NCBI GenBank assembly: GCA_907165135.1
Contig: OU015568.1
Span: 6,944,001 to 7,008,000, forward strand
Reading direction: 5' to 3'
Source: Oikopleura dioica
Taxonomy: Eukaryota; Animalia; Chordata
DNA: 64,000 nt
Below, one piece after another: positions 1-64,000 of the stretch (positions are counted from its first letter, which is position 1; every line of letters begins with the position of its first letter). The translations under genes were made by a program, and so were the position numbers. The notes below the pieces were generated by a model. The model had not been told where the DNA came from and did not search any database. It worked only from the letters and a program-made list of their open reading frames with translations.

Positions 1-869
1 CGCTGATACTGAGAAGAAACTAAAGCCATATCAAGTGCGGTTCTGTTGATAGCTCCTATCGCAAGTTCTAGTGGTGACATAACATCTCCTGGCGTCATTT
101 CACACGTGCGAAATTTTCGCTTGTCCACTTTTAGGATACACGTTGTTGATAAAAAAGAAGCTTTGGCTTTGGGTTAAGCCTCTTTTGAGCAGAGAAAATG
201 GGGAAGAGTCAAGAGGATTATCCGTTATCAATTCAAAATTTGAATTCTTCCAGAATCAACAGTCCAGAAGATGGCGCAGTTTTGTCGACCAATCAGATCA
301 TTTCAAAGGCTTTTTTGACGACACAGCCTTTCTAGCCTTCTTATTGGTCGATTTAACGGTTCGACGAATCAAAAGAAGGCCGCTTTGTATTAAGTCTTTT
401 GCTTACGTAAGAAACACGTGTCATCAAAGTACTATTACTTGAAACTTGAAAAAGCGTCAATTTGAAGTCGACTAAAACATCAAAAAGTTCACGGGTGAGT
501 TTAAACAGGGCGTTAGAAGAAGAGTTGTTTTGATTGACTAATTGAATGAAGGGATTGCGGAGGGCGAAGGCGTCAGCTTCGTTAACCACTGGTCGGCGGT
601 TAGTATTACTGAATTATGCGCAAGTGGGGGTTCATCGCGCTCCAAAACGTTCGATCGCGGCGACGCTTTCCAATCCAGCTTCAAACCCAAAGGCGCGCCC
701 GCAACACAGTCGACTGAGGACGCTCAGCCGGATGGGATTTCGGCATTTTAAAACGTTCACAACCAAAGCTTTCATCCCGAAGAGGATATTAAATCAAACG
801 TTTCATAAACTCATCCTTGGGGCTATTCTCCAAAAAGCTTCAAAAAAAAGCTCCAAAAAGATTTCCTTC

Positions 870-3482
870 AATGAATCTTCTCTAGAACAGAATTGTTTGT
901 TTTACTTTCTTTAGGAAGTTTACTTTTTACAATCCCCTTTTATTTTATCAGTAAAAAGAAATCGACATTATTTTTAAAGTAAACAATTTTGTTCTAGAAA
1001 TTAATACTGCGCAAAATTTACAATTGAAAAGCGCCATCATGCGGAGAATTTTCTCGCAATATGATTGGTCGATGAAAATAGAGCCATCTAGCGTCCGAAT
1101 GGCTCTTATTTTTGATTGGGTTGCGGAAAATATTCAAAATGAAAATCTTAGCTAGCAATAATCATTTTTCTTGCGGTCTTCATAGCTCCCGGGACCTAAA
1201 CAAGATTTCGTGGGCAAGCCTTTGACCCAACTATCCCAGAGTGAACACCTCGAGTCGATCGCGTTGAAAAAGCCGCAGTCGCTTGAAACCGACCGTAACT
1301 ATTCATCATTTTGCGGGTTTTCGATCATAAGTGGACTATTGAAAAACGTGCACGGAAATCAACGAAGCAAAATTTTCTCTAAAATGAAGGGTTCTTTCTG
1401 AATAAATTGCTTCAAAGAGCATTTTCGCCTTACCCAGAGCGAGCACTGAAGGGTCCCTCGCTCAAATTGCCGAAAGAGGCGAACGTTTATGCCAAAAACA
1501 AAAATTATTCCATTCTCGTTCATCTGCGGATGTCGCCAGCTGCGCCCAATTGGATAAGCTTGCTCGAGCCTCACTAGAAATATTTGCATGCGGGGGCGAA
1601 ACGTGAAACTAATTTTTAAATACCCTCTGTTTGGTGAAAATATTTACCGAGTTAATGAAGTTATCTCGGCATTGAGTAATCAACTGCTCAAATCGTTGAT
1701 TCGTAGTTGAACCGAAATTCTAGTGCCCACAAGCCAATCAAAATAAGAGCAATTCATACGCTAGGTGGCTCTGTTTTGATTAACCAATCATATTGCAAGA
1801 AAATTCGTCGCTTGGTGGCGTTTTTTAAATATAATTTTTGGCGTTCTAGTGATTTCTTGAATAAAATTGTTTACTTTAAAAATAAAATTGATTTCTTTTT
1901 ACTGATAAAATAAAAGATGGCACTCGATGTACCGCATCTGCGGATGTACCGCATCGACGGATGTACCGCATCGGCGGATGTACCGCGCTTGCGGTAGGTC
2001 AGCCGATGCGGTACATCGGCCAATGCGGTACATCGATCGCTTTTTTGCAAAAATGCGGTACGTCGATCGTTTTTTGCCGAAATATTTCTAGAACGAGTTT
2101 TTTGGCTAGTGAGGATGCGGTACGTCGAGCGTTTTCACTCATAATGCGGTACATCGATCGTTTTTTTGTGAAAATGCGGTACATCGGTCGCTTTTCGCCT
2201 TCAAAAAGTGATAAAAGCTTTCGACTCTTAGTTATGAATTCCTGGTCGACCCCCTGTCAGCCGACGATTACGGCCCAAAATTTTAAAGCTGTAAAGAAAC
2301 TTTTGAAGACTGAAACAAAATGATCATCTAAGGTCATTTCTTGTTCAGATATATTTCTATTATAAGTCCTTTATATTCAATTTATCGTTCTTGAGGATCT
2401 CTCCAAGATAAATTCTATCTGCTGACTAATTGACGAATCTTGAGGAAAGCTCGACAAAAATGTAAAACGACGTTCAGGAAACCGAGTATATGAGCAATAA
2501 TAATATTAACAATGTTTTTTTAGGTTGACCCTGACTTTGTCCCAACCGTATTCAAAATCCTTATGTGGTAGCTGGGCTGCCGTAGCATCTATACATTTTC
2601 TGAAAGACTAGACTCTACTGCGTTGCCTCGACTGGGTATTGTGACCTTGACGAAGTCATATGACCGGGTGTAGGGCGGCCACGTTCGCAATTTGCGAACG
2701 CCGTTCGTAATTTTGCGAACGCCGTTCGCAATAAAATTATTATTGATTATAAGGGGTTAGCTGATGCTCTGAGGCAAATTAAGGGGGGTCGAAAAACCCG
2801 AGGGTCAACCAAAAAAAGAGTTTTATTAGTAGATTCTGTCTTATATTTTATAAGATAGCGTCTTGGCAAATAAGTACAGACTGTACTGTACAGTGGGTTG
2901 CGCAGGTAGTGCACCCTTTGTGATTGCGGCATTGGTGCACCCTTCGCCCGCACGCTTTACGCTTTATTTTTATCGCTACTACCAAAGCTATTTCTGAAGA
3001 AGAAATGTCCGATGATGATCATTTTTGTAGTCGAATATTTCACTTTTCAAAAGTTTCTTTACAGCTTTAAAATTTTGGGCCGTAATCTTCAGCTGACAGG
3101 GGGTCGACCAGGAATTCATAACTAAGAGTCGAAAGCTTTTATCACTTTTTGAAGGCGAAAAGCGACCGATGTACCGCATTTTCACAAAAAAACGATCGAT
3201 GTACCGCATCCTCACTAGCCAAAAAGCCCGTTCTAGAAATATTTCGGCAAAAAACGATCGACGTACCGCATTTTTGCAAAAAAGCGATCGATGTACCGCA
3301 TTGGCCGATGTACCGCATCGGCCGAGCTACCGCAAGCGCGGTACATCCGCCGATGCGGTACATCCGTCGATGCGGTACATCCGCAGATGCGGTACATCGA
3401 TTGTCACCAAAATAAAAGGGGATTGTAAAAAGAAAATTTCAAATTCTTAAAAAATAAACAATTTTGTTCTAGAAAGATTCTA
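870..3482. mobile_element. Older foldback/MITE-like element with long imperfect terminal inverted repeats, right arm interrupted by a younger element
   Basis: ~870-1125 is the reverse complement of ~1725-1915 plus 3409-~3482. For example, left-arm TTTTATTTTATCAGTAAAAAGAAATC..TTATTTTTAAAGTAAACAATTTT..ATGATTGG..GAGCCA.CTAGCGT..GAAT.GCTCTTATTTT is found inverted. No transposase ORF. Confidence 0.7.
1916..3408. mobile_element. Non-autonomous Mutator/Foldback-like DNA transposon with ~435-bp TIRs rich in GATGTACCGCATC subrepeats and a 9-bp TSD
   Basis: 1916-~2352 and ~2990-3408 are inverted copies; the left arm has one extra subrepeat. The direct repeat AAAATAAAA flanks the element at 1907-1915 and 3409-3417. 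Termini are G...C. Confidence 0.85.
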
Positions 3483-5239
3483 GCGCCAAAATTCCAGAAA
3501 AAAAAGAATTTAAAAAACTAAGAGATATCATTTTGTTATTATTTGAGTTACGAATCGAGCGCTAGAAAACATCTCTTAGGAATTCGTGACTTTGACAAAT
3601 AATTTCCAAAAGCTTCGAATGGAGCGCTTCTTTTTGATGTTCGAGAAATTCCGGAATTGTAAAATTCTGTGCTATTGTGGATTCTGGCGAAATTCCGGCT
3701 CACCAACGTTGCCCAGCTCTCAAAAAGGGGTTCAGTCTTTCGGAAGTGACGCTGGATACGCAGAGATGTGGCGAGCACTTTGTATTCACCAGACACATTA
3801 TTACTAATAAGCATGAGTATACTCACTTTTCCGGAGAAAAAGAGCTTCAAAATAAGAAAACTAGTGATTTCTGGCTACGTTTTTCGATAAAAAGTAACAT
3901 CAAAATAAAACCGCGTTTGAAGTCATAATGAATTAATGAATTCAGGGCGTGTTCTTATCATTCAAAAGGGCACTTATCAGCAGTTCCATTTTGAGTACAG
4001 CCAGCAAGTACGTCTTCAAATCGCGAAGAGCTACTAGTCTTATCCAATCCTTGATAAGTATCTACCGCGATGATGCTTCTCATGCTGATGCTATCACTAA
4101 TAGCCTATTAGTAATATTGGGAGAGCGAAAAATGACGATTTTTTTTCGCATTTATTTACTAATTTTTATTTCACACATCCAAAAAAATACGTTCTTGATT
4201 CATTTCATCGTTGATCCAAATCTTCAAGCGGTAATTGATATTCTTGTTTCATTTTATTAGTAAATTTTTGAGTCATAAATTATGACATCGAGGCTGACAG
4301 AAAGTCCTTAAATTTACAGCTCGATCCAAAAGAGGGCGCTACGTACAGAGGGCTCCACAAGTGTCCATTCCCATCTGCTTCAGAGAAACTAGTCCAGAAG
4401 GACTTGAAAGATTGCTATCAGAATCTCGATCGAACCACAGTGTCACATCGTCTCCGAAAAATCCTTGCTTGAAACGTGAAGACTGCGAAAAATTAAGTTA
4501 TCTCCCTCAAAGCTTTTATCTAGCAGATAACATCACCCCCTTTTAAAATATTTTACATCACGCGGTCTCTCGGGCCCCCTGCCATTTGACCTGAAAGGTA
4601 AACTTTTCTTTCTGATAATTTCGATTTTCGATAAAGTTATGGAAAAAGTGTCACTTTGCAGCGTGATCATCTTGAAAAAATTGCCACCCGCTACCGAAAA
4701 TGAACATTTTTTGATAAACAAAAGTATAGAAGCCACTCTCCTCTTTCATGCCTCTTGAAAACCACCATGTTCCGACAAAAGAAAATCAGCAATTTTTATT
4801 AGAGCATCTTTCTGAAGCATTTCCGCGGTTCCCAGTGGTAGACCAAGCGGTATTCGAAAAGCCGTGCTACCACGGGTCCAATATCGCGCTGCCCGAAATA
4901 TTCGCCTTTTGGTTTTCCGGACTTGGTTCCTCCTTTTTCTTCCTTTTACAGAAACAGAAATTTCCCTAAGTAACAATTTCTTTCAGAACCGTCTCGTCGG
5001 TCGATGAAGATTTGGAGCTAATCAACTCTTCGCCTCGACCAAAAGGTGAGGATGAACTCGAAATTCTTTGTCAAATTGAGCTGACAACTGGCTTAGAACC
5101 ACATGCTAACATTATAATTACTGTTCGATCGCCACAAATATGATAACAAAACGCTAATGCCTTGGTTTACCGGCTTACATGATCTGTGGTTATTTTAATA
5201 CGTAGTTTTGCTGGCTTTTTCGATGATGTGACATCAAAA

Positions 5240-5345
5240 TCAAGCCCCTTAAATTCAAAAATCAAGGGACGGGGCTGAGACGGCCCGAAGGGCCGTCAAG
5301 CCCCTTTAATTCAAAAATCAAGGGACGGGGCTGAGACGGCCCGAG
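5240..5345. repeat. Tandem pair of a 56-bp GC-rich hairpin repeat (GGGGCTGAGACGGCCC-GAA-GGGCCGTCAAGCCCC); related copies at ~32990-33072
   Basis: TCAAGCCCC at 5240 and 5296; the same flanks and stem recur at 33005-33038. Confidence 0.75.
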
Positions 5346-6619
5346 ACGAATTTTAATTGTTCTTCCAGTAGTTGGTCTTACACTTGAAGAGTCCTCCAAG
5401 GCGTGTCCGGGAGGTGTGAAAAATCCGGGAAAATTTTGAATGATTATATCGAAGAAATAAGGCTTATTCATCTTGCTTGATATCCAAAGATTTCTTCCAC
5501 GAGTACTGGTCTTCCAGCAAAAGGTCCTCCGCCATATGAATTCCAGATTTTAAAAGTTTTGGTCGATCACGAGTCATCCTGACCGATGGCAATAGTTTTG
5601 AAGGTGGATTCTAGGGTAACAAAGCACGCTCTTTCCAGTGAAGCTATTCGTTCAGGCTGATCAGCTTACAAGTAATGCAATTTTTTCAAAAAACTGCCCT
5701 TAAATGTGTTTTTGTTGTATTTTTGCTGACCACGTGACCTAAAAAATTATATTTTTGTATTTTTGAATCAGCTTTATCCAAGGAACAATAAAATGGGAAG
5801 AATTCTAGTTTATCTCGTTTATAAAAATAACGTGTCGTCACCTAATGATGTCGATGATGTCTTTTATTCTTTCAAAATAGACATTTGACATGTGACATGT
5901 TCGTTTTCCAAAAACCAATGAATTTTCCATCACCAAAGGAAAGAAGAAAGTGAGTTCCGGAATCTGGGCAGCTTCGTGTGCTGATTTTCGCTCACTTAGT
6001 TTAGAAACTGGTCGACCGCTGACTCAATGGTACTCAATTGCCTAAGTCAATTCCGTCGCTGCTGCTTTTTGAGAGTTTCCACACTGAGCGGAAGGCGACT
6101 CTTACTGCGTGCTCTTCCAAAACCGAGCTCATATTTTGATTATCGTTTTAAAGCTCGAATAAAAAGAGCTTAATTGTGGTAAGAAAGAAATTTTCGCAAT
6201 CGACGAAAGTTAAGATTTTAGAAATTTTCGAAGAGTTATTGAAATTTCACGCTGCTCTAGAAAGCAGCGTCTGAGGTAGCTTTTCGCACGATTTTCGTGA
6301 AAAGTGCTCGTTGTGGTCGTCGCTTTCACGCTAAAAGCCCCGGATCATCTACCCGCCGCGTATGAGTACGGCGGCGCGAGTTAGAGTGCTAATTGCACAA
6401 AAGTTATTATTCCCAGAAAATTGTGCACACAACTCACAAGGGCTTGCTCTAACGTGCCTCTCTTCTGACGTAAACACTTTTCACTTTAATTAAACCTTGG
6501 CACGAAGCGGAGACAGGTTCCCAGAAGCTGCTACTTTCTACCAGCAGACGTTTCTTTCTACTAGTCATTAGTACTTCACGGAGATTCTTTAATTTAGAAA
6601 TTTTTCTCAGATTCGTTTC

Positions 6620-6673
6620 TATACTAATATATATATAATATATATATATAATATTATATAATATATATAATTA

Positions 6674-6704
<31 letters not shown>

Positions 6705-6745
6705 TATATCATATATAATATAACATAATATAATATAATATAATA
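6620..6745. repeat. AT-only low-complexity (TA)n/(TAATA)n tract
   Basis: Directly visible run of TA and TAATA units. Confidence 0.9.
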
Positions 6746-7033
6746 AGGGTTTTATTAAATAAAAATATATTTTGTTGAGCGAAATTATCTCATTTATACG
6801 GACGTCTACATTTTCGTGAAAGCTCATTATTTTAGACTTTTAGATTTTTTAATAAAAAAGAACCTTGTCAAAAAGCAGATGCTCTGAAACTCGCCAAGCG
6901 AGCGAGGTGAATTTTTATTATGCCAAATGCGTGCTTCTCAAAAGTAATCTGCCCTTGTTGAATTTTTGCTTTGGCAAATTTTGTTTCCCAGAAGTGTTTC
7001 TTAGAGACTTTGTTTCACGTTGTTCTTGTTCAG

Positions 7034-10000
7034 GTCTGGTGAATTATGGAGAGGAAACAACGGGAGATGGATTCGACGATGACGAAAGTCCTTCTGAATT
7101 TCTCAATCGACTGATGAGTAAGTACCGCTTTTCAAGTTATTCAAGGCACACTAAATTTTCGCGATACATAAACTCTTGTCCACGGAGACATCTCGACAAA
7201 CGCGATTATGACCTCAAAGCACATCCGTCTTATACTAGTACTCTGTTGCTGTTAGAAACTCAGTCAATCAAAGAAGCTTCCGGCTTTTCGAAAAATCGTC
7301 CGGAACGAAAGCCTTCCGCGTGAGAGGGCTCGGAGGAGGACGGGGAGGAAGCCAGCGTAACTTTTATTATGACGCGATGAAACATAACAGCACCCCAAGA
7401 ACGGAAATTGGGGGTACTACCGGCATCCCCACTTTTCCATCCCGTCTAGTCGTAAGAAGGAGAAATTTCTAAAGAAGATAAACTCCTTGAACTTTGCGAA
7501 GCGAGGGGTTATCGTCTGACCCGAAGATAGACTCAGGCATCCTGTGTAAAACCTGAGTCAGGGTCTTATAGATCTCTAGTGAAAGGCCGCGTAGCGGCTT
7601 TTTTTTAAAAAGAAGCCGCGAAGCTTAAATCTGTGATTATAATCTTTGCGGCTTCGTTAAAAAAGCCGCTACGCGGCTTTTCACTAGAGATTTCTAAGAC
7701 TCTGACTCAGAATTTTTGCAAAAGATGCAGAGCCTAGCCCTTCTACTACTGAACGATCTTTCGAGTTTCCATCAATTATGGAACCACAAAATGTCGAGCC
7801 TCCAAAATTTTTGGAACACCGATGTCGATTTCTAGCGCAAAATTAACTGGACAGTATCTTAAATGGTACAATTCGATGTTGCCAACCACAGAGACATTGG
7901 TAGTTTTTAAGCTACGTGCGCGAAATCGAGCAAATTTCACGATATTTGATCCTTTCCGAACCTGAATTAGGAGTGCTTTCTTTTGGCAGGTGGAATATGC
8001 TTGCCGTGGTTTTTGGCTCTTGTTACTCAAGATAGTAACCAGAGGCATAAAAAGAGGGGCGATAAGCAGTTGAACTTTTCAGAGGGTTACGACAAGCGGA
8101 TACGACCTTACGACAAGCACGCGCGATTGAATGTATCCCTCAATATCTACGTCTCTTCATTTGACTCACTGTAACAGGGTCAGACTGTACAGTCAACGAG
8201 CCGATAATTTTAATGGGAGAAGAAATGATTGAAGGTTGAGCAGGCTCGTTTACGGCCGCAAAAGGAAAATCATGCCGGAAAAGTTTCCTGGAGTCAGAGT
8301 GGCACTGCGGTGGACCCAGTTCCGTTCACGGCCAAACACGTGGAGAGCTCATTAGCCAGTCGAGACTCCCGGAAATGGCGCGCGTAATCGCACGTAATCG
8401 TACAGTGCTCGACTTTGACCAGGAAACTTGATTTTATAGCCGAAGTCAACTTCAAATTCGAGCTCGTTTTTCACTAATTGCTCCCTTAGTACACGTTTCT
8501 ACTGTCATAATTAGCTCTAAAGTACTGTAGCAACATCATGAAATGCGGAAAAGCTGCAGCCATGACATGTTTCGGACCTAGTAATTGACCCGTCAAATGA
8601 CATGACAAGTTGATAGCCACAGTCGAAAAAATTCGTACTTGAAAGTCGAAAATAACTCGTGTCGCATGAAAAATTGCTGATCATTTTTCTACCCCGAGAT
8701 ATTTTGCTCAATCTGACCCTGAAAGATAGCAAGAGACCAGTATGGACTATCGGATCACATTCTTCCTGCGAATGAAATGGAATGACGAGCGATTGCGGTT
8801 CAAAGAAATGGGAAGTCCACTCACAATGCTCACCGGTAAAACCCACACCTCCTCTTCTTTCTCATCCCTTTAGTGTCGCCAGAAGTGCTCCATAACATCT
8901 GGAAGCCAGACATTTTCTTTTCAAACGAAAAGCAAGCGAATTTTCACTCAATAACGGCGGAAAACAAACTTTTACGAATCGACCACGAAGGTAGTAAAGA
9001 TTTATTTCCAAAGCAGTTCCGTCTACCTAGGGTTATCCAATCCATGTTATTTTCAAACAGGGCGGAATCTAAATCTCTAAAAAACTCAAACATAATTCAA
9101 TCGTCAACACCCTTAAAACGACATCTTAGGAGATGTTTATGTCTCAATGCGGCTATCAGCAACGCTAGCTTCTGGGCTCGCCAACCTGAGTAGAAAACCT
9201 GAGTCAGGGTCTGAAAGATCTAAAATGAAAAGCCGGCTTTTTAAAATCGAAGCCGCGAAGCGGCTTTATCAAAACTAGAAATGAGATCAAAATAGAATCT
9301 TGGCGAAGCCGCTATGCGGCTTCGTTTTGAAAAAAGCCGCTACGCGGCTTTTCATGAAAGATTTTTCAGGCCCTGACTCAGGTTTCCTACACAGGTTGCT
9401 GAACTCTGGTTAGCCTGTCACATGCGACTAGAGCGATTCCCGATGGACGTCCAGGTAGGGTGAAATTGATCAAATCATGTGAAATCGTAAAAATATTACT
9501 TGGCGGCTTTGAATATTTTTGAATTTTTCAGGTGTGCAATATTCAAATCGAATCTTTTGGGTACGACATGAGTGATCTGTACTTTACATGGTCGAAGTTG
9601 GCGGCAGTGGGTAAGTAACATGCGATGAGCGTATGTAATATTGTTTATGATGACCATTGGTCGATTTTAGAACTATCAAAGCGAATCGAGCTGCCCCAAT
9701 TTGTGTTGAAGGTATGTGTTAAAAAATTACGCTCACATTTGAGGCCTCATTTACCCTTCGTTACGGGCGCTTCTTAGGGGTATCGCACCGCAAACTGCAT
9801 GAAGATTTACGACACTGGCAACTTTACCTGCATCGAGGCGCGTTTCATCCTCGCTCGTCAAATGGGCTACTACATGATAGAGGTACTAGCAAGGATCATT
9901 TTCTCTAATGCGGAAATTGATGCTTATCCACTCAGACCAATAGAGGGTCCAATCTACCTCTGAAGGCGGCTGAGCCAGACTCTATTTTTTATCTTATCTT

Positions 10001-13000
10001 ACTTATTGTTCCTTACAACTTTTTGCAACTTCCAAGTGCTTCATCCCTTCTGCCCTGATCGTCATCCTCAGCTTGGGCTCGACAACCTGTTCAGGAAACC
10101 TGAGTGAGCTTAAATGAAAAGCCGCGTAGCGGCTTTTAAAAACGAAGCCGCAAAGCGGCTTCGCAATTTACCCTTCAAAATGATTTTTAAATTTAAAAAG
10201 CGGCTTCGTTTTTCAAAAGGCGCTACGCGGCTTTTAATTAGAGATCTTTCAGACCCTGACTCAGGTTTTCTACACAGGTTGCCGAGCCCAGTTATCAGCT
10301 GGGTTTCGTTTTGGATCTCCATCGACGCTGTGCCAGCAAGAGTCAGGTAAAAAGCTAGAAGGAACTATTTGATTTAACCCGGATTTTTAGTCTGGGGATA
10401 ACAACGGTCTTAACAATCACGAGCCAACGTGCATCAATTTCATCGTCGCTCCCAAAAGGCAACGGGATCTCAATCAGCGCAGCGCCGGCTTTCCGGGGCT
10501 TTTCTCTGGCTAGCATAGGTTAACATTGAGCATTATTGCCGGATCAAGCTAAAAACGTGGTTGAGCCTCGCTCCGGAAGCCGCAGTTTTCCTTGGCGAGC
10601 ATTCTTTAAATTTCTTTCACAATTCAATCAAAAACCTCTCCGTATCAATTCAAAATGAGAGATAAGGGATAGAAAAATATATTTTGCATAAAAACTAGTA
10701 ATAACACGGCTCCACAACCTGTGCAGAAAACGTGAGTTGAGCTTTAATAAAAAGCCGCGTAGCGGCTTTTACAAAAACGAAGCCGCTATGCGGCTTCGCC
10801 AAAATTACCATTCTATTCTGGCGAAGCCGTTTTGCAGCTTTGTTTTTGCAAAAGCCGCTACGCGGCTCTTTATTGAAGCTCTTTAAACTCTGACTCAGGT
10901 TTCTACACAGGTTGCCGAGCCCAATTTTCTACCTTTTTGACCAATAATAAAGCGGTTTAGTAAGCTAGCAGTAGTACTAGAAGAACAAATACAAGTAAAA
11001 ACAAATATAACACGGGGAAGAAAGAGACGTAGCTCAATTTATGCAAAAGTATTTTGGAACATTTATTATGACGTTAGCCGGAGTGATGTAGACAAGTTCG
11101 GATTTTTGTATTTTCTAAATCGGGACGGATGAGGGTGATTCAATTTATTTTACCTCAGCCAAAGTCCAGCCTAAAAGATTGTTGTGACTTGACGTGGCTC
11201 CGTCCCAGAGCCGCTTATAGAATAAAAAAAAACGCAGAAAAAATCATGTTCAGTCTAAAAAGCCCAGATGGCTATCAGAAGTTAATTTTATCACGGTTCA
11301 ATTTAGACGCCAGCAGAGGGCAATTTAAAATTCGCGAATCAGATAAAATTAAAAAGAACTTTCTCATGGTTAATTTGAAAGTTCTTCTAAAATAGATTAC
11401 AGAAGAAAAATCTATCTAACTTGCGAAAAATGAGCAAGAAAGACGTATTTAATTTAACCCAGCGCGTCAAACGGTACCATTTTCGGCTGAACCCGGCTTT
11501 ACAGTAATTCCCCGTTCAGTCAAATGATCAGCCTAAACGGAGGAAAGCGGCTCTTTTTAACCAAAATAGAGCAGGATGAAAACGTAGTGTTTATTTTTCA
11601 AAAAATAATCGCCCTCATCATTGGGTCAGACAATTGACATGATCCCTGAAAAAGTCTCGTACATTAAAGCGCTGGATATTTGGATGGTCATTTGTATTGG
11701 TAATATAATGGACTGCTAAGCATCTTGCTTATCCAATCTTGTAGCGTATGTATTCGCCGCTGTGCTAGAATACGCCTGCGCGAACTTCATTTCTCGGCAA
11801 CATAAGGGGATTCTTGAGGTAAGCCGCTCACCGTATTTCCTACGTAAAACGCCGCCCAAGTCAATTCACCAGTAAAGTCATTATTAGTATGAAAACGTGC
11901 ACAGTTAAGTACTAGCAGTAGTCATTCTAAAATTCCAGAAATGACGGAAATTTTCTTGCAAGATGGCAAAAAGATGGTTTTGTCAGGCGAGGAGATTCGG
12001 AGCTGAGCGCGCGCTCAGTGACAAATCCTGCGTCAGAATTGACCAGATTTGGCAAACCCCATCGACTTCTAAGACTGCCCATACAGCGCTTGTTTTGGCA
12101 ACCTTGAACGAATTCGATCAGCTTTGTAACAACAAAAAAGTTTCCTCAAAATGGCTCTTCTTTGAAATTTTTACTTCCAGAGCGCCTCTTTTAGACTAAT
12201 TTGGGCTAGCCAACCTGTGTAGAAAACCTGAGTCAGGATTTGAAAGTTCTTTAAAGAAAAGCCGCGTAGCGGCTTTTGTAAAAACGAAGCCGCGAAGCGG
12301 CTTCGCCAGCATAACTATTTTTTATTGAAGCTCTTTCAAATCCTGACTCAGGTTTTCTACACAGGTTGTCGAGCCCCCGTTTGGGGAAGATAGGGTTACC
12401 AAGGGAGAAACTTGTAAATCAGCGTACAAAATTGAATTTGATGAGAAACGGAGGGAAAGCCTGAAGGCGCGATTTCCTACCCCCTTGACCCAAACGGACG
12501 AGCTGATATGCGTCCTTTGATTTGGAGATACGTTCGAACCTCGGCGTCAGTCTACGATAAAGCGACATTCTCGCATGTGACCTCTTCCTGCTTCAGATTA
12601 GAAATGTCCCCTGCCAATCAATTGCGCGCCCGATTTCTTATCTTGAATACATTTTCATCTTTCTATTTTTCTTCTTTCTGTTTTTGGATGATCTTTTGAC
12701 AGAAGCGTTAACCATTTTTTCGACAGCTGACATGTTAAAAAGCGAGGAGACTCAGATGCGATTAGAATACGCGAAGTGCCATCGAAGGGTGTAATTTCGC
12801 TCAGCAGGAGACTAAATGGAATCCGCCAGATCGCAATCGCCTGGCACTTTAGATCGATCGCGGTTGAGCCAGGCTTCCTGAAAAATGCACCGAAACAAGG
12901 CCCTTTTTCCGTCTGAAAATCGGAAATTGCGTTTTCCGAAATTCCGGCTGCTAGAATTCGTAATAAAGTCATTGTTTGAATAATATTTTGGCATAAAAAT

Positions 13001-15274
13001 TTGCCAAATTATCTTTCCTGATTATTATTTTTAGCAAATTCATCGGAAAAGAGTGGAATGGGCGCTGTTCGGCACCGCTGGAGCAACTTTAACCGAGCAG
13101 AGTCTGAGCTACTGCGAGCCGAGCTCGATCAGCCTAAGCCACGGGGTCGCTACTACATAATACTTTGTACTAATCACCGCGGCGAAATAATTTTAAAAAT
13201 AGCAAAATAGCAAAGCGACGAATCTCTCGCGACCCGTCACCAAAGCAAGAAGACGAAATCCTTCACGAACATGATTACGGGTACGCGCTAACTAAGAACA
13301 CAAATACCAACATCGACCCAGTCTAAATTCTTAACTGTAATTTTAACTGGTCAGCTAAACTGAAAACCTGTGTAGAAACCCTGAGTCAGGGTCCGAAAGA
13401 TCATTTTGGCGAAGCGGCTTTGAGGCTTCGTTCTTAAAAAAGCCGCTATGCGGCTTTTCATTGATGATCTTTCAGACCCTGCCTAAGGTTTTTACACAGG
13501 TTTCTAGCCTCAGGTTATAAGCGAATATAAGCGGTATGTTTTCCAGGGAAAAAACATGCGAGAACACGTTTTCGAGCCCTTCGAATTCAGCTTGCTTTCA
13601 GAATTTCCTGTAACGGATGCAAAGCCGCTGACCAAGTTTCACACATTCTTCTCTTCTGATCCTAGGAAGGTCAACCGCGGGACACATTTCTTTTCGCCCG
13701 GTACAAGTCACCTGCTGACCCAAAGGAGCGCTAAAAATGAGCAGATTCCGGAACCGCCAATGTACGAAAATGGACAAGAAAATCATGGTAGAAGCATTTT
13801 TTAGACTGCCAAATTTTCAATGCTGGATCTTTTCAGACGATGATCAAACAATTATCAAGAGAGAGTTAAGGGGGTAGACATCGATAACGTCGATTTTCGG
13901 GGAGAATTTTTCTCTAAAAGAGTGGATTCTGAGCTCAGCAACTTCTGTCGAAAACCTGAGTCAGGCTCTGAAGTATCTAAAATGAAAAGCCGCGAAGCGG
14001 CTTTTTCAGAAACGAAGCCGCAAAGCGGCTTCGCCATTGGACTACTCGAGTCTATTATATAATTCTAACGAAGCCGCTGCGCGGCTTCAAATTTGAAAAA
14101 AGCCGCTACGCGGCTTTTCATTTTAGATACTTCGGAACCTGACTCAGGTTTTCTACACAGGTTCGCGAGCCCGACAAACAGTTAATTCCTTTAAAATCAT
14201 CCTCAAAATGTCTGGTTTACTAAAACTAGTGATTCTAATTAAATAAAACATATCTCCAACTCTTGGGTCCGTTCCTGCGTGAAAGTAAGTATTTGTGTTT
14301 GCTATTCGCTTAAAGCGAATTAGCTAAAATCTGCGCTTAGTTCTAAACACGATGCGAGGGTTTAGATATCAAACGTTTGTGTAACCAGTTTTAGCGCTCT
14401 CGCCCGCGATGAAATTCACCAACGCCGTAAAACACAACATCAAAAATAAACTCAAACATCAAACTACAAAGGCCTCACGTAAGATACTCGCTACATCTAA
14501 ACAAAAATACCGTTTGCGGTTTTTGGAAGTTTCAACTTTTTTGCAGTTTTGGATCTGGAAGCGCTAGAAGGAGCGGAGTACTATCGCAAATTGGCGGAGT
14601 GGCTGGACCGCGCTTCTCGGGTGCTCTTCCCGGTAAACCCTTTTGCCCTAAACTTCCCTAAGACTGAAATCCAGGAGATAATCCCTCTTTACTCCAAACA
14701 ACCTAAAGCAGGGTCGTGTCCCCTCACTCTTTATTCGATATAAACGTAGTTTAGAAGCAAAACTTATTGTCAAAAACAAAGATAAAAAAAGCGTAAAACA
14801 AATCTTGACGTGCATCAACCTGGTGAAAAAAAAACTGACTCAGGGCCTGAAAGATAGTTAGTGAAAAGCCGCGTAGCGACTTTTTCAGAAACAAAGCCGC
14901 GAAGCGGCTTTGCGAGTATTTTGAGATTTTATGAAAAAGGTAATTTAGCGAAGCCGCTTCGCGGCTTCGTTTTTAAAAAAGCCGCTACGCGGCTTTTCAT
15001 TAGCAATCTTTCAGGCGTTTTTTTTTTTGATTTTAAAATAACAGTTTTATATTTTTAGCTGAGTTTTGGAACTCTTTCAGGCAAGATTTTTAAATTTTCA
15101 AGGCTTTGAAAGTTTGATAAGAAAGATGAAAATCTTGCGCAAGCTTTTTACTGGGTATACTACCTGGTGATAGTGAACGAGCTTCGGGATGCAACTGCTC
15201 CGGGAGGGAGCGAGGCTGGGCTCTTGAGATTCCGGCCTGGTGAGCACCGCCGCGGTTTGCTCATTTTGGGCTAA
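7034..15274 (+). CDS. GLRA-like: Glycine receptor alpha-like Cys-loop ligand-gated chloride channel (multi-exon; signal-peptide exon and M3-M4 loop exons not fully resolved)
   Basis: Spliced exons give [119 protein letters not shown]1 [18 protein letters not shown]2 [15 protein letters not shown] (anion-selective PAR motif), M3 [19 protein letters not shown]4 [16 protein letters not shown]. Confidence 0.92.
7535..7735. mobile_element. Palindromic MITE copy A (GlyR intron)
   Basis: CCTGAGTCAG...CTGACTCAG arms with internal AAAGCCGC-GTA-GCGGCTT hairpins. Confidence 0.75.
9173..9407. mobile_element. Palindromic MITE copy B, occupying nearly an entire GlyR intron
   Basis: TGGGCTCGCCAACCTG...CAGGTTGCTGAACTCT; sits between codons for ..SATL-A and A-CHM.. 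Confidence 0.85.
10074..10290. mobile_element. Palindromic MITE copy C, occupying nearly an entire GlyR intron within M1
   Basis: TIR TGGGCTCGACAACCTGT...ACAGGTTGCCGAGCCCA; splits ..IVILS / WVSFW.. Confidence 0.88.
10706..10923. mobile_element. Palindromic MITE copy D
   Basis: ..GGCTCCACAACCTGTG...CTACACAGGTTGCCGAGCCCA with the same internal hairpins. Confidence 0.85.
12202..12377. mobile_element. Palindromic MITE copy E (internally deleted)
   Basis: TGGGCTAGCCAACCTGTGTAGAAAACCTGAGTCAGG...CCTGACTCAGGTTTTCTACACAGGTTGTCGAGCCC. Confidence 0.88.
13372..13510. mobile_element. Palindromic MITE copy F (short, degenerate)
   Basis: AACCTGTGTAGAAACCCTGAGTCAGGG...TTTTACACAGGTT. Confidence 0.75.
13930..14173. 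mobile_element. Palindromic MITE copy G
   Basis: AAAACCTGAGTCAGG...CCTGACTCAGGTTTTCTACACAGGTTCGCGAGCCC. Confidence 0.85.
14812..15020. mobile_element. Palindromic MITE copy H (degenerate right end)
   Basis: Internal AAAAGCCGC-GTA-GCG and GAAGCCGC-TTC-GCGGCTTC hairpins; partial TIR. Confidence 0.7.
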
Positions 15275-15552
15275 GCCGCGGCGCTTTACTTCGGACTCAT
15301 TATTCAAGTTCATATTTCCTCACCTTATCAGATCCTAACGGACTTGTCCCTTGACGCGGGAAGATAAAGAGCCCTCTTGAAAGTTCGTCAAGTACGACCA
15401 GCAAACTGACGATACACGATTTACGGATCCAGTTCTCGAACGAGTTGGAGCTATTCGATAAGAAGAAGGATGCTTTGAAAAGTATTTTTTATTCAGTGCC
15501 AAATCAGTAATAAATCTCTATATTTTCTTATCACATCGAATTGGTTGCGAAT

Positions 15553-16273
15553 TTATCCAAAAAGGCCTCCACCAGATGAATGTCCACCACCAAAAGAAAA
15601 TGGTTTTGGAGTTGATTGGTTGCTACCAAACGTAGAACTTCCAAACCCATAACTGTTTGAGGCTGTTGTTGAATTACTTCCAAACAGGCTACCACCGTTG
15701 TTCGAAGCAGCTGGACTTGAAGGTCCAAAAAATCCTCTAGGCGCCGGTTGATTTTGACGTTGGCTCGAAGATCCAAAAAGTCCACCTCCAGAATTCGGTT
15801 TATTTTGATTGGCATTGACTCTAAAATTAAGTTAAAATAATCTATCGAAAAAGTAATGCTTACATCTCGATTTTGCAGATTTCCAAAATTTCGTTTTCTT
15901 GCTTTCTTCTGAGCTCAATCCACTTTCGAACATCCTCTGCAATCGCCGCTTTTTTCTGCTGTTTGAATTTTCCATGTTCACTTGCATAATCTGAGCAGCG
16001 TTGTTTGATCTTCTTTTCGATTTTTGTTATTTGTTCAAGAGACTCCACGATTTTCTTGCAAGACTCAGCTTGGTTCTTGTGGGCGGAATTCATTTCATCG
16101 CGACTTTCTTTCAGGTCAACGTCCATAAGATTTTCTATTTTCTCGCGCACTCCCAAGATCTCAGCCTCTCCTTTCTCTTTCGCGATTTGCTCAAGTCTCG
16201 ATGTTGCATCTTTGATCGTTAGCTTGCTTTCTTCAATAAGCTTTGATAAACGCTCTTCTTCTGAGTCTGACAT
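15553..16273 (-). CDS. Orphan coiled-coil protein with C-terminal FG/GLFG-repeat tail (paralogue 1)
   Basis: Exon 1 (16273-15864) MSDSEEERLSKLIEESK...EILEICKIE, then a 43-nt GT-AG intron (15863-15821, phase 2). Exon 2 reads in frame VNANQNKPNSGGGLFGSSS..GFFGP..SLFGS..YGFGSSTFGS..PFSFGGGHSSGGGLFG*. Confidence 0.75.
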
Positions 16274-16453
16274 GGTCTCTAACCCGAAGGAAAATGCAAG
16301 CGTCTCTCGAGTAGTATTTGCAAATTTGAATTCGCGTCTTACAAGATAAAATCAGTAAACAAAAACGGAGTCATTCAATGATATTTATTCTGAAAAATCT
16401 ATCGAAAGAAACTCATTTCAAGCCAAATAGATAGTCCTCGATTCTGAGCTCTT

Positions 16454-16966
16454 CTAAGGATTTTCGTGCACATGTTCCATTCTTGAGTAACACATATTGA
16501 AGGCATCAACTGATTTGCCGCGATCATCGCTTTGTTGCGTGACGATTTTTTCGAATTTTTTGATAGTCCCGAATTCAAGCGATCCGAATATATCAATCAA
16601 AGTCTTATCTTCTTGTTTTCTCGTTTCAATCCAGTTGAGTGTGGCTTCTTGCAGAGATTTCTTCGTATTTTCAACAAAATTATCATCATCTTGGAGGCAG
16701 TATCTTTCAAATAACTCTTTTCTCTTGTCCAAATGTTCGATAATTTCGGCTAGAGTTTCTATATATTTTTGATGCGCGATGATCATCTTCTCAGAATTTT
16801 TCTTAAACGCATTCGCCATTAAATCGTCGGTGGTTTCTTTCAGATTTCTAATGCGAGCTTCATCTTTCTCTGTTTGAATTTCTTCGAGTCTTGCGATAGC
16901 ATTACGGATTTCTTGAGAGCTATTTTTGATGGTTTTATACAAGCAATCTTCTTCTGAGTCTGTCAT
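16454..16966 (-). CDS. Orphan coiled-coil protein (paralogue 2)
   Basis: 170-aa ORF MTDSEEDCLYKTIKNSS..WIETRKQED, clearly similar to paralogues 1 and 3. Confidence 0.75.
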   Translation of the reverse strand: MTDSEEDCLYKTIKNSSQEIRNAIARLEEIQTEKDEARIRNLKETTDDLMANAFKKNSEKMIIAHQKYIETLAEIIEHLDKRKELFERYCLQDDDNFVENTKKSLQEATLNWIETRKQEDKTLIDIFGSLEFGTIKKFEKIVTQQSDDRGKSVDAFNMCYSRMEHVHENP

Positions 16967-17182
16967 ATTGCGCTCACTGTGATTTATTCTGAGATTTTCT
17001 TTGAAAGAAAATGATATTTGCTTTAGAATGCCGTCATTTTTTGGCTAGATTTCACGAATCTGTGCGATATGAACGTTTCTTACGCTCAAATATTTTCGAT
17101 CTTCAATGAAAACACGTTTAGGCCAAAATGGCATTTTGCTATATTCAATTTATTTCTATTAAATGCTGAGACTCACTGTGCA

Positions 17183-17383
17183 ATGGTTCAGGGAGATTTG
17201 GCTCCACCAAACAAAGTTCTTGATTTGACAGACGAAGAACTGCTCTTAGCAAACATATTAGTGCCAGATGAGCCAAAGGCTGATGCTCCAAAAGAAAAGC
17301 CACCAGATTTTGTAGAAAAACTTGGCGATTCACTCTCCGAATTTTTCTCAGGGCTTCTTGATGCTGTTATTTTGGGACGATGA
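17183..17383 (+). CDS. Small hypothetical protein (start uncertain)
   Basis: Protein-like acidic/Pro-rich stretch ending in an amphipathic helix (FVEKLGDSLSEFFSGLLDAVILGR); no family recognised. Confidence 0.3.
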   Translation: MVQGDLAPPNKVLDLTDEELLLANILVPDEPKADAPKEKPPDFVEKLGDSLSEFFSGLLDAVILGR

Positions 17384-17441
17384 GAGTTGAAGACATTGAA
17401 ACTAGAACGAGATATTTATAATATCGATATTAATAAAAGTC

Positions 17442-17854
17442 TTACTGCTGAAGGCCACAGATTTTTAGAACGGCGTTCTCGTGTTCTTTCCTCGTCTCTA
17501 GCCATTTTTGTACATCTTTTCTAAAGCTTCCTTTTTCTCTCTCTTGAAATCTTCGTGCTCACTTTTGTAATCGGGGATTCGTTGTCTTATTTTCCACTCA
17601 ATTTTACTGATCTCTTCCAGATTCTTGACTATTTTTGCGTAGATTTCTTCTTGTTTCATATTTCCTGCTTCCAATTCTTCGTTAGATTGTTCAAGTTCGA
17701 AGCCAACAAGATCTTCTACTTTCTGCCGCAACTCCTTTATTTCCGCTTCTCCTTTCTCTTTCGCGATTCGATCAAGCTTTGAAGACGCATCCTTGATTGC
17801 AAGTTTACTTTCTTCAATGATTTTTGTCAAACGCTGTTCCTCCGAATCGGACAT
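17442..17854 (-). pseudogene. Orphan coiled-coil paralogue 3 with a 1-nt frameshift near 17518 (pseudogene or assembly error)
   Basis: MSDSEEQRLTKIIEESK... stops at KMYKNG*, but the shifted frame continues DVQKWLETRKEHENAVLKIC, matching paralogue 1 DVRKWIELRRKQENEILEIC. Confidence 0.65.
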
Positions 17855-18532
17855 TTTCGAATAACATCGAAGTGGCAATCCGTTCTATTTGAACGTTTCT
17901 AATGTTCAAATATTCGATTTTCGATCTTCCATGAAAATACTCTAACCACCAAAATGGCGTTAAGATAAGCGCTAAAAGATTAAACAAGCACTAATGCTGT
18001 AATTTGAGCTTTTTGTCAGCTTCTTAGAATTTCAACGCAAGGCCTCTTTCTTCAAAAAGGCCTCCTTCAAAAACTCGTTCGAATCAAAGAATGAATTCTT
18101 CCGGGAATTCATTGGTAACCTTTGGCGAAACGGTCCTGACAAGAACTCTTGAGCCCGTCAAGGCAGGGACATATAAGTCTTCCGCGATTGGAACTCGAAG
18201 CCAGAGCGGGTAAATCAGAGATAATGCAGATAGGCTTAATTCTAGTAGCGACTGTTGTTGTTGGTAACTTGGCATTTTTGTTCGAAGAGATAAGGCTGAA
18301 AACTTGCCAAGAAACAGCTGAAGATTACAAAGGAAAATGCTCTAACAGAGAATAATTAACTTGAACTTTTCGGTCATTTTAGTTATGTTATGATTCTGAG
18401 GACCGAAGGGTTTCTGGATGTCCTTGAAAATTGACTGAACTTTGACCGGTACTTATTTTTGATAAGCACTCATTCTCTTAAAGAGCACCTCAAGGACAAC
18501 TGGAAGCATCATTTTTCGGCATCTGTGGCGGT

Positions 18533-19672
18533 TTGTTATCGTTCGAGACGATCAACCTGAGCCGCGGTAATGAGACGTCCACTAGATTGCGAGTTCCAGT
18601 TGAAATGAGCGATCTCGAGTACCTGAGCCTACGCTGGAGTGGAAAAAACTCCAATCTATGCCTCACCGATCTCATTATCACAGGACAAGTGGCTCACACG
18701 GATTTCGCGAGCACTAGACTCCTTATCGTGCCTTATCGCGGCAGAGAACTTCGCGTTTCTCATTGCGATTCAAAAGTATTAGTACAAAATTACTGATTAG
18801 ATTACTGAGCAGTTTTAATTGATCCGAAAAAAGAGTCCGTTGAGAGCAAGAACTTTCAAAATTCAACTGCTGGAAAGCTTTCCTCGTGATAGCGCTGGAA
18901 ACAGTTACGGGGTCGCCGACAGAATTATTAATCCAGTTCTGAAGAAACATAACGGTGACCCTTATAGAAAGACGTGCATGGTTCTCGCGTGCATGTGGCA
19001 ACAAACTTGATCGCTCTAAAAGCAAACGGGTATGCGCTAATCCTCAGTTAAACGCCAACCACTTTCTAAATCTATGTAATCCGCGGAATTGAAAATGCTT
19101 CAAAAGAGTACTATTAGTACTAGTAGTAATTAAATTATATTATTACTGCGCTGGCTTTTTAACTGTTCTAAACTTGGTTCACTATCTTATCATTTTTCTC
19201 TCGTACAGGAGCTGTTTGATGAGACTTGCGCTGCCGAAGGACGGAAGTTTCACTTTATCCGACTCAAGCTCGACTTCTGCCAAAGTAGCCTCTCAAGTCG
19301 AGCGCGCCTTCCGTGGTGGATGTCCTACGAGGTATTTTCCCAACACTGTCTCCTCTATTTCTACACCACCCGATTCAGGAGGGAATACCGAGGAACATGA
19401 CAAAATCATACTGGAGCAATGTCGCCACGAGATGGAATTCGAACGCGGACAGTAATGTCTGGATAAAACTCCTGGGAACGACGGACATTCAGTCGCAATT
19501 TACAGGCGTCAATACTGTCCGATTCGATTGGGGAGAAAATATATGCCTGGAAAATGTCGAAATCAATTCTGCACCCTTATATCCGCCTTACCCAACCTGG
19601 TTCCATGGAAAATCTATTTTCGAAGTCGGAAAGGTCAATTGTGTCGCGCCTTCCATCAATAAACGTAATTAA
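18533..19672 (+). CDS. Hypothetical protein(s) with two PLAT/LH2-like beta-sandwich segments; boundaries unresolved
   Basis: LSRGNETSTRLRV..LEYLSLRWSGKNSNLCLTDLII resembles FERG..SNVWIKLL..VNTVRFDWGENICLENVEI; both resemble the second half of a PLAT domain. Weak recognition. Confidence 0.3.
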
Positions 19673-20906
19673 ACCCAATCATCCGAGATTGCCTGAATCT
19701 TGTTTTTTAGAGAAGAAAAATCGGAAAAAGGCGAAAAAAGAAAGGAAGAAGTCAAAATTGGCGACGATTGAATGGATGGAAAAGCACACGAACGCACACG
19801 GAGACGATGGGGGATGTCCGGTGCCGGCGATTCTTGAAAGCAGAGGAGTCGTTTTTACGCGCGCTAAAAATAACTTGGATGCTTCTAATGGGGCCTTCTC
19901 TCCAGGAACGCGACTGCTTCTCAGGTTCATTTTTTCATTTTTCAGAAAGAAAATTTTAATAACGATTCAGCTGTGAAAACGGCATGGAAACGCGCCCTAG
20001 AAAACGCTTAAAATGCAAGTGCAAAACGAACTCGGGGTAAGTTAATTCAGTAATTTTTACCAACCGGCTTTCCGCGGCTCGTAATTTATTTCTATTGCCA
20101 GACATTCCAAACTTGAGCGTCAGACTCTCAGACTCTCATTTCCCAAAAAAAGTTTAAACTGATTCAACATTGTTAGATGTCGTTGGAGTAAACTGGCGAA
20201 GATAAGCTGCGACGCTGTTCCTGGAAATTTCAATCTGTAGATTAGTAAATGAAATGAAATGTTATGCTGAAGTGGAAATGTGTGTTTGATGTTCGTTTGT
20301 GTAATCTGAACGTGAGGGGCCAAATAGACAGCTATTTGCAGCGAGCATTTATAGATTACGATTTTTTGCGTGCATGACTAGAATGACTAGAATCTGCAAT
20401 TTTAAAGAGTCAAAAAGTTTTTTGAATATATTTTGAATATGGGGCTTCGAATTCGATTCACTCTTCTGGAGCTTCTTCGGCCCATGCCTGGCCAAATTCG
20501 CCTTGGCCACCAGTCAAGCCCTCTGTTTTCTCTTCTGGCCGTTCGACTTGTTTGAAATGCTCAGGAACTGAAAATAGGGACACTCTTTTTCTCAAAAAAC
20601 TTACGCTTGTGTCTCTGTCCAGAGCCTCGAACATTCACTACGTTTTGCGCTTCGGTTTTCGGCATGACTTTTTGTTGCTCTTGAACAGTCTATTTATCAA
20701 AAGCTATGAGAAGCTAGAAACAATTCCTAATGTTATAAAGAGAGCAGCGAATTTCATATCTCTTTAATGAGAAAAATTGAAGGAGAATACCACTTTTGAT
20801 ACTTGTATAAATATTGACCAAGTGATATCATCATGGTCATGCGCTTTGGAATCAACGAGGAGAATAAGTTTTCGATGCTGACTGTACATTTTATTTATAT
20901 TGACAA

Positions 20907-22697
20907 TTAGGACAAAATTACTACAGTAGCTATGATTGCAAGAATATGAAGAGTGACAGAATTTGCAGAGGATGTAGGAGAGTCGCCCATAAGACCAGAT
21001 GGTTCTGGCATGCTTGTAGTTGAAGACGGGGATTGCTTTATGATATTGGCGGATCGATACATCTTTATGATTAAAAGTAAGCAGGCGTTTTTGAGGGATT
21101 TCTTACCAGAGGCGGAGCATCAATAATGCTTATCGTTCGTGGCGAGCTGGGATAGTTCGTTGCAGTTTTGACAACCTGTTGATTGGGATTTGTACTTTGC
21201 TTGAAAATCATCAGGGATTACTTTTGCCAAAGCCCGACCTGATCTCCTCTGCGTTTGAAAATATAGTCTAGATCTACATAATTGCTTTTCTGAAGACTTA
21301 GTTGTTTCTGTTGTTGATGAAGACTGAGTTGAATCGGTCTTCTTGATGTTGCTTGCATCGTAGACGGCTTGAACGTCATCGCTGTCACTGTCAAAGTTGT
21401 CGTTGTTGTTGTCGTGGATGAAGTGGTAGGCTTCGTAGTGGTTGTTGAAGTCTCTGTCGAGACTGTTTTCAAAGCAGAGAAGTCTTCAATATGAATGTTG
21501 CTTGTCGGAAACTTGTTCAAATTTGGAAAATCGTGTTGCGCCTGTTTGGATTGAACATTTAGAGCTCTATTAGCAGAAAAGAAACATCATGTCGCTATTT
21601 ATTATTAATCCTCTCCTTTGGAACTAGGACAACGGGTTTGGTAGAAGTGGAAGTTCTCGTCGTAGTCGTTGTCGTTGTCGGTCTTGTCTTTGGCTTTTTC
21701 GTGGCTTTGAATCTCTTCGTTGAAGCTGTTTTTAAATAAGGGTCTGAGAATTTTGTATAATGTCTCCTTTTAGTGGTTGTAGTTGTTGACGTTGTAGTTG
21801 TTGTGGTAGTTGCTAACGGCAACAGTGTTAGTTACAAGAATCAAGATTGTGTTAGTTAGGATTACATGAAGATTGTGATTGACAAATATTTTTCAGTGTA
21901 CTTGTTGTTGTAGTAGTGGTTGTTGTCTTGGTGGAAGTCGTTGTCGACGTTGTAGTTGTTGAAGTCGTTGTAGTTGATGTTGTTGTGGTCGTCGAAGTCG
22001 TTGAAGTTGTTGAAGTGGTAGTAGTTGTTTTTGTCGATGAGATGCTCTCTGGCTCCTAAACTTTCATGAATCATTTTTCCGAAATGAAAACTTACCTCGA
22101 GCGCCCACTCAGGAATTTGATTTTCTTCCATTTTTCTTGGACTCGTTGCGTACTCATAAAAATCCATATGACTGCCAAAGCTCTTTGCAATTGCAAATCC
22201 CCGTCTTCTTTCCGCCACACATGTGTTTAGAAAAGGATGGCACTTTTCGCAGTTTCTTTCTTTCAAGTTTTTCGCAGCGTTTTCAAGAATCAGACGTTTT
22301 CGCCATCTTTATCAATTGAAGTAAATTTTCGATGATTTAAAATTTTAGAGCACCTTAGTTCTTGTATGTTTTGCTTGTACTCCTCTGCTTTTTTGGGCAA
22401 TTCTATGAATCGATACATTAAATCATGTTTTTGTTTGACGAATTTTATGAAGGAATCTTTTATTTTCACGACCCTCGGTGGCATCGGGCAGAGACAACCA
22501 GTCGACCAGCAGCAAGAGCATTTTTCATGAGAGTTATGTCGATTTTGAGCTTTACTCTCGCAGTCGCAGCTCGCTAGCTTTTCAGCCAGCGTTTTCATCA
22601 GTATCAGTTCCTGTTGCCTGAATGACCTCTGGTTTTGCTTATTTGCTGCAATTTCCATGCTCAAAAAAGTTAATTGAAAGATGCTTCTGAAAAACAT
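20907..22697 (-). CDS. Secreted/GPI-type Thr-rich mucin-like protein with a Cys-rich N-terminus (multi-exon, approximate)
   Basis: N-terminal signal-like MFFRSIFQLTFLSMEIAA, Cys clusters (CDC..CSCCWSTGCLCP; CEKCHPFLNTC), several poly-Thr/Ser exons, and a hydrophobic C-terminus ..SVTLHILAIIATVVILS*. Confidence 0.55.
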
Positions 22698-22956
22698 AGT
22701 CGCTCTTTTTCTTCTTTTTAGAGAGTATGTTTCCCGTCAGGACTCTTGAGCAGCGATTATTGCTCCGCATGAATAGTTAAAATGTAGTTGTTTGGGCGCC
22801 CTTGGATAAATATATAACCACTTCTTCCTAAGCAGTCGATTATCTATTAAGTATTCTGCGTAAATTGTTAATGCTGAATTATTTTTGAATTATTTCGCCA
22901 GACATTTTGATGCGGTTTTTTCAAAAACAAACAAGTAAGTTGAAAGAAGCTGAAAT

Positions 22957-24610
22957 TTATTCAAGAAGTTCGGTTATTCGCCCGATCGCTTTGGTCTTTC
23001 CTTCGCGGAAGAGGAAGAGCTGGCCGGTTTGGATGAACTCAGGTCGCTTTAGGAAATAAAAGTGGACAGTAGCAACATCGCCGGAGCGCAAGAGTGGTTT
23101 ATCCATCGACATAATCTTTGCTGACTGATGAATTGAGCCGATGTGAACGACTGCCTACATGAATTGAGTGAGGACGGACTTGTGAGCATTATGCTCTACC
23201 TGATAGTTCTTTTTGATGGTTGTAGCATGGTGCAGAATAGTTATGCTTCCTCGGAAATGACGGTAAGCCATTGGATTTGGAATATTTTGTATTAGAAACA
23301 TTCCTTTACGAATCTCACTGCGCTTGATTTTTCGAAGCGCGAGAGCTGCTGATTCTCCATCATTCAAGCTCTATTGAACTGTCAAGACGGATTCCGAACT
23401 CGAAGTACTTACAGAAACAGGAAGATATTTGCGCTCGATTGAACGGACGCCGACGGGGATGAATTTTCCATTTTCGTCTGGTCCGAGCGACATTGTGCTG
23501 CCAGCTTTGATCGGCTTGCCGCTGAGAGCTCCAGCGACGACGGTGCCGATTCCGACTTTGTAGAAAATCTCGTCGACAGCGAATGTTGAGCTTTGAGAAG
23601 TTGATTTTTCTCGCGAAGGTCGGACGAGGTTGAGAAAGAGCTTGAGCATTTCCATTCCTTCGCCGGTGACAGAAGAAACTTTGAAAATTGGGACGACTTT
23701 GACGGAATTGAAATTTTCGGCGGCGAGGATCACGTGATTCACGTTTTGGATCAAAATTGGGATGCGACGGACACCAGTTGATTTGAAGACCTTTCCCATT
23801 CCGGAAATGGTTTGTTTGATGATGTTTTGAGGAGTAAAGTCGATTTTCGTAACAACAGCGAATGTCGGAAGACCAAGAGCAACTGCAACGCCGAGATGCT
23901 CCTTCGCCATTCCCGTTAGTCCATGATTAGAGCCAACAATCAGCATGCAATAGTCAGAAGCGCTGCCCATTATTCCAGAAACGGTGGTCTTGAAATACTT
24001 TTCATGGCCAGCCAGGTCGTAGAAATTGACGATTTTGGCGCTGTTTTGGCAGAGATTTCCCCAGTTAAGCTGGCCATGAACGCTCGGATTGACGACTTTT
24101 CCTTCATCATCGAAACCAAGAATTTGCTGACCGATAGAACTTGTTCGGCCGGTTTCTTTCTCGTGTCGGTGACGGAGGAGCTTTGTTCTGGCAGATCCAC
24201 GCCCGTCATCGAGGACGTTGTGTGTGAGTACTCCGAGGAGGGTGCTCTTTCCGGCGTCTACATTTCCGACTGTGCAAACTCTGGAGAGGACTTGGTTAGA
24301 CGCTTAGCTTTCACTCTTACCTTGTTTCAAAGAATGAGTAATCGTCTGTCTTCTTTAGCCTGACAAAGACAGTTGCTGATTTTTCTTTTTTAGCCAAGAC
24401 ACTAGCAGTAGCATTTGAGTTCTCGCAAATGCTCTTTATTTTCTCAAGCGTCCTTTCAAGCTCAATTTCTGTCAATTCTTCGTCTTTTCCGACGGCAAAA
24501 AGAACATCGCCATTTATCTCTAATTCTGACTGAAGATCGCTGGTAAAATCTTCAATTCCTTTCTCATTTTGCCACTCGTACGATGAGAGAAGCATGTTTC
24601 CTGTGCCCAT
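22957..24610 (-). CDS. GTPBP1: GTP-binding protein 1 (translational GTPase)
   Basis: [29 protein letters not shown]; [39 protein letters not shown]; C-terminal [12 protein letters not shown]; three canonical introns. Confidence 0.9.
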
Positions 24611-25059
24611 TTTTGGTTATTTAAAAAATATACTTTTTGCTGATTCACCAAAAAAATAACGTCTTTGCCTGAGTTAGTCTTTTGGACGAGTATCGATAAA
24701 ATTGGAAATTTTGAAGGAAAAATCGATTTTTTCCAATTCCTGGTGGTGTTCTGTCCGTGCTGCCATTTTATAGGAAAAAGGGATGAGAAAAAAGCGATCG
24801 AGCTTCAACGCGATGGATGATGAAAGATTTCGTGGAAGCAAGAACGATGGTAAATTGAAATGATGAAAGCGACGAGTGACGAGGATTGTGTGCTCGTCAA
24901 AATGAGTCAGAAAAGAAAACAGAATCTGCAAATTGGAAGCTGAAGGCTTGAACCTCATGATGCTTTTCTACCAGCGAAGCCATGAAATCAAGGAAGACTT
25001 TTCAAAGATTTCTTTATTCGGTGAGTTTCAATGCTAATTTACAAATCAGAATACGGGTT

Positions 25060-28000
25060 TTACAAAAGGAAATAAGCTAGAATTGCAAGAACAGCAGAAC
25101 AAATAGTGCCTATCGATTGAGCGCTGTTTTCATCATCGTCTTCTTCAGCTGCTTCAATCAAGTCAGGGCTGACAATGGACCATTCGGAACTGATCTTAAT
25201 GCCGCTCAAATCGATCGTGACTGTATTTCCGGAGAAGGTGGAGCTCACGGCTTGACCGTTGACCAGGACGGTGGTCAATCGTCGCTCAACACCAACGATG
25301 ACGAATTTTTCGATATCAAGGTCGTCTTCGCCGCCGGATACGCATCGCGCAGCTGTGCAAGAGGAAGTGAACTCGCCATTGAAGGGGTTGAAGTTGAATT
25401 TCATGTAATTGTCTCCATCTTCTTTGAGCAGTGATTCTCCATCATCCCAGAAGAGTCCTCCTTCTCTTGCCTGCGTAGGGTTGATCTTGTCCATGAAGTA
25501 AGTGATTGTAATTGGATTGTAACGCTGGGCAGCAGTCGTGACTTCAGGAGATTGCGAAGTAAGGAAGGTACCGCCTCGAGCGAAGAGTGGAATCGTCATC
25601 ATATCTGCCTGGATCAACTTAGTCTTTCCAGAACCTTCGATTTCTTCGTAGCTGTGGTAGTCGTACCACGATGCATCAGCTGGAAAGTAAACTGCTCGAC
25701 TAACGGCGTGTTCCTCCATTACTGGAGCGATCATGAAGCCACTTCCCCAAAGAAATTGATCAGAACAATCAGCTGCATTTCTATCCAGAGGGAACTCTGC
25801 CATCAACGATCTAACAGTGGTGGTTCCGAATTGGTTTGATTCGTACATGAGAGTGTACAAAGTCGGCAGGAGGGAATATCTGATGAGCAGTGCATTTCGG
25901 GACGATTCGATGACATCGTCTCCAAACATTGTTGGATGCTGATCGGCCCAACCGATTCCATTATGATTTCTCGAGTAAGGGTAAAACGCTCCGAGTTGCT
26001 GCCATCTCTGGCACATTGGTGCAGTAGCCGCGAACCAAAAGCCGCAAATGTCAGCTCCAGTGTAAGAGAAACCAAAGAGTGAGTATTCAAGCATTCCAGT
26101 GATACTCCATTGCATCTGGCGCCACTGACTTTGGTTATCTCCGAGCCAATGTCCTGCTACGCGTCCGGTACCGGCGAATTGAGATCTTGTCAAGATGAAT
26201 GATCGTTTATCTGGGTAGAGGGCTTTCAAAGTCTTGTCGGTAACGAGAGCCATAGAATGGCCGTAAAGTGAGTGGACGTCGTAGTGTTTTCCCCAAGCTT
26301 GGACTCCATCCATGCAGATGGTTTTCCAGAAAAGACCTTTGTCTGCATCAAGAACGTTAGGAGTGAAAGGTGGGTTGCTCCACTGATCCGGGCACTGAAG
26401 GTTTCCGTTGTCAGTCATAAAACTCGCTGGTTCATTCATGTCGATCCACAGAGCATCGTACTGAACACCCTCGTCATCGAGGAATCTTCGGCACTCATCG
26501 GTCCACCAAGGCTCGGTTTTATTGATGTCGGTGAAATCAGGGAAGAGAGTTGGTCCTGGCCAAACTTCGGCTTGAGCTGGGGTCCCATCGGGATTCTTGA
26601 TCCAGACATCAGCCGCTTTCGCTCTTGCGTAAGAGGGATACTCTGCTTCTGTGTACTCTTTGCCAGTGTCAGGGTTGATGTTAGCGATGGCGGGGTCGAG
26701 GATGACGATGTAATGCATGTTGTGGACGTCATGGAGTTCCTTGACAAAGTCAGCGAGGCCGTTGTAGTTGACAGGGTCGATAGTGAAGTCTTTCTTGGCA
26801 TCCATGTAGTCAATATCACCATATTGCGCGTCAAAGGGGATTTTGGCTGCGATCATGTCTTCGACAATTCCTTTCATTTTATCAAGCGAGTCATATCCCC
26901 ATCGACTGAGTTGATATCCAAGAGACCATCGAGGAGGCAAAAATGGCTTTCCGATGATTTGTGATGTGTAAGCTTGAACGAGTTCTTCGGCCGAATCCGC
27001 AACGACGACAGAGATGTCGAAGATACCACCAGTTGATCGCCAGGTAATTGCAGGCTTGGGTGAGAACTGGGCCTCCTGAGCATTTGCGTTGTGGAAGTAG
27101 ACGCCAAAGAAGGAGTTGCCTTCGCCGCACATGAAAAATGGCTGAGCTCCGTAGAAGTTCCATTCGTCGATTGGAGCTACATCTCTGGTGAACATCGCCC
27201 ATCGTTGCCAGTTGAGAGTGTGTCTAAATCGTCGGTGATTATGCTCTCCGAGACCGTAGCAGTTGTATGAACCAAGAGCAAAGCTAGTTTCCAAATATTG
27301 ATGTTCAAAGATCAAGGGTCCGTGAGAAGAGTCAATCAAAGTCTGTTCGTCTCGTTTTATCTTGAAGAAGAATCTGTCATTTTGATTTCCGTATTCGACG
27401 GAGTAGTCTGATTCGGATGTGCTGCCTTCAAATGGAAGTTGATGGATGTCTGCTTCATCTGGAATTTCGAAGCGACCCTCGGCGAAAATCTTCATTCGGA
27501 AAGCGTTTTTCGATAGCTTGACCATTGTCACTTCTGGATTCGCAACTGGCTCGGAGAATTTTCTGGCAGAATTGAGCTCAGCGGGTCTGGAGAGTGAAAA
27601 AGTCTCGCTAGCACCAGACAAAGTTCCAGATTTAGAGGCAGTGTAGCCATGATTGACTTTTGAAGAATCATGAATGCACCAAGGAGCATCAGAAGTTGTT
27701 GGCAATTCTGACCAAGTACAACCCTTTGCAGCGCATTCATTCGGACCAATGTTTTCTTGGCCTGGAGTGCAGTCGATTCGATCGTTGACATCTCCGACGA
27801 TAATGCTAATATCGAACTGTTGAATGATGCTCAAATTGACGAAGCCGTCTTTGATGACAAGTCTGTTTGATTCTTCCTGTTGCCATGCTGCTTTCTCCAA
27901 AGCTTCGCCGTTGATGATGACATCGCTGACGGCGCCATCAAGACCGTTGAATTCGAAATGTGTAAATTCAAGTGGATTTTCTGTTCCGTAATTCTCGTGG

Positions 28001-31000
28001 ATTTCAGTGTCGATTTCTCCCATCTTGACTGATGATTGAAGCTGGTTGTGGTGGAATTCGAATTCGACGAGAGTGTACTCGCCATTGTTGATTGGATCGA
28101 TGGAGTTTCCTGTATCCCAGTACAGATCGCCGGAAGCTTTACCATCTTCGTCGAGATTGACGATGAGGCCGAGAGGATTGATTCGAGAGTCCATTGTCGT
28201 TTGGGAAGGAACTTGAACGGGAACAACTGAGCCACCTTGGAAGAAAAGGGGAATGACGTCAATAGGAGCAGCAACATTATTCCATCCATCAGCAGATCGT
28301 TCGATTTCAAAGCCGTTATCGTAATTGTACCATCGAGCTTCAGGGAAGTATGTTGGCTTGACAGTTTGACCTTCCTCAAGGACGGGCGAGAACATAACGC
28401 CGGATCCCCACTGCATTTGTTCGTCGATGTCCCAGGTTGTTTTGTCACTTGGGAAATTGTTCATGAGCGGGCGAACAACAGTATCACCGTGCTTGTGAGC
28501 TCGGTAGAGAAGGGTGTACAAATATGGAAGCATTCGGTATCGTTTTGTGAGAGCAGACTTTTTCATGATCAAAATTTGACATTTTCAAGTTATTGGTTAT
28601 CTTATCAAGACCATTTCCTTTGAAAGCTCGACGAAGTCTTCATCCCATGAAGCAGGATCCTGTCGTCTGTTAGTCAAGCCATTGTGATTTCTCGAATAAG
28701 GGAAGAAAGCTCCAAGCTCCATCCATCGAGCGCACATTTCTCGTTCAGCTTCTGAGAAGAACCCACAAGTATCTGGGCCAGTGTAGCTAGGCAAAGTTTA
28801 TTGGAAATTCGACATGAAAATCCACCTGAATCCGAATAAAGAAAAGTGCATCGAAGCAACCATACTCTGCTTCACATGGCGCCAGATCGAAGAGTTATCC
28901 CCATGCCAATGGCCGATGGTTTTCTGTGAGCCGGGATAGGTGGATCGAGAAACGATCAAACATCGTTTTCCAAGGGTTTTCTCACAAGAATCAAGAGTAG
29001 GCTGACCTTCGGAGTATCCGTAAAGGCTATGCATGTCGTAGTGATTTTCCATCTCACCAGTCAACGGGTTGTATTGTTGACCATCCATGCAAATTGTCCT
29101 GAGTTGTTTTTATAAAGAGAAAATTTAATAGCGATCTTACTTTTCGAAAAGACTGACATTTTCCGGATCGCGTCCCTCTCGCAAGGAAGTTGGAATGTAG
29201 GGCGGTCGGTTGAGATTGTTATTTGGGCAGCCATCAAGTCCCTTTTTTGAAGTTAGTTTTTTTTAGATTCTTTCTTAAAACAACCTGAGTGCCGCCGTTG
29301 AGCTCTGGTCGACCAGCAGTAAAACTCGCTGGCTCATTCATATCAATCCAGATGCCATCGTAGGAAAGTCCAGTTCCGTTCTTGAAGAAATTCTTTGTGA
29401 AGACTTGGATCTCTTCATCCCACCATTCGGCAGTTTGTGGCGCGAAGAAGTCAGGGAAAGCAACGTTTGAATGAAATTTGGCAACGTTTTCGTCCCAGCC
29501 ATTTCCATCTTGAACGAGATCTTCAAGGTAGATGCCGGGCCAGTAGGGCCAGACCTGAAGTGCTGTGTTAACTGTTTGTTCATCGAACTTGGCCTCTTTG
29601 AAAAAGTTTGATGACCAGTGAAATGTTATGTAAGAAGGGGTAACGAAAAGTTTACCTTGCCCATTTCGATCTCTCCGTCTGTTCCTCTAATGTAAACATC
29701 CTTGTCAAGACCTTTCTGATAAGTCGGGTAGATGACTCCATCTTTATCGCGCCACGATTCCGCCTGATTTTGGTTTGGATCGTGTTCTCCTGCCGAAATC
29801 GCTGGGTCGAAAATGAGAATGAATCGCATGTTGTACTCCTTTTTGATGTAGTCAATGTAGTCAGGAAGCCCAGAAAAGTGCTCCTCGCTCAGGGTGAAGT
29901 CCAACTGTCGTTCCATGTAATCAATATCGGCATATTGCGTATCGTAGGGAATTCCCGCATCGCGATTTTCTTCGACGACGGTGATGATTTCCGAGGTGTT
30001 TTGATAACCGTATCGGCAGAGCTGGAAACCGAGCGACCAGTAGGGGAAAAGATAGCTTCTTCCGAGGTAGTGAGTGTATTGCTGAGTGACGGCTTCAGGT
30101 CCTGGACCAGTAAAGAGCATGAAATCAAGCTCGCCACCGATAGTTCTGTACGTGATCGCCGGCTTGGGAGTTGAAATGACTTCCATAGCGTTGGCGTTAA
30201 AAAACAGGAGGCCGGATGCATTTCCATCGTCCTCGAAGGTCATGTGATAAGGCTGGACGCCGTAGAGATTGTCGCCAGTTCCAACGCCGTTGTCTCGCGC
30301 CCACATTCCTTGGGCATGCCAGTTGTCCTGGAACTTCAAGGCGCCTTGTTCGGTCTCGCCGAAGCCATAAGTGTAGGTCGAAGGGCGTTTCACGGAGAGC
30401 TCGAGGAATTGATCGTAAAAGAGGAGAGGCGCTACGGAGGTATCAAAGAGAACCTCGCCCGTGGATCGTCGAGTGATCTTCACCCAGAATCTGCTTCCCG
30501 GCTGAGCGGTTTCAACGATGTAATCCAACCCTGGTTGTTCGTTGTCCTTGTCCATGTCAGTTCCTGGGTTGAGTGGCTCGGCGATAGGGACGGGAACTTT
30601 GAATCGATCATCAGCTTCGTTGGTGATGCGAACTCGGACTGTAGTGCGATCTACATCGTAGATTACCATTTTGAGTTTCTGTTGCTGGTTTGGGTAGCTG
30701 TCTTTCGTCGCGGATGATTCAAGAGAAAGGGAGTATTCTCTGGTTTGGACTTGCTTTGATCCCCATTCCGTAAAACCATCTTTTTTGGGTTAGACTCTTG
30801 TCCATTTTATACAAAAAAACAAGATGGAAAAGGGCTAACTTTCCTGTTACAGAATCCAACTTGTAGTGAGCATAATCCTGCGGAAACACGCACCAGGGTG
30901 CTCCTTCGATTGAAGACGGTTCCCAAAGACATCCTCTGGCCTCGCATTTTTGCTGATCCGAACCATGATCCGGCATGCAATTGAATCGGTCATTATCCGC

Positions 31001-31087
31001 TATCGTCGGTGTATCATTCTCGCGATTCTGCAGCTGGTTCAACGATCCGTATGCCGTCACAGCCAAGAGGCTGCTCGACAACTTCAT
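25060..31087 (-). CDS. MGAM-like: Two-module GH31 alpha-glucosidase (maltase-glucoamylase/sucrase-isomaltase-like) with trefoil domains
   Basis: Signal peptide [14 protein letters not shown]; P-type trefoil ([17 protein letters not shown]) before each module; both modules have the catalytic WIDMNEP motif plus HWxGDN and G[AP]DxCGF; six introns; hydrophobic C-terminal tail. Confidence 0.92.
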
Positions 31088-32097
31088 GTTGATTTGCTTT
31101 TGTTTAAAAAATTGCGAAATTCGAGTTTGTTTCTGATGAGCGGCAGTCGACCACGGTTTTATACATCAACGCGGCACTTTGGCAAATAAAAATGAACGCC
31201 GTTTGCTTTCCAAATTTGAAGTTATCATGGGCAATCGACTGTTGCTTCAAGGGAAATGTTATCATATCTATAAAAGGTCATTTTCTGTGACTCCTGGGAT
31301 TAAATTTGCATTTTTGTTGAGTTTTATTGAAACAACTCGATCGTGGAGTTCCGTATCTGACATCCGTAATATGATTTTATATACCATTTTAAATGATCCG
31401 TTGAACTTGAAATCATGATGTTCAGAAAAATGTCGCCAGAATTTTCAATGCATTAAAATCAAGGATTATTTTTTAAGCTGGAATTTGGAACATCATAATT
31501 CAGAAATCAATGACTTTTTTCACCGAGAAATCATAAACGAAAACCATCACAATAATCCTTTGGCCACAAAAAGACATGAAAGTTTATTGTGACCTATGAA
31601 AGAACTTAAAACTTTATGGTCGATTCTCATGCCACGGGAATTTCTACCTGAAAGTTACGTAAAAAATTCTCACGGACATCGTGGTCTTACGATTGTGAAG
31701 AGGTAGAACTTTCGATGACGGAAATCATGTGAAGCTCCTGTCTCCTGGTTCAAGTATATCAACTTATCTTATGACAGGGTGAAGGAAGTACGAATGATTT
31801 GAAAACAACAGTTCAAAGGAAACCTGAACAAATGCAAAAATGATAACTTATTAGATCATTATTGCATAATTTACTGTCTTTTATAAACGGATTACAAACG
31901 TAACGGTATATCCGTTGTGTTTGACGTGGGCACTGAACTGAAATGCACTGAAGTGTCGAGCAACGAGTGGTTCAAAGTCAAGAAACGGGTTGCTCTTTCA
32001 ACTTCTGACAGCGCAATTGAAATCAGTGTTCCAGACCTTTGTGAGAAAATCTAACTGCAAAGACTGTTTATTTCTAAATGCTTTTGTCCTGCGAAAG

Positions 32098-32517
32098 ATG
32101 AAAGAAGTCTTCTATACGGCAGCCAACCGATTATCAACCGAAGAACAAACTTCTATAAACCAGGCGCAGGAGGAACTGACCACAGGAGCTGGCAATGATG
32201 ATGAACCGACGATAATGCCAGGCGTTCCTCAAGCACCGCAGAATCGCGATTATGCGGACTATAAACAGGAGAAGCGACAAGATCAGGAAAGGGCATTTTT
32301 GAAGAAAAGTTTCAAGATTCAAAGAATTTCAAATAGCCCCTATTCGAAGGAAATAGATTCAAAGGAGTCATCCTTCAACGAGCCGGACGAGTTTAAAAAT
32401 GTCATCTCGCCCGATTCAGGAGATTTGAGCTCTCTTCAGTACTTTGGCGCGATCATTCTCGCCTTCACTCTAGCCAGCGTGGTTATTTTCTATGTTTGGA
32501 GATGGAGAGCGCAGAGG
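32098..32517 (+). CDS. Hypothetical single-pass membrane protein (partial)
   Basis: Open frame with an acidic ectodomain-like region, then FGAIILAFTLASVVIFYVW followed by RWRAQR and a GTAAG donor. Confidence 0.45.
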
Positions 32518-33850
32518 TAAGATTCTTGTCCAAGCGCTTTCTGGCAAATTGATTTGTCAAGAGATGAACTGTATCTTCCGTTAGAAAAGCAGAACCTCGA
32601 CAATTAGGTACCCGCTGAAGTCAGAATGGTCATTTTTGGTCATCAATTTTTGTTGTTCTTTCAGCCCAAATCTGATAAGGTACACCAGGGACAACTTTTT
32701 AGTCCAAGAAAAAATAATTTTTTTTTCGAAAAATTTCCCACGTGACTGTTTTTTTAGGAATAAATCATGTTTTTTGGCTCCCATTTGTTACCCCATCCCA
32801 CCCCATCTTTGAAATAGGTACAGATCGAAAGAGCGTAAAAAATGCTTTCCAAATATGCCATTCATCGAACGGTCAGAAGCGGCCGAAAAATTCTAGAGCC
32901 AAAAACCTGAAAATTCAAAATTTTCGCCGAGCCCCGGTGTTCGAATCCCGACGATGACATTTTTTCGAAGCGTATTTATTCTGTTTTTAATTGAAAGCCA
33001 GGAAGGGGGCTGAGACGGCCCTTCGGGCCGTCAAGCCCATTTTTAATTGAAAGCAAGGGAAGGGGGCTGAGATTTATTGTGATGAGGGGGCTTGTGATTT
33101 ATTGGTTTATTTGTTAACTTTAAATTGTTGAAGTTTTTGTGTAAAAATAACAAAGAATACATCAGGGTGCCAGGAAAGCTGATTGACGAACCGGTCGGTT
33201 CGTAGAGACGGTTGTTCGTTCTGAAAACCGGAATAAATGGTTGTTCCCTTTCTAGCTCTAGTTTCGCAGTAGAACAATTGGTACCCAGCATTGCAAGATC
33301 TAATCCCTAGAGCAGCGCTTGATTCCACGTATTCTGCTATGCACTCTTTTTCAATTGTCGAGTAGGTACCCGCTGAAAAAAATAAGTGGTCGATAACGTA
33401 GCCCTTTTTGGATGAAACTTTGGGACTATAGTAATTTAGTACCTAGAAGTTCGATTCCGAGGTCAAAAGTTCGAAAAAAGTTCATCTTCTCGAAAAAAGA
33501 TCGAAAAAGTGCGTTTTTTTCAGAACATTATTTGCGGTTTAACTACACGTGAAAGTACTAATTAAACCCTTAAAAATTTTATTCCGAGGTCAGAAACTCG
33601 AACAAAGTTCATCTTCGGGTCACTAGAGGTCATCAAAATTCGAAAAAATAAGGTTTTTTTAAAACATTATTTGCTTTTTAAAACCTTGTTTCAGTACTAT
33701 TTCAACCCTCAAAATTCAATAATGGCTTAGAGCATCATCAGAGCAATTGAGTACCGCCTGCCTATTTTACAGTCAAAATCAGAGCAATCATTTTACAGTA
33801 AATGGCTTAGAGCATCATCAGAGCTTTTTCGAAAACCTTGTTTCAGTACT

Positions 33851-36800
33851 ATGGCTTAGAGCATCATCAGAGCAATCATGAGTACCGCCTGCCTATTTTA
33901 CAGTAAATGGCTTAGAGCATCATCAGAGCAATCATGAGTACCGCCTGCCTATTTTACAGTAAATGGCTTAGAGCATCATCAGAGCAATCATGAGTACCGC
34001 CTGCCTATTTTACAGTAAATGGCTTAGAGCATCATCAGAGCAATCATGAGTACCGCCTGCCTATTTTACAGTAAATGGCTTAGAGCATCATCAGAGCAAT
34101 CATGAGTACCGCCTGCCTATTTTACAGTAAATGGCTTAGAGCATCATCAGAGCAATCATGAGTACCGCCTGCCTATTTTACAGTAAATGGCTTAGAGCAT
34201 CATCAGAGCAATCATGAGTACCGCCTGCCTATTTTACAGTAAATGGCTTAGAGCATCATCAGAGCAATCATGAGTACCGCCTGCCTATTTTACAGTAAAT
34301 GGCTTAGAGCATCATCAGAGCAATCATGAGTACCGCCTGCCTATTTTACAGTAAATGGCTTAGAGCATCATCAGAGCAATCATGAGTACCGCCTGCCTAT
34401 TTTACAGTAAATGGCTTAGAGCATCATCAGAGCAATCATGAGTACCGCCTGCCTATTTTACAGTAAATGGCTTAGAGCATCATCAGAGCAATCATGAGTA
34501 CCGCCTGCCTATTTTACAGTAAATGGCTTAGAGCATCATCAGAGCAATCATGAGTACCGCCTGCCTATTTTACAGTAAATGGCTTAGAGCATCATCAGAG
34601 CAATCATGAGTACCGCCTGCCTATTTTACAGTAAATGGCTTAGAGCATCATCAGAGCAATCATGAGTACCGCCTGCCTATTTTACAGTAAATGGCTTAGA
34701 GCATCATCAGAGCAATCATGAGTACCGCCTGCCTATTTTACAGTAAATGGCTTAGAGCATCATCAGAGCAATCATGAGTACCGCCTGCCTATTTTACAGT
34801 AAATGGCTTAGAGCATCATCAGAGCAATCATGAGTACCGCCTGCCTATTTTACAGTAAATGGCTTAGAGCATCATCAGAGCAATCATGAGTACCGCCTGC
34901 CTATTTTACAGTAAATGGCTTAGAGCATCATCAGAGCAATCATGAGTACCGCCTGCCTATTTTACAGTAAATGGCTTAGAGCATCATCAGAGCAATCATG
35001 AGTACCGCCTGCCTATTTTACAGTAAATGGCTTAGAGCATCATCAGAGCAATCATGAGTACCGCCTGCCTATTTTACAGTAAATGGCTTAGAGCATCATC
35101 AGAGCAATCATGAGTACCGCCTGCCTATTTTACAGTAAATGGCTTAGAGCATCATCAGAGCAATCATGAGTACCGCCTGCCTATTTTACAGTAAATGGCT
35201 TAGAGCATCATCAGAGCAATCATGAGTACCGCCTGCCTATTTTACAGTAAATGGCTTAGAGCATCATCAGAGCAATCATGAGTACCGCCTGCCTATTTTA
35301 CAGTAAATGGCTTAGAGCATCATCAGAGCAATCATGAGTACCGCCTGCCTATTTTACAGTAAATGGCTTAGAGCATCATCAGAGCAATCATGAGTACCGC
35401 CTGCCTATTTTACAGTAAATGGCTTAGAGCATCATCAGAGCAATCATGAGTACCGCCTGCCTATTTTACAGTAAATGGCTTAGAGCATCATCAGAGCAAT
35501 CATGAGTACCGCCTGCCTATTTTACAGTAAATGGCTTAGAGCATCATCAGAGCAATCATGAGTACCGCCTGCCTATTTTACAGTAAATGGCTTAGAGCAT
35601 CATCAGAGCAATCATGAGTACCGCCTGCCTATTTTACAGTAAATGGCTTAGAGCATCATCAGAGCAATCATGAGTACCGCCTGCCTATTTTACAGTAAAT
35701 GGCTTAGAGCATCATCAGAGCAATCATGAGTACCGCCTGCCTATTTTACAGTAAATGGCTTAGAGCATCATCAGAGCAATCATGAGTACCGCCTGCCTAT
35801 TTTACAGTAAATGGCTTAGAGCATCATCAGAGCAATCATGAGTACCGCCTGCCTATTTTACAGTAAATGGCTTAGAGCATCATCAGAGCAATCATGAGTA
35901 CCGCCTGCCTATTTTACAGTAAATGGCTTAGAGCATCATCAGAGCAATCATGAGTACCGCCTGCCTATTTTACAGTAAATGGCTTAGAGCATCATCAGAG
36001 CAATCATGAGTACCGCCTGCCTATTTTACAGTAAATGGCTTAGAGCATCATCAGAGCAATCATGAGTACCGCCTGCCTATTTTACAGTAAATGGCTTAGA
36101 GCATCATCAGAGCAATCATGAGTACCGCCTGCCTATTTTACAGTAAATGGCTTAGAGCATCATCAGAGCAATCATGAGTACCGCCTGCCTATTTTACAGT
36201 AAATGGCTTAGAGCATCATCAGAGCAATCATGAGTACCGCCTGCCTATTTTACAGTAAATGGCTTAGAGCATCATCAGAGCAATCATGAGTACCGCCTGC
36301 CTATTTTACAGTAAATGGCTTAGAGCATCATCAGAGCAATCATGAGTACCGCCTGCCTATTTTACAGTAAATGGCTTAGAGCATCATCAGAGCAATCATG
36401 AGTACCGCCTGCCTATTTTACAGTAAATGGCTTAGAGCATCATCAGAGCAATCATGAGTACCGCCTGCCTATTTTACAGTAAATGGCTTAGAGCATCATC
36501 AGAGCAATCATGAGTACCGCCTGCCTATTTTACAGTAAATGGCTTAGAGCATCATCAGAGCAATCATGAGTACCGCCTGCCTATTTTACAGTAAATGGCT
36601 TAGAGCATCATCAGAGCAATCATGAGTACCGCCTGCCTATTTTACAGTAAATGGCTTAGAGCATCATCAGAGCAATCATGAGTACCGCCTGCCTATTTTA
36701 CAGTAAATGGCTTAGAGCATCATCAGAGCAATCATGAGTACCGCCTGCCTATTTTACAGTAAATGGCTTAGAGCATCATCAGAGCAATCATGAGTACCGC

Positions 36801-36996
36801 CTGCCTATTTTACAGTAAATGGCTTAGAGCATCATCAGAGCAATCATGAGTACCGCCTGCCTATTTTACAGTAAATGGCTTAGAGCATCATCAGAGCAAT
36901 CATGAGTACCGCCTGCCTATTTTACAGTAAATGGCTTAGAGCATCATCAGAGCAATCATGAGTACCGCCTGCCTATTTTACAGTAAATGGCTTAGA
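33851..36996. repeat. Tandem satellite of ~56 apparently identical 56-bp units (AATGGCTTAGAGCATCATCAGAGCAATCATGAGTACCGCCTGCCTATTTTACAGTA)
   Basis: 4-nt phase shift per 60-nt line gives a period of 56; no spacers. Degenerate partial units at 33721-33825. Confidence 0.97.
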
Positions 36997-37588
36997 AACA
37001 GCGGCTTAAGGCCCGATTTTCGGACTGACAGACTCTCCCGCCGATTAAATAGGTATTTGACTCTGCCTGTCCCCATCCCCACCCACACCCATTTTTATAA
37101 AAACTCCAGTAGATTTAGAAGATCAGAGCTTTACGGTTTCTTAATTTGCGGAAATCCAAAATCTGGAAATGAAGAAATGGAAGAAGAAATCTGGAAATGA
37201 AGAAATTGAAGGAGAATCTGGAAATGAAGAAGTGAAGAGAGATTAATTTCAGTTTAAATAAAGTTTTAAAAGATTTATCGACATTTTGAAAGCTATTGAT
37301 TTGAGAAATTAAGATTTTTATTAATCATTCATTTCATTTTTTAAGTTGTTTAACGCTTACGTTATCTTTCACTTGCCAAAAAATGCTCGAAACTACTTTG
37401 ATTTGCTTTTCGCATGATTTTGCGAGTTACCGATCATTTTTGCTAGGTGCGATTATCATTTCAAAAGAGAAAGATGAACTTACCATAGACAATAAAGAAA
37501 AAAAGGAAAGGGTCCAAAGTTGCCGTCGTTTGGACCCTGTGAGAGACTTTTATAAATCTGACTAACTAAAACTTACAATATATTCCAG

Positions 37589-40500
37589 GATTTTGGATCG
37601 GTGGCTACGATGAGCATGAAGAATGGTTCCCCTCAATTCCCGACAACGAATTGCTCCCTGATCGACCCGACAATGGTTATCTTGGAGGTCAGTGGGGCTG
37701 GTCGAACGACATGCCTTGGAATTACGTGAACTGGGATTACGGACAGCCACAAAATCAAGGCTCAGATGACTGCGTCATGCTCAGAACTATCGATGGAAAA
37801 TGGGAGGACTTTGCTTGCACAGCTAGACTCAAAGGAATTTGCGAAAAGCGTTCAAAATCTTACAAACCGCCAGAGGACTCCTTCCCAACTTGCAAGGACG
37901 ATTCTTGTTGCAACGGTCATCTCGGAGTCGAATACGGAGGCAAAATCGCTCCCAAGAGCTTTTCATCTTCTCCAACTTTGGAAGGATACGAATGGAACAC
38001 TCGAGCACAATTTGGGCGACTAAACCAGCCAAATAAGCTCATCGATCTCAACGGCCTCAAACCAGGCAACGATGCTGCTGGAGGTTGGGTTTCTGCAGAG
38101 AGCGAGAAGAATCCCTGGTGGGCTGTGACGTTCTATGATTCTGATACTGCTTCAAAGCCATTTATCGCCGAAGTCCGTGGAATCATGACCCAGGGTCTTG
38201 CTGGTTTCAAAGCCATTCCGAAGTGGAAGCGATACACGAAAACGTATCAAGTTCAGTACGAAACGCACGATGGCGGCATGGAATACTTCTACGACAGCAA
38301 AGGAGAAATCATCACTTTCGATGGAAACTATGACAAGGACAATATTGTGACCAACTTCTTCCCTTACCCAGTTTTCACTAGAAAGATCCGAGTGATTCCA
38401 AAAACCTGGCGAACAGGTGCTGCTCTGCGAGTTGAACTGATCGGCTGCAAAAGTGGCTGTATGCACTCACTTGGTGTTTGCCAAGATCGAATTGTCAACG
38501 GAGAGAGCCCAATCAACATCATCTCCGATTCCGACATCACTGCAAGTTCAGAAGTAGCTGGCTCTGAGGCTAAAAACGCTCGACTATGCTACGACAACAA
38601 CAACTGCAAAGAACGTAACACGCCGACCAAGAAAACATACCAAGTTTACACACAAAAATCTTCATATGACAGTGCGAAGGGCAAATGCGGAAATCAACAA
38701 GGAGGTGCTGGCGTTCTTGGAGCAATTCTCAACGATAATGATCAGCAAAGTGTCCAAAGCAAAGTCCAAACTTCTTCAAATCCCGGACAAGGTGAATGCT
38801 ACTGGATTGGTCTTTCTCGACAATCCGGCCAGTGGCTTTGGGATGATGGCAGTTCTCTTACTTATGAGAATTGGGTTGCAAATGATGGTCGAAATAATGC
38901 ATGTGTCTGCATGTCTGTTGATCAACAGTTCAAATGGACAACACGCGATTGCAAAGAAGTCATGCCATATGTTTGCCAGCGAACTGAAACTGGAAAGGTC
39001 TGGGTTGCCGAGACCGCTACTGTTAACGAGTGGCTGATGGTTGATCTCGGATCTATTATGCGAATCACTGGTATCTTTACTCAAGGAGATCCACTTGGAG
39101 AAAACTGGGTCACAGAATACAGTCTTGCTTTCTCCGACAAGAACCTCAATGACTGGCACGATTATCTAAACCACGAAGGAACCGCTGTCGTCCGCTTCCG
39201 TGGCAACCACGACAGCCATGGAATCGGCGAAGGAATTCTCCGACAACCAGTTACTGCTCGTTATGTTAAAGTCAAACCGCTTAGCTGGAAGAACAGAATT
39301 GCTATGAGAATCGACATCATCGGATGCAAAACCTCACAGTCTGGTAAAATCGGATGTCAAGATAACGGACAGTCATTGGCAGAATATGGAAGTGCCATCA
39401 CTGTTGAATGCCCGCACGATTGCGATCAGGTCACTCCGGTCAATGTTTATGGAACGACAAAGTACTCGCTGGAATCAAGCGTCTGCCAAGCTGCAATTCA
39501 CGACAGTCGTGTTCAAGCTCACAACGGTGGAACCGTATCGCTCAAATTCATCGACAACACGGCGGATTTCATTGGAACAGAAGCGCATGGAATCGAATCA
39601 AATGACAGAGATGCAGAAGACCAAGCAATGATCTTCCAAAGCGATCACCTCGGTTGCGAAGAAGGCTGGGTCAAATACAGAGACATGTGTTACTACCAAC
39701 CAGCACGTGCAAATGGAAACAAAAAGCGATGGTCTGAAGCAAGAGCAATTTGCACTGAACTCGGAGGCGATCTGGCTGTGATTCCAGATAAGGCAACATC
39801 TGACTTTATTTATGCCATGATCAGAAACAATGATGACTTGAATCATGTGTGGCTTGGATTGACTGATAATGGGCATCCGAATTACTACGAAAAATGGGTT
39901 GACGACACTCCAGTTACTTTCACCAACTGGGACAGAAATCGACCAAGCTTTCATTCTGGCAACGAATGTGTTCTTGCTTACCGAGCAAGTTTCCTTTGGC
40001 ACTCAGATGACTGCAACAGAAACACAAACTATATTTGCCAGCGGCCAGTTGCTCCTACTAATCATGTCGACAAGGAAGAAGGCTGTCCTCCTGACGGATG
40101 GATTCGATTCGGAACAAAATGCTACAAATTCATGATGCAACAAGAGATCTACGTCCACGCTGAACTCAAATGCAATGGCATGATTGCAGGTCAGTCATCG
40201 CTCGTTACTGTTCCTGATAGTGCTACAAACGCTTGGCTTCATGCAAAGGTCGTTGAACTTGTTCATGCTAACGATCACACCAACTTCTGGATCGGTCTTC
40301 ACGGACAAAGCTACTCTTCTGGCCAAAATGGAACTACAATCGAATATCTCTGGGCTTCCGGAGAGTGCCCAAGCTACACAAACTGGAAAACTGGTGAACC
40401 TGGAATCAGCACTCAGTGTGTTTTCCCATTCAAATACAAGGCTCCTGGTACTGCTTTGACCAAAACATACTATGATTGCGTCGATGATCCTGAAGATCTT

Positions 40501-43500
40501 TGGTATCAAAACATTGGCGGTCCATGGTGTTCTGGAACAGATGATTTCAACCGAGATCATGAATTCTTGCCCTGCAGTGAGGACTTTTTCTACCAAGGAT
40601 GTGCGATCATGAGCCGCGAAAACGGACAGTGGTATTCCGATTGGGGCGAATTCTGGGATCCAACAGACAATTCCGGCGGTCGAGGTTGTTATGATAAGCA
40701 ACACTACATCTGCGAAGTACCCGCTGAAGAAGAAGAACGACCTCCGTGTATTCCTCGTGAGCCGATTGCTGGTCCGGAATGTCTGGGCGGTGCTGACTGG
40801 GTCGGATGGGATGACGGTGAAGCTAAATCCCACGATTGCTATTTCATCCACTCGTACGTGAACGAACCAATCGATGGTCGCGATGATGGAGTCAACTTTG
40901 GTGAAGCTGATGCTTTCTGTCGATCAATGGGTGCGAATCTTGTTTCTCTTCATAACTACGACGAAAATGCTAAATTGATCGAACTCATCAAGGACAAAGA
41001 AAGAAAAGGACTCAATGTTCGAGATTCTTATTTTATCGGCTTCAACGACAGAGGTGAGCGGGGATATCAATGGACAGATGCTACAGCGGTTGACTACACT
41101 AACTGGCTTGCTGGGCAACCTGAGAAGAATGCACCAGATGAAGAATGCGCGATGACTTATTCGGGATACGTTCAAGGTCAGTGGTACTCTGATTATTGCA
41201 ATTCACACGCTGGTTTGATCTGCGGAATTACTCGAGGTAAACAGCCAGAGCCACTGCCAACTCATCCACCAACCATCCAGCCAAGTCAAGAGTGCATGAG
41301 AACTGCTAATCCAGGCGAGACCTGGTACGAGCTTGAGCATAGAGCTGACGGAAACATCAAGTGCGTGATGGTAGTTCCAAATGATTCTGGAAATCAAGAC
41401 ACAGCTAACACCAAGTGCGCAAATCTTGGCGACGGAGGAACTTTGATCTCAATTCATCATAAAGAAGAGCTGTCGCAGTTGACAAAGATCTTACGTCAGG
41501 ACCCAAGTTATGATCAACCAGCTTATTGGATCGGTTTGCGATACAAATACGATTACTCTGATTACTTGACGAAATGGCGTTGGCTTGATGGTTCTCCCGT
41601 CGACTACGACAATTACGCTGAAGGAAATCCAAAAGACAACCAATATCTTTACGATGCAACTGTCATGCACAACGACGGACGATGGTTCACTGAAGACTAT
41701 CTAACCTCGTTCCCTTTTATTTGCCAGCGATGGCCACAAGGAGCACCAACTGCGCCTCCAGAGCCCGAGAGAAACGGTGGATGTCCGAAAGATTGGTACG
41801 ACTTTAAAAATCGCTGCTATAAGTTTTCCGGAAAGCGAGGAGCTACCGAGGAGCACTTGTCTTTTGACATGGCTGGTTTCAAATGTAGAGAACAAGAAGG
41901 AGCTCCAGAAGGGCAGTACGCTGAGCTGGCATCGGTCCCGGATGCAACTTACGACAACTTCGTCTTCGGCCATTTATATGACTCTCACGGGGCAGTCTGG
42001 CTAGGAGGCGATGCTAATCAAGCAAGAGAATGGTCTTGGCTTGATCAAACTCCCTGGGTTTTTAGCTATTGGGCCAATGGAGAACCAAATAATGCTAACA
42101 ACAACGAGTACTGCTTGTCAATGATGGTTGCAGAAAACAACGGTCGATGGAACGATGCTAATTGTCTCGATGAAAAACCATTTGTCTGCTCAATGTTCAA
42201 GGATCCATCACTTCCGGCGCCAAGTCCACCAAATCCCCACAATTGCCCAGCAGATTACAAGCCGCTTGGCGATCACTGCTATAAAGTCGTTGATAATCAA
42301 ATGGACTACGAAGCAGCAAAGGCTTCATGCGCGAATTCCGCAAGTGGATTTGGCTATGCTGGTCTTGCAACTATTCTGGACGTTCATGACAATGCCTACC
42401 TTACAGCTCTTATCAACGAGGGATCTTACACATCTGACAGCTACTGGATTGGTCTTTACACTGACAAGAATGTCGTCAATACTAATGGAACTGTCTGGCT
42501 CTGGGAGGACAATCGACCTGTCTCTTTCACAAAATGGGCAAATGGATCCCCCGTCGAACCAGCTGGAGACAAATCTTGTGTCAAAATGCAGGGTAGCGGA
42601 AGATGGGTTCAAGAAGACAACTGTAACACTGCTGCTAAATCGATCTGTAAGTTAGAGAAAAACTATAAACCAGAAAATCACGACAACCCGGGCGAAGAAC
42701 GATGTGACCCAGAATGGTGGGGATATGGCGGATACTGCTACATCTTCCGAACTGGCTGGGAGGCTACCGAGTACTGGGAAACTTCCGAAGAATGGTGCGT
42801 CAGTCAAGGAGCACATCTTGCTTCGATCAGAGATGATGAGGAGAGACGAGCACTTGCAGCAAAGAGCAACGAGGATCTTTGGATCGGACTTCGACGAGAT
42901 GAATCAAATGCATTTTCTGAGTGGTCTGACGGATCTGCACTAGCCTACACAGCTTGGATGCCTGGTGAGCCAAACGACGGCGGTGCATCTGGCATTTCAG
43001 AACCTTGTGCATTTATGAACAGCCAAGGGCTTTGGAACGATGTCACCTGTAATAACTGGAAGGGGTATGTTTGTAAGAAACCAGCTCAGATGTCTTTCTG
43101 CTCGGTTCCAATTGAGCAGCGTCATGACTGTGGATACTATGGAATCCAGCAGGACGAATGCATCGGCTACGGTTGTTGCTGGAGCCCCGTCGAGGATGGA
43201 CCCGGCTACTGGTGCTTCCATCCAAACAACAATGTCGAATGCTTGGAACAAGGAGGCCGATGTATTCCACGTGGCAAGGTTCACAATTGCGATCGAGGTG
43301 TCGTCGAAGGAATCTGTTCCAACGATGGCCACGGCGGAAATGATCAAGGCTCGGTTAACTCGCATGAAATATAAAAAACAATCTATTTTATTATTTGATA
43401 AGTCATGCGATTACCCGGAGCAGTTTGCTGCAAATCTTGCACTGATTCTCCCAAAGAATGCAAGGCGGAAGAAGATGAGTGGAGCAAGCAAGATACAGAA

Positions 43501-44190
43501 TGCGTTTTAGCTGGCGGAAAGTGCATTTTCGAAGGAAATGAGTGTAGAAACTTCATCAAGCCAGAACTGGGTTGCGGAGGTCCTAGTGATAGACAATGCT
43601 GTGCTCCTAACGTAAGCAAATGTTGAATTTTTAGAGTTCATTCGAGATTTAGAGCCCACCAACTCCAATGCCAACAACTACACACGAGACTGTGAAAACA
43701 ACTCAAACAACAAAACCAGAAGGATCTGGTGCAAATGTAGGAGCCATCGTCGCTGGTGTTTTCGTCGCCATTGTTGTTGTCGGTGCAGTTGGTCTTTACA
43801 TCGTTAAGCAGGGCAACCCACTTGGTCATCAGCAGCAGAGCTTCCAAAATCCTGGCAATGCTGGAAACGTCGATGGAGTTGTGGATGGACATGATAATCC
43901 TCTTCAGGTAAATTCGCTCGTTTTCATCTACAGCTGAGAATCTCCTTCAGGATAACGCAGACGACGACAATGGTAGCCCCGGCGGTGCAAGCGAGCCAGT
44001 AGCAACTGTCACAACTACAGAAAGCTTCAACGACACATATGCTTCCCCCGTAGAAACTCCAGCAGCACCAGCTCAACAAGAGAACGTCTACGACAGTCTG
44101 GACATTCTCGGCGAATCAACTGAGCCAGCTGCTCCTACAGCAACGACTGTATCAATTGACAACGATACCACAACGGATCTACTTTTCTAA
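37589..44190 (+). CDS. Giant type I membrane multi-C-type-lectin receptor (mannose-receptor-like) with 2 FA58C/discoidin, LCCL, FN2, trefoil and defensin-like Cys repeats; 5' exon(s) not found
   Basis: About nine CTLDs (WIGL, EPN..WND in two), FA58C motifs (ITGIFTQG, ARYVKVKPLSW..MRIDIIGC), LCCL (VYGT..Y..SSVCQAAIH), trefoil (CGYYGI..EC..GCCW..WCF), TM VGAIVAGVFVAIVVVGAVGLYIV, and a cytoplasmic tail with NVYDSL. Confidence 0.88.
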
Positions 44191-44659
44191 ACAAACAAAA
44201 ACATGGACGAGGATAAAACGCGCGGAACTGACACACGATTTCTTGGATAATGGACATTTCTTCTGTCTCTGAACTTTTTCAGAGAGGGATTTTTTCTGTA
44301 TATTTTTTTCAAACTTTTTCTTTTCCTTACCTTCTTCTGCATACGAAACGGAATAAACGTTTTTAATTCCGTGAAAGTGAGTTTTTAAAGTGTCTCTAAG
44401 AATCTCTAGATGATTTTTTATTATTTGGCAAGTTGCAAGCTTTGTCATTCAGGTATCTGAAGAGCATATTTCCGCAAGCTTCTTTCATAAACAATCCATT
44501 TCAGCGAGACAAAGGCGGATTATGAAAGGCTCCTCCCGTTGAAGCTGCTGATTCAATAAGAAAGTAAAACTCCCATGGGGACCCAGGTCTTAAATCGATA
44601 ATAATAGATTTCCAAAATAATGAAAAACTAGAATAGATCAGTAAAATGGTCGTTTTTAA

Positions 44660-47600
44660 ACCAGGGGTAAAAGAAGTGAGAGATATTGAAGAAGACGAGT
44701 TCGAATCGGATGACGATTTCGATCTTACAGAGTTCATCCCCCAGGAAAACTTTTTAATCAATAAACAAATGATAAATAAAACAACAGAATTGAAAGTCCA
44801 CAAAAGTTAACCCGATCCTGGTCGGCTACCGGTCGACTTCCAACCCAAGCAGATGGAGGAAAACTAGCTCCGAGTCTTGACCGACCTCAAACAGTCAACG
44901 AGTTCCGAGATCGTCCAGTATCTCGTCGAGAGAGAGCCCAAAAAGCCAAAACAGACCAGATCGTCAACCATGTTGTCGGAAATCCCCTGCACCGCGATCG
45001 CGAGCGTCGACTCTCCGTGACAGATCCAACAGATGCCGGAAAAGTGGCGGCGATTCTTCAGCGCTTGAACATTCAGACCAAGGAGTCCCGGCTTGGAGGA
45101 AAGGTGAGTCTCTCTTCGTTTTGATTGAAGTGCAGTTTAATTGTCTTAACACGCTCCTGGCGCCTTCTTTTGTATACTAAATTGATTCATTTGTCATTGT
45201 ACAAATAGTTGCCAAGTTCCCAGAATTCGGATACAGCTCCGATATTCTGGTTGAAAATGGCGAGAAAATTTAGAAAACCCGAAAGGGTCAAAGATAATGC
45301 TCAAGAGGAGAAAATCGATTTTCATAAGGTTCGGGCTTGTTCTTCAAAATGACTGTAATTGCTTTTAGATCGAAGACAGTATCTCACTGGATCAACTTCA
45401 AGAGATTCACGATTCTTTCGAGCAAGGTGGAGAAGATGTAAGTAAAAATTGATATCAAGGAAAAGATTCTTGGAAGAAATTTCGCATTTTCTTATTCTGA
45501 AAGCTTTATTTTGAAAATTTACCGCTTCAAAAAGGGTCTGTCTATTGACGAGTTCAAACGGATGTTCGAGAAGATTTTGGGCATAAACAACGCTGAAAGC
45601 CAAATCGAGCGCCTTTTCAAGAAAATCGACACATCAGCAGATGGCTTCATTGACTGGGCAAGTCACAACTCAGAGAAAACTGCTCCTTACAGCTGTTTTA
45701 GGACGAGTTTTGCAGTTATATGCAGCTCGAGTACGCGGAAAAAGAAGCGGTGGGCAAGCGAGGCGCTACGATAAAATTCGTCATTCCAGCGAAGCAATCC
45801 CATGCTGCGCACAGAGAAGAAATCATTCGCCTCAGAGTCATTGGCGATGGAAACATCATGACGGTCTCCAAAGACGGGCAGATGTTCTGCTGGAAGGCGA
45901 AAGACCTGACGATAGATAAATCGATTCGCCTGGGTATCACTGAAGATCGCTCGAAATGCTGGGTCACGGATTGCTCTCTCGTTTCTTCCATGAACAGAAT
46001 TTTTGCTTTCACTGGCGACCGCGAAATTCTCATCTACGATTCTGTTTCGCTCGAACTCTACTGCAGAATTACCAATTTCGAATCTGTCCCTCTCAGGTAA
46101 CCCTAACTCTAACCCTAACCTATTGACTAAACCGAATTAAAGAGTGCATTGCTACGCCGTCGAAGGTCAAATCATCATTATTCTCTGCGACGGTCTCGGC
46201 TGCATCTCTGTGCTGTCTATCAAGCGTCTGGCAGACACGATCCGCGAGTGGAAGAATAAAACAAACGATGAGATCCCGATCGTCACGCTGAGCGAGGCAC
46301 TCGGCAGCTCGACGGTTAAATTCTTTCGATGGAAGGCGCACGACGACTGGGTCACAGAGGTAATAATTTATACAATTTTAATCGTCGAGCAGGAAAATGA
46401 TTAAAATGAACCAGGCAACGAGCGACAGTATAAAAATCAATGAGCTTTGTAAATACGTATTTTGCTTCCACGGTTTCGGTAGTACGAGTCCGACTCCGAC
46501 CGTGAGGCCGATTATTATCCCAGCGACGGCTCCAGAGCTAGTCATATCGCACCGCTTGGTTTTGTAGAGCTCGCAGAGTTGATCTTTTCGAACTTTAGCG
46601 AAAATCCAACCAGCTAGAAATGAAAGAAAGTAGAGCTTTGAAGAGGAATCTTACCCATCCAGAGGATATGTGAGAGAATGCGGATTATATTCTGCATAAT
46701 GTCGGCTTTAATTAACCCTCGTAGAGCGAGATAAATCAGCGGAATGGCGATGGAAAGGTTGCCGCCAAGCGTTCCAATTAGAATTTTATCGCTCGACTGT
46801 AGCATGAAGAATATACTGGCTAAAAGAGCAATCAGAACATTCCGCTCTGTCAGCAGCTTACCTAGGAGAATGCCAAGATTGTAGGTAATAATGCTGCTTT
46901 TAGATCCGAAAACAATTTCGTAGGGACAGCAGACAAATAATTGATAGGCAGTAGAAATGTAAAAACCAGTCCAACTTTCGCAGACGAGACTGTAGGTCCA
47001 GAATCTCCAGATTTCATACAGCTTCGTGTGCTTTTCCATGACAAGGTAGTCGTAGTGTTTGAAGAAGTTTGTAGCGAGAGAGAGTGTGACGAGAAAAGGG
47101 AAGAAAATTGGGTAGCGGATTATTGAGCGGTCCACCGAATTGTACTCGTCATCGAATCGAGCTGAGATTTTTTGATGAAATGGAGGTTTTTTTTTGACTT
47201 ACGAGGTAGAACGATGCCATGAAAAGCTCTACTGAAAATGCTCGAGTTTCTCAAATCGGCGATATTATGTCTTTCTCTCCAGCTTCGATCAAATCCAAAA
47301 ACAGAGTCGGACTTTTGCACTGAACTTTTGCTTTGGAAAAACTCTCCCGGCAGTGGCATAACTTCTGAATTTGAACTGTGCAATGCTGGTACGAACTAAA
47401 AGGGATTCCACAATCTTTTTTTCTTGCTACTAACCTACCTTAAACGGGGCGTTTTGATATAATTCCGATATCGAGAGGCGTTCTTTCTGAGAACAATTGG
47501 CTTTATGTCTCTTCCACTCTTCGTCAAAGCCAAACTCGCTGTCCGATTTGACTTTGATGCATGCCTCGCTGCGGTTCCAAAAATACGAAACTACGAATGG

Positions 47601-50600
47601 TTGAAACTTGAAAACGTTCTCTCTCTTGTTTTAGGCATGTAGCCGCAGGGCGGATCTGCGATTGCCCTAAGGGCCCATTTCATTATATCATCGCAGCGCC
47701 AATTTAATTTATACATTCATTATACAACGATGGCGATAATTAGACTCACTTTGATTAGCTTTTAATGCCTTGGCCGAATTCACTTTATTCTTCATCGACT
47801 CTCTTTTTATTTCTCTAGTCTGACTGTCTATCTTCAAAATATATTTTCAACCATCACCCATATTTTCCTTTTTAAAATGTTTATGTAAAGGCGGACTTGT
47901 TTTAAAAAAAAGCAACGATTGTGCAGAAAGGCGATGAAATTGACGTCTTGAAATCGGTGAACCTGTTAATGAGCTGCGCTTTGAATTCCGCTGGCCAGAT
48001 GCATTCAAAATTCAGTCTTTCAGTGATTGTTGCATCTTGAAGAAAAACCGCGGTCGAAATCGATTTGCACTAGAAATTTCTAAAGGGCCTTTTCTCTACT
48101 TCGCACTTGGTGATATTCTCGGACAAATAGGCGGAATGAAGAAAGTGACAGTGATGGATAAGGCGCTCAGAGGATCAATTTTAGCGAAAATTGAGATCAT
48201 TTCCAGTATGCCGCTCCATTACTCCTTATTACATTGACTGTAACTAACTCTTTCTTCTTTTTAGGTAATTTACTCGGAGAACCTCAACGCCATTATCTCC
48301 GCTTCTAATGATCAGTCGACTGCTGTTTGCATTTCGCCAATGCCGGACTTTGGTAAAGCCATTTTACGTATTGAATTATACCAAATGTTAGGCGATTACT
48401 TTACGTTACGAAACTCGCGACCGACCAGCAGCAAATTTAAACGAGAAGAGAAGCCAGCGCTCAACTTCATTAAAATTCTAAAAGGAGTAAAAGCGATTTC
48501 CTTCACTGCTAGGGGCAATCTGCTAGCAACTGGCGGCATTGATCGAGTTATTCGCCTTTGGTCCGTGCCTTCCAAGTCCTTTTCGATTCAAAAACCCTCT
48601 AGCTTCTTGAAAGAAATGAGTTTAAAAGTTGCAATTAGAGAATAATCTCGTTAGAAAGCAGTTGAAAACTCTGAATAAGGCCATGCCGCGCCAGTTTCTT
48701 ACGTTCAAATTGATGGAAAATTGAACAGATTGGTTTCCACCTCTCAAGATCGAGTCATCATGGTGTGGGACGTAGCAGAACAGACGAGGCTGCTGACGTT
48801 GAATCCTAAAGCGCACGGGGTTAATGGAGATTTCACTTCAGTTTGCTTCAGGTAAAACGGCACTTCCGACAAGATTTTTGACTTATTCTAGTAATGTGCT
48901 CAAAACACTAGTCGTGGCGACAGATGTCGTGAATCTTCTACCCGTAAGACCTACAGTCACTTCAAGAAATATCGATTACTTACAAGGTTTGTTACTCTTT
49001 GAATCGATTTATCACCCTGATTTCTTAGGAAAAGTACAACTCAGTCATCAAGTTCCAGTCACGAGCTGCATTTACAATCAAACATTCGCTCAAGTTGTCA
49101 CCGCCGATGAAGGTATTGTCTATCTTATTTTCATAATTCCAACAATTCTACTCGTAGCTGGATTGGTGCGCGTTTGGGACCTAGAAACAGGCATAAAGAC
49201 ATTCGAGTTCAATATAAAGGTAACAGCGTCTGTGTTTGTTAGATTTATTCTTCGTTGATTTCAGACGCCGATATCTTGTCTCGCATTTGACGATACGCAC
49301 AGACGTCTGATCATAGGCTGCCGAGATGGAACTGCACGGATTTATAATCACAACAACGGCTCACTTCTCAAGAATCTCAAAGCTCGCAAACATGGCAAAG
49401 AAGTCGCCTCTCTTCACATGGTCACCATTGGTCAGTCCGAATACTTCCTGAGCGTTGGGTGGGACAGGCGGATCAATCTGTACCCAGAAATTGACAAAAA
49501 GCACGTGATCGACGTAAGACCACTTGGACTTTGGGACGACGATGTCCGAAGAGGGCACAAAGAAGACATAATATCGGCGGCTCTAGTCGGCACCAATTTA
49601 CTGGCGACGGCGAGTTTTGACGGTGAAATTCTCATTTGGAACATGGTCTCTGGAAAAGTCTTGAATCGAATTCAAAAGGAACAAATTCGCATGTCAATGG
49701 GTAGGAGAACTCTTTTTAGAAAGCTATTTATCCTTTTCTTTAGATCCGGAAATAGAGTCTTCAGACGAAGAGAACGGTCCATTTTTCACTTGCCTTGCCA
49801 GATACCAAGAAAAGAAAAAGATACTCGTAGCTGGCCACCAAAACGGTTCAATTTTATTCTACAATCTTCTCGGTCCAGTACCGACGCTGATCGCTGCAAC
49901 ACAAGTGGCCAATCATCCCATTTCTCATTTGAGTCTGACAGAAGACGGAGAGCTTTTATTTTGTGGCGACACTAATGGAAACATTTTCATTCTCGATCTG
50001 TACGACTTTTCCTTCGAGCTTTCGCACACTCAGGTAGGTTCTCTTCTATGTCTTCAAAGCTCAAGCTCTCAGGTCGCGCCCATCAGCGCTACTTGGAGAG
50101 GACATGTCGACTGTGTGACTTTAACTGCTCCCGTTGATCAGCGAGAGATCATCTTGACTTCGTCTCTTGATGCGACTTGCCGAGCGTGGACTTTTGATGG
50201 CGAATATGTCGGAACATTTGGTCAGAAAGAAAAGTGGGACTTGATGGAGGAGACTTCTTGGGGCCATCCGTACACGCCTGATGATGTTCTTATGGAAACG
50301 ACTTTTCCAAGTCTCAAGGTTGAATTAAAAAAAAGAACAATGAAACAACGGATTTAAGAAAATGGAAGGGGGAGATGCTCCACCATCAGCAGGCAACGCG
50401 AAGCCTTGGCGAAATCGGGTAAAATACGAGCTCTCGAATGAAGATATGTTCAAAGAAATCCGATCGACGTTGAGCTCTTCCAGCGGGAAAAGATTGAGTC
50501 TGCAACGACAGCTCTCTCAAGTGAGGAACAAACACTCTTTCATATTTTCATGCGTTTTTTCTAGCAACCGGTAGACACGAAGAAGGACCCAGCTTCGAAT

Positions 50601-50734
50601 GCATGGCGTTCTCTTAAAATCCATGACATCGGCGAGGAAGACGTCGAAGAGCCAGAGAAGCCCACGAGCATGACTGAAGATCCTTATGCATTAAAAAAGG
50701 AGTCGAACCATTCTTATCATGTTCGATTCGAATA
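44660..50734 (+). CDS. WDR49-like: EF-hand plus WD40 repeat protein, WDR49-like (start approximate)
   Basis: EF-hand LFKKIDTSADGFIDWDEFCSYMQLEYAEKE followed by many WD repeats (LATGGIDRVIRLW, VRVWDLETG, LSVGWDRRINLY, ATASFDGEILIWN, LTSSLDATCRAW). Confidence 0.75.
46378..47600 (-). CDS. Catalytically inactive rhomboid-family membrane protein nested antisense in a WDR49-like intron (5' end approximate)
   Basis: WRFWTYSLV..QLFVCCPYE..G..IITYNLGILLG matches the rhomboid core. The GASGG site reads GTLGG and the AHxGG site reads SGAVAGIIIGL. Confidence 0.65.
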
Positions 50735-51676
50735 ATTCTGCCCACTTTATAATGTACAGACCACTTCTATTTTTATAACACAAATAAATTATTTTTTGAT
50801 ACTGAAATTCGGTAAGAGAAAGAGGGAGGAAAATTGCTCCAGGCAGATCATCATTTTCCGGAGATAATTTCCGCAATTTTAAATTTTCGACTGACTTGAC
50901 AGAAAGAGTGGCAGGTTCTTTCATTTTCAGAGATTAGATGACACAGCTCAGCGGACTTGAACTTTTTATGTTCTTATGGAAACGACTTTTCCTAGCCTCA
51001 AGGTTGGAATTTATAGCTAAAACGATGAACCAACAAATTTTAGAAAATGGAAGGCGGAGATGCACCACCATCAGCAGGCAACGCGAAGCCTTGGCGAAAT
51101 CGGGTAAAATACGAGCTCTCCAACGAAGACATGTTCAAAGAAATCCGATCGACGTTGAGCTCTTCCAGCGGGAAAAGATTGAGTTTGCAACGACAGCTCT
51201 CTCAAGTGAGAAACAAACACTCTTTCATATTTTCATGTGTGTTTCTAGCAACCGGTAGACACGAAGAAGGACCCAGCTTCGAATGCATGGCGTTCTCTTA
51301 AAATCCATGACATCGGCGAAGAAGACGTCGAAGAGCCAGAGAAGCCCACGAGCATGACTGAAGATCCTTATGCATTAAAAAAAGAGTCGAACCATTCTTA
51401 CCATGTTCGATTCGAATAATTCTGCCCACTGAAAACTGTACAGACCACTTCTATTTTTATAACACAAATAAATAATTTTTCAATAAAAATGATCCAGAGT
51501 TCTTCTTACTGAAATTCGGTAACAGAAAGAGGGAGGAAAATTGCTCCAGGCAGATCATCATTTTCCGGAGATAATTTCCGCAATTTTAAATTTTCGACTG
51601 ACTTGACAGAAAGAGTGGCAGGTTCTTTCATTTTCAGAGATTAGATGACACAGCTCAGCGGACTTGAACTTTTTAT
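50284..51676 (+). repeat. Tandem duplication (~686 + ~709 bp) of the WDR49-like 3' exons, intergenic DNA and first codons of the next gene
   Basis: Copy 1 is 50284-50969 and copy 2 is 50968-51676. The junction joins ..GAACTTTTTAT to GTTCTTATGGAAACG through a 2-nt AT overlap. Confidence 0.9.
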
Positions 51677-52052
51677 CATTTTTCTTCTTTCATTAATAGC
51701 TGGTCTGAGCCTTTTTCTTTGCCTCTATCTTGGACTGACGGAAGCTCTGAGGCCGAAATTCCCAGTCTCCTTTTTAGTGAAAAAGGAAAGTCTGACTTCG
51801 AGAATAAGCTCGACGGAAACAGTAACGCCAGTAGCAAAAGTAGAGGACTTTCTATTTTGTAGTCGACGTACGAGTCCACTTTCGACGCGCAGATGCTTTC
51901 AAACATGGGGCTCGGAATTTACGATTATCACGCGAAATCTTCGACCGAGAGTTCTAGCACCGACGAGTCTTCTGATTCGACACTTAGCTCAGTTAGGTAA
52001 ATGGTCGTCTTACTTTCAAAAGCAACAATTCTTTTTAGCTCGATTCCGGTGA
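51645..52052 (+). CDS. Hypothetical protein with an N-terminal transmembrane helix
   Basis: MTQLSGLELFIIFLLSLIAGLSLFLCLYLGL hydrophobic segment; no family recognised. Confidence 0.4.
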   Translation: MTQLSGLELFIIFLLSLIAGLSLFLCLYLGLTEALRPKFPVSFLVKKESLTSRISSTETVTPVAKVEDFLFCSRRTSPLSTRRCFQTWGSEFTIITRNLRPRVLAPTSLLIRHLAQLGKWSSYFQKQQFFLARFR

Positions 52053-52261
52053 GTTATTCTCGATAAAGATTTTTCGGAGAAGCTTCTGTAATAAAGATTT
52101 CAATAAAAAGTGAACCCTGTACTTATGATTGTTTGGAAAACGATTACATTATTGACCTTGAGTTATCTTCAAGACATGCAAGCGCCAAAATAAACAAACT
52201 TTTCAAGACATCAGGATGCGCAAAGAACAGACCTCGCATAGATTCAAAAGCTGAGAGGAGC

Positions 52262-53048
52262 ATGAGAGGCACTATTCTCTTTTTTCTAATAGGATCTGCG
52301 TTTTCTTTCAAGTATCGTTTATCCGAAACAACGGGCAAGTTCGACGATGCAACGAGAATAAGCTTGACTCAGTTCCTCAACGAGAATACTTCTGGGCCAG
52401 ATTTGCCAGAAAACGGACGATTCACGAGCCAGAGCATCGCAGTTTTGCAAGATTTCCTCCTTGAAAATGGCCGGCTTCCGATAAATGATAAATGGGATTC
52501 ACTCGCGATCGGAACTCTTCAAAACTATTTGCTCAAGCTCGGATATTACGACATGAAGCCATGTGGAATGTTCGGGACGGGAACTTTGAAATCCTTCAAG
52601 CGGTATCTTCGCGACCAGGTCAGACTAATTCGAAATCCCCGCCAATCGTCATATCTAATTTAGGGATTTAACATGCCAATTACTGATGCGATCGACAGGA
52701 GCTTCGTTACCGGCCTTAATAATTTTCTCCACCACAGAGCTGGCACTTTGGAGGTTTCAACAACTAACTGGGGAGACGAAACAACAGAAGCCATTCGAAA
52801 GTGGCTTCATAAAATCCGCGCAAAGGTAAAAATTGATTATAAGCAGCAAAAACAGTTTTCAGGTTCGTTTTACCGGCGAGTTCTGGGGAGACGAGTGCAA
52901 AATCGGCAAATGGGAGTGGAAAACGACCGCTACTCTGCAGCAATATCTCAACGATCACAACCCAGCTAACCTGCAAATAACCAAACGCATGAATACTTCT
53001 ACTGTGCGAGAGCTTGCCAAATTCTTGAACAACTATCACAACGTATAA
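52262..53048 (+). CDS. Secreted protein composed of tandem peptidoglycan-binding-domain-like (PGBD) helical repeats
   Basis: Signal peptide MRGTILFFLIGSAFS; repeated G.[FW]...T...LQ.[FY]L units, including the textbook LQNYLLKLGYYDMKPCGMFGTGTLKSFKRYL; two GT-AG introns. Confidence 0.7.
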
Positions 53049-53571
53049 ATTCGTCTTTTTGATTCAAGTTTTTTTTTATTAGTTTTTTCAAAGATTTTTA
53101 AACTTTTTGAAACAGGGACCACGGGCAGTGTTCTTTCTGGATGGATTTCGAGGGTTGAAAGTGTGTGTTTTTTGTCTCACATCCGACTCGGATGATCCGA
53201 GAGTAAAAAAATGAACATGTTATTTTTACTGAATTGACATTAACTTGCATGAGAGAAAGAAATACATGAGAAAGCATTTTTAGCGAAAGACGATGCTCTT
53301 CCATGATGGAAGACGGTTTTTAAAAACGCGCGAAAGAAAGGGTTTAATCATGTCAATTGTTAATCTCGAATAATTAGCCTAGAAGAGAAGCCCAAAACAA
53401 AACTGTTTTTTTGAACAAAAATTAGAGTTAATTTTTCATTCATACTATTTTAAGTAAAATAATTGCTTGTATAAATGAAGCATTACAAGTGTCATAAATG
53501 GAGGACTTGAAAACAACTAGTTACTACAAGGTAGTATCGACAAAAATGAAAAAAGTCTACTGTTAGAAAAA

Positions 53572-54840
53572 TTACAAAAAGTAGTCTGGAACTGGCTTCT
53601 TCGCCGGGACGCCGCGCACTTCTTGCGGAGCAGCCTCGAAGATTGTGAAGCCTCTTTGAAGCGTCTCGTCCAGTTCCAAAATTGCCGCTACGTTTCCACA
53701 TCTAAAATGAACGGTTTACCATCTTCAAGTTCCTGATTTCTCAATAGTACCTGTAACAATAGTTCGGCGCCGACCAAACGGTTAAAACAGTCTCATCGAA
53801 GTGCCATTTGTATCCCTCCATTACAAGCTGATGCGCGCGGCAAATCAGATCAATATTATTTGTGCGATTGAATTCACTGAAAGAATCCGCGATAAAAGAA
53901 ACCCCTCATCCTCATTTAATTTACCGAACGACATCAGAGCCGAACAAGAAGCCAGCTCCTCTGGGACTAACGCCCCATCCAGTGGTGTCTTCTGGATCGG
54001 ACCAGAGGAGGTCGCACATTGGGCCGTCGTGGGGAACTTCTTGCTGAACGATTTTATAAGCATCAAATGAGTTTTGAAAGCAGTTACTTTTCTGTCGATA
54101 GTTCTGATCTGGTCGAGACTGGAAATCGAAGGACTCAAGCCTCCGTGGACGCAGAGAATCTTGTTGTCAATTACTAAAACATGCAATATTGAAAAATGAG
54201 GAACAAGATGTTTCATCTACCTGCAGAGAGACTGAGGTAGTCAAACACTTCTGTGCAATATCTCCAGACGGTGATGGATCCGTACTTTCTGAGACATTCA
54301 TCGTAGAATCCATAGACCTACTCGATAAAAATGGACTCGAATCAAGCTGGCTGTACCTGGGTAATCTGTCTGGACTCGTGGTTTCCTCTGATGAGAGTGA
54401 TTCGATCGGGATATCGAACCTTGGAAAATATAAAATGAAGAAACAAAGAACTTTTTACCTTGAGAGCTAGAAGCAGCAGAAAAGTTTCGACAGAGTAGAA
54501 GCCTCGGTCGACGAAATCGCCAAGGAATAAATAATTTGTTTCTGGCACATCTCCTCCCACCTAGAATTCGTTAGTTTGGAGCAATGGGTGTTTTCGAACC
54601 TTGAAGAGTTCCTTTAAATCGTAGAACTGTCCGTGAATATCTCCGCAAACAGTAACTGGGGCATCGACTCGCTGGACGTTTGATTCTTCAACAAGAATTT
54701 CCCGAGCCATGGCGCAAAGCTGCTTTACTTCCGACTCCTTGAATTGGTGAAAACGAGAATCATGGAAAATTTCGTACCTTGATTATTTCGCATCTTCGGA
54801 GCTGTTCGATTTGACGGTCCAAATCCGACGTGGTAGACAT
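53572..54840 (-). CDS. PPP4C: Serine/threonine protein phosphatase 4 catalytic subunit
   Basis: [98 protein letters not shown]. Confidence 0.95.
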
Positions 54841-55251
54841 TTTCTGACCACAAAATCTGAAAGAATCCTTCGTAAATTAGTCAAATCGAATGAATCGTAT
54901 CGATGCCGTTTACCAGTAAATTTCACTACTCGACTATCAAACAAGAAAGTCCCAAGGGTCACTAGATTATTGAAAATTGCCCTCCAAAAATGGAAAAATT
55001 AAAGTTAAGTGAACACATAAGTTGAAAAGAATGAAAGAAAAAAGCAGCGCGGGAGTATTCAGGACAATCGAATGATCCTTGAATTAAGGAAATACAGTAA
55101 CTTTGGGTACAGCTGGATCGATAGTTTCAAATCGGGATAGAAATCGGGAAAACATGGGGCGACATAATAATAGTGCTAAATAGTGGGCAAGTCATAGAAA
55201 ACGGGTTGTGTCAGGCTTCAAAGGAGCGCCTGATTTGGAGCAGTAGAATTG

Positions 55252-57480
55252 TCAGCGCGGGGGCATGTAGCCGCTTCTCGTCCACGAATACGGGTTGTGG
55301 CCGCCAGGCTTTATTGACTAAAATAGGCTTTAGCTTATTTGATAGCAAGGAATAGAACTTACATTGAAATGAGGCTTGTAGGGTTTGTGATAAGCAGGGG
55401 CCGGTGCAGTGGCTGGAGGAGCACTGTGCAACTCTGCTCGGTTTATTTTCTGCGTTACTTTTATCGTTTTTCCGTGGATTTCAGTCATATCAAATACGTC
55501 GGCAGTTTTTCGTTGCTCCACAGAAGCAAACTGAAAAGAACTGTAATCAAATGCATGGTTGATCGAAGAGGAACCTGAATATAAGCGCAGCCCTTGGAAA
55601 CTCTGGTGAATCGGTCGCGTAAAATAGTCACTCTTAGGATGGTGCCACAAACTTGGAAATGCTCCTTCAACTCTGGCTCTGTTGTGGCGACGTCGAGACC
55701 GGAGACGAAGATTGTTCTCTTGTCCTGATCAGACGAGTCAAGCGCGGCATTTATCTCCATCGTCGGAACGATTGGCTTAAAATAATAGACAGATGGTCTT
55801 TGTTGTTGATTATTACCGTGGGTGTCATTTCCTGAGGAAGCGTGGTCTTCTGAAGTTGCTTGATTTTCTGGGCTTCGTCGGTGAGCTCCGAAGTCTTGAG
55901 CAACTTGCTCGACTCATCGTCGGAGTCGTCGGGGTGAATAACAAGAGCTTCTTCGTTCTCTTCCTCGACTTTCTTTTTCGTTTTGGTCTTCAGCGCAGCG
56001 GTCGAACCTGAAGCTCAAAAATGAAGAGCAATCATCAATAAAAGAGGGCGATTACGTAAGACGGCTCTAGAATGTTTCAAGTCCGCACCTTTTTTGCCCT
56101 CCAATGTGACGACGAATTTAGGGGATGAAGCTCGCTTCGATTTGTCCGTGCCGCCGTTCTTCGTGACAAACACACGGGAATCAGCTTTTTTTCACGACTA
56201 AAAGACGAAAAATCAAAATGTAAATGAAGAAAACAACCGTACTTTTAATAGGCTCTCGCCCTTCATCCTTGGTCTTGCTTCGTCGCTTATCGCCAGTTTT
56301 TTCGATCGTTCTCGTCACGACCTTAGTTTCGCCAGGCTTTGATACTGTGATCGAGCGTGTGATACCGCTACAGTTACAGTAGTTCAAATATTTAGACTTT
56401 TTTGAATAAGTACCTGAGCTTCTTCTTCGAGGTGCCAGAAGATTCATTGATTGCACGAATAATTAAATTACTAGTTGGCTTCGCCGACTTTTCGGTTTTG
56501 TCGCCTTCCGAAGGTCGTTCTTTGACTTCCTCTCTCTTCACGACAATCGAGCTCTTGACGCCCTTTTCTCGCGCTCTCTCCCGAGCTTTGGAACGTTTTT
56601 CTTCTTCTTCGAGTTCTTTTCGTCGGTCGGATTTTTTGTCCTTTTTGCTGCGCGACCGCGAACGAGATCGCGATCTTCTCCGGTCTTTTTTTGATTTTTT
56701 GTCTTGAGAATACAATTTCATTAAAACTTTTCACTTTACAATTTACCTTTGCTCTTTTTCTCCTTGCGATCGCGGCTACGACTTCGGCTTCTTCTCGAAC
56801 GAGAATCGGATCTTGAGCGAGAGCGTCTTTTTGTCTTCTTGCTTCTTGACTTGCTCCTGGATCTCGATCTGCTTCTGGATCTGCTCTCTTTTTTCTTGCG
56901 CTGAGGCGACCAAGATGGCATTCCATTTCGCGCTGGCGATTTCGACGCTGCTCTTTCTTTCTTTTTCGACTTGACGGACTTTTCTGGCGTTGGGCTTCGT
57001 TTCTTGGAAGATTTTTTCGACTCTTTTGGCTCTGGAGTGGGCGATTTCGGCTTTGATTTGCTTTTGCTCGTTTTTTCTTCTTCTTCGTCTTCGCTGAAGT
57101 CGTCGAGCTCCTTGTCTTCCAATTTTTCGCTTTTCTTTTTGTCCCTGAATCATTTTCTAACATAAACCCTCTTTGCTTATTGCTCACATTAACTCCCGGC
57201 CCTTCTTCGCATCTTTTAGTCGATCTAAAACGCCAAAAAGCCAGGTACAAAATCTGTCCGTCGCATCGCCGAGAAATAGCTCTAATTCCTTTTTCATGTC
57301 TGCGCGGCCTCGTCGGTTCGCGACCATCACGAGTACATAGTCTGGCAGTTCATCGTCTACATACGCGCCTAGCTCTGTTAACTTCGTCTAAACCACCGAT
57401 TTGAAACTGTTGAAAAGAAAGATGCACGGTACCTTGATTGCAAGACGAACTTTGTGCGAAATTTCCGCACTGGCTTGCAT
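55252..57480 (-). CDS. ZC3H14-like: ZC3H14/Nab2-like N-terminal PWI-like domain + RS-rich region + PABPN1-type RRM; no CCCH fingers seen
   Basis: MQASAEISHKVRLAIK-TKLTELGAYVDDELPDYVLVMVANRRG..LFLGD..FCTWLFGVLDRL; SPKFVVTLEG motif; spliced in frame to RTIFVSGLDVATTEPELKEHFQVCGTILRVTILRDRFTRVSKGCAYIQF. Confidence 0.8.
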
Positions 57481-57571
57481 CGTACGACTTCAATCTAAAG
57501 CACCAAAATCAAACCACCAATCTTTTATTTTCCTTTTGAACTTCATTTATTAATTATTAAAACTAAAACAG

Positions 57572-59048
57572 TCAAGACTTGATCTTGCGATGCTCCCTTC
57601 TCTGCCGCCTTTTTTCTTCTCGATGATCAGGGTGGTTCAAATTGTTGTCTTTATGATTGTTCGTCCAGTTTCCCAGCGATTTATAACTAAAAACCATCAA
57701 ATGACAAGAACACGAAGAGACGAAACCTATAATAATCCATCGGGTACACATCTTGCTGCCACTGAGCTTCCTGAAGCGCTACTGCAGCTTCGAACGGCGT
57801 CAGTAACGGCTTCTCAAATCCAAGTCCCCAATCAATCGACAATCTTGGACAAGCAATTTGAATCCAACAGTCGATGTCCTCAAACAACGCCAGTTTGTCC
57901 GGGAATATTTCCGCCATCAGGATCGTAAAGTGCTCCTTCCCCTGCTTTTCAATAAGCCGAATGACATTTTCTAGGATTTTCGGATTTCCTTGTCGTCCCA
58001 GCGTCGAAAGAATTATTCCAAAACTCTTGGCATTTTTCGCTAGCTCAATTTGCCCGCGCCGATTGTTTTTCATTAGCTCGTGGTCATAATTCTCCCGGGT
58101 GAATTTTTGATCGTATGGGTCGTATCTGTACGCTTGAACAGTTGGGTTGGCGATCATGCCAGCTTCCAGGTGAAATCGACCGTCGCCAAGATAGATCAGA
58201 GCTTCGCAATCACCCACGGACGGCGCGGTACAGCTTCGAATTCAATTTATTGGGGAAGAAAGTATATAATTGCTTACCCAAGTACCTCACCGGGACTGAG
58301 GGGCTGATTGTGCTGTAGAACGATTTCATATTCAGCTAGTTCCTGCGCACTGGTCTGTAACGTCGCAACGAACTGAATCGTACTGATTAGCGCGATCTTT
58401 GTACCGGCCTTGAAGTTTGCTCGAATCGAGCTGATAAAGTGCGCCCTGTCGATTTCGATGTCGACGAAGATGTAGAGCGTTTGGATCGTCGTTTTGTTTA
58501 TTGGCACCAGACAGGAGTGACTAAAAAGTAATGAAAAACTCTGTCACTGCAGCCTCCTTACCCGTAGTGAACAAGCAAAGAGCAGCCCAACAACCGCGGC
58601 GAAATATCGTCAATACAACAGGCTCCGTACGTCACATTGCCCATGATAATGCAAATACATCCGGTGAACTTTTCAAGCAACTCAGCAATCGTTGTGGAAA
58701 AGAGCAACAAGCCCTCAGGAAATTGAAGGGCAACTCGCTTTTGATCCTCGGTTTTCAAAGACTGGATTTTGAATATGGTTTTGTGGATCTCTACCAGGAT
58801 ATTGACAATCATTTCTTTTACAATAAAGAGGCTGGAGAATGAAATTTATTATTCTGACAATTTTTATCCGTAACAAAATTGTAATTCTTCGGCAAAGTGG
58901 CTGCAATCGCATCGTTCAACGACTTATTCAATAAAATCTCCTCTGGAATCGCATTTGCCCCGAGCCTCCGCGGCGCGGCAACTTTTTTCACTATTTTCTT
59001 ACAGCAGTTCTTTTCTCCTCCCTTTTCATTTACTCCCTCGCACGTCAT
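57572..59048 (-). CDS. DPH1: Diphthamide biosynthesis protein 1
   Basis: LPKNYNF(E)[91 protein letters not shown]. Confidence 0.95.
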
Positions 59049-59477
59049 TCTTAGTTACCGTCTTTTAAAAAGAGCCGAGCACTTGTGTTTTTGTATCAAA
59101 AATATATATGTTTACGATAGTACAAACAATATGACAGATGGACGACATTTTCCATGCAGGATTTTTGTCTTTCTTTTGAATGAAAAATAGAAACTTGGAA
59201 TTCAAGAACGAATGAAGGAACATTGCTTAGATGAGATTTTGAAGTTGATGGATTATGAAAACAGTAACGAATAAAAAAAAGGAAAAAATATCAAAAGCAG
59301 TAACTGAAATTGAAGATACTTGGTTTGGTTTATTTAAATATATTTTTTCGAATTGTACTCATCGAATTTTTATTTTGAGATAGATTTTTTGTTCGCATTG
59401 CCATTCAAAGAAAAAGCTAGAAACAGGTTGAAACATCACTTTTTTACGAGTTCGGTTGGGGCCAGAAGGAAAGGGCC

Positions 59478-60378
<901 letters not shown>

Positions 60379-60929
60379 CTAAAGAACTCAAGCGTCAAAG
60401 AAGTGAAGGGTTCAAAAACCATGTTAAATTCTGAACTGTGGCAAACTTGCAATTTTGAAAAGAAAAGAGAGAAACTCAAAAGGTCGCGAAGTAGTTTTAA
60501 ATTGGTGCAGTTTTAAGCTGCAATGAACAAAAGAAGAAACATTCAAACAAGAAAAAATTTTGAATAGTGAATTTTGGGGAAACGGTATTAATTTTTGGTA
60601 AAGTTGAAAATAGGAAAGAACTTCTTGTGGAAACTGAATTGAATCCACGGAAACAGAAAAAGCAGAAAAACTATACTTTTGTAAAATAAAGAAGATACGC
60701 TCACATAGTAAAAAGAAAGTTGTCATGAAAAAAGGAGCTCTTAAGGAGAAAAATAATACAATACAAGAACCTTTCGAAACATAGAAATTTGTGGAATCTG
60801 GAATCTTTAGGATTTATAGGCAAAGAGAGATCTTTAAGAGCATAGTGATAGTTTTTGAACCGTCGTTGGAAGTTGATTTTTTGAGAATAACTGTAGTGTA
60901 ACTGACGTTTTAAATAGATGGTGTACTTT

Positions 60930-63450
60930 AACTGAAAGTGTTTTTTTCGTACTGGTCCATGTAGGAGGCTTTTTGAAGGCTCATCTTTTGAAAATAGAAT
61001 AAATTAAAAATACAAATGAGTAGTTTTTGCGGAGTGTGAAATTTTTCGATCAACAGTCTTTTTCTCTGTCGATTCAACCCAATGAACACCCAAATGATGA
61101 AAGATAGTATGTGCACCCACTAATATCGAAACCTAGTGTCGATCAAGTCATCATCTTCGTCCTCCGAGCTGTCGGATAACATCGGCACGGTTTCGTCTTT
61201 CACTCCTTCCTCTTCCTCCTTGTCTTCAGCAGGAGGGTTGTCAGGAGGTGTTTGGGGCCCAGTGGCTTGCTCACTATCCGCTCTTTAGAGAAAGAAATAT
61301 TAGGTTTGGGGACATTATCGATTTTATTACTTGTCGCTTGGAGATTCAGCAGCAGCTTCATCGATATTCTGAGGATCATCCTTTGCTTCTTCGGGCGAAG
61401 GCGATTTAGAAGAAGCATTTACATTACTATCATCTGCTTGAGATGCTGCATATTCGTTTTTTATTCTATTCGCCTCCTCAAGTGACTTTTTCTCCTCTTC
61501 GTCGATAGCTTTCAGCGTTGCTTCCACATCATCATCGTCGGAGTCTGAGCTGATTTTCCGCTTTGATTTTTCGTCATCGTCACTCTTTGATAAATAGTTG
61601 GGAAAAGTCAATTCTTACAAATTTCTGACCTTGTTTTCAGTTTTTGGAATTCGCTCCTCTTCGTCGTCGTCATCGTCTGAATCGATGGTTTTGATGCGTT
61701 TTGGTGGGTTTTTATTTTCAGTTTCGGACTCGTCGCTACAAAATATTGGTAAAAAAGAGGATTGGTTGAAGTTAGTACCTTGAGTCTAGCTGAGGCGATG
61801 TTTTGGACGTTTTGATCGTCATTTTTGCAATTTCGGAATCGCTGTCAGTTTTTCTCTTCATGTTTGGTTCTGGCGTGCCTGTCCTGCTGCTTGAAGATCG
61901 CTCGGGAATTTTGAGGCTGTTGCTGAAAAGTTCGAGCTTGACTGCGTTTGGATCTTTGCGTATCATGGTCGTCTGCTTCGCCATCTTCTTCGTCTTGTTT
62001 TTCTTCTTGCGATCAGACTTCTCTTTGCGCAGCTTGGCATTCCTAAATTCATCATTTGATTTTGAGTTTTCCCCTTTTTCAGCTTTAGTTTTAACCGAGT
62101 TAGCGTTTATCCGATGCCCCTCTCGAGGGATCTTTCTTTTCTCGCCTCTTTTGTGAATTATTAATAAAGGGCGAAGGAAATAATCAGAAATCGCTTGTTC
62201 TTTCAGCAAATGTGTTGATTCAACAAATGATTGATTCACTGAAACATGAACTTACTCTGTTTCCAGCTTTAGAATTTTTCCCTTGAACTCGGAAATCCGC
62301 TCGCTGAGCCTGGACTCCCAGTTCTTTCGCTGCCGCTCGTGCTCGCTCGTCGCCGATGTCAGCGTGCCCTTGAGACTCGAGATGCAAACATCCTTTTCTT
62401 CTATTAGCTTCTTGCGCCGCGCCAGTTCCGCGTTCATCTCCTTGATCTTCAACAACAAGTCGTTCACCTGCATACTTGCGCTGGTGTGCTCGTCCACTTG
62501 CATCGTCTCGACGACTTCTTTTTCCGAGATTTTGAGGTTTTCAATGATTGATTCTGAGGTAATAGGAGCGGCGATCGTCTTCACTTCTGTTGGATCATCA
62601 ACATGTTTGACCGCTTTTTTCTTCGATTTTTCCTTCGCCTTTTCTTTTGACTTGTCGCTGGAACTCTTTTTTGGTGGCTTGATCTCTCCATTTTGTAATT
62701 TAGGCTTTGTATTTTCCTGCTCTTTGGAAGATGTGACTCCTAATTTGGTCTTTCTCTTTTCTCTGAAGGTGCAAATAAAACACAGTGTCAGCCCATTGAT
62801 TTTTTCGATTTTTCCACCTTCCCAAGCGGCCTAATAAAATTGCTCAATAACTGCTCCATGCTGTTCAATAAAAGAAGCAACAAATACATTACCTTGACTT
62901 TGCACTTTTCGCAGGACTTGGGCTTGCCGTAATTTTGAATGCAGTAGTCGCAGCGGCGGCAGACTTTGGAACCGCGCTTCGTTTTGAAACTCGCTTCAAG
63001 TTTACAAAGCGTACAATGGACCGGCTACAACAAAAATCTATTCAAGTGATCATTATTGAAATCAAGGAAGAACGATCAAGGAAACTTTATAAATTATAAT
63101 GAAGAAAAAGTTAAGAGAAAAGTTACCAGTTTATCTATTGATCGAAAATTACCAGAAAGTGGGACTCACCGGGCCATATTTGAGCTGCAACTTGGTACAG
63201 TTTTCGCACGTCACAGAGGTCGGTTCTTTTCCATTTTCAGGCAGCGGCAAGTTGCCCCTACACCAGCGGCACTAGAATAACGCCCGTCAACAAACCCGAT
63301 CAATAATGAATTCTAGAACTGTACCTTTGCGCCCCTGGCTGAAGGGCTCTTAGCACATCGCACGCAGAAAGAGTTCTTGGCAGTTAGTTCATCCCGAGGA
63401 AACCAGCGCAAACATTTACAACAGGGTGATTTATTTGGCGCAGTTGACAT
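60930..63450 (-). CDS. FAM76-like: FAM76-like Cys-rich protein with coiled coil and long acidic tail (3' end approximate)
   Basis: Repeated CxxC (CCKC..CVRC..CRWC..CENC..KYGPPVHCTLCK..CRRC..YGKPKSCEKCK..KINGLTLCFICT), then the coiled coil LIEEKDVCISSLKG. Confidence 0.75.
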
Positions 63451-63574
63451 ATACGATTTCCACTGAACAAAAATTCCAAATCAGTCTCTCTTTTTCTGTG
63501 AACTCTGTTTGATTAAAATGGGAAAAACAGGCTCGAACAGAAAGATCTTCTTTTCTTTCTTTTCTTGAACTTTT

Positions 63575-64000
63575 TCACTTCATCATGACGATTCCGGCGG
63601 TTTCGTCGTCTTCCTCGAGCTCTCCTCTTTTGTACTTTTCTATCCTCTCCAGCTCCTCCTTGTCCGTCTGCTCTAGCTTCGCCTTTAACTCCTCAGGAAC
63701 TAATTCAGATCGCGAAAAATCCACTTTCATTTTTGAAATTTCCAGTATTTTGGAATTTTTGGAGACCTTTTCCTTCGACTTTTGATAATTCGCTTACGTC
63801 GGGGTCATCGCCGATCAATAAATCGATTAGCTGCTGGATAGCTCGATTATTCTCACTGCAATTTTAATTTGATCGTGAACTGTGGAATGAACTGTTCTAC
63901 CTTTCAGCTTCCAGGGACATTTCAAACTTGTGCAGCTCGCGCAGGATCACGTAAGTGTTCTTTTCTGGTAAAAGAAAGTTTGTTAATGATAATTGAAGGT
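63575..64000 (-). CDS. HGH1: HGH1 homolog (eEF2 chaperone), C-terminal exons only; gene continues beyond the window
   Basis: TYVILRELHKFE..LIDLLIGDDPD..VPEELKAKLEQTDKEELE resembles the HGH1 C-terminus (YxILRELHxWE..LIGDEP..VPED). Confidence 0.7.

Follow-up and report, generated by a model that had tools for sequence, protein, structure and literature searches.

Four splice junctions in two genes of the tunicate Oikopleura dioica, three in a glycine-receptor-like gene (GlyR introns A, B and C) and one in DPH1 (diphthamide synthesis subunit 1), probably mark genuine introns that keep the reading frame, have no GT..AG or GC..AG version, arose in two different ways and would be removed by the U2-type spliceosome; we put the probability of this reading at roughly 0.6. 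Very probably, O. dioica splices introns that break the GT-AG rule to a greater extent than has been described for this animal. If so, the tolerance of its single U2-type spliceosome would be wider than the usual summary of GA-, GC- and GG-AG introns, and gene models that require introns to start with G would leave genes like GlyR and DPH1 broken or truncated. How an exonic transposon becomes a new intron, a step documented in Fritillaria and protists, could then also be studied in a culturable animal, a laboratory chordate, whose sister lineages keep the empty sites. All positions below refer to the window, the whole 64,000-nucleotide stretch of DNA that was analysed (Table 1).

Table 1 Features of the two genes and of the transposon family in the window (slashes mark exon-intron borders; MITE, the transposon family of introns B and C)
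Feature	Positions	Strand	Description
Glycine-receptor-like gene (GlyR)	7971..11818	+	Exons 1-13 as resolved; open frame, GlyR alignments, Ka/Ks ~0.012 against sister lineages
GlyR intron A	8172-8729	+	558 nt; ctg/TAACAGGG...AAAGATAG/caa; TA..AG, or GT..TA slid by 1
GlyR intron B	9169-9413	+	245 nt in the CT..AG register; tag/CTTCTGGG...CTGGTTAG/cct
GlyR intron C	10072-10298	+	227 nt in the CT..AG register; cag/CTTGGGCT...GTTATCAG/ctg
GC-AG intron, GlyR gene	10459..11654	+	6-bp terminal helix, GGGATC with GATCCC; contains a further MITE copy
Terminal helix of intron A, 5' arm	8175..8187	+	CAGGGTCAGACTG; pairs with the 3' arm (13 nt, 92% complementary)
Terminal helix of intron A, 3' arm	8709..8721	+	CAATCTGACCCTG; 8 nt before the AG cut
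Conserved non-coding block in intron A	8252..8371		~90% identical to L085 and L086; exon silent sites saturated
MITE copy B	9172..9408	+	Right terminal repeat degenerate; family alignment, pattern matches
Left target duplication copy, B (putative, 8 bp)	9164..9171	+	GCTAGCTT; compared with right copy and empty sister sites
Right target duplication copy, B (putative)	9409..9416	+	GTTAGCCT; supplies AG
MITE copy C	10073..10291	+	Near-perfect terminal inverted repeats; family alignment
Left target duplication copy, C (putative, 8 bp)	10065..10072	+	TCCTCAGC; ancestral form in sister lineages TTCTCAGC
Right target duplication copy, C (putative)	10292..10299	+	TTATCAGC; supplies AG
MITE copy	7534..7727		Upstream of the GlyR gene; family alignment
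MITE copy	12202..12377		Family alignment, pattern matches
Short MITE variant	13353..13512		Family alignment, pattern matches
MITE copy	13932..14172		Family alignment, pattern matches
DPH1	57729..59048	-	Exons 1-4, one further exon downstream; homologues and archaeal Dph2 structures
DPH1 intron 1	58873-58791	-	83 nt; ttg/TTACGGAT...CCTGGTAG/aga; TT..AG, or GT..TA slid by 1

Geometry of the four junctions

With the shared G kept in the mRNA, the 13 resolved exons of GlyR join across 12 introns into 999 nt (333 codons) with zero stops, and DPH1 likewise reads in a clean frame. No gap is needed to align the peptides that span junctions A, B and C with solved glycine receptor chains. These frames and gapless protein alignments confirm what a preliminary description of this DNA had reported, namely four junctions at which a G has to stay for the protein. 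In no register of A, B, C or the DPH1 intron does a G[TC]..AG pair occur together with the conserved protein, and as long as the protein is kept none of the four is a canonical U2-type GT-AG or GC-AG intron. Read up to the AG, they start with TA, CT, CT and TT (TG for intron A in the sister-lineage contig L086), which places them outside the O. dioica class of introns that begin with G and end in AG.

The borders carry one identical base in A and in the DPH1 intron, four in B and six in C. Because identical border bases allow several cut positions to yield the same mRNA, the shared G is a sliding ambiguity: a TAGC repeat gives intron B five equivalent registers (CT..AG, TA..GT, AG..TT, GC..TA and TT..GC), and a TCAGCT repeat gives intron C, which lies inside transmembrane helix M1, seven. 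The supposed donor G is the usual exon-final G, which precedes 16 of 18 ordinary introns in three genes here, and a G followed by T or C was not confirmed to exceed the base rate. The 'one-G-short' class proposed in the preliminary description is thus real as a set of junctions but not as a homogeneous class: A and the DPH1 intron are old, whereas B and C are transposon insertions.

The idea of such a class would be rescued if a normal GT or GC donor were recognised in all four introns, with the 5' cut falling after the G or ligation taking place at NA/G, a reading that we regard as rather unlikely. It is consistent with the fact that all four introns and their sister copies can be written as G[TC]..NA/G, that intron A reads GTAACA or GTGACA, in agreement with the common GTRA donor and differing between lineages at the purine, and that no lineage examined has lost the G, the T or the AG. 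The G before the intron is, however, already the rule among the ordinary introns; T or C is expected in 2/3 of cases given a non-G start, and B and C are not independent, which leaves a chance of about 1 in 3-5 for the observed pattern. Moreover, in B and C the G sits within a target duplication that allows five and seven registers, and the DPH1 'donors' GTTACG and GTTTTG match the usual donor poorly. In the reading that we favour, the U2-type spliceosome, which already accepts GA, GC and GG starts, would also remove introns that begin with a base other than G (YN..AG register); less likely, it would be the last intron base that is not G, in the G[TC]..NA register.

Two further mechanisms were considered and rejected. 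Splicing in nested or recursive steps, or through a 1-nt micro-exon, to rebuild G/GT would have to use the sole AG-G-GT of intron A, 7 nt from the donor, and finds none in the DPH1 intron. U12-type splicing does not fit the intron ends, and its machinery is absent in larvaceans (PMC13326754).

Conservation of intron A and the DPH1 intron

GlyR differs between lineages at Ks ~1.2 and Ka/Ks 0.012. Across this distance, intron A is kept in two sister-lineage contigs, at 457 nt in L085 and 450 nt in L086, and the single G is unchanged in both: the donor side reads TCACTG/TAACAGGGTCAGA in L085 and TCACTG/TGACAGGG in L086, the acceptors are ATAG/CAAGAG or AAAAAG/CAAGAG, and the common form of both is TCACTG/T(A or G)ACAGGGTCAGA...AG/CAAGAG. 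The intron is flanked by in-frame stops, TAA at its start (TGA in L086) and TAG at its end, and the in-frame GT..AG pairs available either cross a stop or delete residues whose codons change only silently between lineages. Intron A evidently has no canonical alternative, and is evidently older than the divergence from sister lineages in which silent sites have reached saturation. Boxed by stops, conserved over saturated divergence and limited to two possible registers, it offers a clean test case. Its conserved non-coding block gave no hit in Rfam and no structure in consensus folding. Elsewhere in the gene, the first ~18 nt of the GC-AG intron are identical in all lineages.

The DPH1 intron recurs in a JGI metagenome contig (L005) as a 120-nt intron, AATTTTG/TT..CCTGGTAG/AGAT (acceptor GGTAG/AGAT), with the same ends and an identical last 15 nt around a scrambled interior. 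Between the two copies of the gene, 203 of 250 silent sites differ, against 33 of 887 replacement sites, and the final 44 residues encoded by exon 1 are the same in both. This intron, too, is evidently old and was present before the separation of lineages that are now saturated at silent sites. The peptide NYNFE, which spans the junction, forms part of a motif, NYNFE[IL]HKT, that is uninterrupted in DPH1 fragments of other eukaryotes, and the junction Glu is invariant in every DPH1 fragment examined. Archaeal Dph2 structures match DPH1 exon 2; in the PDB, only archaeal Dph2 is solved, and the alignment begins 8 residues past the junction. A representative search with exon 4 gave a best match 62% identical and no O. 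dioica-specific entry. According to repeat depth in a DNA run (X2), both intron A and the DPH1 intron are single-copy sequence.

These comparisons bear on the possibility that the assembly dropped one G of a GG at all four sites, leaving ordinary G/GT..AG or G/GC..AG introns behind, which we consider extremely improbable. Single-base deletions are possible in Nanopore-based assemblies, to which the published one of the Okinawa lineage belongs (PMC8008620), and such a loss is conceivable there; short-read metagenome contigs of other lineages, independently assembled, nevertheless have the same single G at A and DPH1, an X2 contig is exact on the acceptor side of B, the sites are not homopolymer runs, and B and C would still start with GC within the target duplication. 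Since metagenome and Logan contigs from independent assemblies show the single G and the AG again, at saturated silent divergence, the junctions of A and DPH1 are not assembly errors, and the earlier judgement that four GG-to-G errors were unlikely holds.

Transposon origin of introns B and C

Introns B and C are evidently copies of an abundant miniature inverted-repeat transposon (MITE) of ~230 nt, inserted in coding exons of this lineage only. The family has at least eight copies in the window, with terminal repeats that align as one family, and its internal palindrome and terminal repeat are matched 37 and 8 times where 0.02 and 0 matches are expected. In X2, the repeat depth over MITE B is hundreds of times that of unique sequence, and ends of further copies accumulate at 10288-10292. 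Intron B is absent in the sister-lineage contigs L086, L087 and L089, in which a single exon corresponds to exons 4 and 5, and the site of intron C is empty in L086, L087, L088 and L089 (gtcattctcagctgggtt). A hAT-type 8-bp duplication fits both exonic copies with two mismatches each (6 of 8 positions matching); at the non-exonic copies in the window, target duplications are not recognisable.

We propose that in both cases the MITE landed in a coding exon and produced an apparent 8-bp, hAT-like target duplication, so that the border repeat would be the duplication itself and its right-hand copy would provide the AG. Removing the transposon together with exactly one copy of the duplication would restore the frame, and an exonic MITE could therefore persist as a new intron.

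Reads were mapped over 7900-12000 from three bulk RNA runs and one DNA run (X2, Logan contigs). The RNA runs yielded 15 mapped reads (13 from X19, two from X20), all at 90-95% identity and none over junction A, and no RNA joint was listed; their loose ends match L086 and L087 exactly, and they thus belong to a sister lineage, which is without B and C. Searches of transcript-derived protein fragments yielded sister-lineage DNA contigs and no spliced products of the window's lineage. The analysis shows the geometry of the junctions and its conservation, the transposon origin with its empty sites, the terminal helices and the purifying selection on both genes. From this selection we infer splicing at the four junctions; the places of the cuts, the machinery and the register given here are proposals.

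It is improbable that B and C are unspliced, gene-breaking insertions in a null or decaying allele of GlyR. On paper, any insertion with its duplication can be removed in frame, the RNA reads obtained all come from the lineage without B and C, the sites are empty in all sister-lineage contigs, and O. dioica is a highly polymorphic species. Two mismatches per 8-bp pair and the degenerate end of B indicate, however, that the insertions are not fresh, and the coding sequence has remained free of stops and frameshifts with very few replacement changes: the whole path to L087 holds only ~8.5 replacement differences over 528 sites. In addition, a contig of a second individual (X2, from another study) begins at the MITE border (9408) and agrees with the window across the B junction, which would be expected if that animal carried the insertion as well. 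The mismatched duplications and the intact, conserved gene together argue that GlyR stayed in use after B and C had inserted, although the age of the insertions is uncertain, as it depends on how the 8-bp duplications are placed; a shorter duplication would have no mismatches and would weaken the argument from selection.

Alternatively, ordinary splice sites might be used throughout, giving slightly different proteins: DPH1 minus the Glu, C with two extra residues and B with six. In DPH1, a GT..AG pair that uses the second AG of TAGAG, two bases past the first (GT..AGAG), is in frame and deletes the Glu; in C, the GC at 10071 could be joined to the transposon-terminal CAG at 10291 (GC..CCCAG), adding two Ile to M1; and in B, the GC at 9168 could be joined to CACAG at 9394, adding six residues (18 nt). 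GC-AG introns are common in O. dioica, one of them lying in GlyR itself at 10459, and the MITE end CCCAG resembles a good acceptor. We nonetheless hold this to be unlikely. The DPH1 Glu is invariant and its neighbours show no change between the two lineages, a conserved AG two bases earlier would have to be passed over by the spliceosome, and insertions in M1 and just before the Cys-loop fit badly with the Ka/Ks of GlyR. In-frame pairs arise by chance in dozens within 45 nt, so that the existence of canonical pairs is weak evidence, and ordinary sites cannot account for intron A, for which non-canonical removal would be needed in GlyR anyway.

Terminal helices and comparison with known systems

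The two ends of introns A, B and C can pair, with terminal duplex energies of -21.8, -21.0 and -31.3 kcal/mol (z -4.7 for A and -6.8 for C), against +0.2 to -7.9 kcal/mol in nine GT-AG introns of the same gene; the helix of intron A is kept in L085 and L086. These three introns therefore share a hairpin-closed, slidable architecture, in which a strong helix is combined with border repeats of 1, 4 and 6 nt. The terminal pairing of the DPH1 intron (-8.1 kcal/mol, z -1.4) is no better than that of ordinary introns. Within our preferred reading, a helix tying the two intron ends would aid the removal of A, B and C. More tentatively, and as a possibility at less than even odds, the cut in O. dioica might be set mainly by the end-tying helix and a nearby AG instead of by a G as first base, a structure-guided choice of splice site in a chordate, akin to the nonconventional introns of Euglena. 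Any inverted-repeat transposon in an exon would then be spliceable from the start, and some such introns, GlyR intron A for example, would have persisted throughout the existence of the cryptic lineages. Helix-to-cut offsets among the introns here are +5, +2, +6, +3 and +2, and with such unequal values (+2 to +6) a simple helix ruler does not explain the cut sites. A fixed helix-to-cut register was also considered as an arbiter between the two readings and was set aside as undecisive, given the varying offsets.

Within the searchable papers, we did not find such introns reported for O. dioica; the general kind is known from Fritillaria borealis, Amoebophrya and Euglena. The non-canonical introns already known in O. 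dioica (GA-AG, GC-AG and GG-AG) make up 11-12% of its introns (PMC8008620, PMC7072748) and, like those described here, keep the AG and relax the donor; their first base is G, whereas here it is T or C. The GC-AG intron of the same GlyR gene also has a terminal helix.

The nonconventional introns of Euglena, an unrelated organism, have variable borders, paired ends and short direct repeats that make most borders 'slidable' (PMC12501133, PMC4770533); their signature is N3-CDG...CHG-N5-6 followed by a purine (PMC12501133), and the machinery that removes them is unknown. Intron A fits the 5' half of this signature, with three free bases and then a CAG that pairs with CTG, but not the whole: it reads TAA-CAG...CTG-AAAGATAG/C, where the spacer has 8 bases and the exon starts with C. 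The introns B, C and DPH1 are without the CAG and CTG pair.

The introners of Amoebophrya are non-canonical, with inverted repeats of 8-20 nt forming a hairpin that joins the exon borders and with direct repeats of 3-5 nt that overlap these borders (PMC7789003), and their splice sites vary relative to the hairpin, as they do here. Amoebophrya is a parasitic dinoflagellate whose spliceosome set reportedly has gaps; its families are strain-specific, and no ancient conserved examples are described (PMC7789003). In algal introners, the splice signals come partly from a DNA transposon and for the remainder from the target duplication (Huff, Zilberman and Roy 2016, via PMC13326754; PMC9860276, PMC12130899). 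B and C are similar in taking their AG from the right-hand duplication copy; the algal insertions described there become canonical GT-AG introns, whereas no GT..AG or GC..AG register keeps the frame here.

Fritillaria borealis belongs to the same animal class, likewise has no U12 spliceosome and carries transposon-derived introns without GT and AG ends (Henriet et al. 2019, via PMC13326754; preprint 10.1101/2025.08.15.670264; PMC11282704). In these accounts, ~95% of its introns are non-canonical and its U2AF genes are duplicated, whereas non-canonical introns are a minority in O. dioica, and AG/AC and AG/AT are its principal classes, a YAY triplet preceding the 5' site and another closing the 3' end. 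Termini of that type do not occur here, YAY being absent: B would read AG..TT after GCT, ending in GTT, and C AG..TC after CTC, ending in ATC. A transposon body of the Fritillaria type is present in B and C only, together with the duplication and the empty sites; A and the DPH1 intron, unlike the introns of F. borealis, are not recognisable transposons. For B and C, the resemblance to the F. borealis introns, as these are described in the same accounts, extends to non-autonomous DNA transposons with terminal inverted repeats and target duplications, to non-GT/AG ends, to lineage-specific positions and to a removal that turns a gene-breaking insertion into an intron.

Four slidable junctions in two genes

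The window is larvacean DNA with introns of about 40–60 nt, and parts of this genome are found in marine metagenomes. According to the preliminary description, four introns here are one G short, a G of the GT or GC donor or of the AG acceptor being needed in the mRNA. Re-reading these junctions base by base and rebuilding both genes showed that they had been written correctly: joined there, the 13 exons of the glycine-receptor-like gene (GlyR) amount to 999 nt and the four exons of DPH1 to 1152 nt, both with zero stops. The peptides across junctions A (SFDSLQETSMDY) and B (18 residues) align without gaps to SFGSIQETTMDY and TLTLACPMDLKNFPMDVQ of solved glycine receptors, the junction C peptide IVILSWVSFWI is identical in them, and the DPH1 junction lies inside NYNF-E-IHKT, a motif unbroken in all eukaryotic fragments retrieved.

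Table. Introns and associated elements. Slashes mark intron borders as read base by base; energies (kcal/mol) and z refer to the duplex formed by the terminal 30 nt at either end of the intron.
Feature	Positions	Strand	Sequence	Energy	z	Sister-lineage positions
Intron A (GlyR)	8172-8729	+	ctg/TAACAGGG...AAAGATAG/caa	-21.8	-4.7	
Intron B (GlyR)	9169-9413	+	tag/CTTCTGGG...CTGGTTAG/cct	-21.0	-2.7	
Intron C (GlyR)	10072-10298	+	cag/CTTGGGCT...GTTATCAG/ctg	-31.3	-6.8	
DPH1 intron 1	58873-58791	minus	ttg/TTACGGAT...CCTGGTAG/aga	-8.1	-1.4	
GC-AG intron (GlyR)	10459-11654	+	GGGATC, GATCCC (paired ends)	-12.8	-1.7	
Nine GT-AG introns (GlyR)		+		+0.2 to -7.9	-0.9 to +1.2	
GT-AG intron, exons 8-9 (GlyR)	9883-10036	+				L087:1193
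Intron A helix arms	8175-8184, 8712-8721		CAGGGTCAGA, TCTGACCCTG			
Inner MITE inverted repeat	9203-9213, 10251-10261		TCAGGGTCTGA, TCAGACCCTGA			
Intron A conserved blocks	8252-8371, 8572-8611					L085:319-483, L086:2666-2828
MITE cluster	7534-15010					
MITE copy in GC-AG intron	10706-10927					
In-frame ATG, DPH1 intron	58828-58791	minus	atg att gtc aat atc ctg gta gag			

The two borders of each intron share letters, so more than one register yields the same mRNA, and introns of this shared-border type are called 'slidable' in the Euglena literature (PMC12501133). A single shared G gives intron A the registers TA..AG or GT..TA and the DPH1 intron TT..AG or GT..TA; shared TAGC gives B five registers, and shared TCAGCT gives C seven. 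Only two descriptions fit all four introns, namely a pyrimidine start with an AG end, or a GT/GC start with an NA end followed by G. A displaced donor would suit intron A, which when slid reads GTAACA or GTGACA, a normal-looking donor; the DPH1 intron, however, reads GTTACG or GTTTTG, and the DNA favours neither register.

The GT or GC donor, proposed as the mark of a class, is statistically indistinguishable from coincidence with n=4. G precedes the ordinary introns in 10/10 cases in GlyR, 3/3 in DPH1 and 3/5 in a neighbouring gene, a base rate of ~89%, so an exon-final G is expected; a first base other than G would be T or C two times in three; and B and C, which share the start AG/CTT by descent or insertion context, are not independent. 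What stands out is that the first base of the intron, or equivalently its last, is not G. These are best described as slidable introns without a terminal G in two genes, a real feature whose mechanism we infer.

Terminal pairing (Table) is not distinctive in the DPH1 intron, and the helix of A is retained in the sister-lineage contigs L085 and L086 (-18 kcal/mol). The offsets of the paired positions are non-uniform (+5, +2, +6, +3, +2) and so depart from a 'k pairs with k+4' rule, which cannot fix the register. The first ~18 nt of the GC-AG intron, which contains a copy of a miniature inverted-repeat transposon (MITE), are identical in all four lineages.

Intron A and the DPH1 intron in sister lineages

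With DPH1 exon 2 as the query, a search among metagenome contigs from JGI retrieved L005, which is syntenic with window positions 61551-56087 and has 96% protein identity, with silent differences from the window at 203/250 exonic sites and replacement differences at 33/887. Exon 1 shows no difference in its final 44 residues, and the junction, AATTTTG/TTTTGGAT...CAATATCCTGGTAG/AGATTCAT, has the single G and TAGAG of the window. Intron 1 is 120 nt long in L005 and 83 nt in the window, its interior scrambled and its last 15 nt identical. For GlyR, protein-fragment searches yielded five contigs, L085 (ENA), L086 (JGI, from the same sample as L005), L087 (Logan), L088 and L089 (both Tara), at Ks ~1.2 and Ka/Ks ~0.012 from the window. 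Exon 10 of L086 (4290-4400) is garbled and contains a poly-G run, probably a metagenome assembly artefact that inflates Ka for this contig; L087, L088 and L089 are clean there. Intron A was found in every contig extending that far, with donors TCACTG/TAACAGGGTCAGA in L085 and TCACTG/TGACAGGGTCAGA in L086, and with acceptors GATAG/, AAATAG/ or AAAAAG/ followed by CAAGAGAC.

Since sister-lineage contigs have the same single G, loss of a second G in a Nanopore assembly cannot explain A or DPH1, and the earlier judgement that GG-to-G errors were unlikely holds for these two. Among the differences listed for Logan contigs of X2, a DNA run from another study, no change falls at the four sites, and one such contig matches the acceptor side of B exactly. 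The A and DPH1 introns are ancient. In the nearest DPH1 relatives outside the dioica complex, three marine contigs (L001-L003; P0008, P0009, P0011) at 76-78% identity, NYNFE[IL]HKT lies within one exon and an intron instead follows IIMG, so the dioica lineage seems to have gained DPH1 intron 1. The in-frame ATG of this intron, which could start a truncated protein upon intron retention, is not kept in L005.

Read in frame, intron A has a stop at each end, TAA (in L086, TGA) at the start and TAG at the finish. When every in-frame G[TC]..AG pair within 45 nt was scanned, none made an acceptable canonical junction: each crosses one of these stops or deletes VSSFDSL or QETS, residues that match vertebrate receptors and whose codons show silent changes only between lineages. 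At least one non-canonical junction is therefore required if the gene works, as Ka/Ks of 0.012 indicates, and non-canonical removal of intron A is very probable (about 0.9). Two blocks within it form a conserved non-coding element, ~90% identical despite saturated silent sites and more conserved than third positions of the exons; a 4-nt indel disfavours a coding role, and neither an Rfam match nor covariation among three sequences was found.

Introns B and C as MITE copies

Introns B and C are recent transposon insertions, both copies of one ~230-nt element with terminal inverted repeats of roughly YTGGGCTCGGCAACCTGTGTAGAAAACCTGAGTCAGGG and internal palindromes AAAGCCGCTACGCGGCTTT. Across the window, 37 matches to the palindrome were counted where 0.02 would be expected, and 8 to the terminal repeat where 0 would be. 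Eight or more members of this family are clustered in 7.5 kb around and inside GlyR, each carrying two or three palindromes, and a summed depth over the element of hundreds of times the flanking depth in X2 suggests hundreds of copies or more genome-wide. In L086, L087, L088 and L089, exon 4 is continuous with exon 5 and exon 9 with exon 10, so these contigs hold the empty sites. Comparing filled with empty sites gives apparent 8-bp duplications at C (TCCTCAGC and TTATCAGC; ancestral form TTCTCAGC) and at B (GCTAGCTT and GTTAGCCT), which would fit a hAT-type element; the remaining copies have no recognisable target duplication. The AG of both introns comes from the right-hand duplication copy, and excision of the element with one duplication copy brings back the ancestral reading frame. 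The terminal helix of A resembles the inner MITE inverted repeat, which could be coincidence or could mean that A is an ancient relation of this kind of element.

With two mismatches in each duplication pair and a degenerate right end in copy B, these insertions are not fresh. Between the window and L087, only about 8.5 replacement differences per 528 sites were counted, summed over both branches, with 999 nt free of stops or frameshifts; in a second individual, from another study, a contig starts at the transposon border and continues through the B junction. Together, the age of the insertions, the intact frame and the second individual favour a working gene, from which B and C would hence be removed, a reading that depends on the placement of the 8-bp duplication.

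Bulk RNA runs gave 15 reads (X19 13, X20 2), all at 90-95% identity to the window. Where these reads extend beyond the alignment they are identical to L086 and L087, which places the libraries in the sister lineage that lacks B and C; in that lineage the reads show expression of the GlyR orthologue, with splicing of exon 10 to 11 and of exon 12 to 13. Runs X19-X21 are filed under the species name of the window's source, yet derive from a lineage at Ks ~1.2, so mapping to this assembly at default stringency would miss most reads. Four X19 reads lie on the sister-lineage version of the intron between exons 8 and 9, and could reflect intron retention, unspliced RNA or DNA carry-over.

Canonical alternatives and known intron systems

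Canonical in-frame alternatives that change the protein slightly exist for the other three introns. In C, the GC at 10071 could be joined with the CCCAG of the transposon at 10291, which adds two residues; in B, the GC at 9168 could pair with CACAG at 9394, adding six; and in DPH1, the GT at 58874 could pair with the later AG within TAGAG, at the cost of the Glu. However, such a scan yields dozens of in-frame pairs by chance, and the three named here would perturb M1, the strand leading into the Cys-loop and a motif that does not vary. We consider non-canonical removal probable for DPH1 intron 1, and lean more cautiously towards it for B and C.

In O. dioica, 11-12% of introns are non-GT/AG, summed up as GA-, GC- and GG-AG (PMC8008620, PMC7072748). 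Neither non-G-start introns nor conserved 'shared-G' junctions were found in the O. dioica literature searched, which did not include Denoeud 2010 or Henriet 2019, so that an earlier description is possible. In F. borealis, introns that derive from transposons carry diverse terminal dinucleotides, among which AG/AC and AG/AT accompanied by YAY triplets predominate (PMC13326754, its preprint, PMC11282704). Introns B and C have the transposon origin in common with these, but not the AG/AC, AG/AT and YAY signatures. A hairpin and direct repeat architecture links introns A, B and C with the introner elements of Amoebophrya (PMC7789003) and the nonconventional introns of Euglena (PMC12501133). Intron A comes close to the Euglena pattern, as it starts N3-CAG and ends CTG-N8, but it breaks the spacer and exon-purine rules. 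Transposon-derived and slidable introns are already known; the non-G-start, shared-G form in O. dioica may be new.

What the first reader, a model, noticed from the sequence alone, without database searches (positions are those of the whole stretch)
40078..40713. Fibronectin type II domain inserted in the sugar-binding loop of a CTLD
This CTLD runs to YTNWKTGEPG, the EPN-equivalent position. An FN2 module follows (40417-40575: CVFPFKY..YYDC..GPWCSGTDDFNRD..LPC), then the CTLD resumes (GCAIM..GQW..C..KQHYICE). In mannose-receptor family proteins FN2 is a separate N-terminal domain. Here it replaces the Ca2+/sugar loop, so this module may bind collagen-like ligands. This is the second nested insertion in the same intron-free exon.
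Basis: partly seen in the sequence, partly recalled or inferred. Interest (0 to 1): 0.7.

Follow-up and report, generated by a model that had tools for sequence, protein, structure and literature searches.

The report
FN2 module nested inside a C-type lectin domain
A fibronectin type II module sits inside the ligand-binding loop of one C-type lectin domain of a large Oikopleura membrane receptor; sea squirts have the same nested module, while the equivalent domain of amphioxus and fish has only a short loop, so it is an old tunicate invention at the usual sugar-binding site.

Summary
Window 40078-40716 (+) encodes one C-type lectin-like domain (CTLD). It is interrupted after its EPG motif (the EPN position) by a complete four-cysteine FN2 module (40417-40575). 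The CTLD then resumes with strands beta3-beta5.

Evidence for a real nested domain:
- Pfam scores fn2 above its cut-off.
- AlphaFold2 folds the two CTLD halves into one complete CTLD (Z 19.2, 127 of 135 residues of 1jzn_A).
- The FN2 piece, folded alone, matches only FN2 structures.
- The module is under strong purifying selection against a diverged O. dioica lineage.

The module is not an Oikopleura oddity. A paralog in the same genome has it, as do Ciona, Styela and Clavelina. The orthologous CTLD of amphioxus, of teleosts and of an FN2-less Clavelina paralog has a 5-6 residue loop there and keeps a QPD/WDD calcium-site signature. All FN2-bearing copies have lost that signature.

A phase-1 intron shared with amphioxus marks the 5' edge of the insert in ascidians. 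This suggests exon shuffling in the tunicate stem.

The ligand is untested. I found no paper describing this architecture. I rate it a new variant of a known kind, of moderate interest.

The parts
37589..43374 (+). Large single exon (open frame of 1907 codons from 37651) of a multi-domain receptor gene. Order of domains: partial CTLD, discoidin, discoidin with a nested CTLD, LCCL, CTLD, CTLD with nested FN2, five more CTLDs, trefoil.
   Evidence: ORF list and translation. Pfam. The 3' splice acceptor AG ends at 37588. The 90%-identical ortholog in O. dioica GCA_000209555.1 is also annotated as one exon.
40078..40404 (+). N-terminal part of the host CTLD: beta1, the two helices, WIGL strand, long-loop region up to YTNWKTGEPG (EPG at the EPN position).
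   Evidence: Lectin_C profile 3-83 of 107. PDB CTLD sequence matches all stop at query residues 107-115. pLDDT is mostly 86-98, with a dip to 71 at residues 81-90.
40405..40416 (+). Four-residue entry linker ISTQ between EPG and the first FN2 cysteine. It corresponds to the place of a conserved phase-1 intron in ascidians and amphioxus.
   Evidence: Alignments. Intron mapping.
40417..40575 (+). Fibronectin type II module, 53 residues, four cysteines (CVFPFKY..YYDC..PWC..FLPC). It has two short lineage-specific loop extensions relative to the 43-residue ascidian version.
   Evidence: Pfam fn2 1-42 of 42, 24.8 and 30.4 bits against cut-off 22.2. Alignment with canonical FN2s shows C5, C25, W41, C42 and C57 conserved. 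AF2 of the piece alone gives pLDDT 83.6. All top 50 Foldseek hits are FN2 modules. pN is 0.067 against saturated pS.
40576..40596 (+). Exit linker SEDFFYQ from the FN2 back to the CTLD.
   Evidence: Alignments.
40597..40716 (+). C-terminal part of the host CTLD: beta3 (GCAIM), beta4 (GQW), a larvacean-specific loop of about 14 residues (DWGEFWDPTDNSGGRG), and beta5 with the last two cysteines (C..HYICE).
   Evidence: Complete CTLD structures superpose on model residues 1..213 (Z 19.2, rmsd 1.7 A, 127 of 135 residues of 1jzn_A). The extra loop is the only stretch with pLDDT below 50 (198-201). pN is 0.017.
43728..43805 (+). Predicted transmembrane helix (GANVGAIVAGVFVAIVVVGAVGLYIV) in a downstream exon, followed by a short tail with F-Q-N-P. 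This makes the product a type I membrane protein like its ascidian and amphioxus relatives. Exon borders were not determined.
   Evidence: Frame translation. The C-termini of the Styela, Ciona and amphioxus proteins have the same layout: TM, then GF[DE]NP or GFDNALY.

Best explanation
SHOWN. This is a true nested domain. A complete FN2 module is inserted in the loop between the EPN-position motif (here EPG) and strand beta3 of one CTLD, the second CTLD after the LCCL domain. The host is a large type I membrane protein made of multiple CTLDs, discoidin, LCCL and trefoil domains. The two CTLD halves fold together around the excursion. The FN2 therefore projects from the face where classical C-type lectins hold calcium and sugar. 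The module is conserved in Oikopleura (an ortholog, a paralog, and unnamed marine-metagenome fragments) and in ascidians (Ciona x2, Styela x2, Clavelina). It is absent from the orthologous CTLD of amphioxus, of teleosts and of an FN2-less Clavelina paralog.

INFERRED, about 0.6. The FN2 entered by exon shuffling into a pre-existing phase-1 intron of the tunicate-stem gene. That intron lies right after the [EQ]P codon and is still shared by amphioxus, Ciona and Styela. Oikopleura later lost all these introns.

INFERRED, about 0.4. The host CTLD has given up calcium-dependent sugar binding: its WND-position residues became W-x-hydrophobic in every FN2-bearing copy. It now serves as a rigid pedestal that presents the aromatic pocket of the FN2. 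That pocket would bind a proline-rich or collagen-like peptide, or a choline-like group, on a cell-surface, possibly endocytic, receptor.
For: Domain calls: Pfam fn2 is above cut-off and Lectin_C is truncated at profile position 83.

Fold: the AF2 model of the module has pLDDT 85.7 and pTM 0.77. Whole single CTLDs align over model residues 1..213 with Z 17.6-19.2 and rmsd 1.4-2.6 A, covering 114-132 residues. Foldseek TM-scores normalised by the target are 0.69-0.81. The FN2 modelled alone has pLDDT 83.6, and its 50 best PDB matches are all FN2 modules: factor XII FnII, PDC-109, MMP-2, Endo180, MR, DEC-205, and the IGF2R insert.

Selection: against the Norwegian O. dioica ortholog there are no indels in the module, pN is 0.06 and pS is saturated at about 0.8-1.0.

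Conservation: a paralog at G000:C1:5043545 has the same layout. So do Styela XP_039270230 and Ciona LOC100186027 and LOC100175664, Clavelina and a second Styela gene, and about ten metagenomic fragments.

Uninserted state: the amphioxus, teleost and FN2-less Clavelina orthologous CTLD has QPDxxxG-C and WDD. Teleost family members carry no PF00040, and my FN2 HMM finds none in them.

Introns: a phase-1 intron after the [EQ]P codon is present in B. floridae, Ciona and Styela. The FN2-bearing ascidian exon is symmetrical phase 1-1, 189 and 192 nt.

Membrane topology.

FN2 pocket: aromatic positions are conserved.
Against: No transcript evidence for the window's lineage. The listed RNA runs gave only 2-6 partly laid reads each, mostly at 90-95% likeness, so they look like another lineage.

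The ligand and the loss of calcium binding are inferred from sequence only. No coordinates could be inspected, so the orientation of the FN2 and the exposure of its pocket are unknown.

Ascidians have no intron at the 3' edge of the FN2: the exon runs on through beta3. A simple insertion of one exon therefore needs a later intron loss.

Foldseek E-values for the small FN2 model are weak (0.008-0.2), although probabilities are 0.69-1.0 (at least 0.92 for 48 of the 50) and every hit is an FN2.

The 5' exons and signal peptide of the window gene were not found.
Confidence: 0.8

Rival explanations
1. The FN2 is not itself the ligand site. It is a structural or regulatory insert that packs against a neighbouring domain and tunes that domain's binding or the receptor's conformation.
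For: From prior knowledge, not tested here: in IGF2R the FN2 insert of domain 13 is said to raise the IGF-II affinity of domain 11. IGF2R structures are among the fold matches of the FN2 model (2v5o, 2v5p, 6um1). The same genome has a CI-MPR-like gene with an FN2 insert. The receptor has 9-12 other CTLDs, some with intact EPN motifs, that could do the binding.
Against: The aromatic positions that line the FN2 pocket in collagen- and choline-binding FN2s are kept from larvaceans to ascidians. This is more than a spacer would need. No inter-domain model was made.
Confidence: 0.25
2. The host CTLD still binds glycans without calcium or through a secondary site. The FN2 adds a second specificity, giving a bivalent composite site for a glycosylated, proline-rich partner such as a mucin or a collagen.
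For: Calcium-independent CTLDs are among the structural matches: SPL-1 (6a7t, 6m5m), type II antifreeze protein (2zib) and lithostathine. The protein ends in a trefoil domain. From prior knowledge, trefoil domains are associated with mucins.
Against: EPG replaces EPN, and W-Y-S or W-x-[LMIV] replaces WND in all FN2-bearing copies. No positive evidence for sugar binding.
Confidence: 0.12
3. The nested appearance is an artefact: an unspliced intron or a mis-assembly read through in frame, or two truncated, decaying domains lying side by side.
For: No RNA reads cover the region in the runs available. Oikopleura has many short introns.
Against: There are no stops and no indels. Amino-acid identity is 90% against saturated synonymous change over the whole module, in an independent assembly of a diverged lineage. 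The same arrangement appears in annotated spliced proteins of Ciona, Styela and Clavelina. The AF2 model is a confident single fold.
Confidence: 0.02

Closest known systems
Mannose receptor family (group VI CTLD proteins: MRC1, MRC2/Endo180, LY75/DEC-205, PLA2R1)
   Same: Type I membrane proteins that combine one FN2 with many tandem CTLDs. The amphioxus relatives carry a tail motif GFDNALY; from memory, the mannose receptor tail has a similar FENTLY motif. NCBI's automatic names for the tunicate proteins are 'lymphocyte antigen 75-like' and 'macrophage mannose receptor 1-like'.
   Different: In that family the FN2 is a free-standing N-terminal domain after a ricin-type domain (FN2 at residues about 163-222; PF00652). 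Here there is no ricin domain, the FN2 lies inside a CTLD in mid-protein, and discoidin, LCCL and trefoil domains are present.
LCCL/discoidin multi-CTLD receptor of amphioxus and teleosts (predicted as 'DEC-205-FUSE' in Fugu, Zelensky and Gready 2004, PMC514892)
   Same: Same gene family and same order of domains: CTLDs, discoidin, LCCL, CTLDs, TM. The FN2-bearing CTLD has a clear positional ortholog, the second CTLD after LCCL, with shared D-x-[FY]-EQ-x-F and C-EK-x-R-x-G-[YF] flanks and a shared phase-1 intron.
   Different: Those proteins have a SUEL lectin domain, no Kringle and no FN2. Their orthologous CTLD has a 5-6 residue loop and keeps QPD/WDD.
FN2 insert in domain 13 of the cation-independent mannose-6-phosphate/IGF2 receptor
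   Same: A single FN2 nested in a loop of another extracellular domain of a large type I receptor. It is a structural match of the FN2 model (2v5o, 2v5p, 6um1). A CI-MPR-like gene with an FN2 insert exists in this genome.
   Different: The host fold is an MRH domain, not a CTLD. From prior knowledge, that insert is not at the host's own ligand site.
Gelatinases MMP-2 and MMP-9
   Same: FN2 modules inserted within another domain (the catalytic domain). From prior knowledge they confer gelatin and collagen binding. They are structural matches (1cxw, 1ks0, 1j7m, 1ck7, 1l6j).
   Different: There are three tandem FN2s, in an enzyme rather than a lectin fold.

Membership tests
Fibronectin type II domain (Pfam PF00040) | Profile match over the whole model at or above the gathering score | tested here: met
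   Profile 1-42 of 42. 24.8 bits in the whole ORF and 30.4 bits for the piece, against a cut-off of 22.2. Ascidian orthologs score 30-32 bits.
Fibronectin type II domain (Pfam PF00040) | Four cysteines at the canonical positions, with the FPF, WC and later aromatic positions | tested here: met
   In alignment A3, C25, W41 and C42 are invariant, and C5, P8, F9 and C57 are nearly so. Aromatic residues are kept at the Y/F/W positions. Disulfide pairing itself is not testable here.
Fibronectin type II domain (Pfam PF00040) | FN2 fold | tested here: met
   AF2 pLDDT is 83.6. All 50 best Foldseek PDB matches are FN2 modules. TM-scores normalised by the query are 0.46-0.58; against the seven stand-alone FN2 targets, TM-scores normalised by the target are 0.58-0.70; rmsd is 2.1-3.5 A for most hits. 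E-values are weak because the domain is small.
C-type lectin-like domain (Pfam PF00059) | Complete CTLD fold with its conserved cysteines | tested here: met
   The N-terminal part matches profile 3-83 with 27 bits against 22.6. The model superposes on whole CTLDs across residues 1..213, Z 19.2, rmsd 1.7 A, 127 of 135 residues. Cysteines are present at the aligned positions.
Calcium-dependent carbohydrate-recognition domain (classical C-type lectin) | EPN or QPD motif plus WND motif supplying the ligands of calcium site 2 | tested here: not met
   The window copy has EPG and W-Y-S. Ascidian copies have EPD, QPD, QPS or QPQ with W-x-[LMIV]. Uninserted orthologs keep QPD and WDD. The module is therefore a CTLD but probably not a classical sugar-binding CRD.
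Mannose receptor family (group VI) | N-terminal ricin-type domain followed by a free-standing FN2 and then 8-10 CTLDs | tested here: not met
   No ricin domain in the ORF or in the full-length ascidian proteins. The FN2 is internal and nested. Discoidin, LCCL, Kringle and trefoil domains are present.
LCCL/discoidin multi-CTLD receptor family (amphioxus, teleosts, tunicates) | CTLDs, two discoidin domains, LCCL, CTLDs, a TM helix and a short tail, with orthologous CTLD flanks | tested here: met
   Pfam architectures. TM and tail. Orthologous CTLD alignment and shared intron. The 5' end of the window gene was not recovered.

The most novel reading that the evidence does not exclude
In stem tunicates, a galactose-type, calcium-dependent lectin site (QPD/WDD) was converted into a different kind of binding site. 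An FN2 module was shuffled into the intron that splits the binding loop, and the calcium ligands were then dismantled. The result is a composite 'CTLD pedestal plus FN2 pocket' module with no counterpart outside tunicates. The same receptor has a second loop, in its discoidin domain, that accepted different modules in different lineages: a Kringle in ascidians and a CTLD in Oikopleura. The gene would then be a natural example of loop-grafted modular receptor evolution, possibly directed at a tunicate-specific matrix ligand.
Probability: 0.3. Interest if true: 0.7.

Novelty: new variant of a known kind. Interest (0 to 1): 0.55.

Why it matters
Both CTLDs and FN2 modules are among the best-studied extracellular domains. 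Neither the solved structures searched by sequence nor the paper library shows another domain nested in the CTLD's ligand-binding loop.

Three things make this case useful:
- The uninserted ancestral state survives in amphioxus and fish orthologs, alongside the inserted state.
- The intron that probably admitted the module is still present.
- The host's calcium ligands were lost in step with the insertion.

Together these make a clean natural example of how exon shuffling can re-purpose a binding site instead of merely adding a domain in series. It is also a marker for a tunicate-specific receptor subfamily. It offers a design hint as well: the CTLD long loop tolerates a 50-60 residue graft.

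It does not touch a major open question, and the biology of the receptor is unknown.

Tried and rejected
RNA support. The look-up of sequencing runs listed no holder of the stretch. Laying three bulk and one single-cell RNA run on 37500-43450 gave only 2-6 partly laid reads per run, mostly at 90-95% likeness. The bulk-run reads lay near the trefoil end and the single-cell reads mostly near the 5' end. The runs seem to come from another O. dioica lineage. This says nothing about expression: none was listed, which does not mean none exists.

Artefact or unspliced intron. Rejected on selection, on independent assemblies and on orthologs.

A mannose-receptor family member. Rejected on architecture.

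Solved structures by sequence. All CTLD matches stop at the insert, and none is nested.

Foldseek on the whole module. It lists only CTLDs, so the FN2 had to be modelled alone.

A discrete FN2 exon in ascidians. Not found: the 3' edge of the FN2 has no intron, and the exon continues through beta3.

5' exons and signal peptide of the window gene. Not found between the neighbouring genes and the tandem array.

Spliced paralog model. The paralog's module is split by an intron. I used only its first exon, by reference, and did not join the exons for any search or fold.

Other.
Full report
**What is there**

It is part of an uninterrupted 1907-codon frame, 37651-43374 on the + strand. The exon starts at a splice acceptor that ends at 37588.

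Pfam finds the following in this frame: nine Lectin_C stretches, two F5/8 type C (discoidin) domains, one LCCL, one trefoil and one fn2. The fn2 match is at residues 923-975, covers the whole profile, and scores 24.8 bits against a gathering score of 22.2.

On the 213-residue module, Lectin_C aligns to profile positions 3-83 of 107 and stops at the EPG motif. fn2 follows at once over its full length. The 62-residue FN2 piece alone scores 30.4 bits.

After the last FN2 cysteine and a seven-residue linker, the sequence resumes with the CTLD's beta3 (GCAIM), beta4 (GQW) and beta5 (C..HYICE). Sequence matches to solved CTLDs all end at query residues 107-115.

**Organism and selection**

The only close database relative is a partial Oikopleura dioica protein of the Norwegian assembly GCA_000209555.1. 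It is 90% identical over the module with no gap.

The window's assembly has 64.3 Mb in 19 contigs. From my own knowledge this fits a chromosome-scale O. dioica assembly of another lineage.

Between the two lineages synonymous sites are saturated (pS about 0.8-1.0). Non-synonymous divergence is 0.079 in the CTLD N-part, 0.067 in the FN2 and 0.017 in the CTLD C-part. The insert is coding sequence under strong purifying selection. It is not a retained intron.

**Fold**

I built a 36-row alignment of nested homologs, ordinary CTLDs and ordinary FN2s (A2). With it, AlphaFold2 gives mean pLDDT 85.7 and pTM 0.77. Only residues 198-201, in a larvacean-specific loop, fall below 50.

Foldseek's best PDB matches are whole single CTLDs of 120-144 residues. 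They align across about 210-219 query columns, with TM-scores of 0.69-0.81 normalised by the target.

VIA-align gives Z 19.2 and rmsd 1.7 A over 127 of 135 residues of the rattlesnake lectin 1jzn_A, spanning model residues 1..213. About fifty further CTLDs score Z 17.6-18.9. The two halves therefore make one complete CTLD, with the FN2 as an excursion.

The FN2 piece modelled alone (A3; pLDDT 83.6) matches only FN2 modules among its 50 best PDB hits. These are factor XII FnII, PDC-109, the three MMP-2 modules, Endo180, MR, DEC-205, PLA2R, fibronectin and the IGF2R insert. E-values are weak (0.008-0.2), as expected for about 55 residues. Probabilities are 0.92 or more for all but two hits.

**Distribution**

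The same genome has a paralog at G000:C1:5.04 Mb. It is 35% identical and has the same order: discoidin with a nested CTLD, LCCL, CTLD, then CTLD(EPG)-Cys4 FN2-like-CTLD. An Oikopleura-type intron lies before the last strands. I used only its first exon, by reference, and did not join the exons.

An exhaustive HMMER search of 1.84 billion representatives found further nested copies:
- about ten unnamed marine-metagenome fragments, 40-60% identical, with the same junctions;
- Styela clava XP_039270230.

Word searches added Ciona intestinalis LOC100186027 and LOC100175664, Clavelina lepadiformis, a second Styela gene and one JGI protein.

The full-length ascidian proteins have a signal peptide, 11-12 CTLDs, discoidin, Kringle, LCCL, fn2 (30-32 bits), trefoil (in two of the three scanned), and, in the two whose C-terminus was read complete, a TM helix and a short tail. 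In the window, a downstream exon encodes a matching TM helix and tail.

**The uninserted state**

Amphioxus (three paralogs) and many teleosts have the same family without FN2: CTLDs, SUEL lectin, two discoidins, LCCL, CTLDs and, in the three amphioxus proteins whose C-termini I read, a TM helix. The teleost gene was predicted in Fugu in 2004 as 'DEC-205-FUSE' (PMC514892). Clavelina also has an FN2-less paralog of this type.

The second CTLD after LCCL aligns across all these taxa, with shared flanks D-x-[FY]-EQ-x-F and C-EK-x-R-x-G-[YF]. In amphioxus, stickleback, Arapaima and the FN2-less Clavelina gene the loop is QPD-x-x-x-G followed by the beta3 cysteine. In the tunicate subfamily 43-53 residues of FN2 plus a 6-8 residue linker sit exactly there.

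The uninserted orthologs of amphioxus and teleosts keep QPD and W-D-D. Every FN2-bearing copy has W-x-[LMIV], or W-Y-S in O. dioica, and the window copy has EPG. Calcium site 2 of the host CTLD has evidently been lost together with the insertion. This step is inferred from sequence.

**Origin**

I mapped the annotated proteins onto their loci: Ciona L016, amphioxus L017, Styela L018.

In all three species a phase-1 intron lies one base after the [EQ]P codon. The junctions are CCT G|gtaag...tatag|AT in amphioxus, CCA A|gtaag...ccag|GT in Ciona and CCA G|gtgga...tttag|AC in Styela.

In ascidians the next exon starts with the FN2, runs through the linker and beta3, and ends at another phase-1 intron. 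It is 189 nt in Ciona and 192 nt in Styela. Several other CTLDs of the Ciona gene have an intron in the same loop.

From established knowledge (Patthy's class 1-1 modules), FN2 modules are typically flanked by phase-1 introns. The simplest reading is therefore shuffling of an FN2 exon into this old intron in the tunicate stem, followed by loss of the intron at the 3' edge of the FN2. Oikopleura then lost all of these introns. I give this about 0.6, because the 3' intron is not observed.

**Function**

What is shown:
- the FN2 sits on the CTLD face that normally binds calcium and sugar;
- the aromatic positions of the FN2 pocket are conserved from larvaceans to ascidians;
- the calcium-site signature is gone.

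The most likely mechanism, at about 0.4, is that the CTLD acts as a pedestal and the FN2 pocket is the binding site. By analogy with the FN2s of fibronectin, MMP-2/9, Endo180 and PDC-109 (my knowledge), the ligand would be a collagen-like or proline-rich peptide or a choline-type group, bound by a membrane receptor.

Rivals: the FN2 tunes a neighbouring domain, as I recall for IGF2R domain 13 (about 0.25), or the site is a composite glycan-plus-peptide site (about 0.12). An artefact is essentially excluded.

**Comparison and novelty**

The module is a member of the fn2 and CTLD domain families. The protein is not a member of the mannose receptor family: it has no ricin domain, and its FN2 is not a free N-terminal domain. 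It belongs to the chordate LCCL/discoidin multi-CTLD receptor family.

Nested FN2s are known in MMP-2/9 and in IGF2R.

I found no paper describing an FN2, or any other domain, nested in a CTLD loop. The library lacks most subscription journals, so this is not proof of absence.

Verdict: real, conserved and apparently undescribed. It is a new variant of a known kind, with interest about 0.55.

**Limits**

- No expression data for this lineage.
- No access to model coordinates.
- The 5' exons of the window gene were not found.
- Absence outside tunicates rests on the best 150 of 200 hits of one exhaustive search, one word search and local HMM checks.

Noticed in passing
window 38458-39330 (ORF residues about 270-560); Ciona P0188 residues 922-1071; Styela P0171 residues about 915-1075: The second discoidin domain is also interrupted, in the loop after ..EAK(N/Q)AR. 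Oikopleura has a whole CTLD there. Ciona and Styela have a Kringle at the same point; in Ciona it is encoded by two exons flanked by phase-1 introns. Amphioxus has no insert there. Different modules in the same host loop in different tunicate lineages looks like an insertion hot spot or a module swap.
   Followed up: partly
window 33851-36996: A perfect tandem array, 56-bp unit x 56.2 copies at 100% identity, lies just upstream of the big exon. It is either inside the gene's 5' intron or an assembly problem. No 5' exons or signal peptide of the receptor gene were found between 32500 and 37588.
   Followed up: partly
L010 (G000:C1:10485223-10488366, minus strand), FN2 at G000:C1:10486723-10486866: A CI-MPR/IGF2R-like open frame of MRH repeats (..EWRTSAAC..) carries an FN2 insert (CHFPFSY..RPWC..FGFC; fn2 20.6 bits, below cut-off). 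This is a second nested FN2 in the same genome.
   Followed up: partly
G000:C1:5039433-5045539 (L013, L014): A paralog of the window gene has the same two nested modules. Its FN2 is too diverged for Pfam (CAPVWTYRG..). It has introns at places where the window gene has none.
   Followed up: partly
L016 (Ciona intestinalis AP043575.1:3453885-3489207): The two Ciona FN2-bearing paralogs (LOC100175664 and LOC100186027) are tandem neighbours on the same strand. A long gene on the opposite strand, whose product carries chitin-synthase and OTU Pfam hits, is annotated across the whole locus.
   Followed up: no
C-terminal tails: window about 43806-43940; P0011, P0172, P0010, P0017, P0022: The cytoplasmic tails share a short motif after the TM helix: GFDNALY or FNNLVY in amphioxus, GFDNP or GFENP in ascidians, and SFQNP and HDNP in Oikopleura. 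From memory, this resembles the tyrosine-based FENTLY internalisation motif of the mannose receptor. The tyrosine is missing in tunicates.
   Followed up: no
window 25060-31087, minus strand: There are two large open frames here. From the wording of their translations they look like glycoside-hydrolase family 31 alpha-glucosidases (sucrase-isomaltase or maltase-glucoamylase-like), each with a trefoil-like cysteine motif. They are neighbours of the receptor gene. No family scan was run on them.
   Followed up: no
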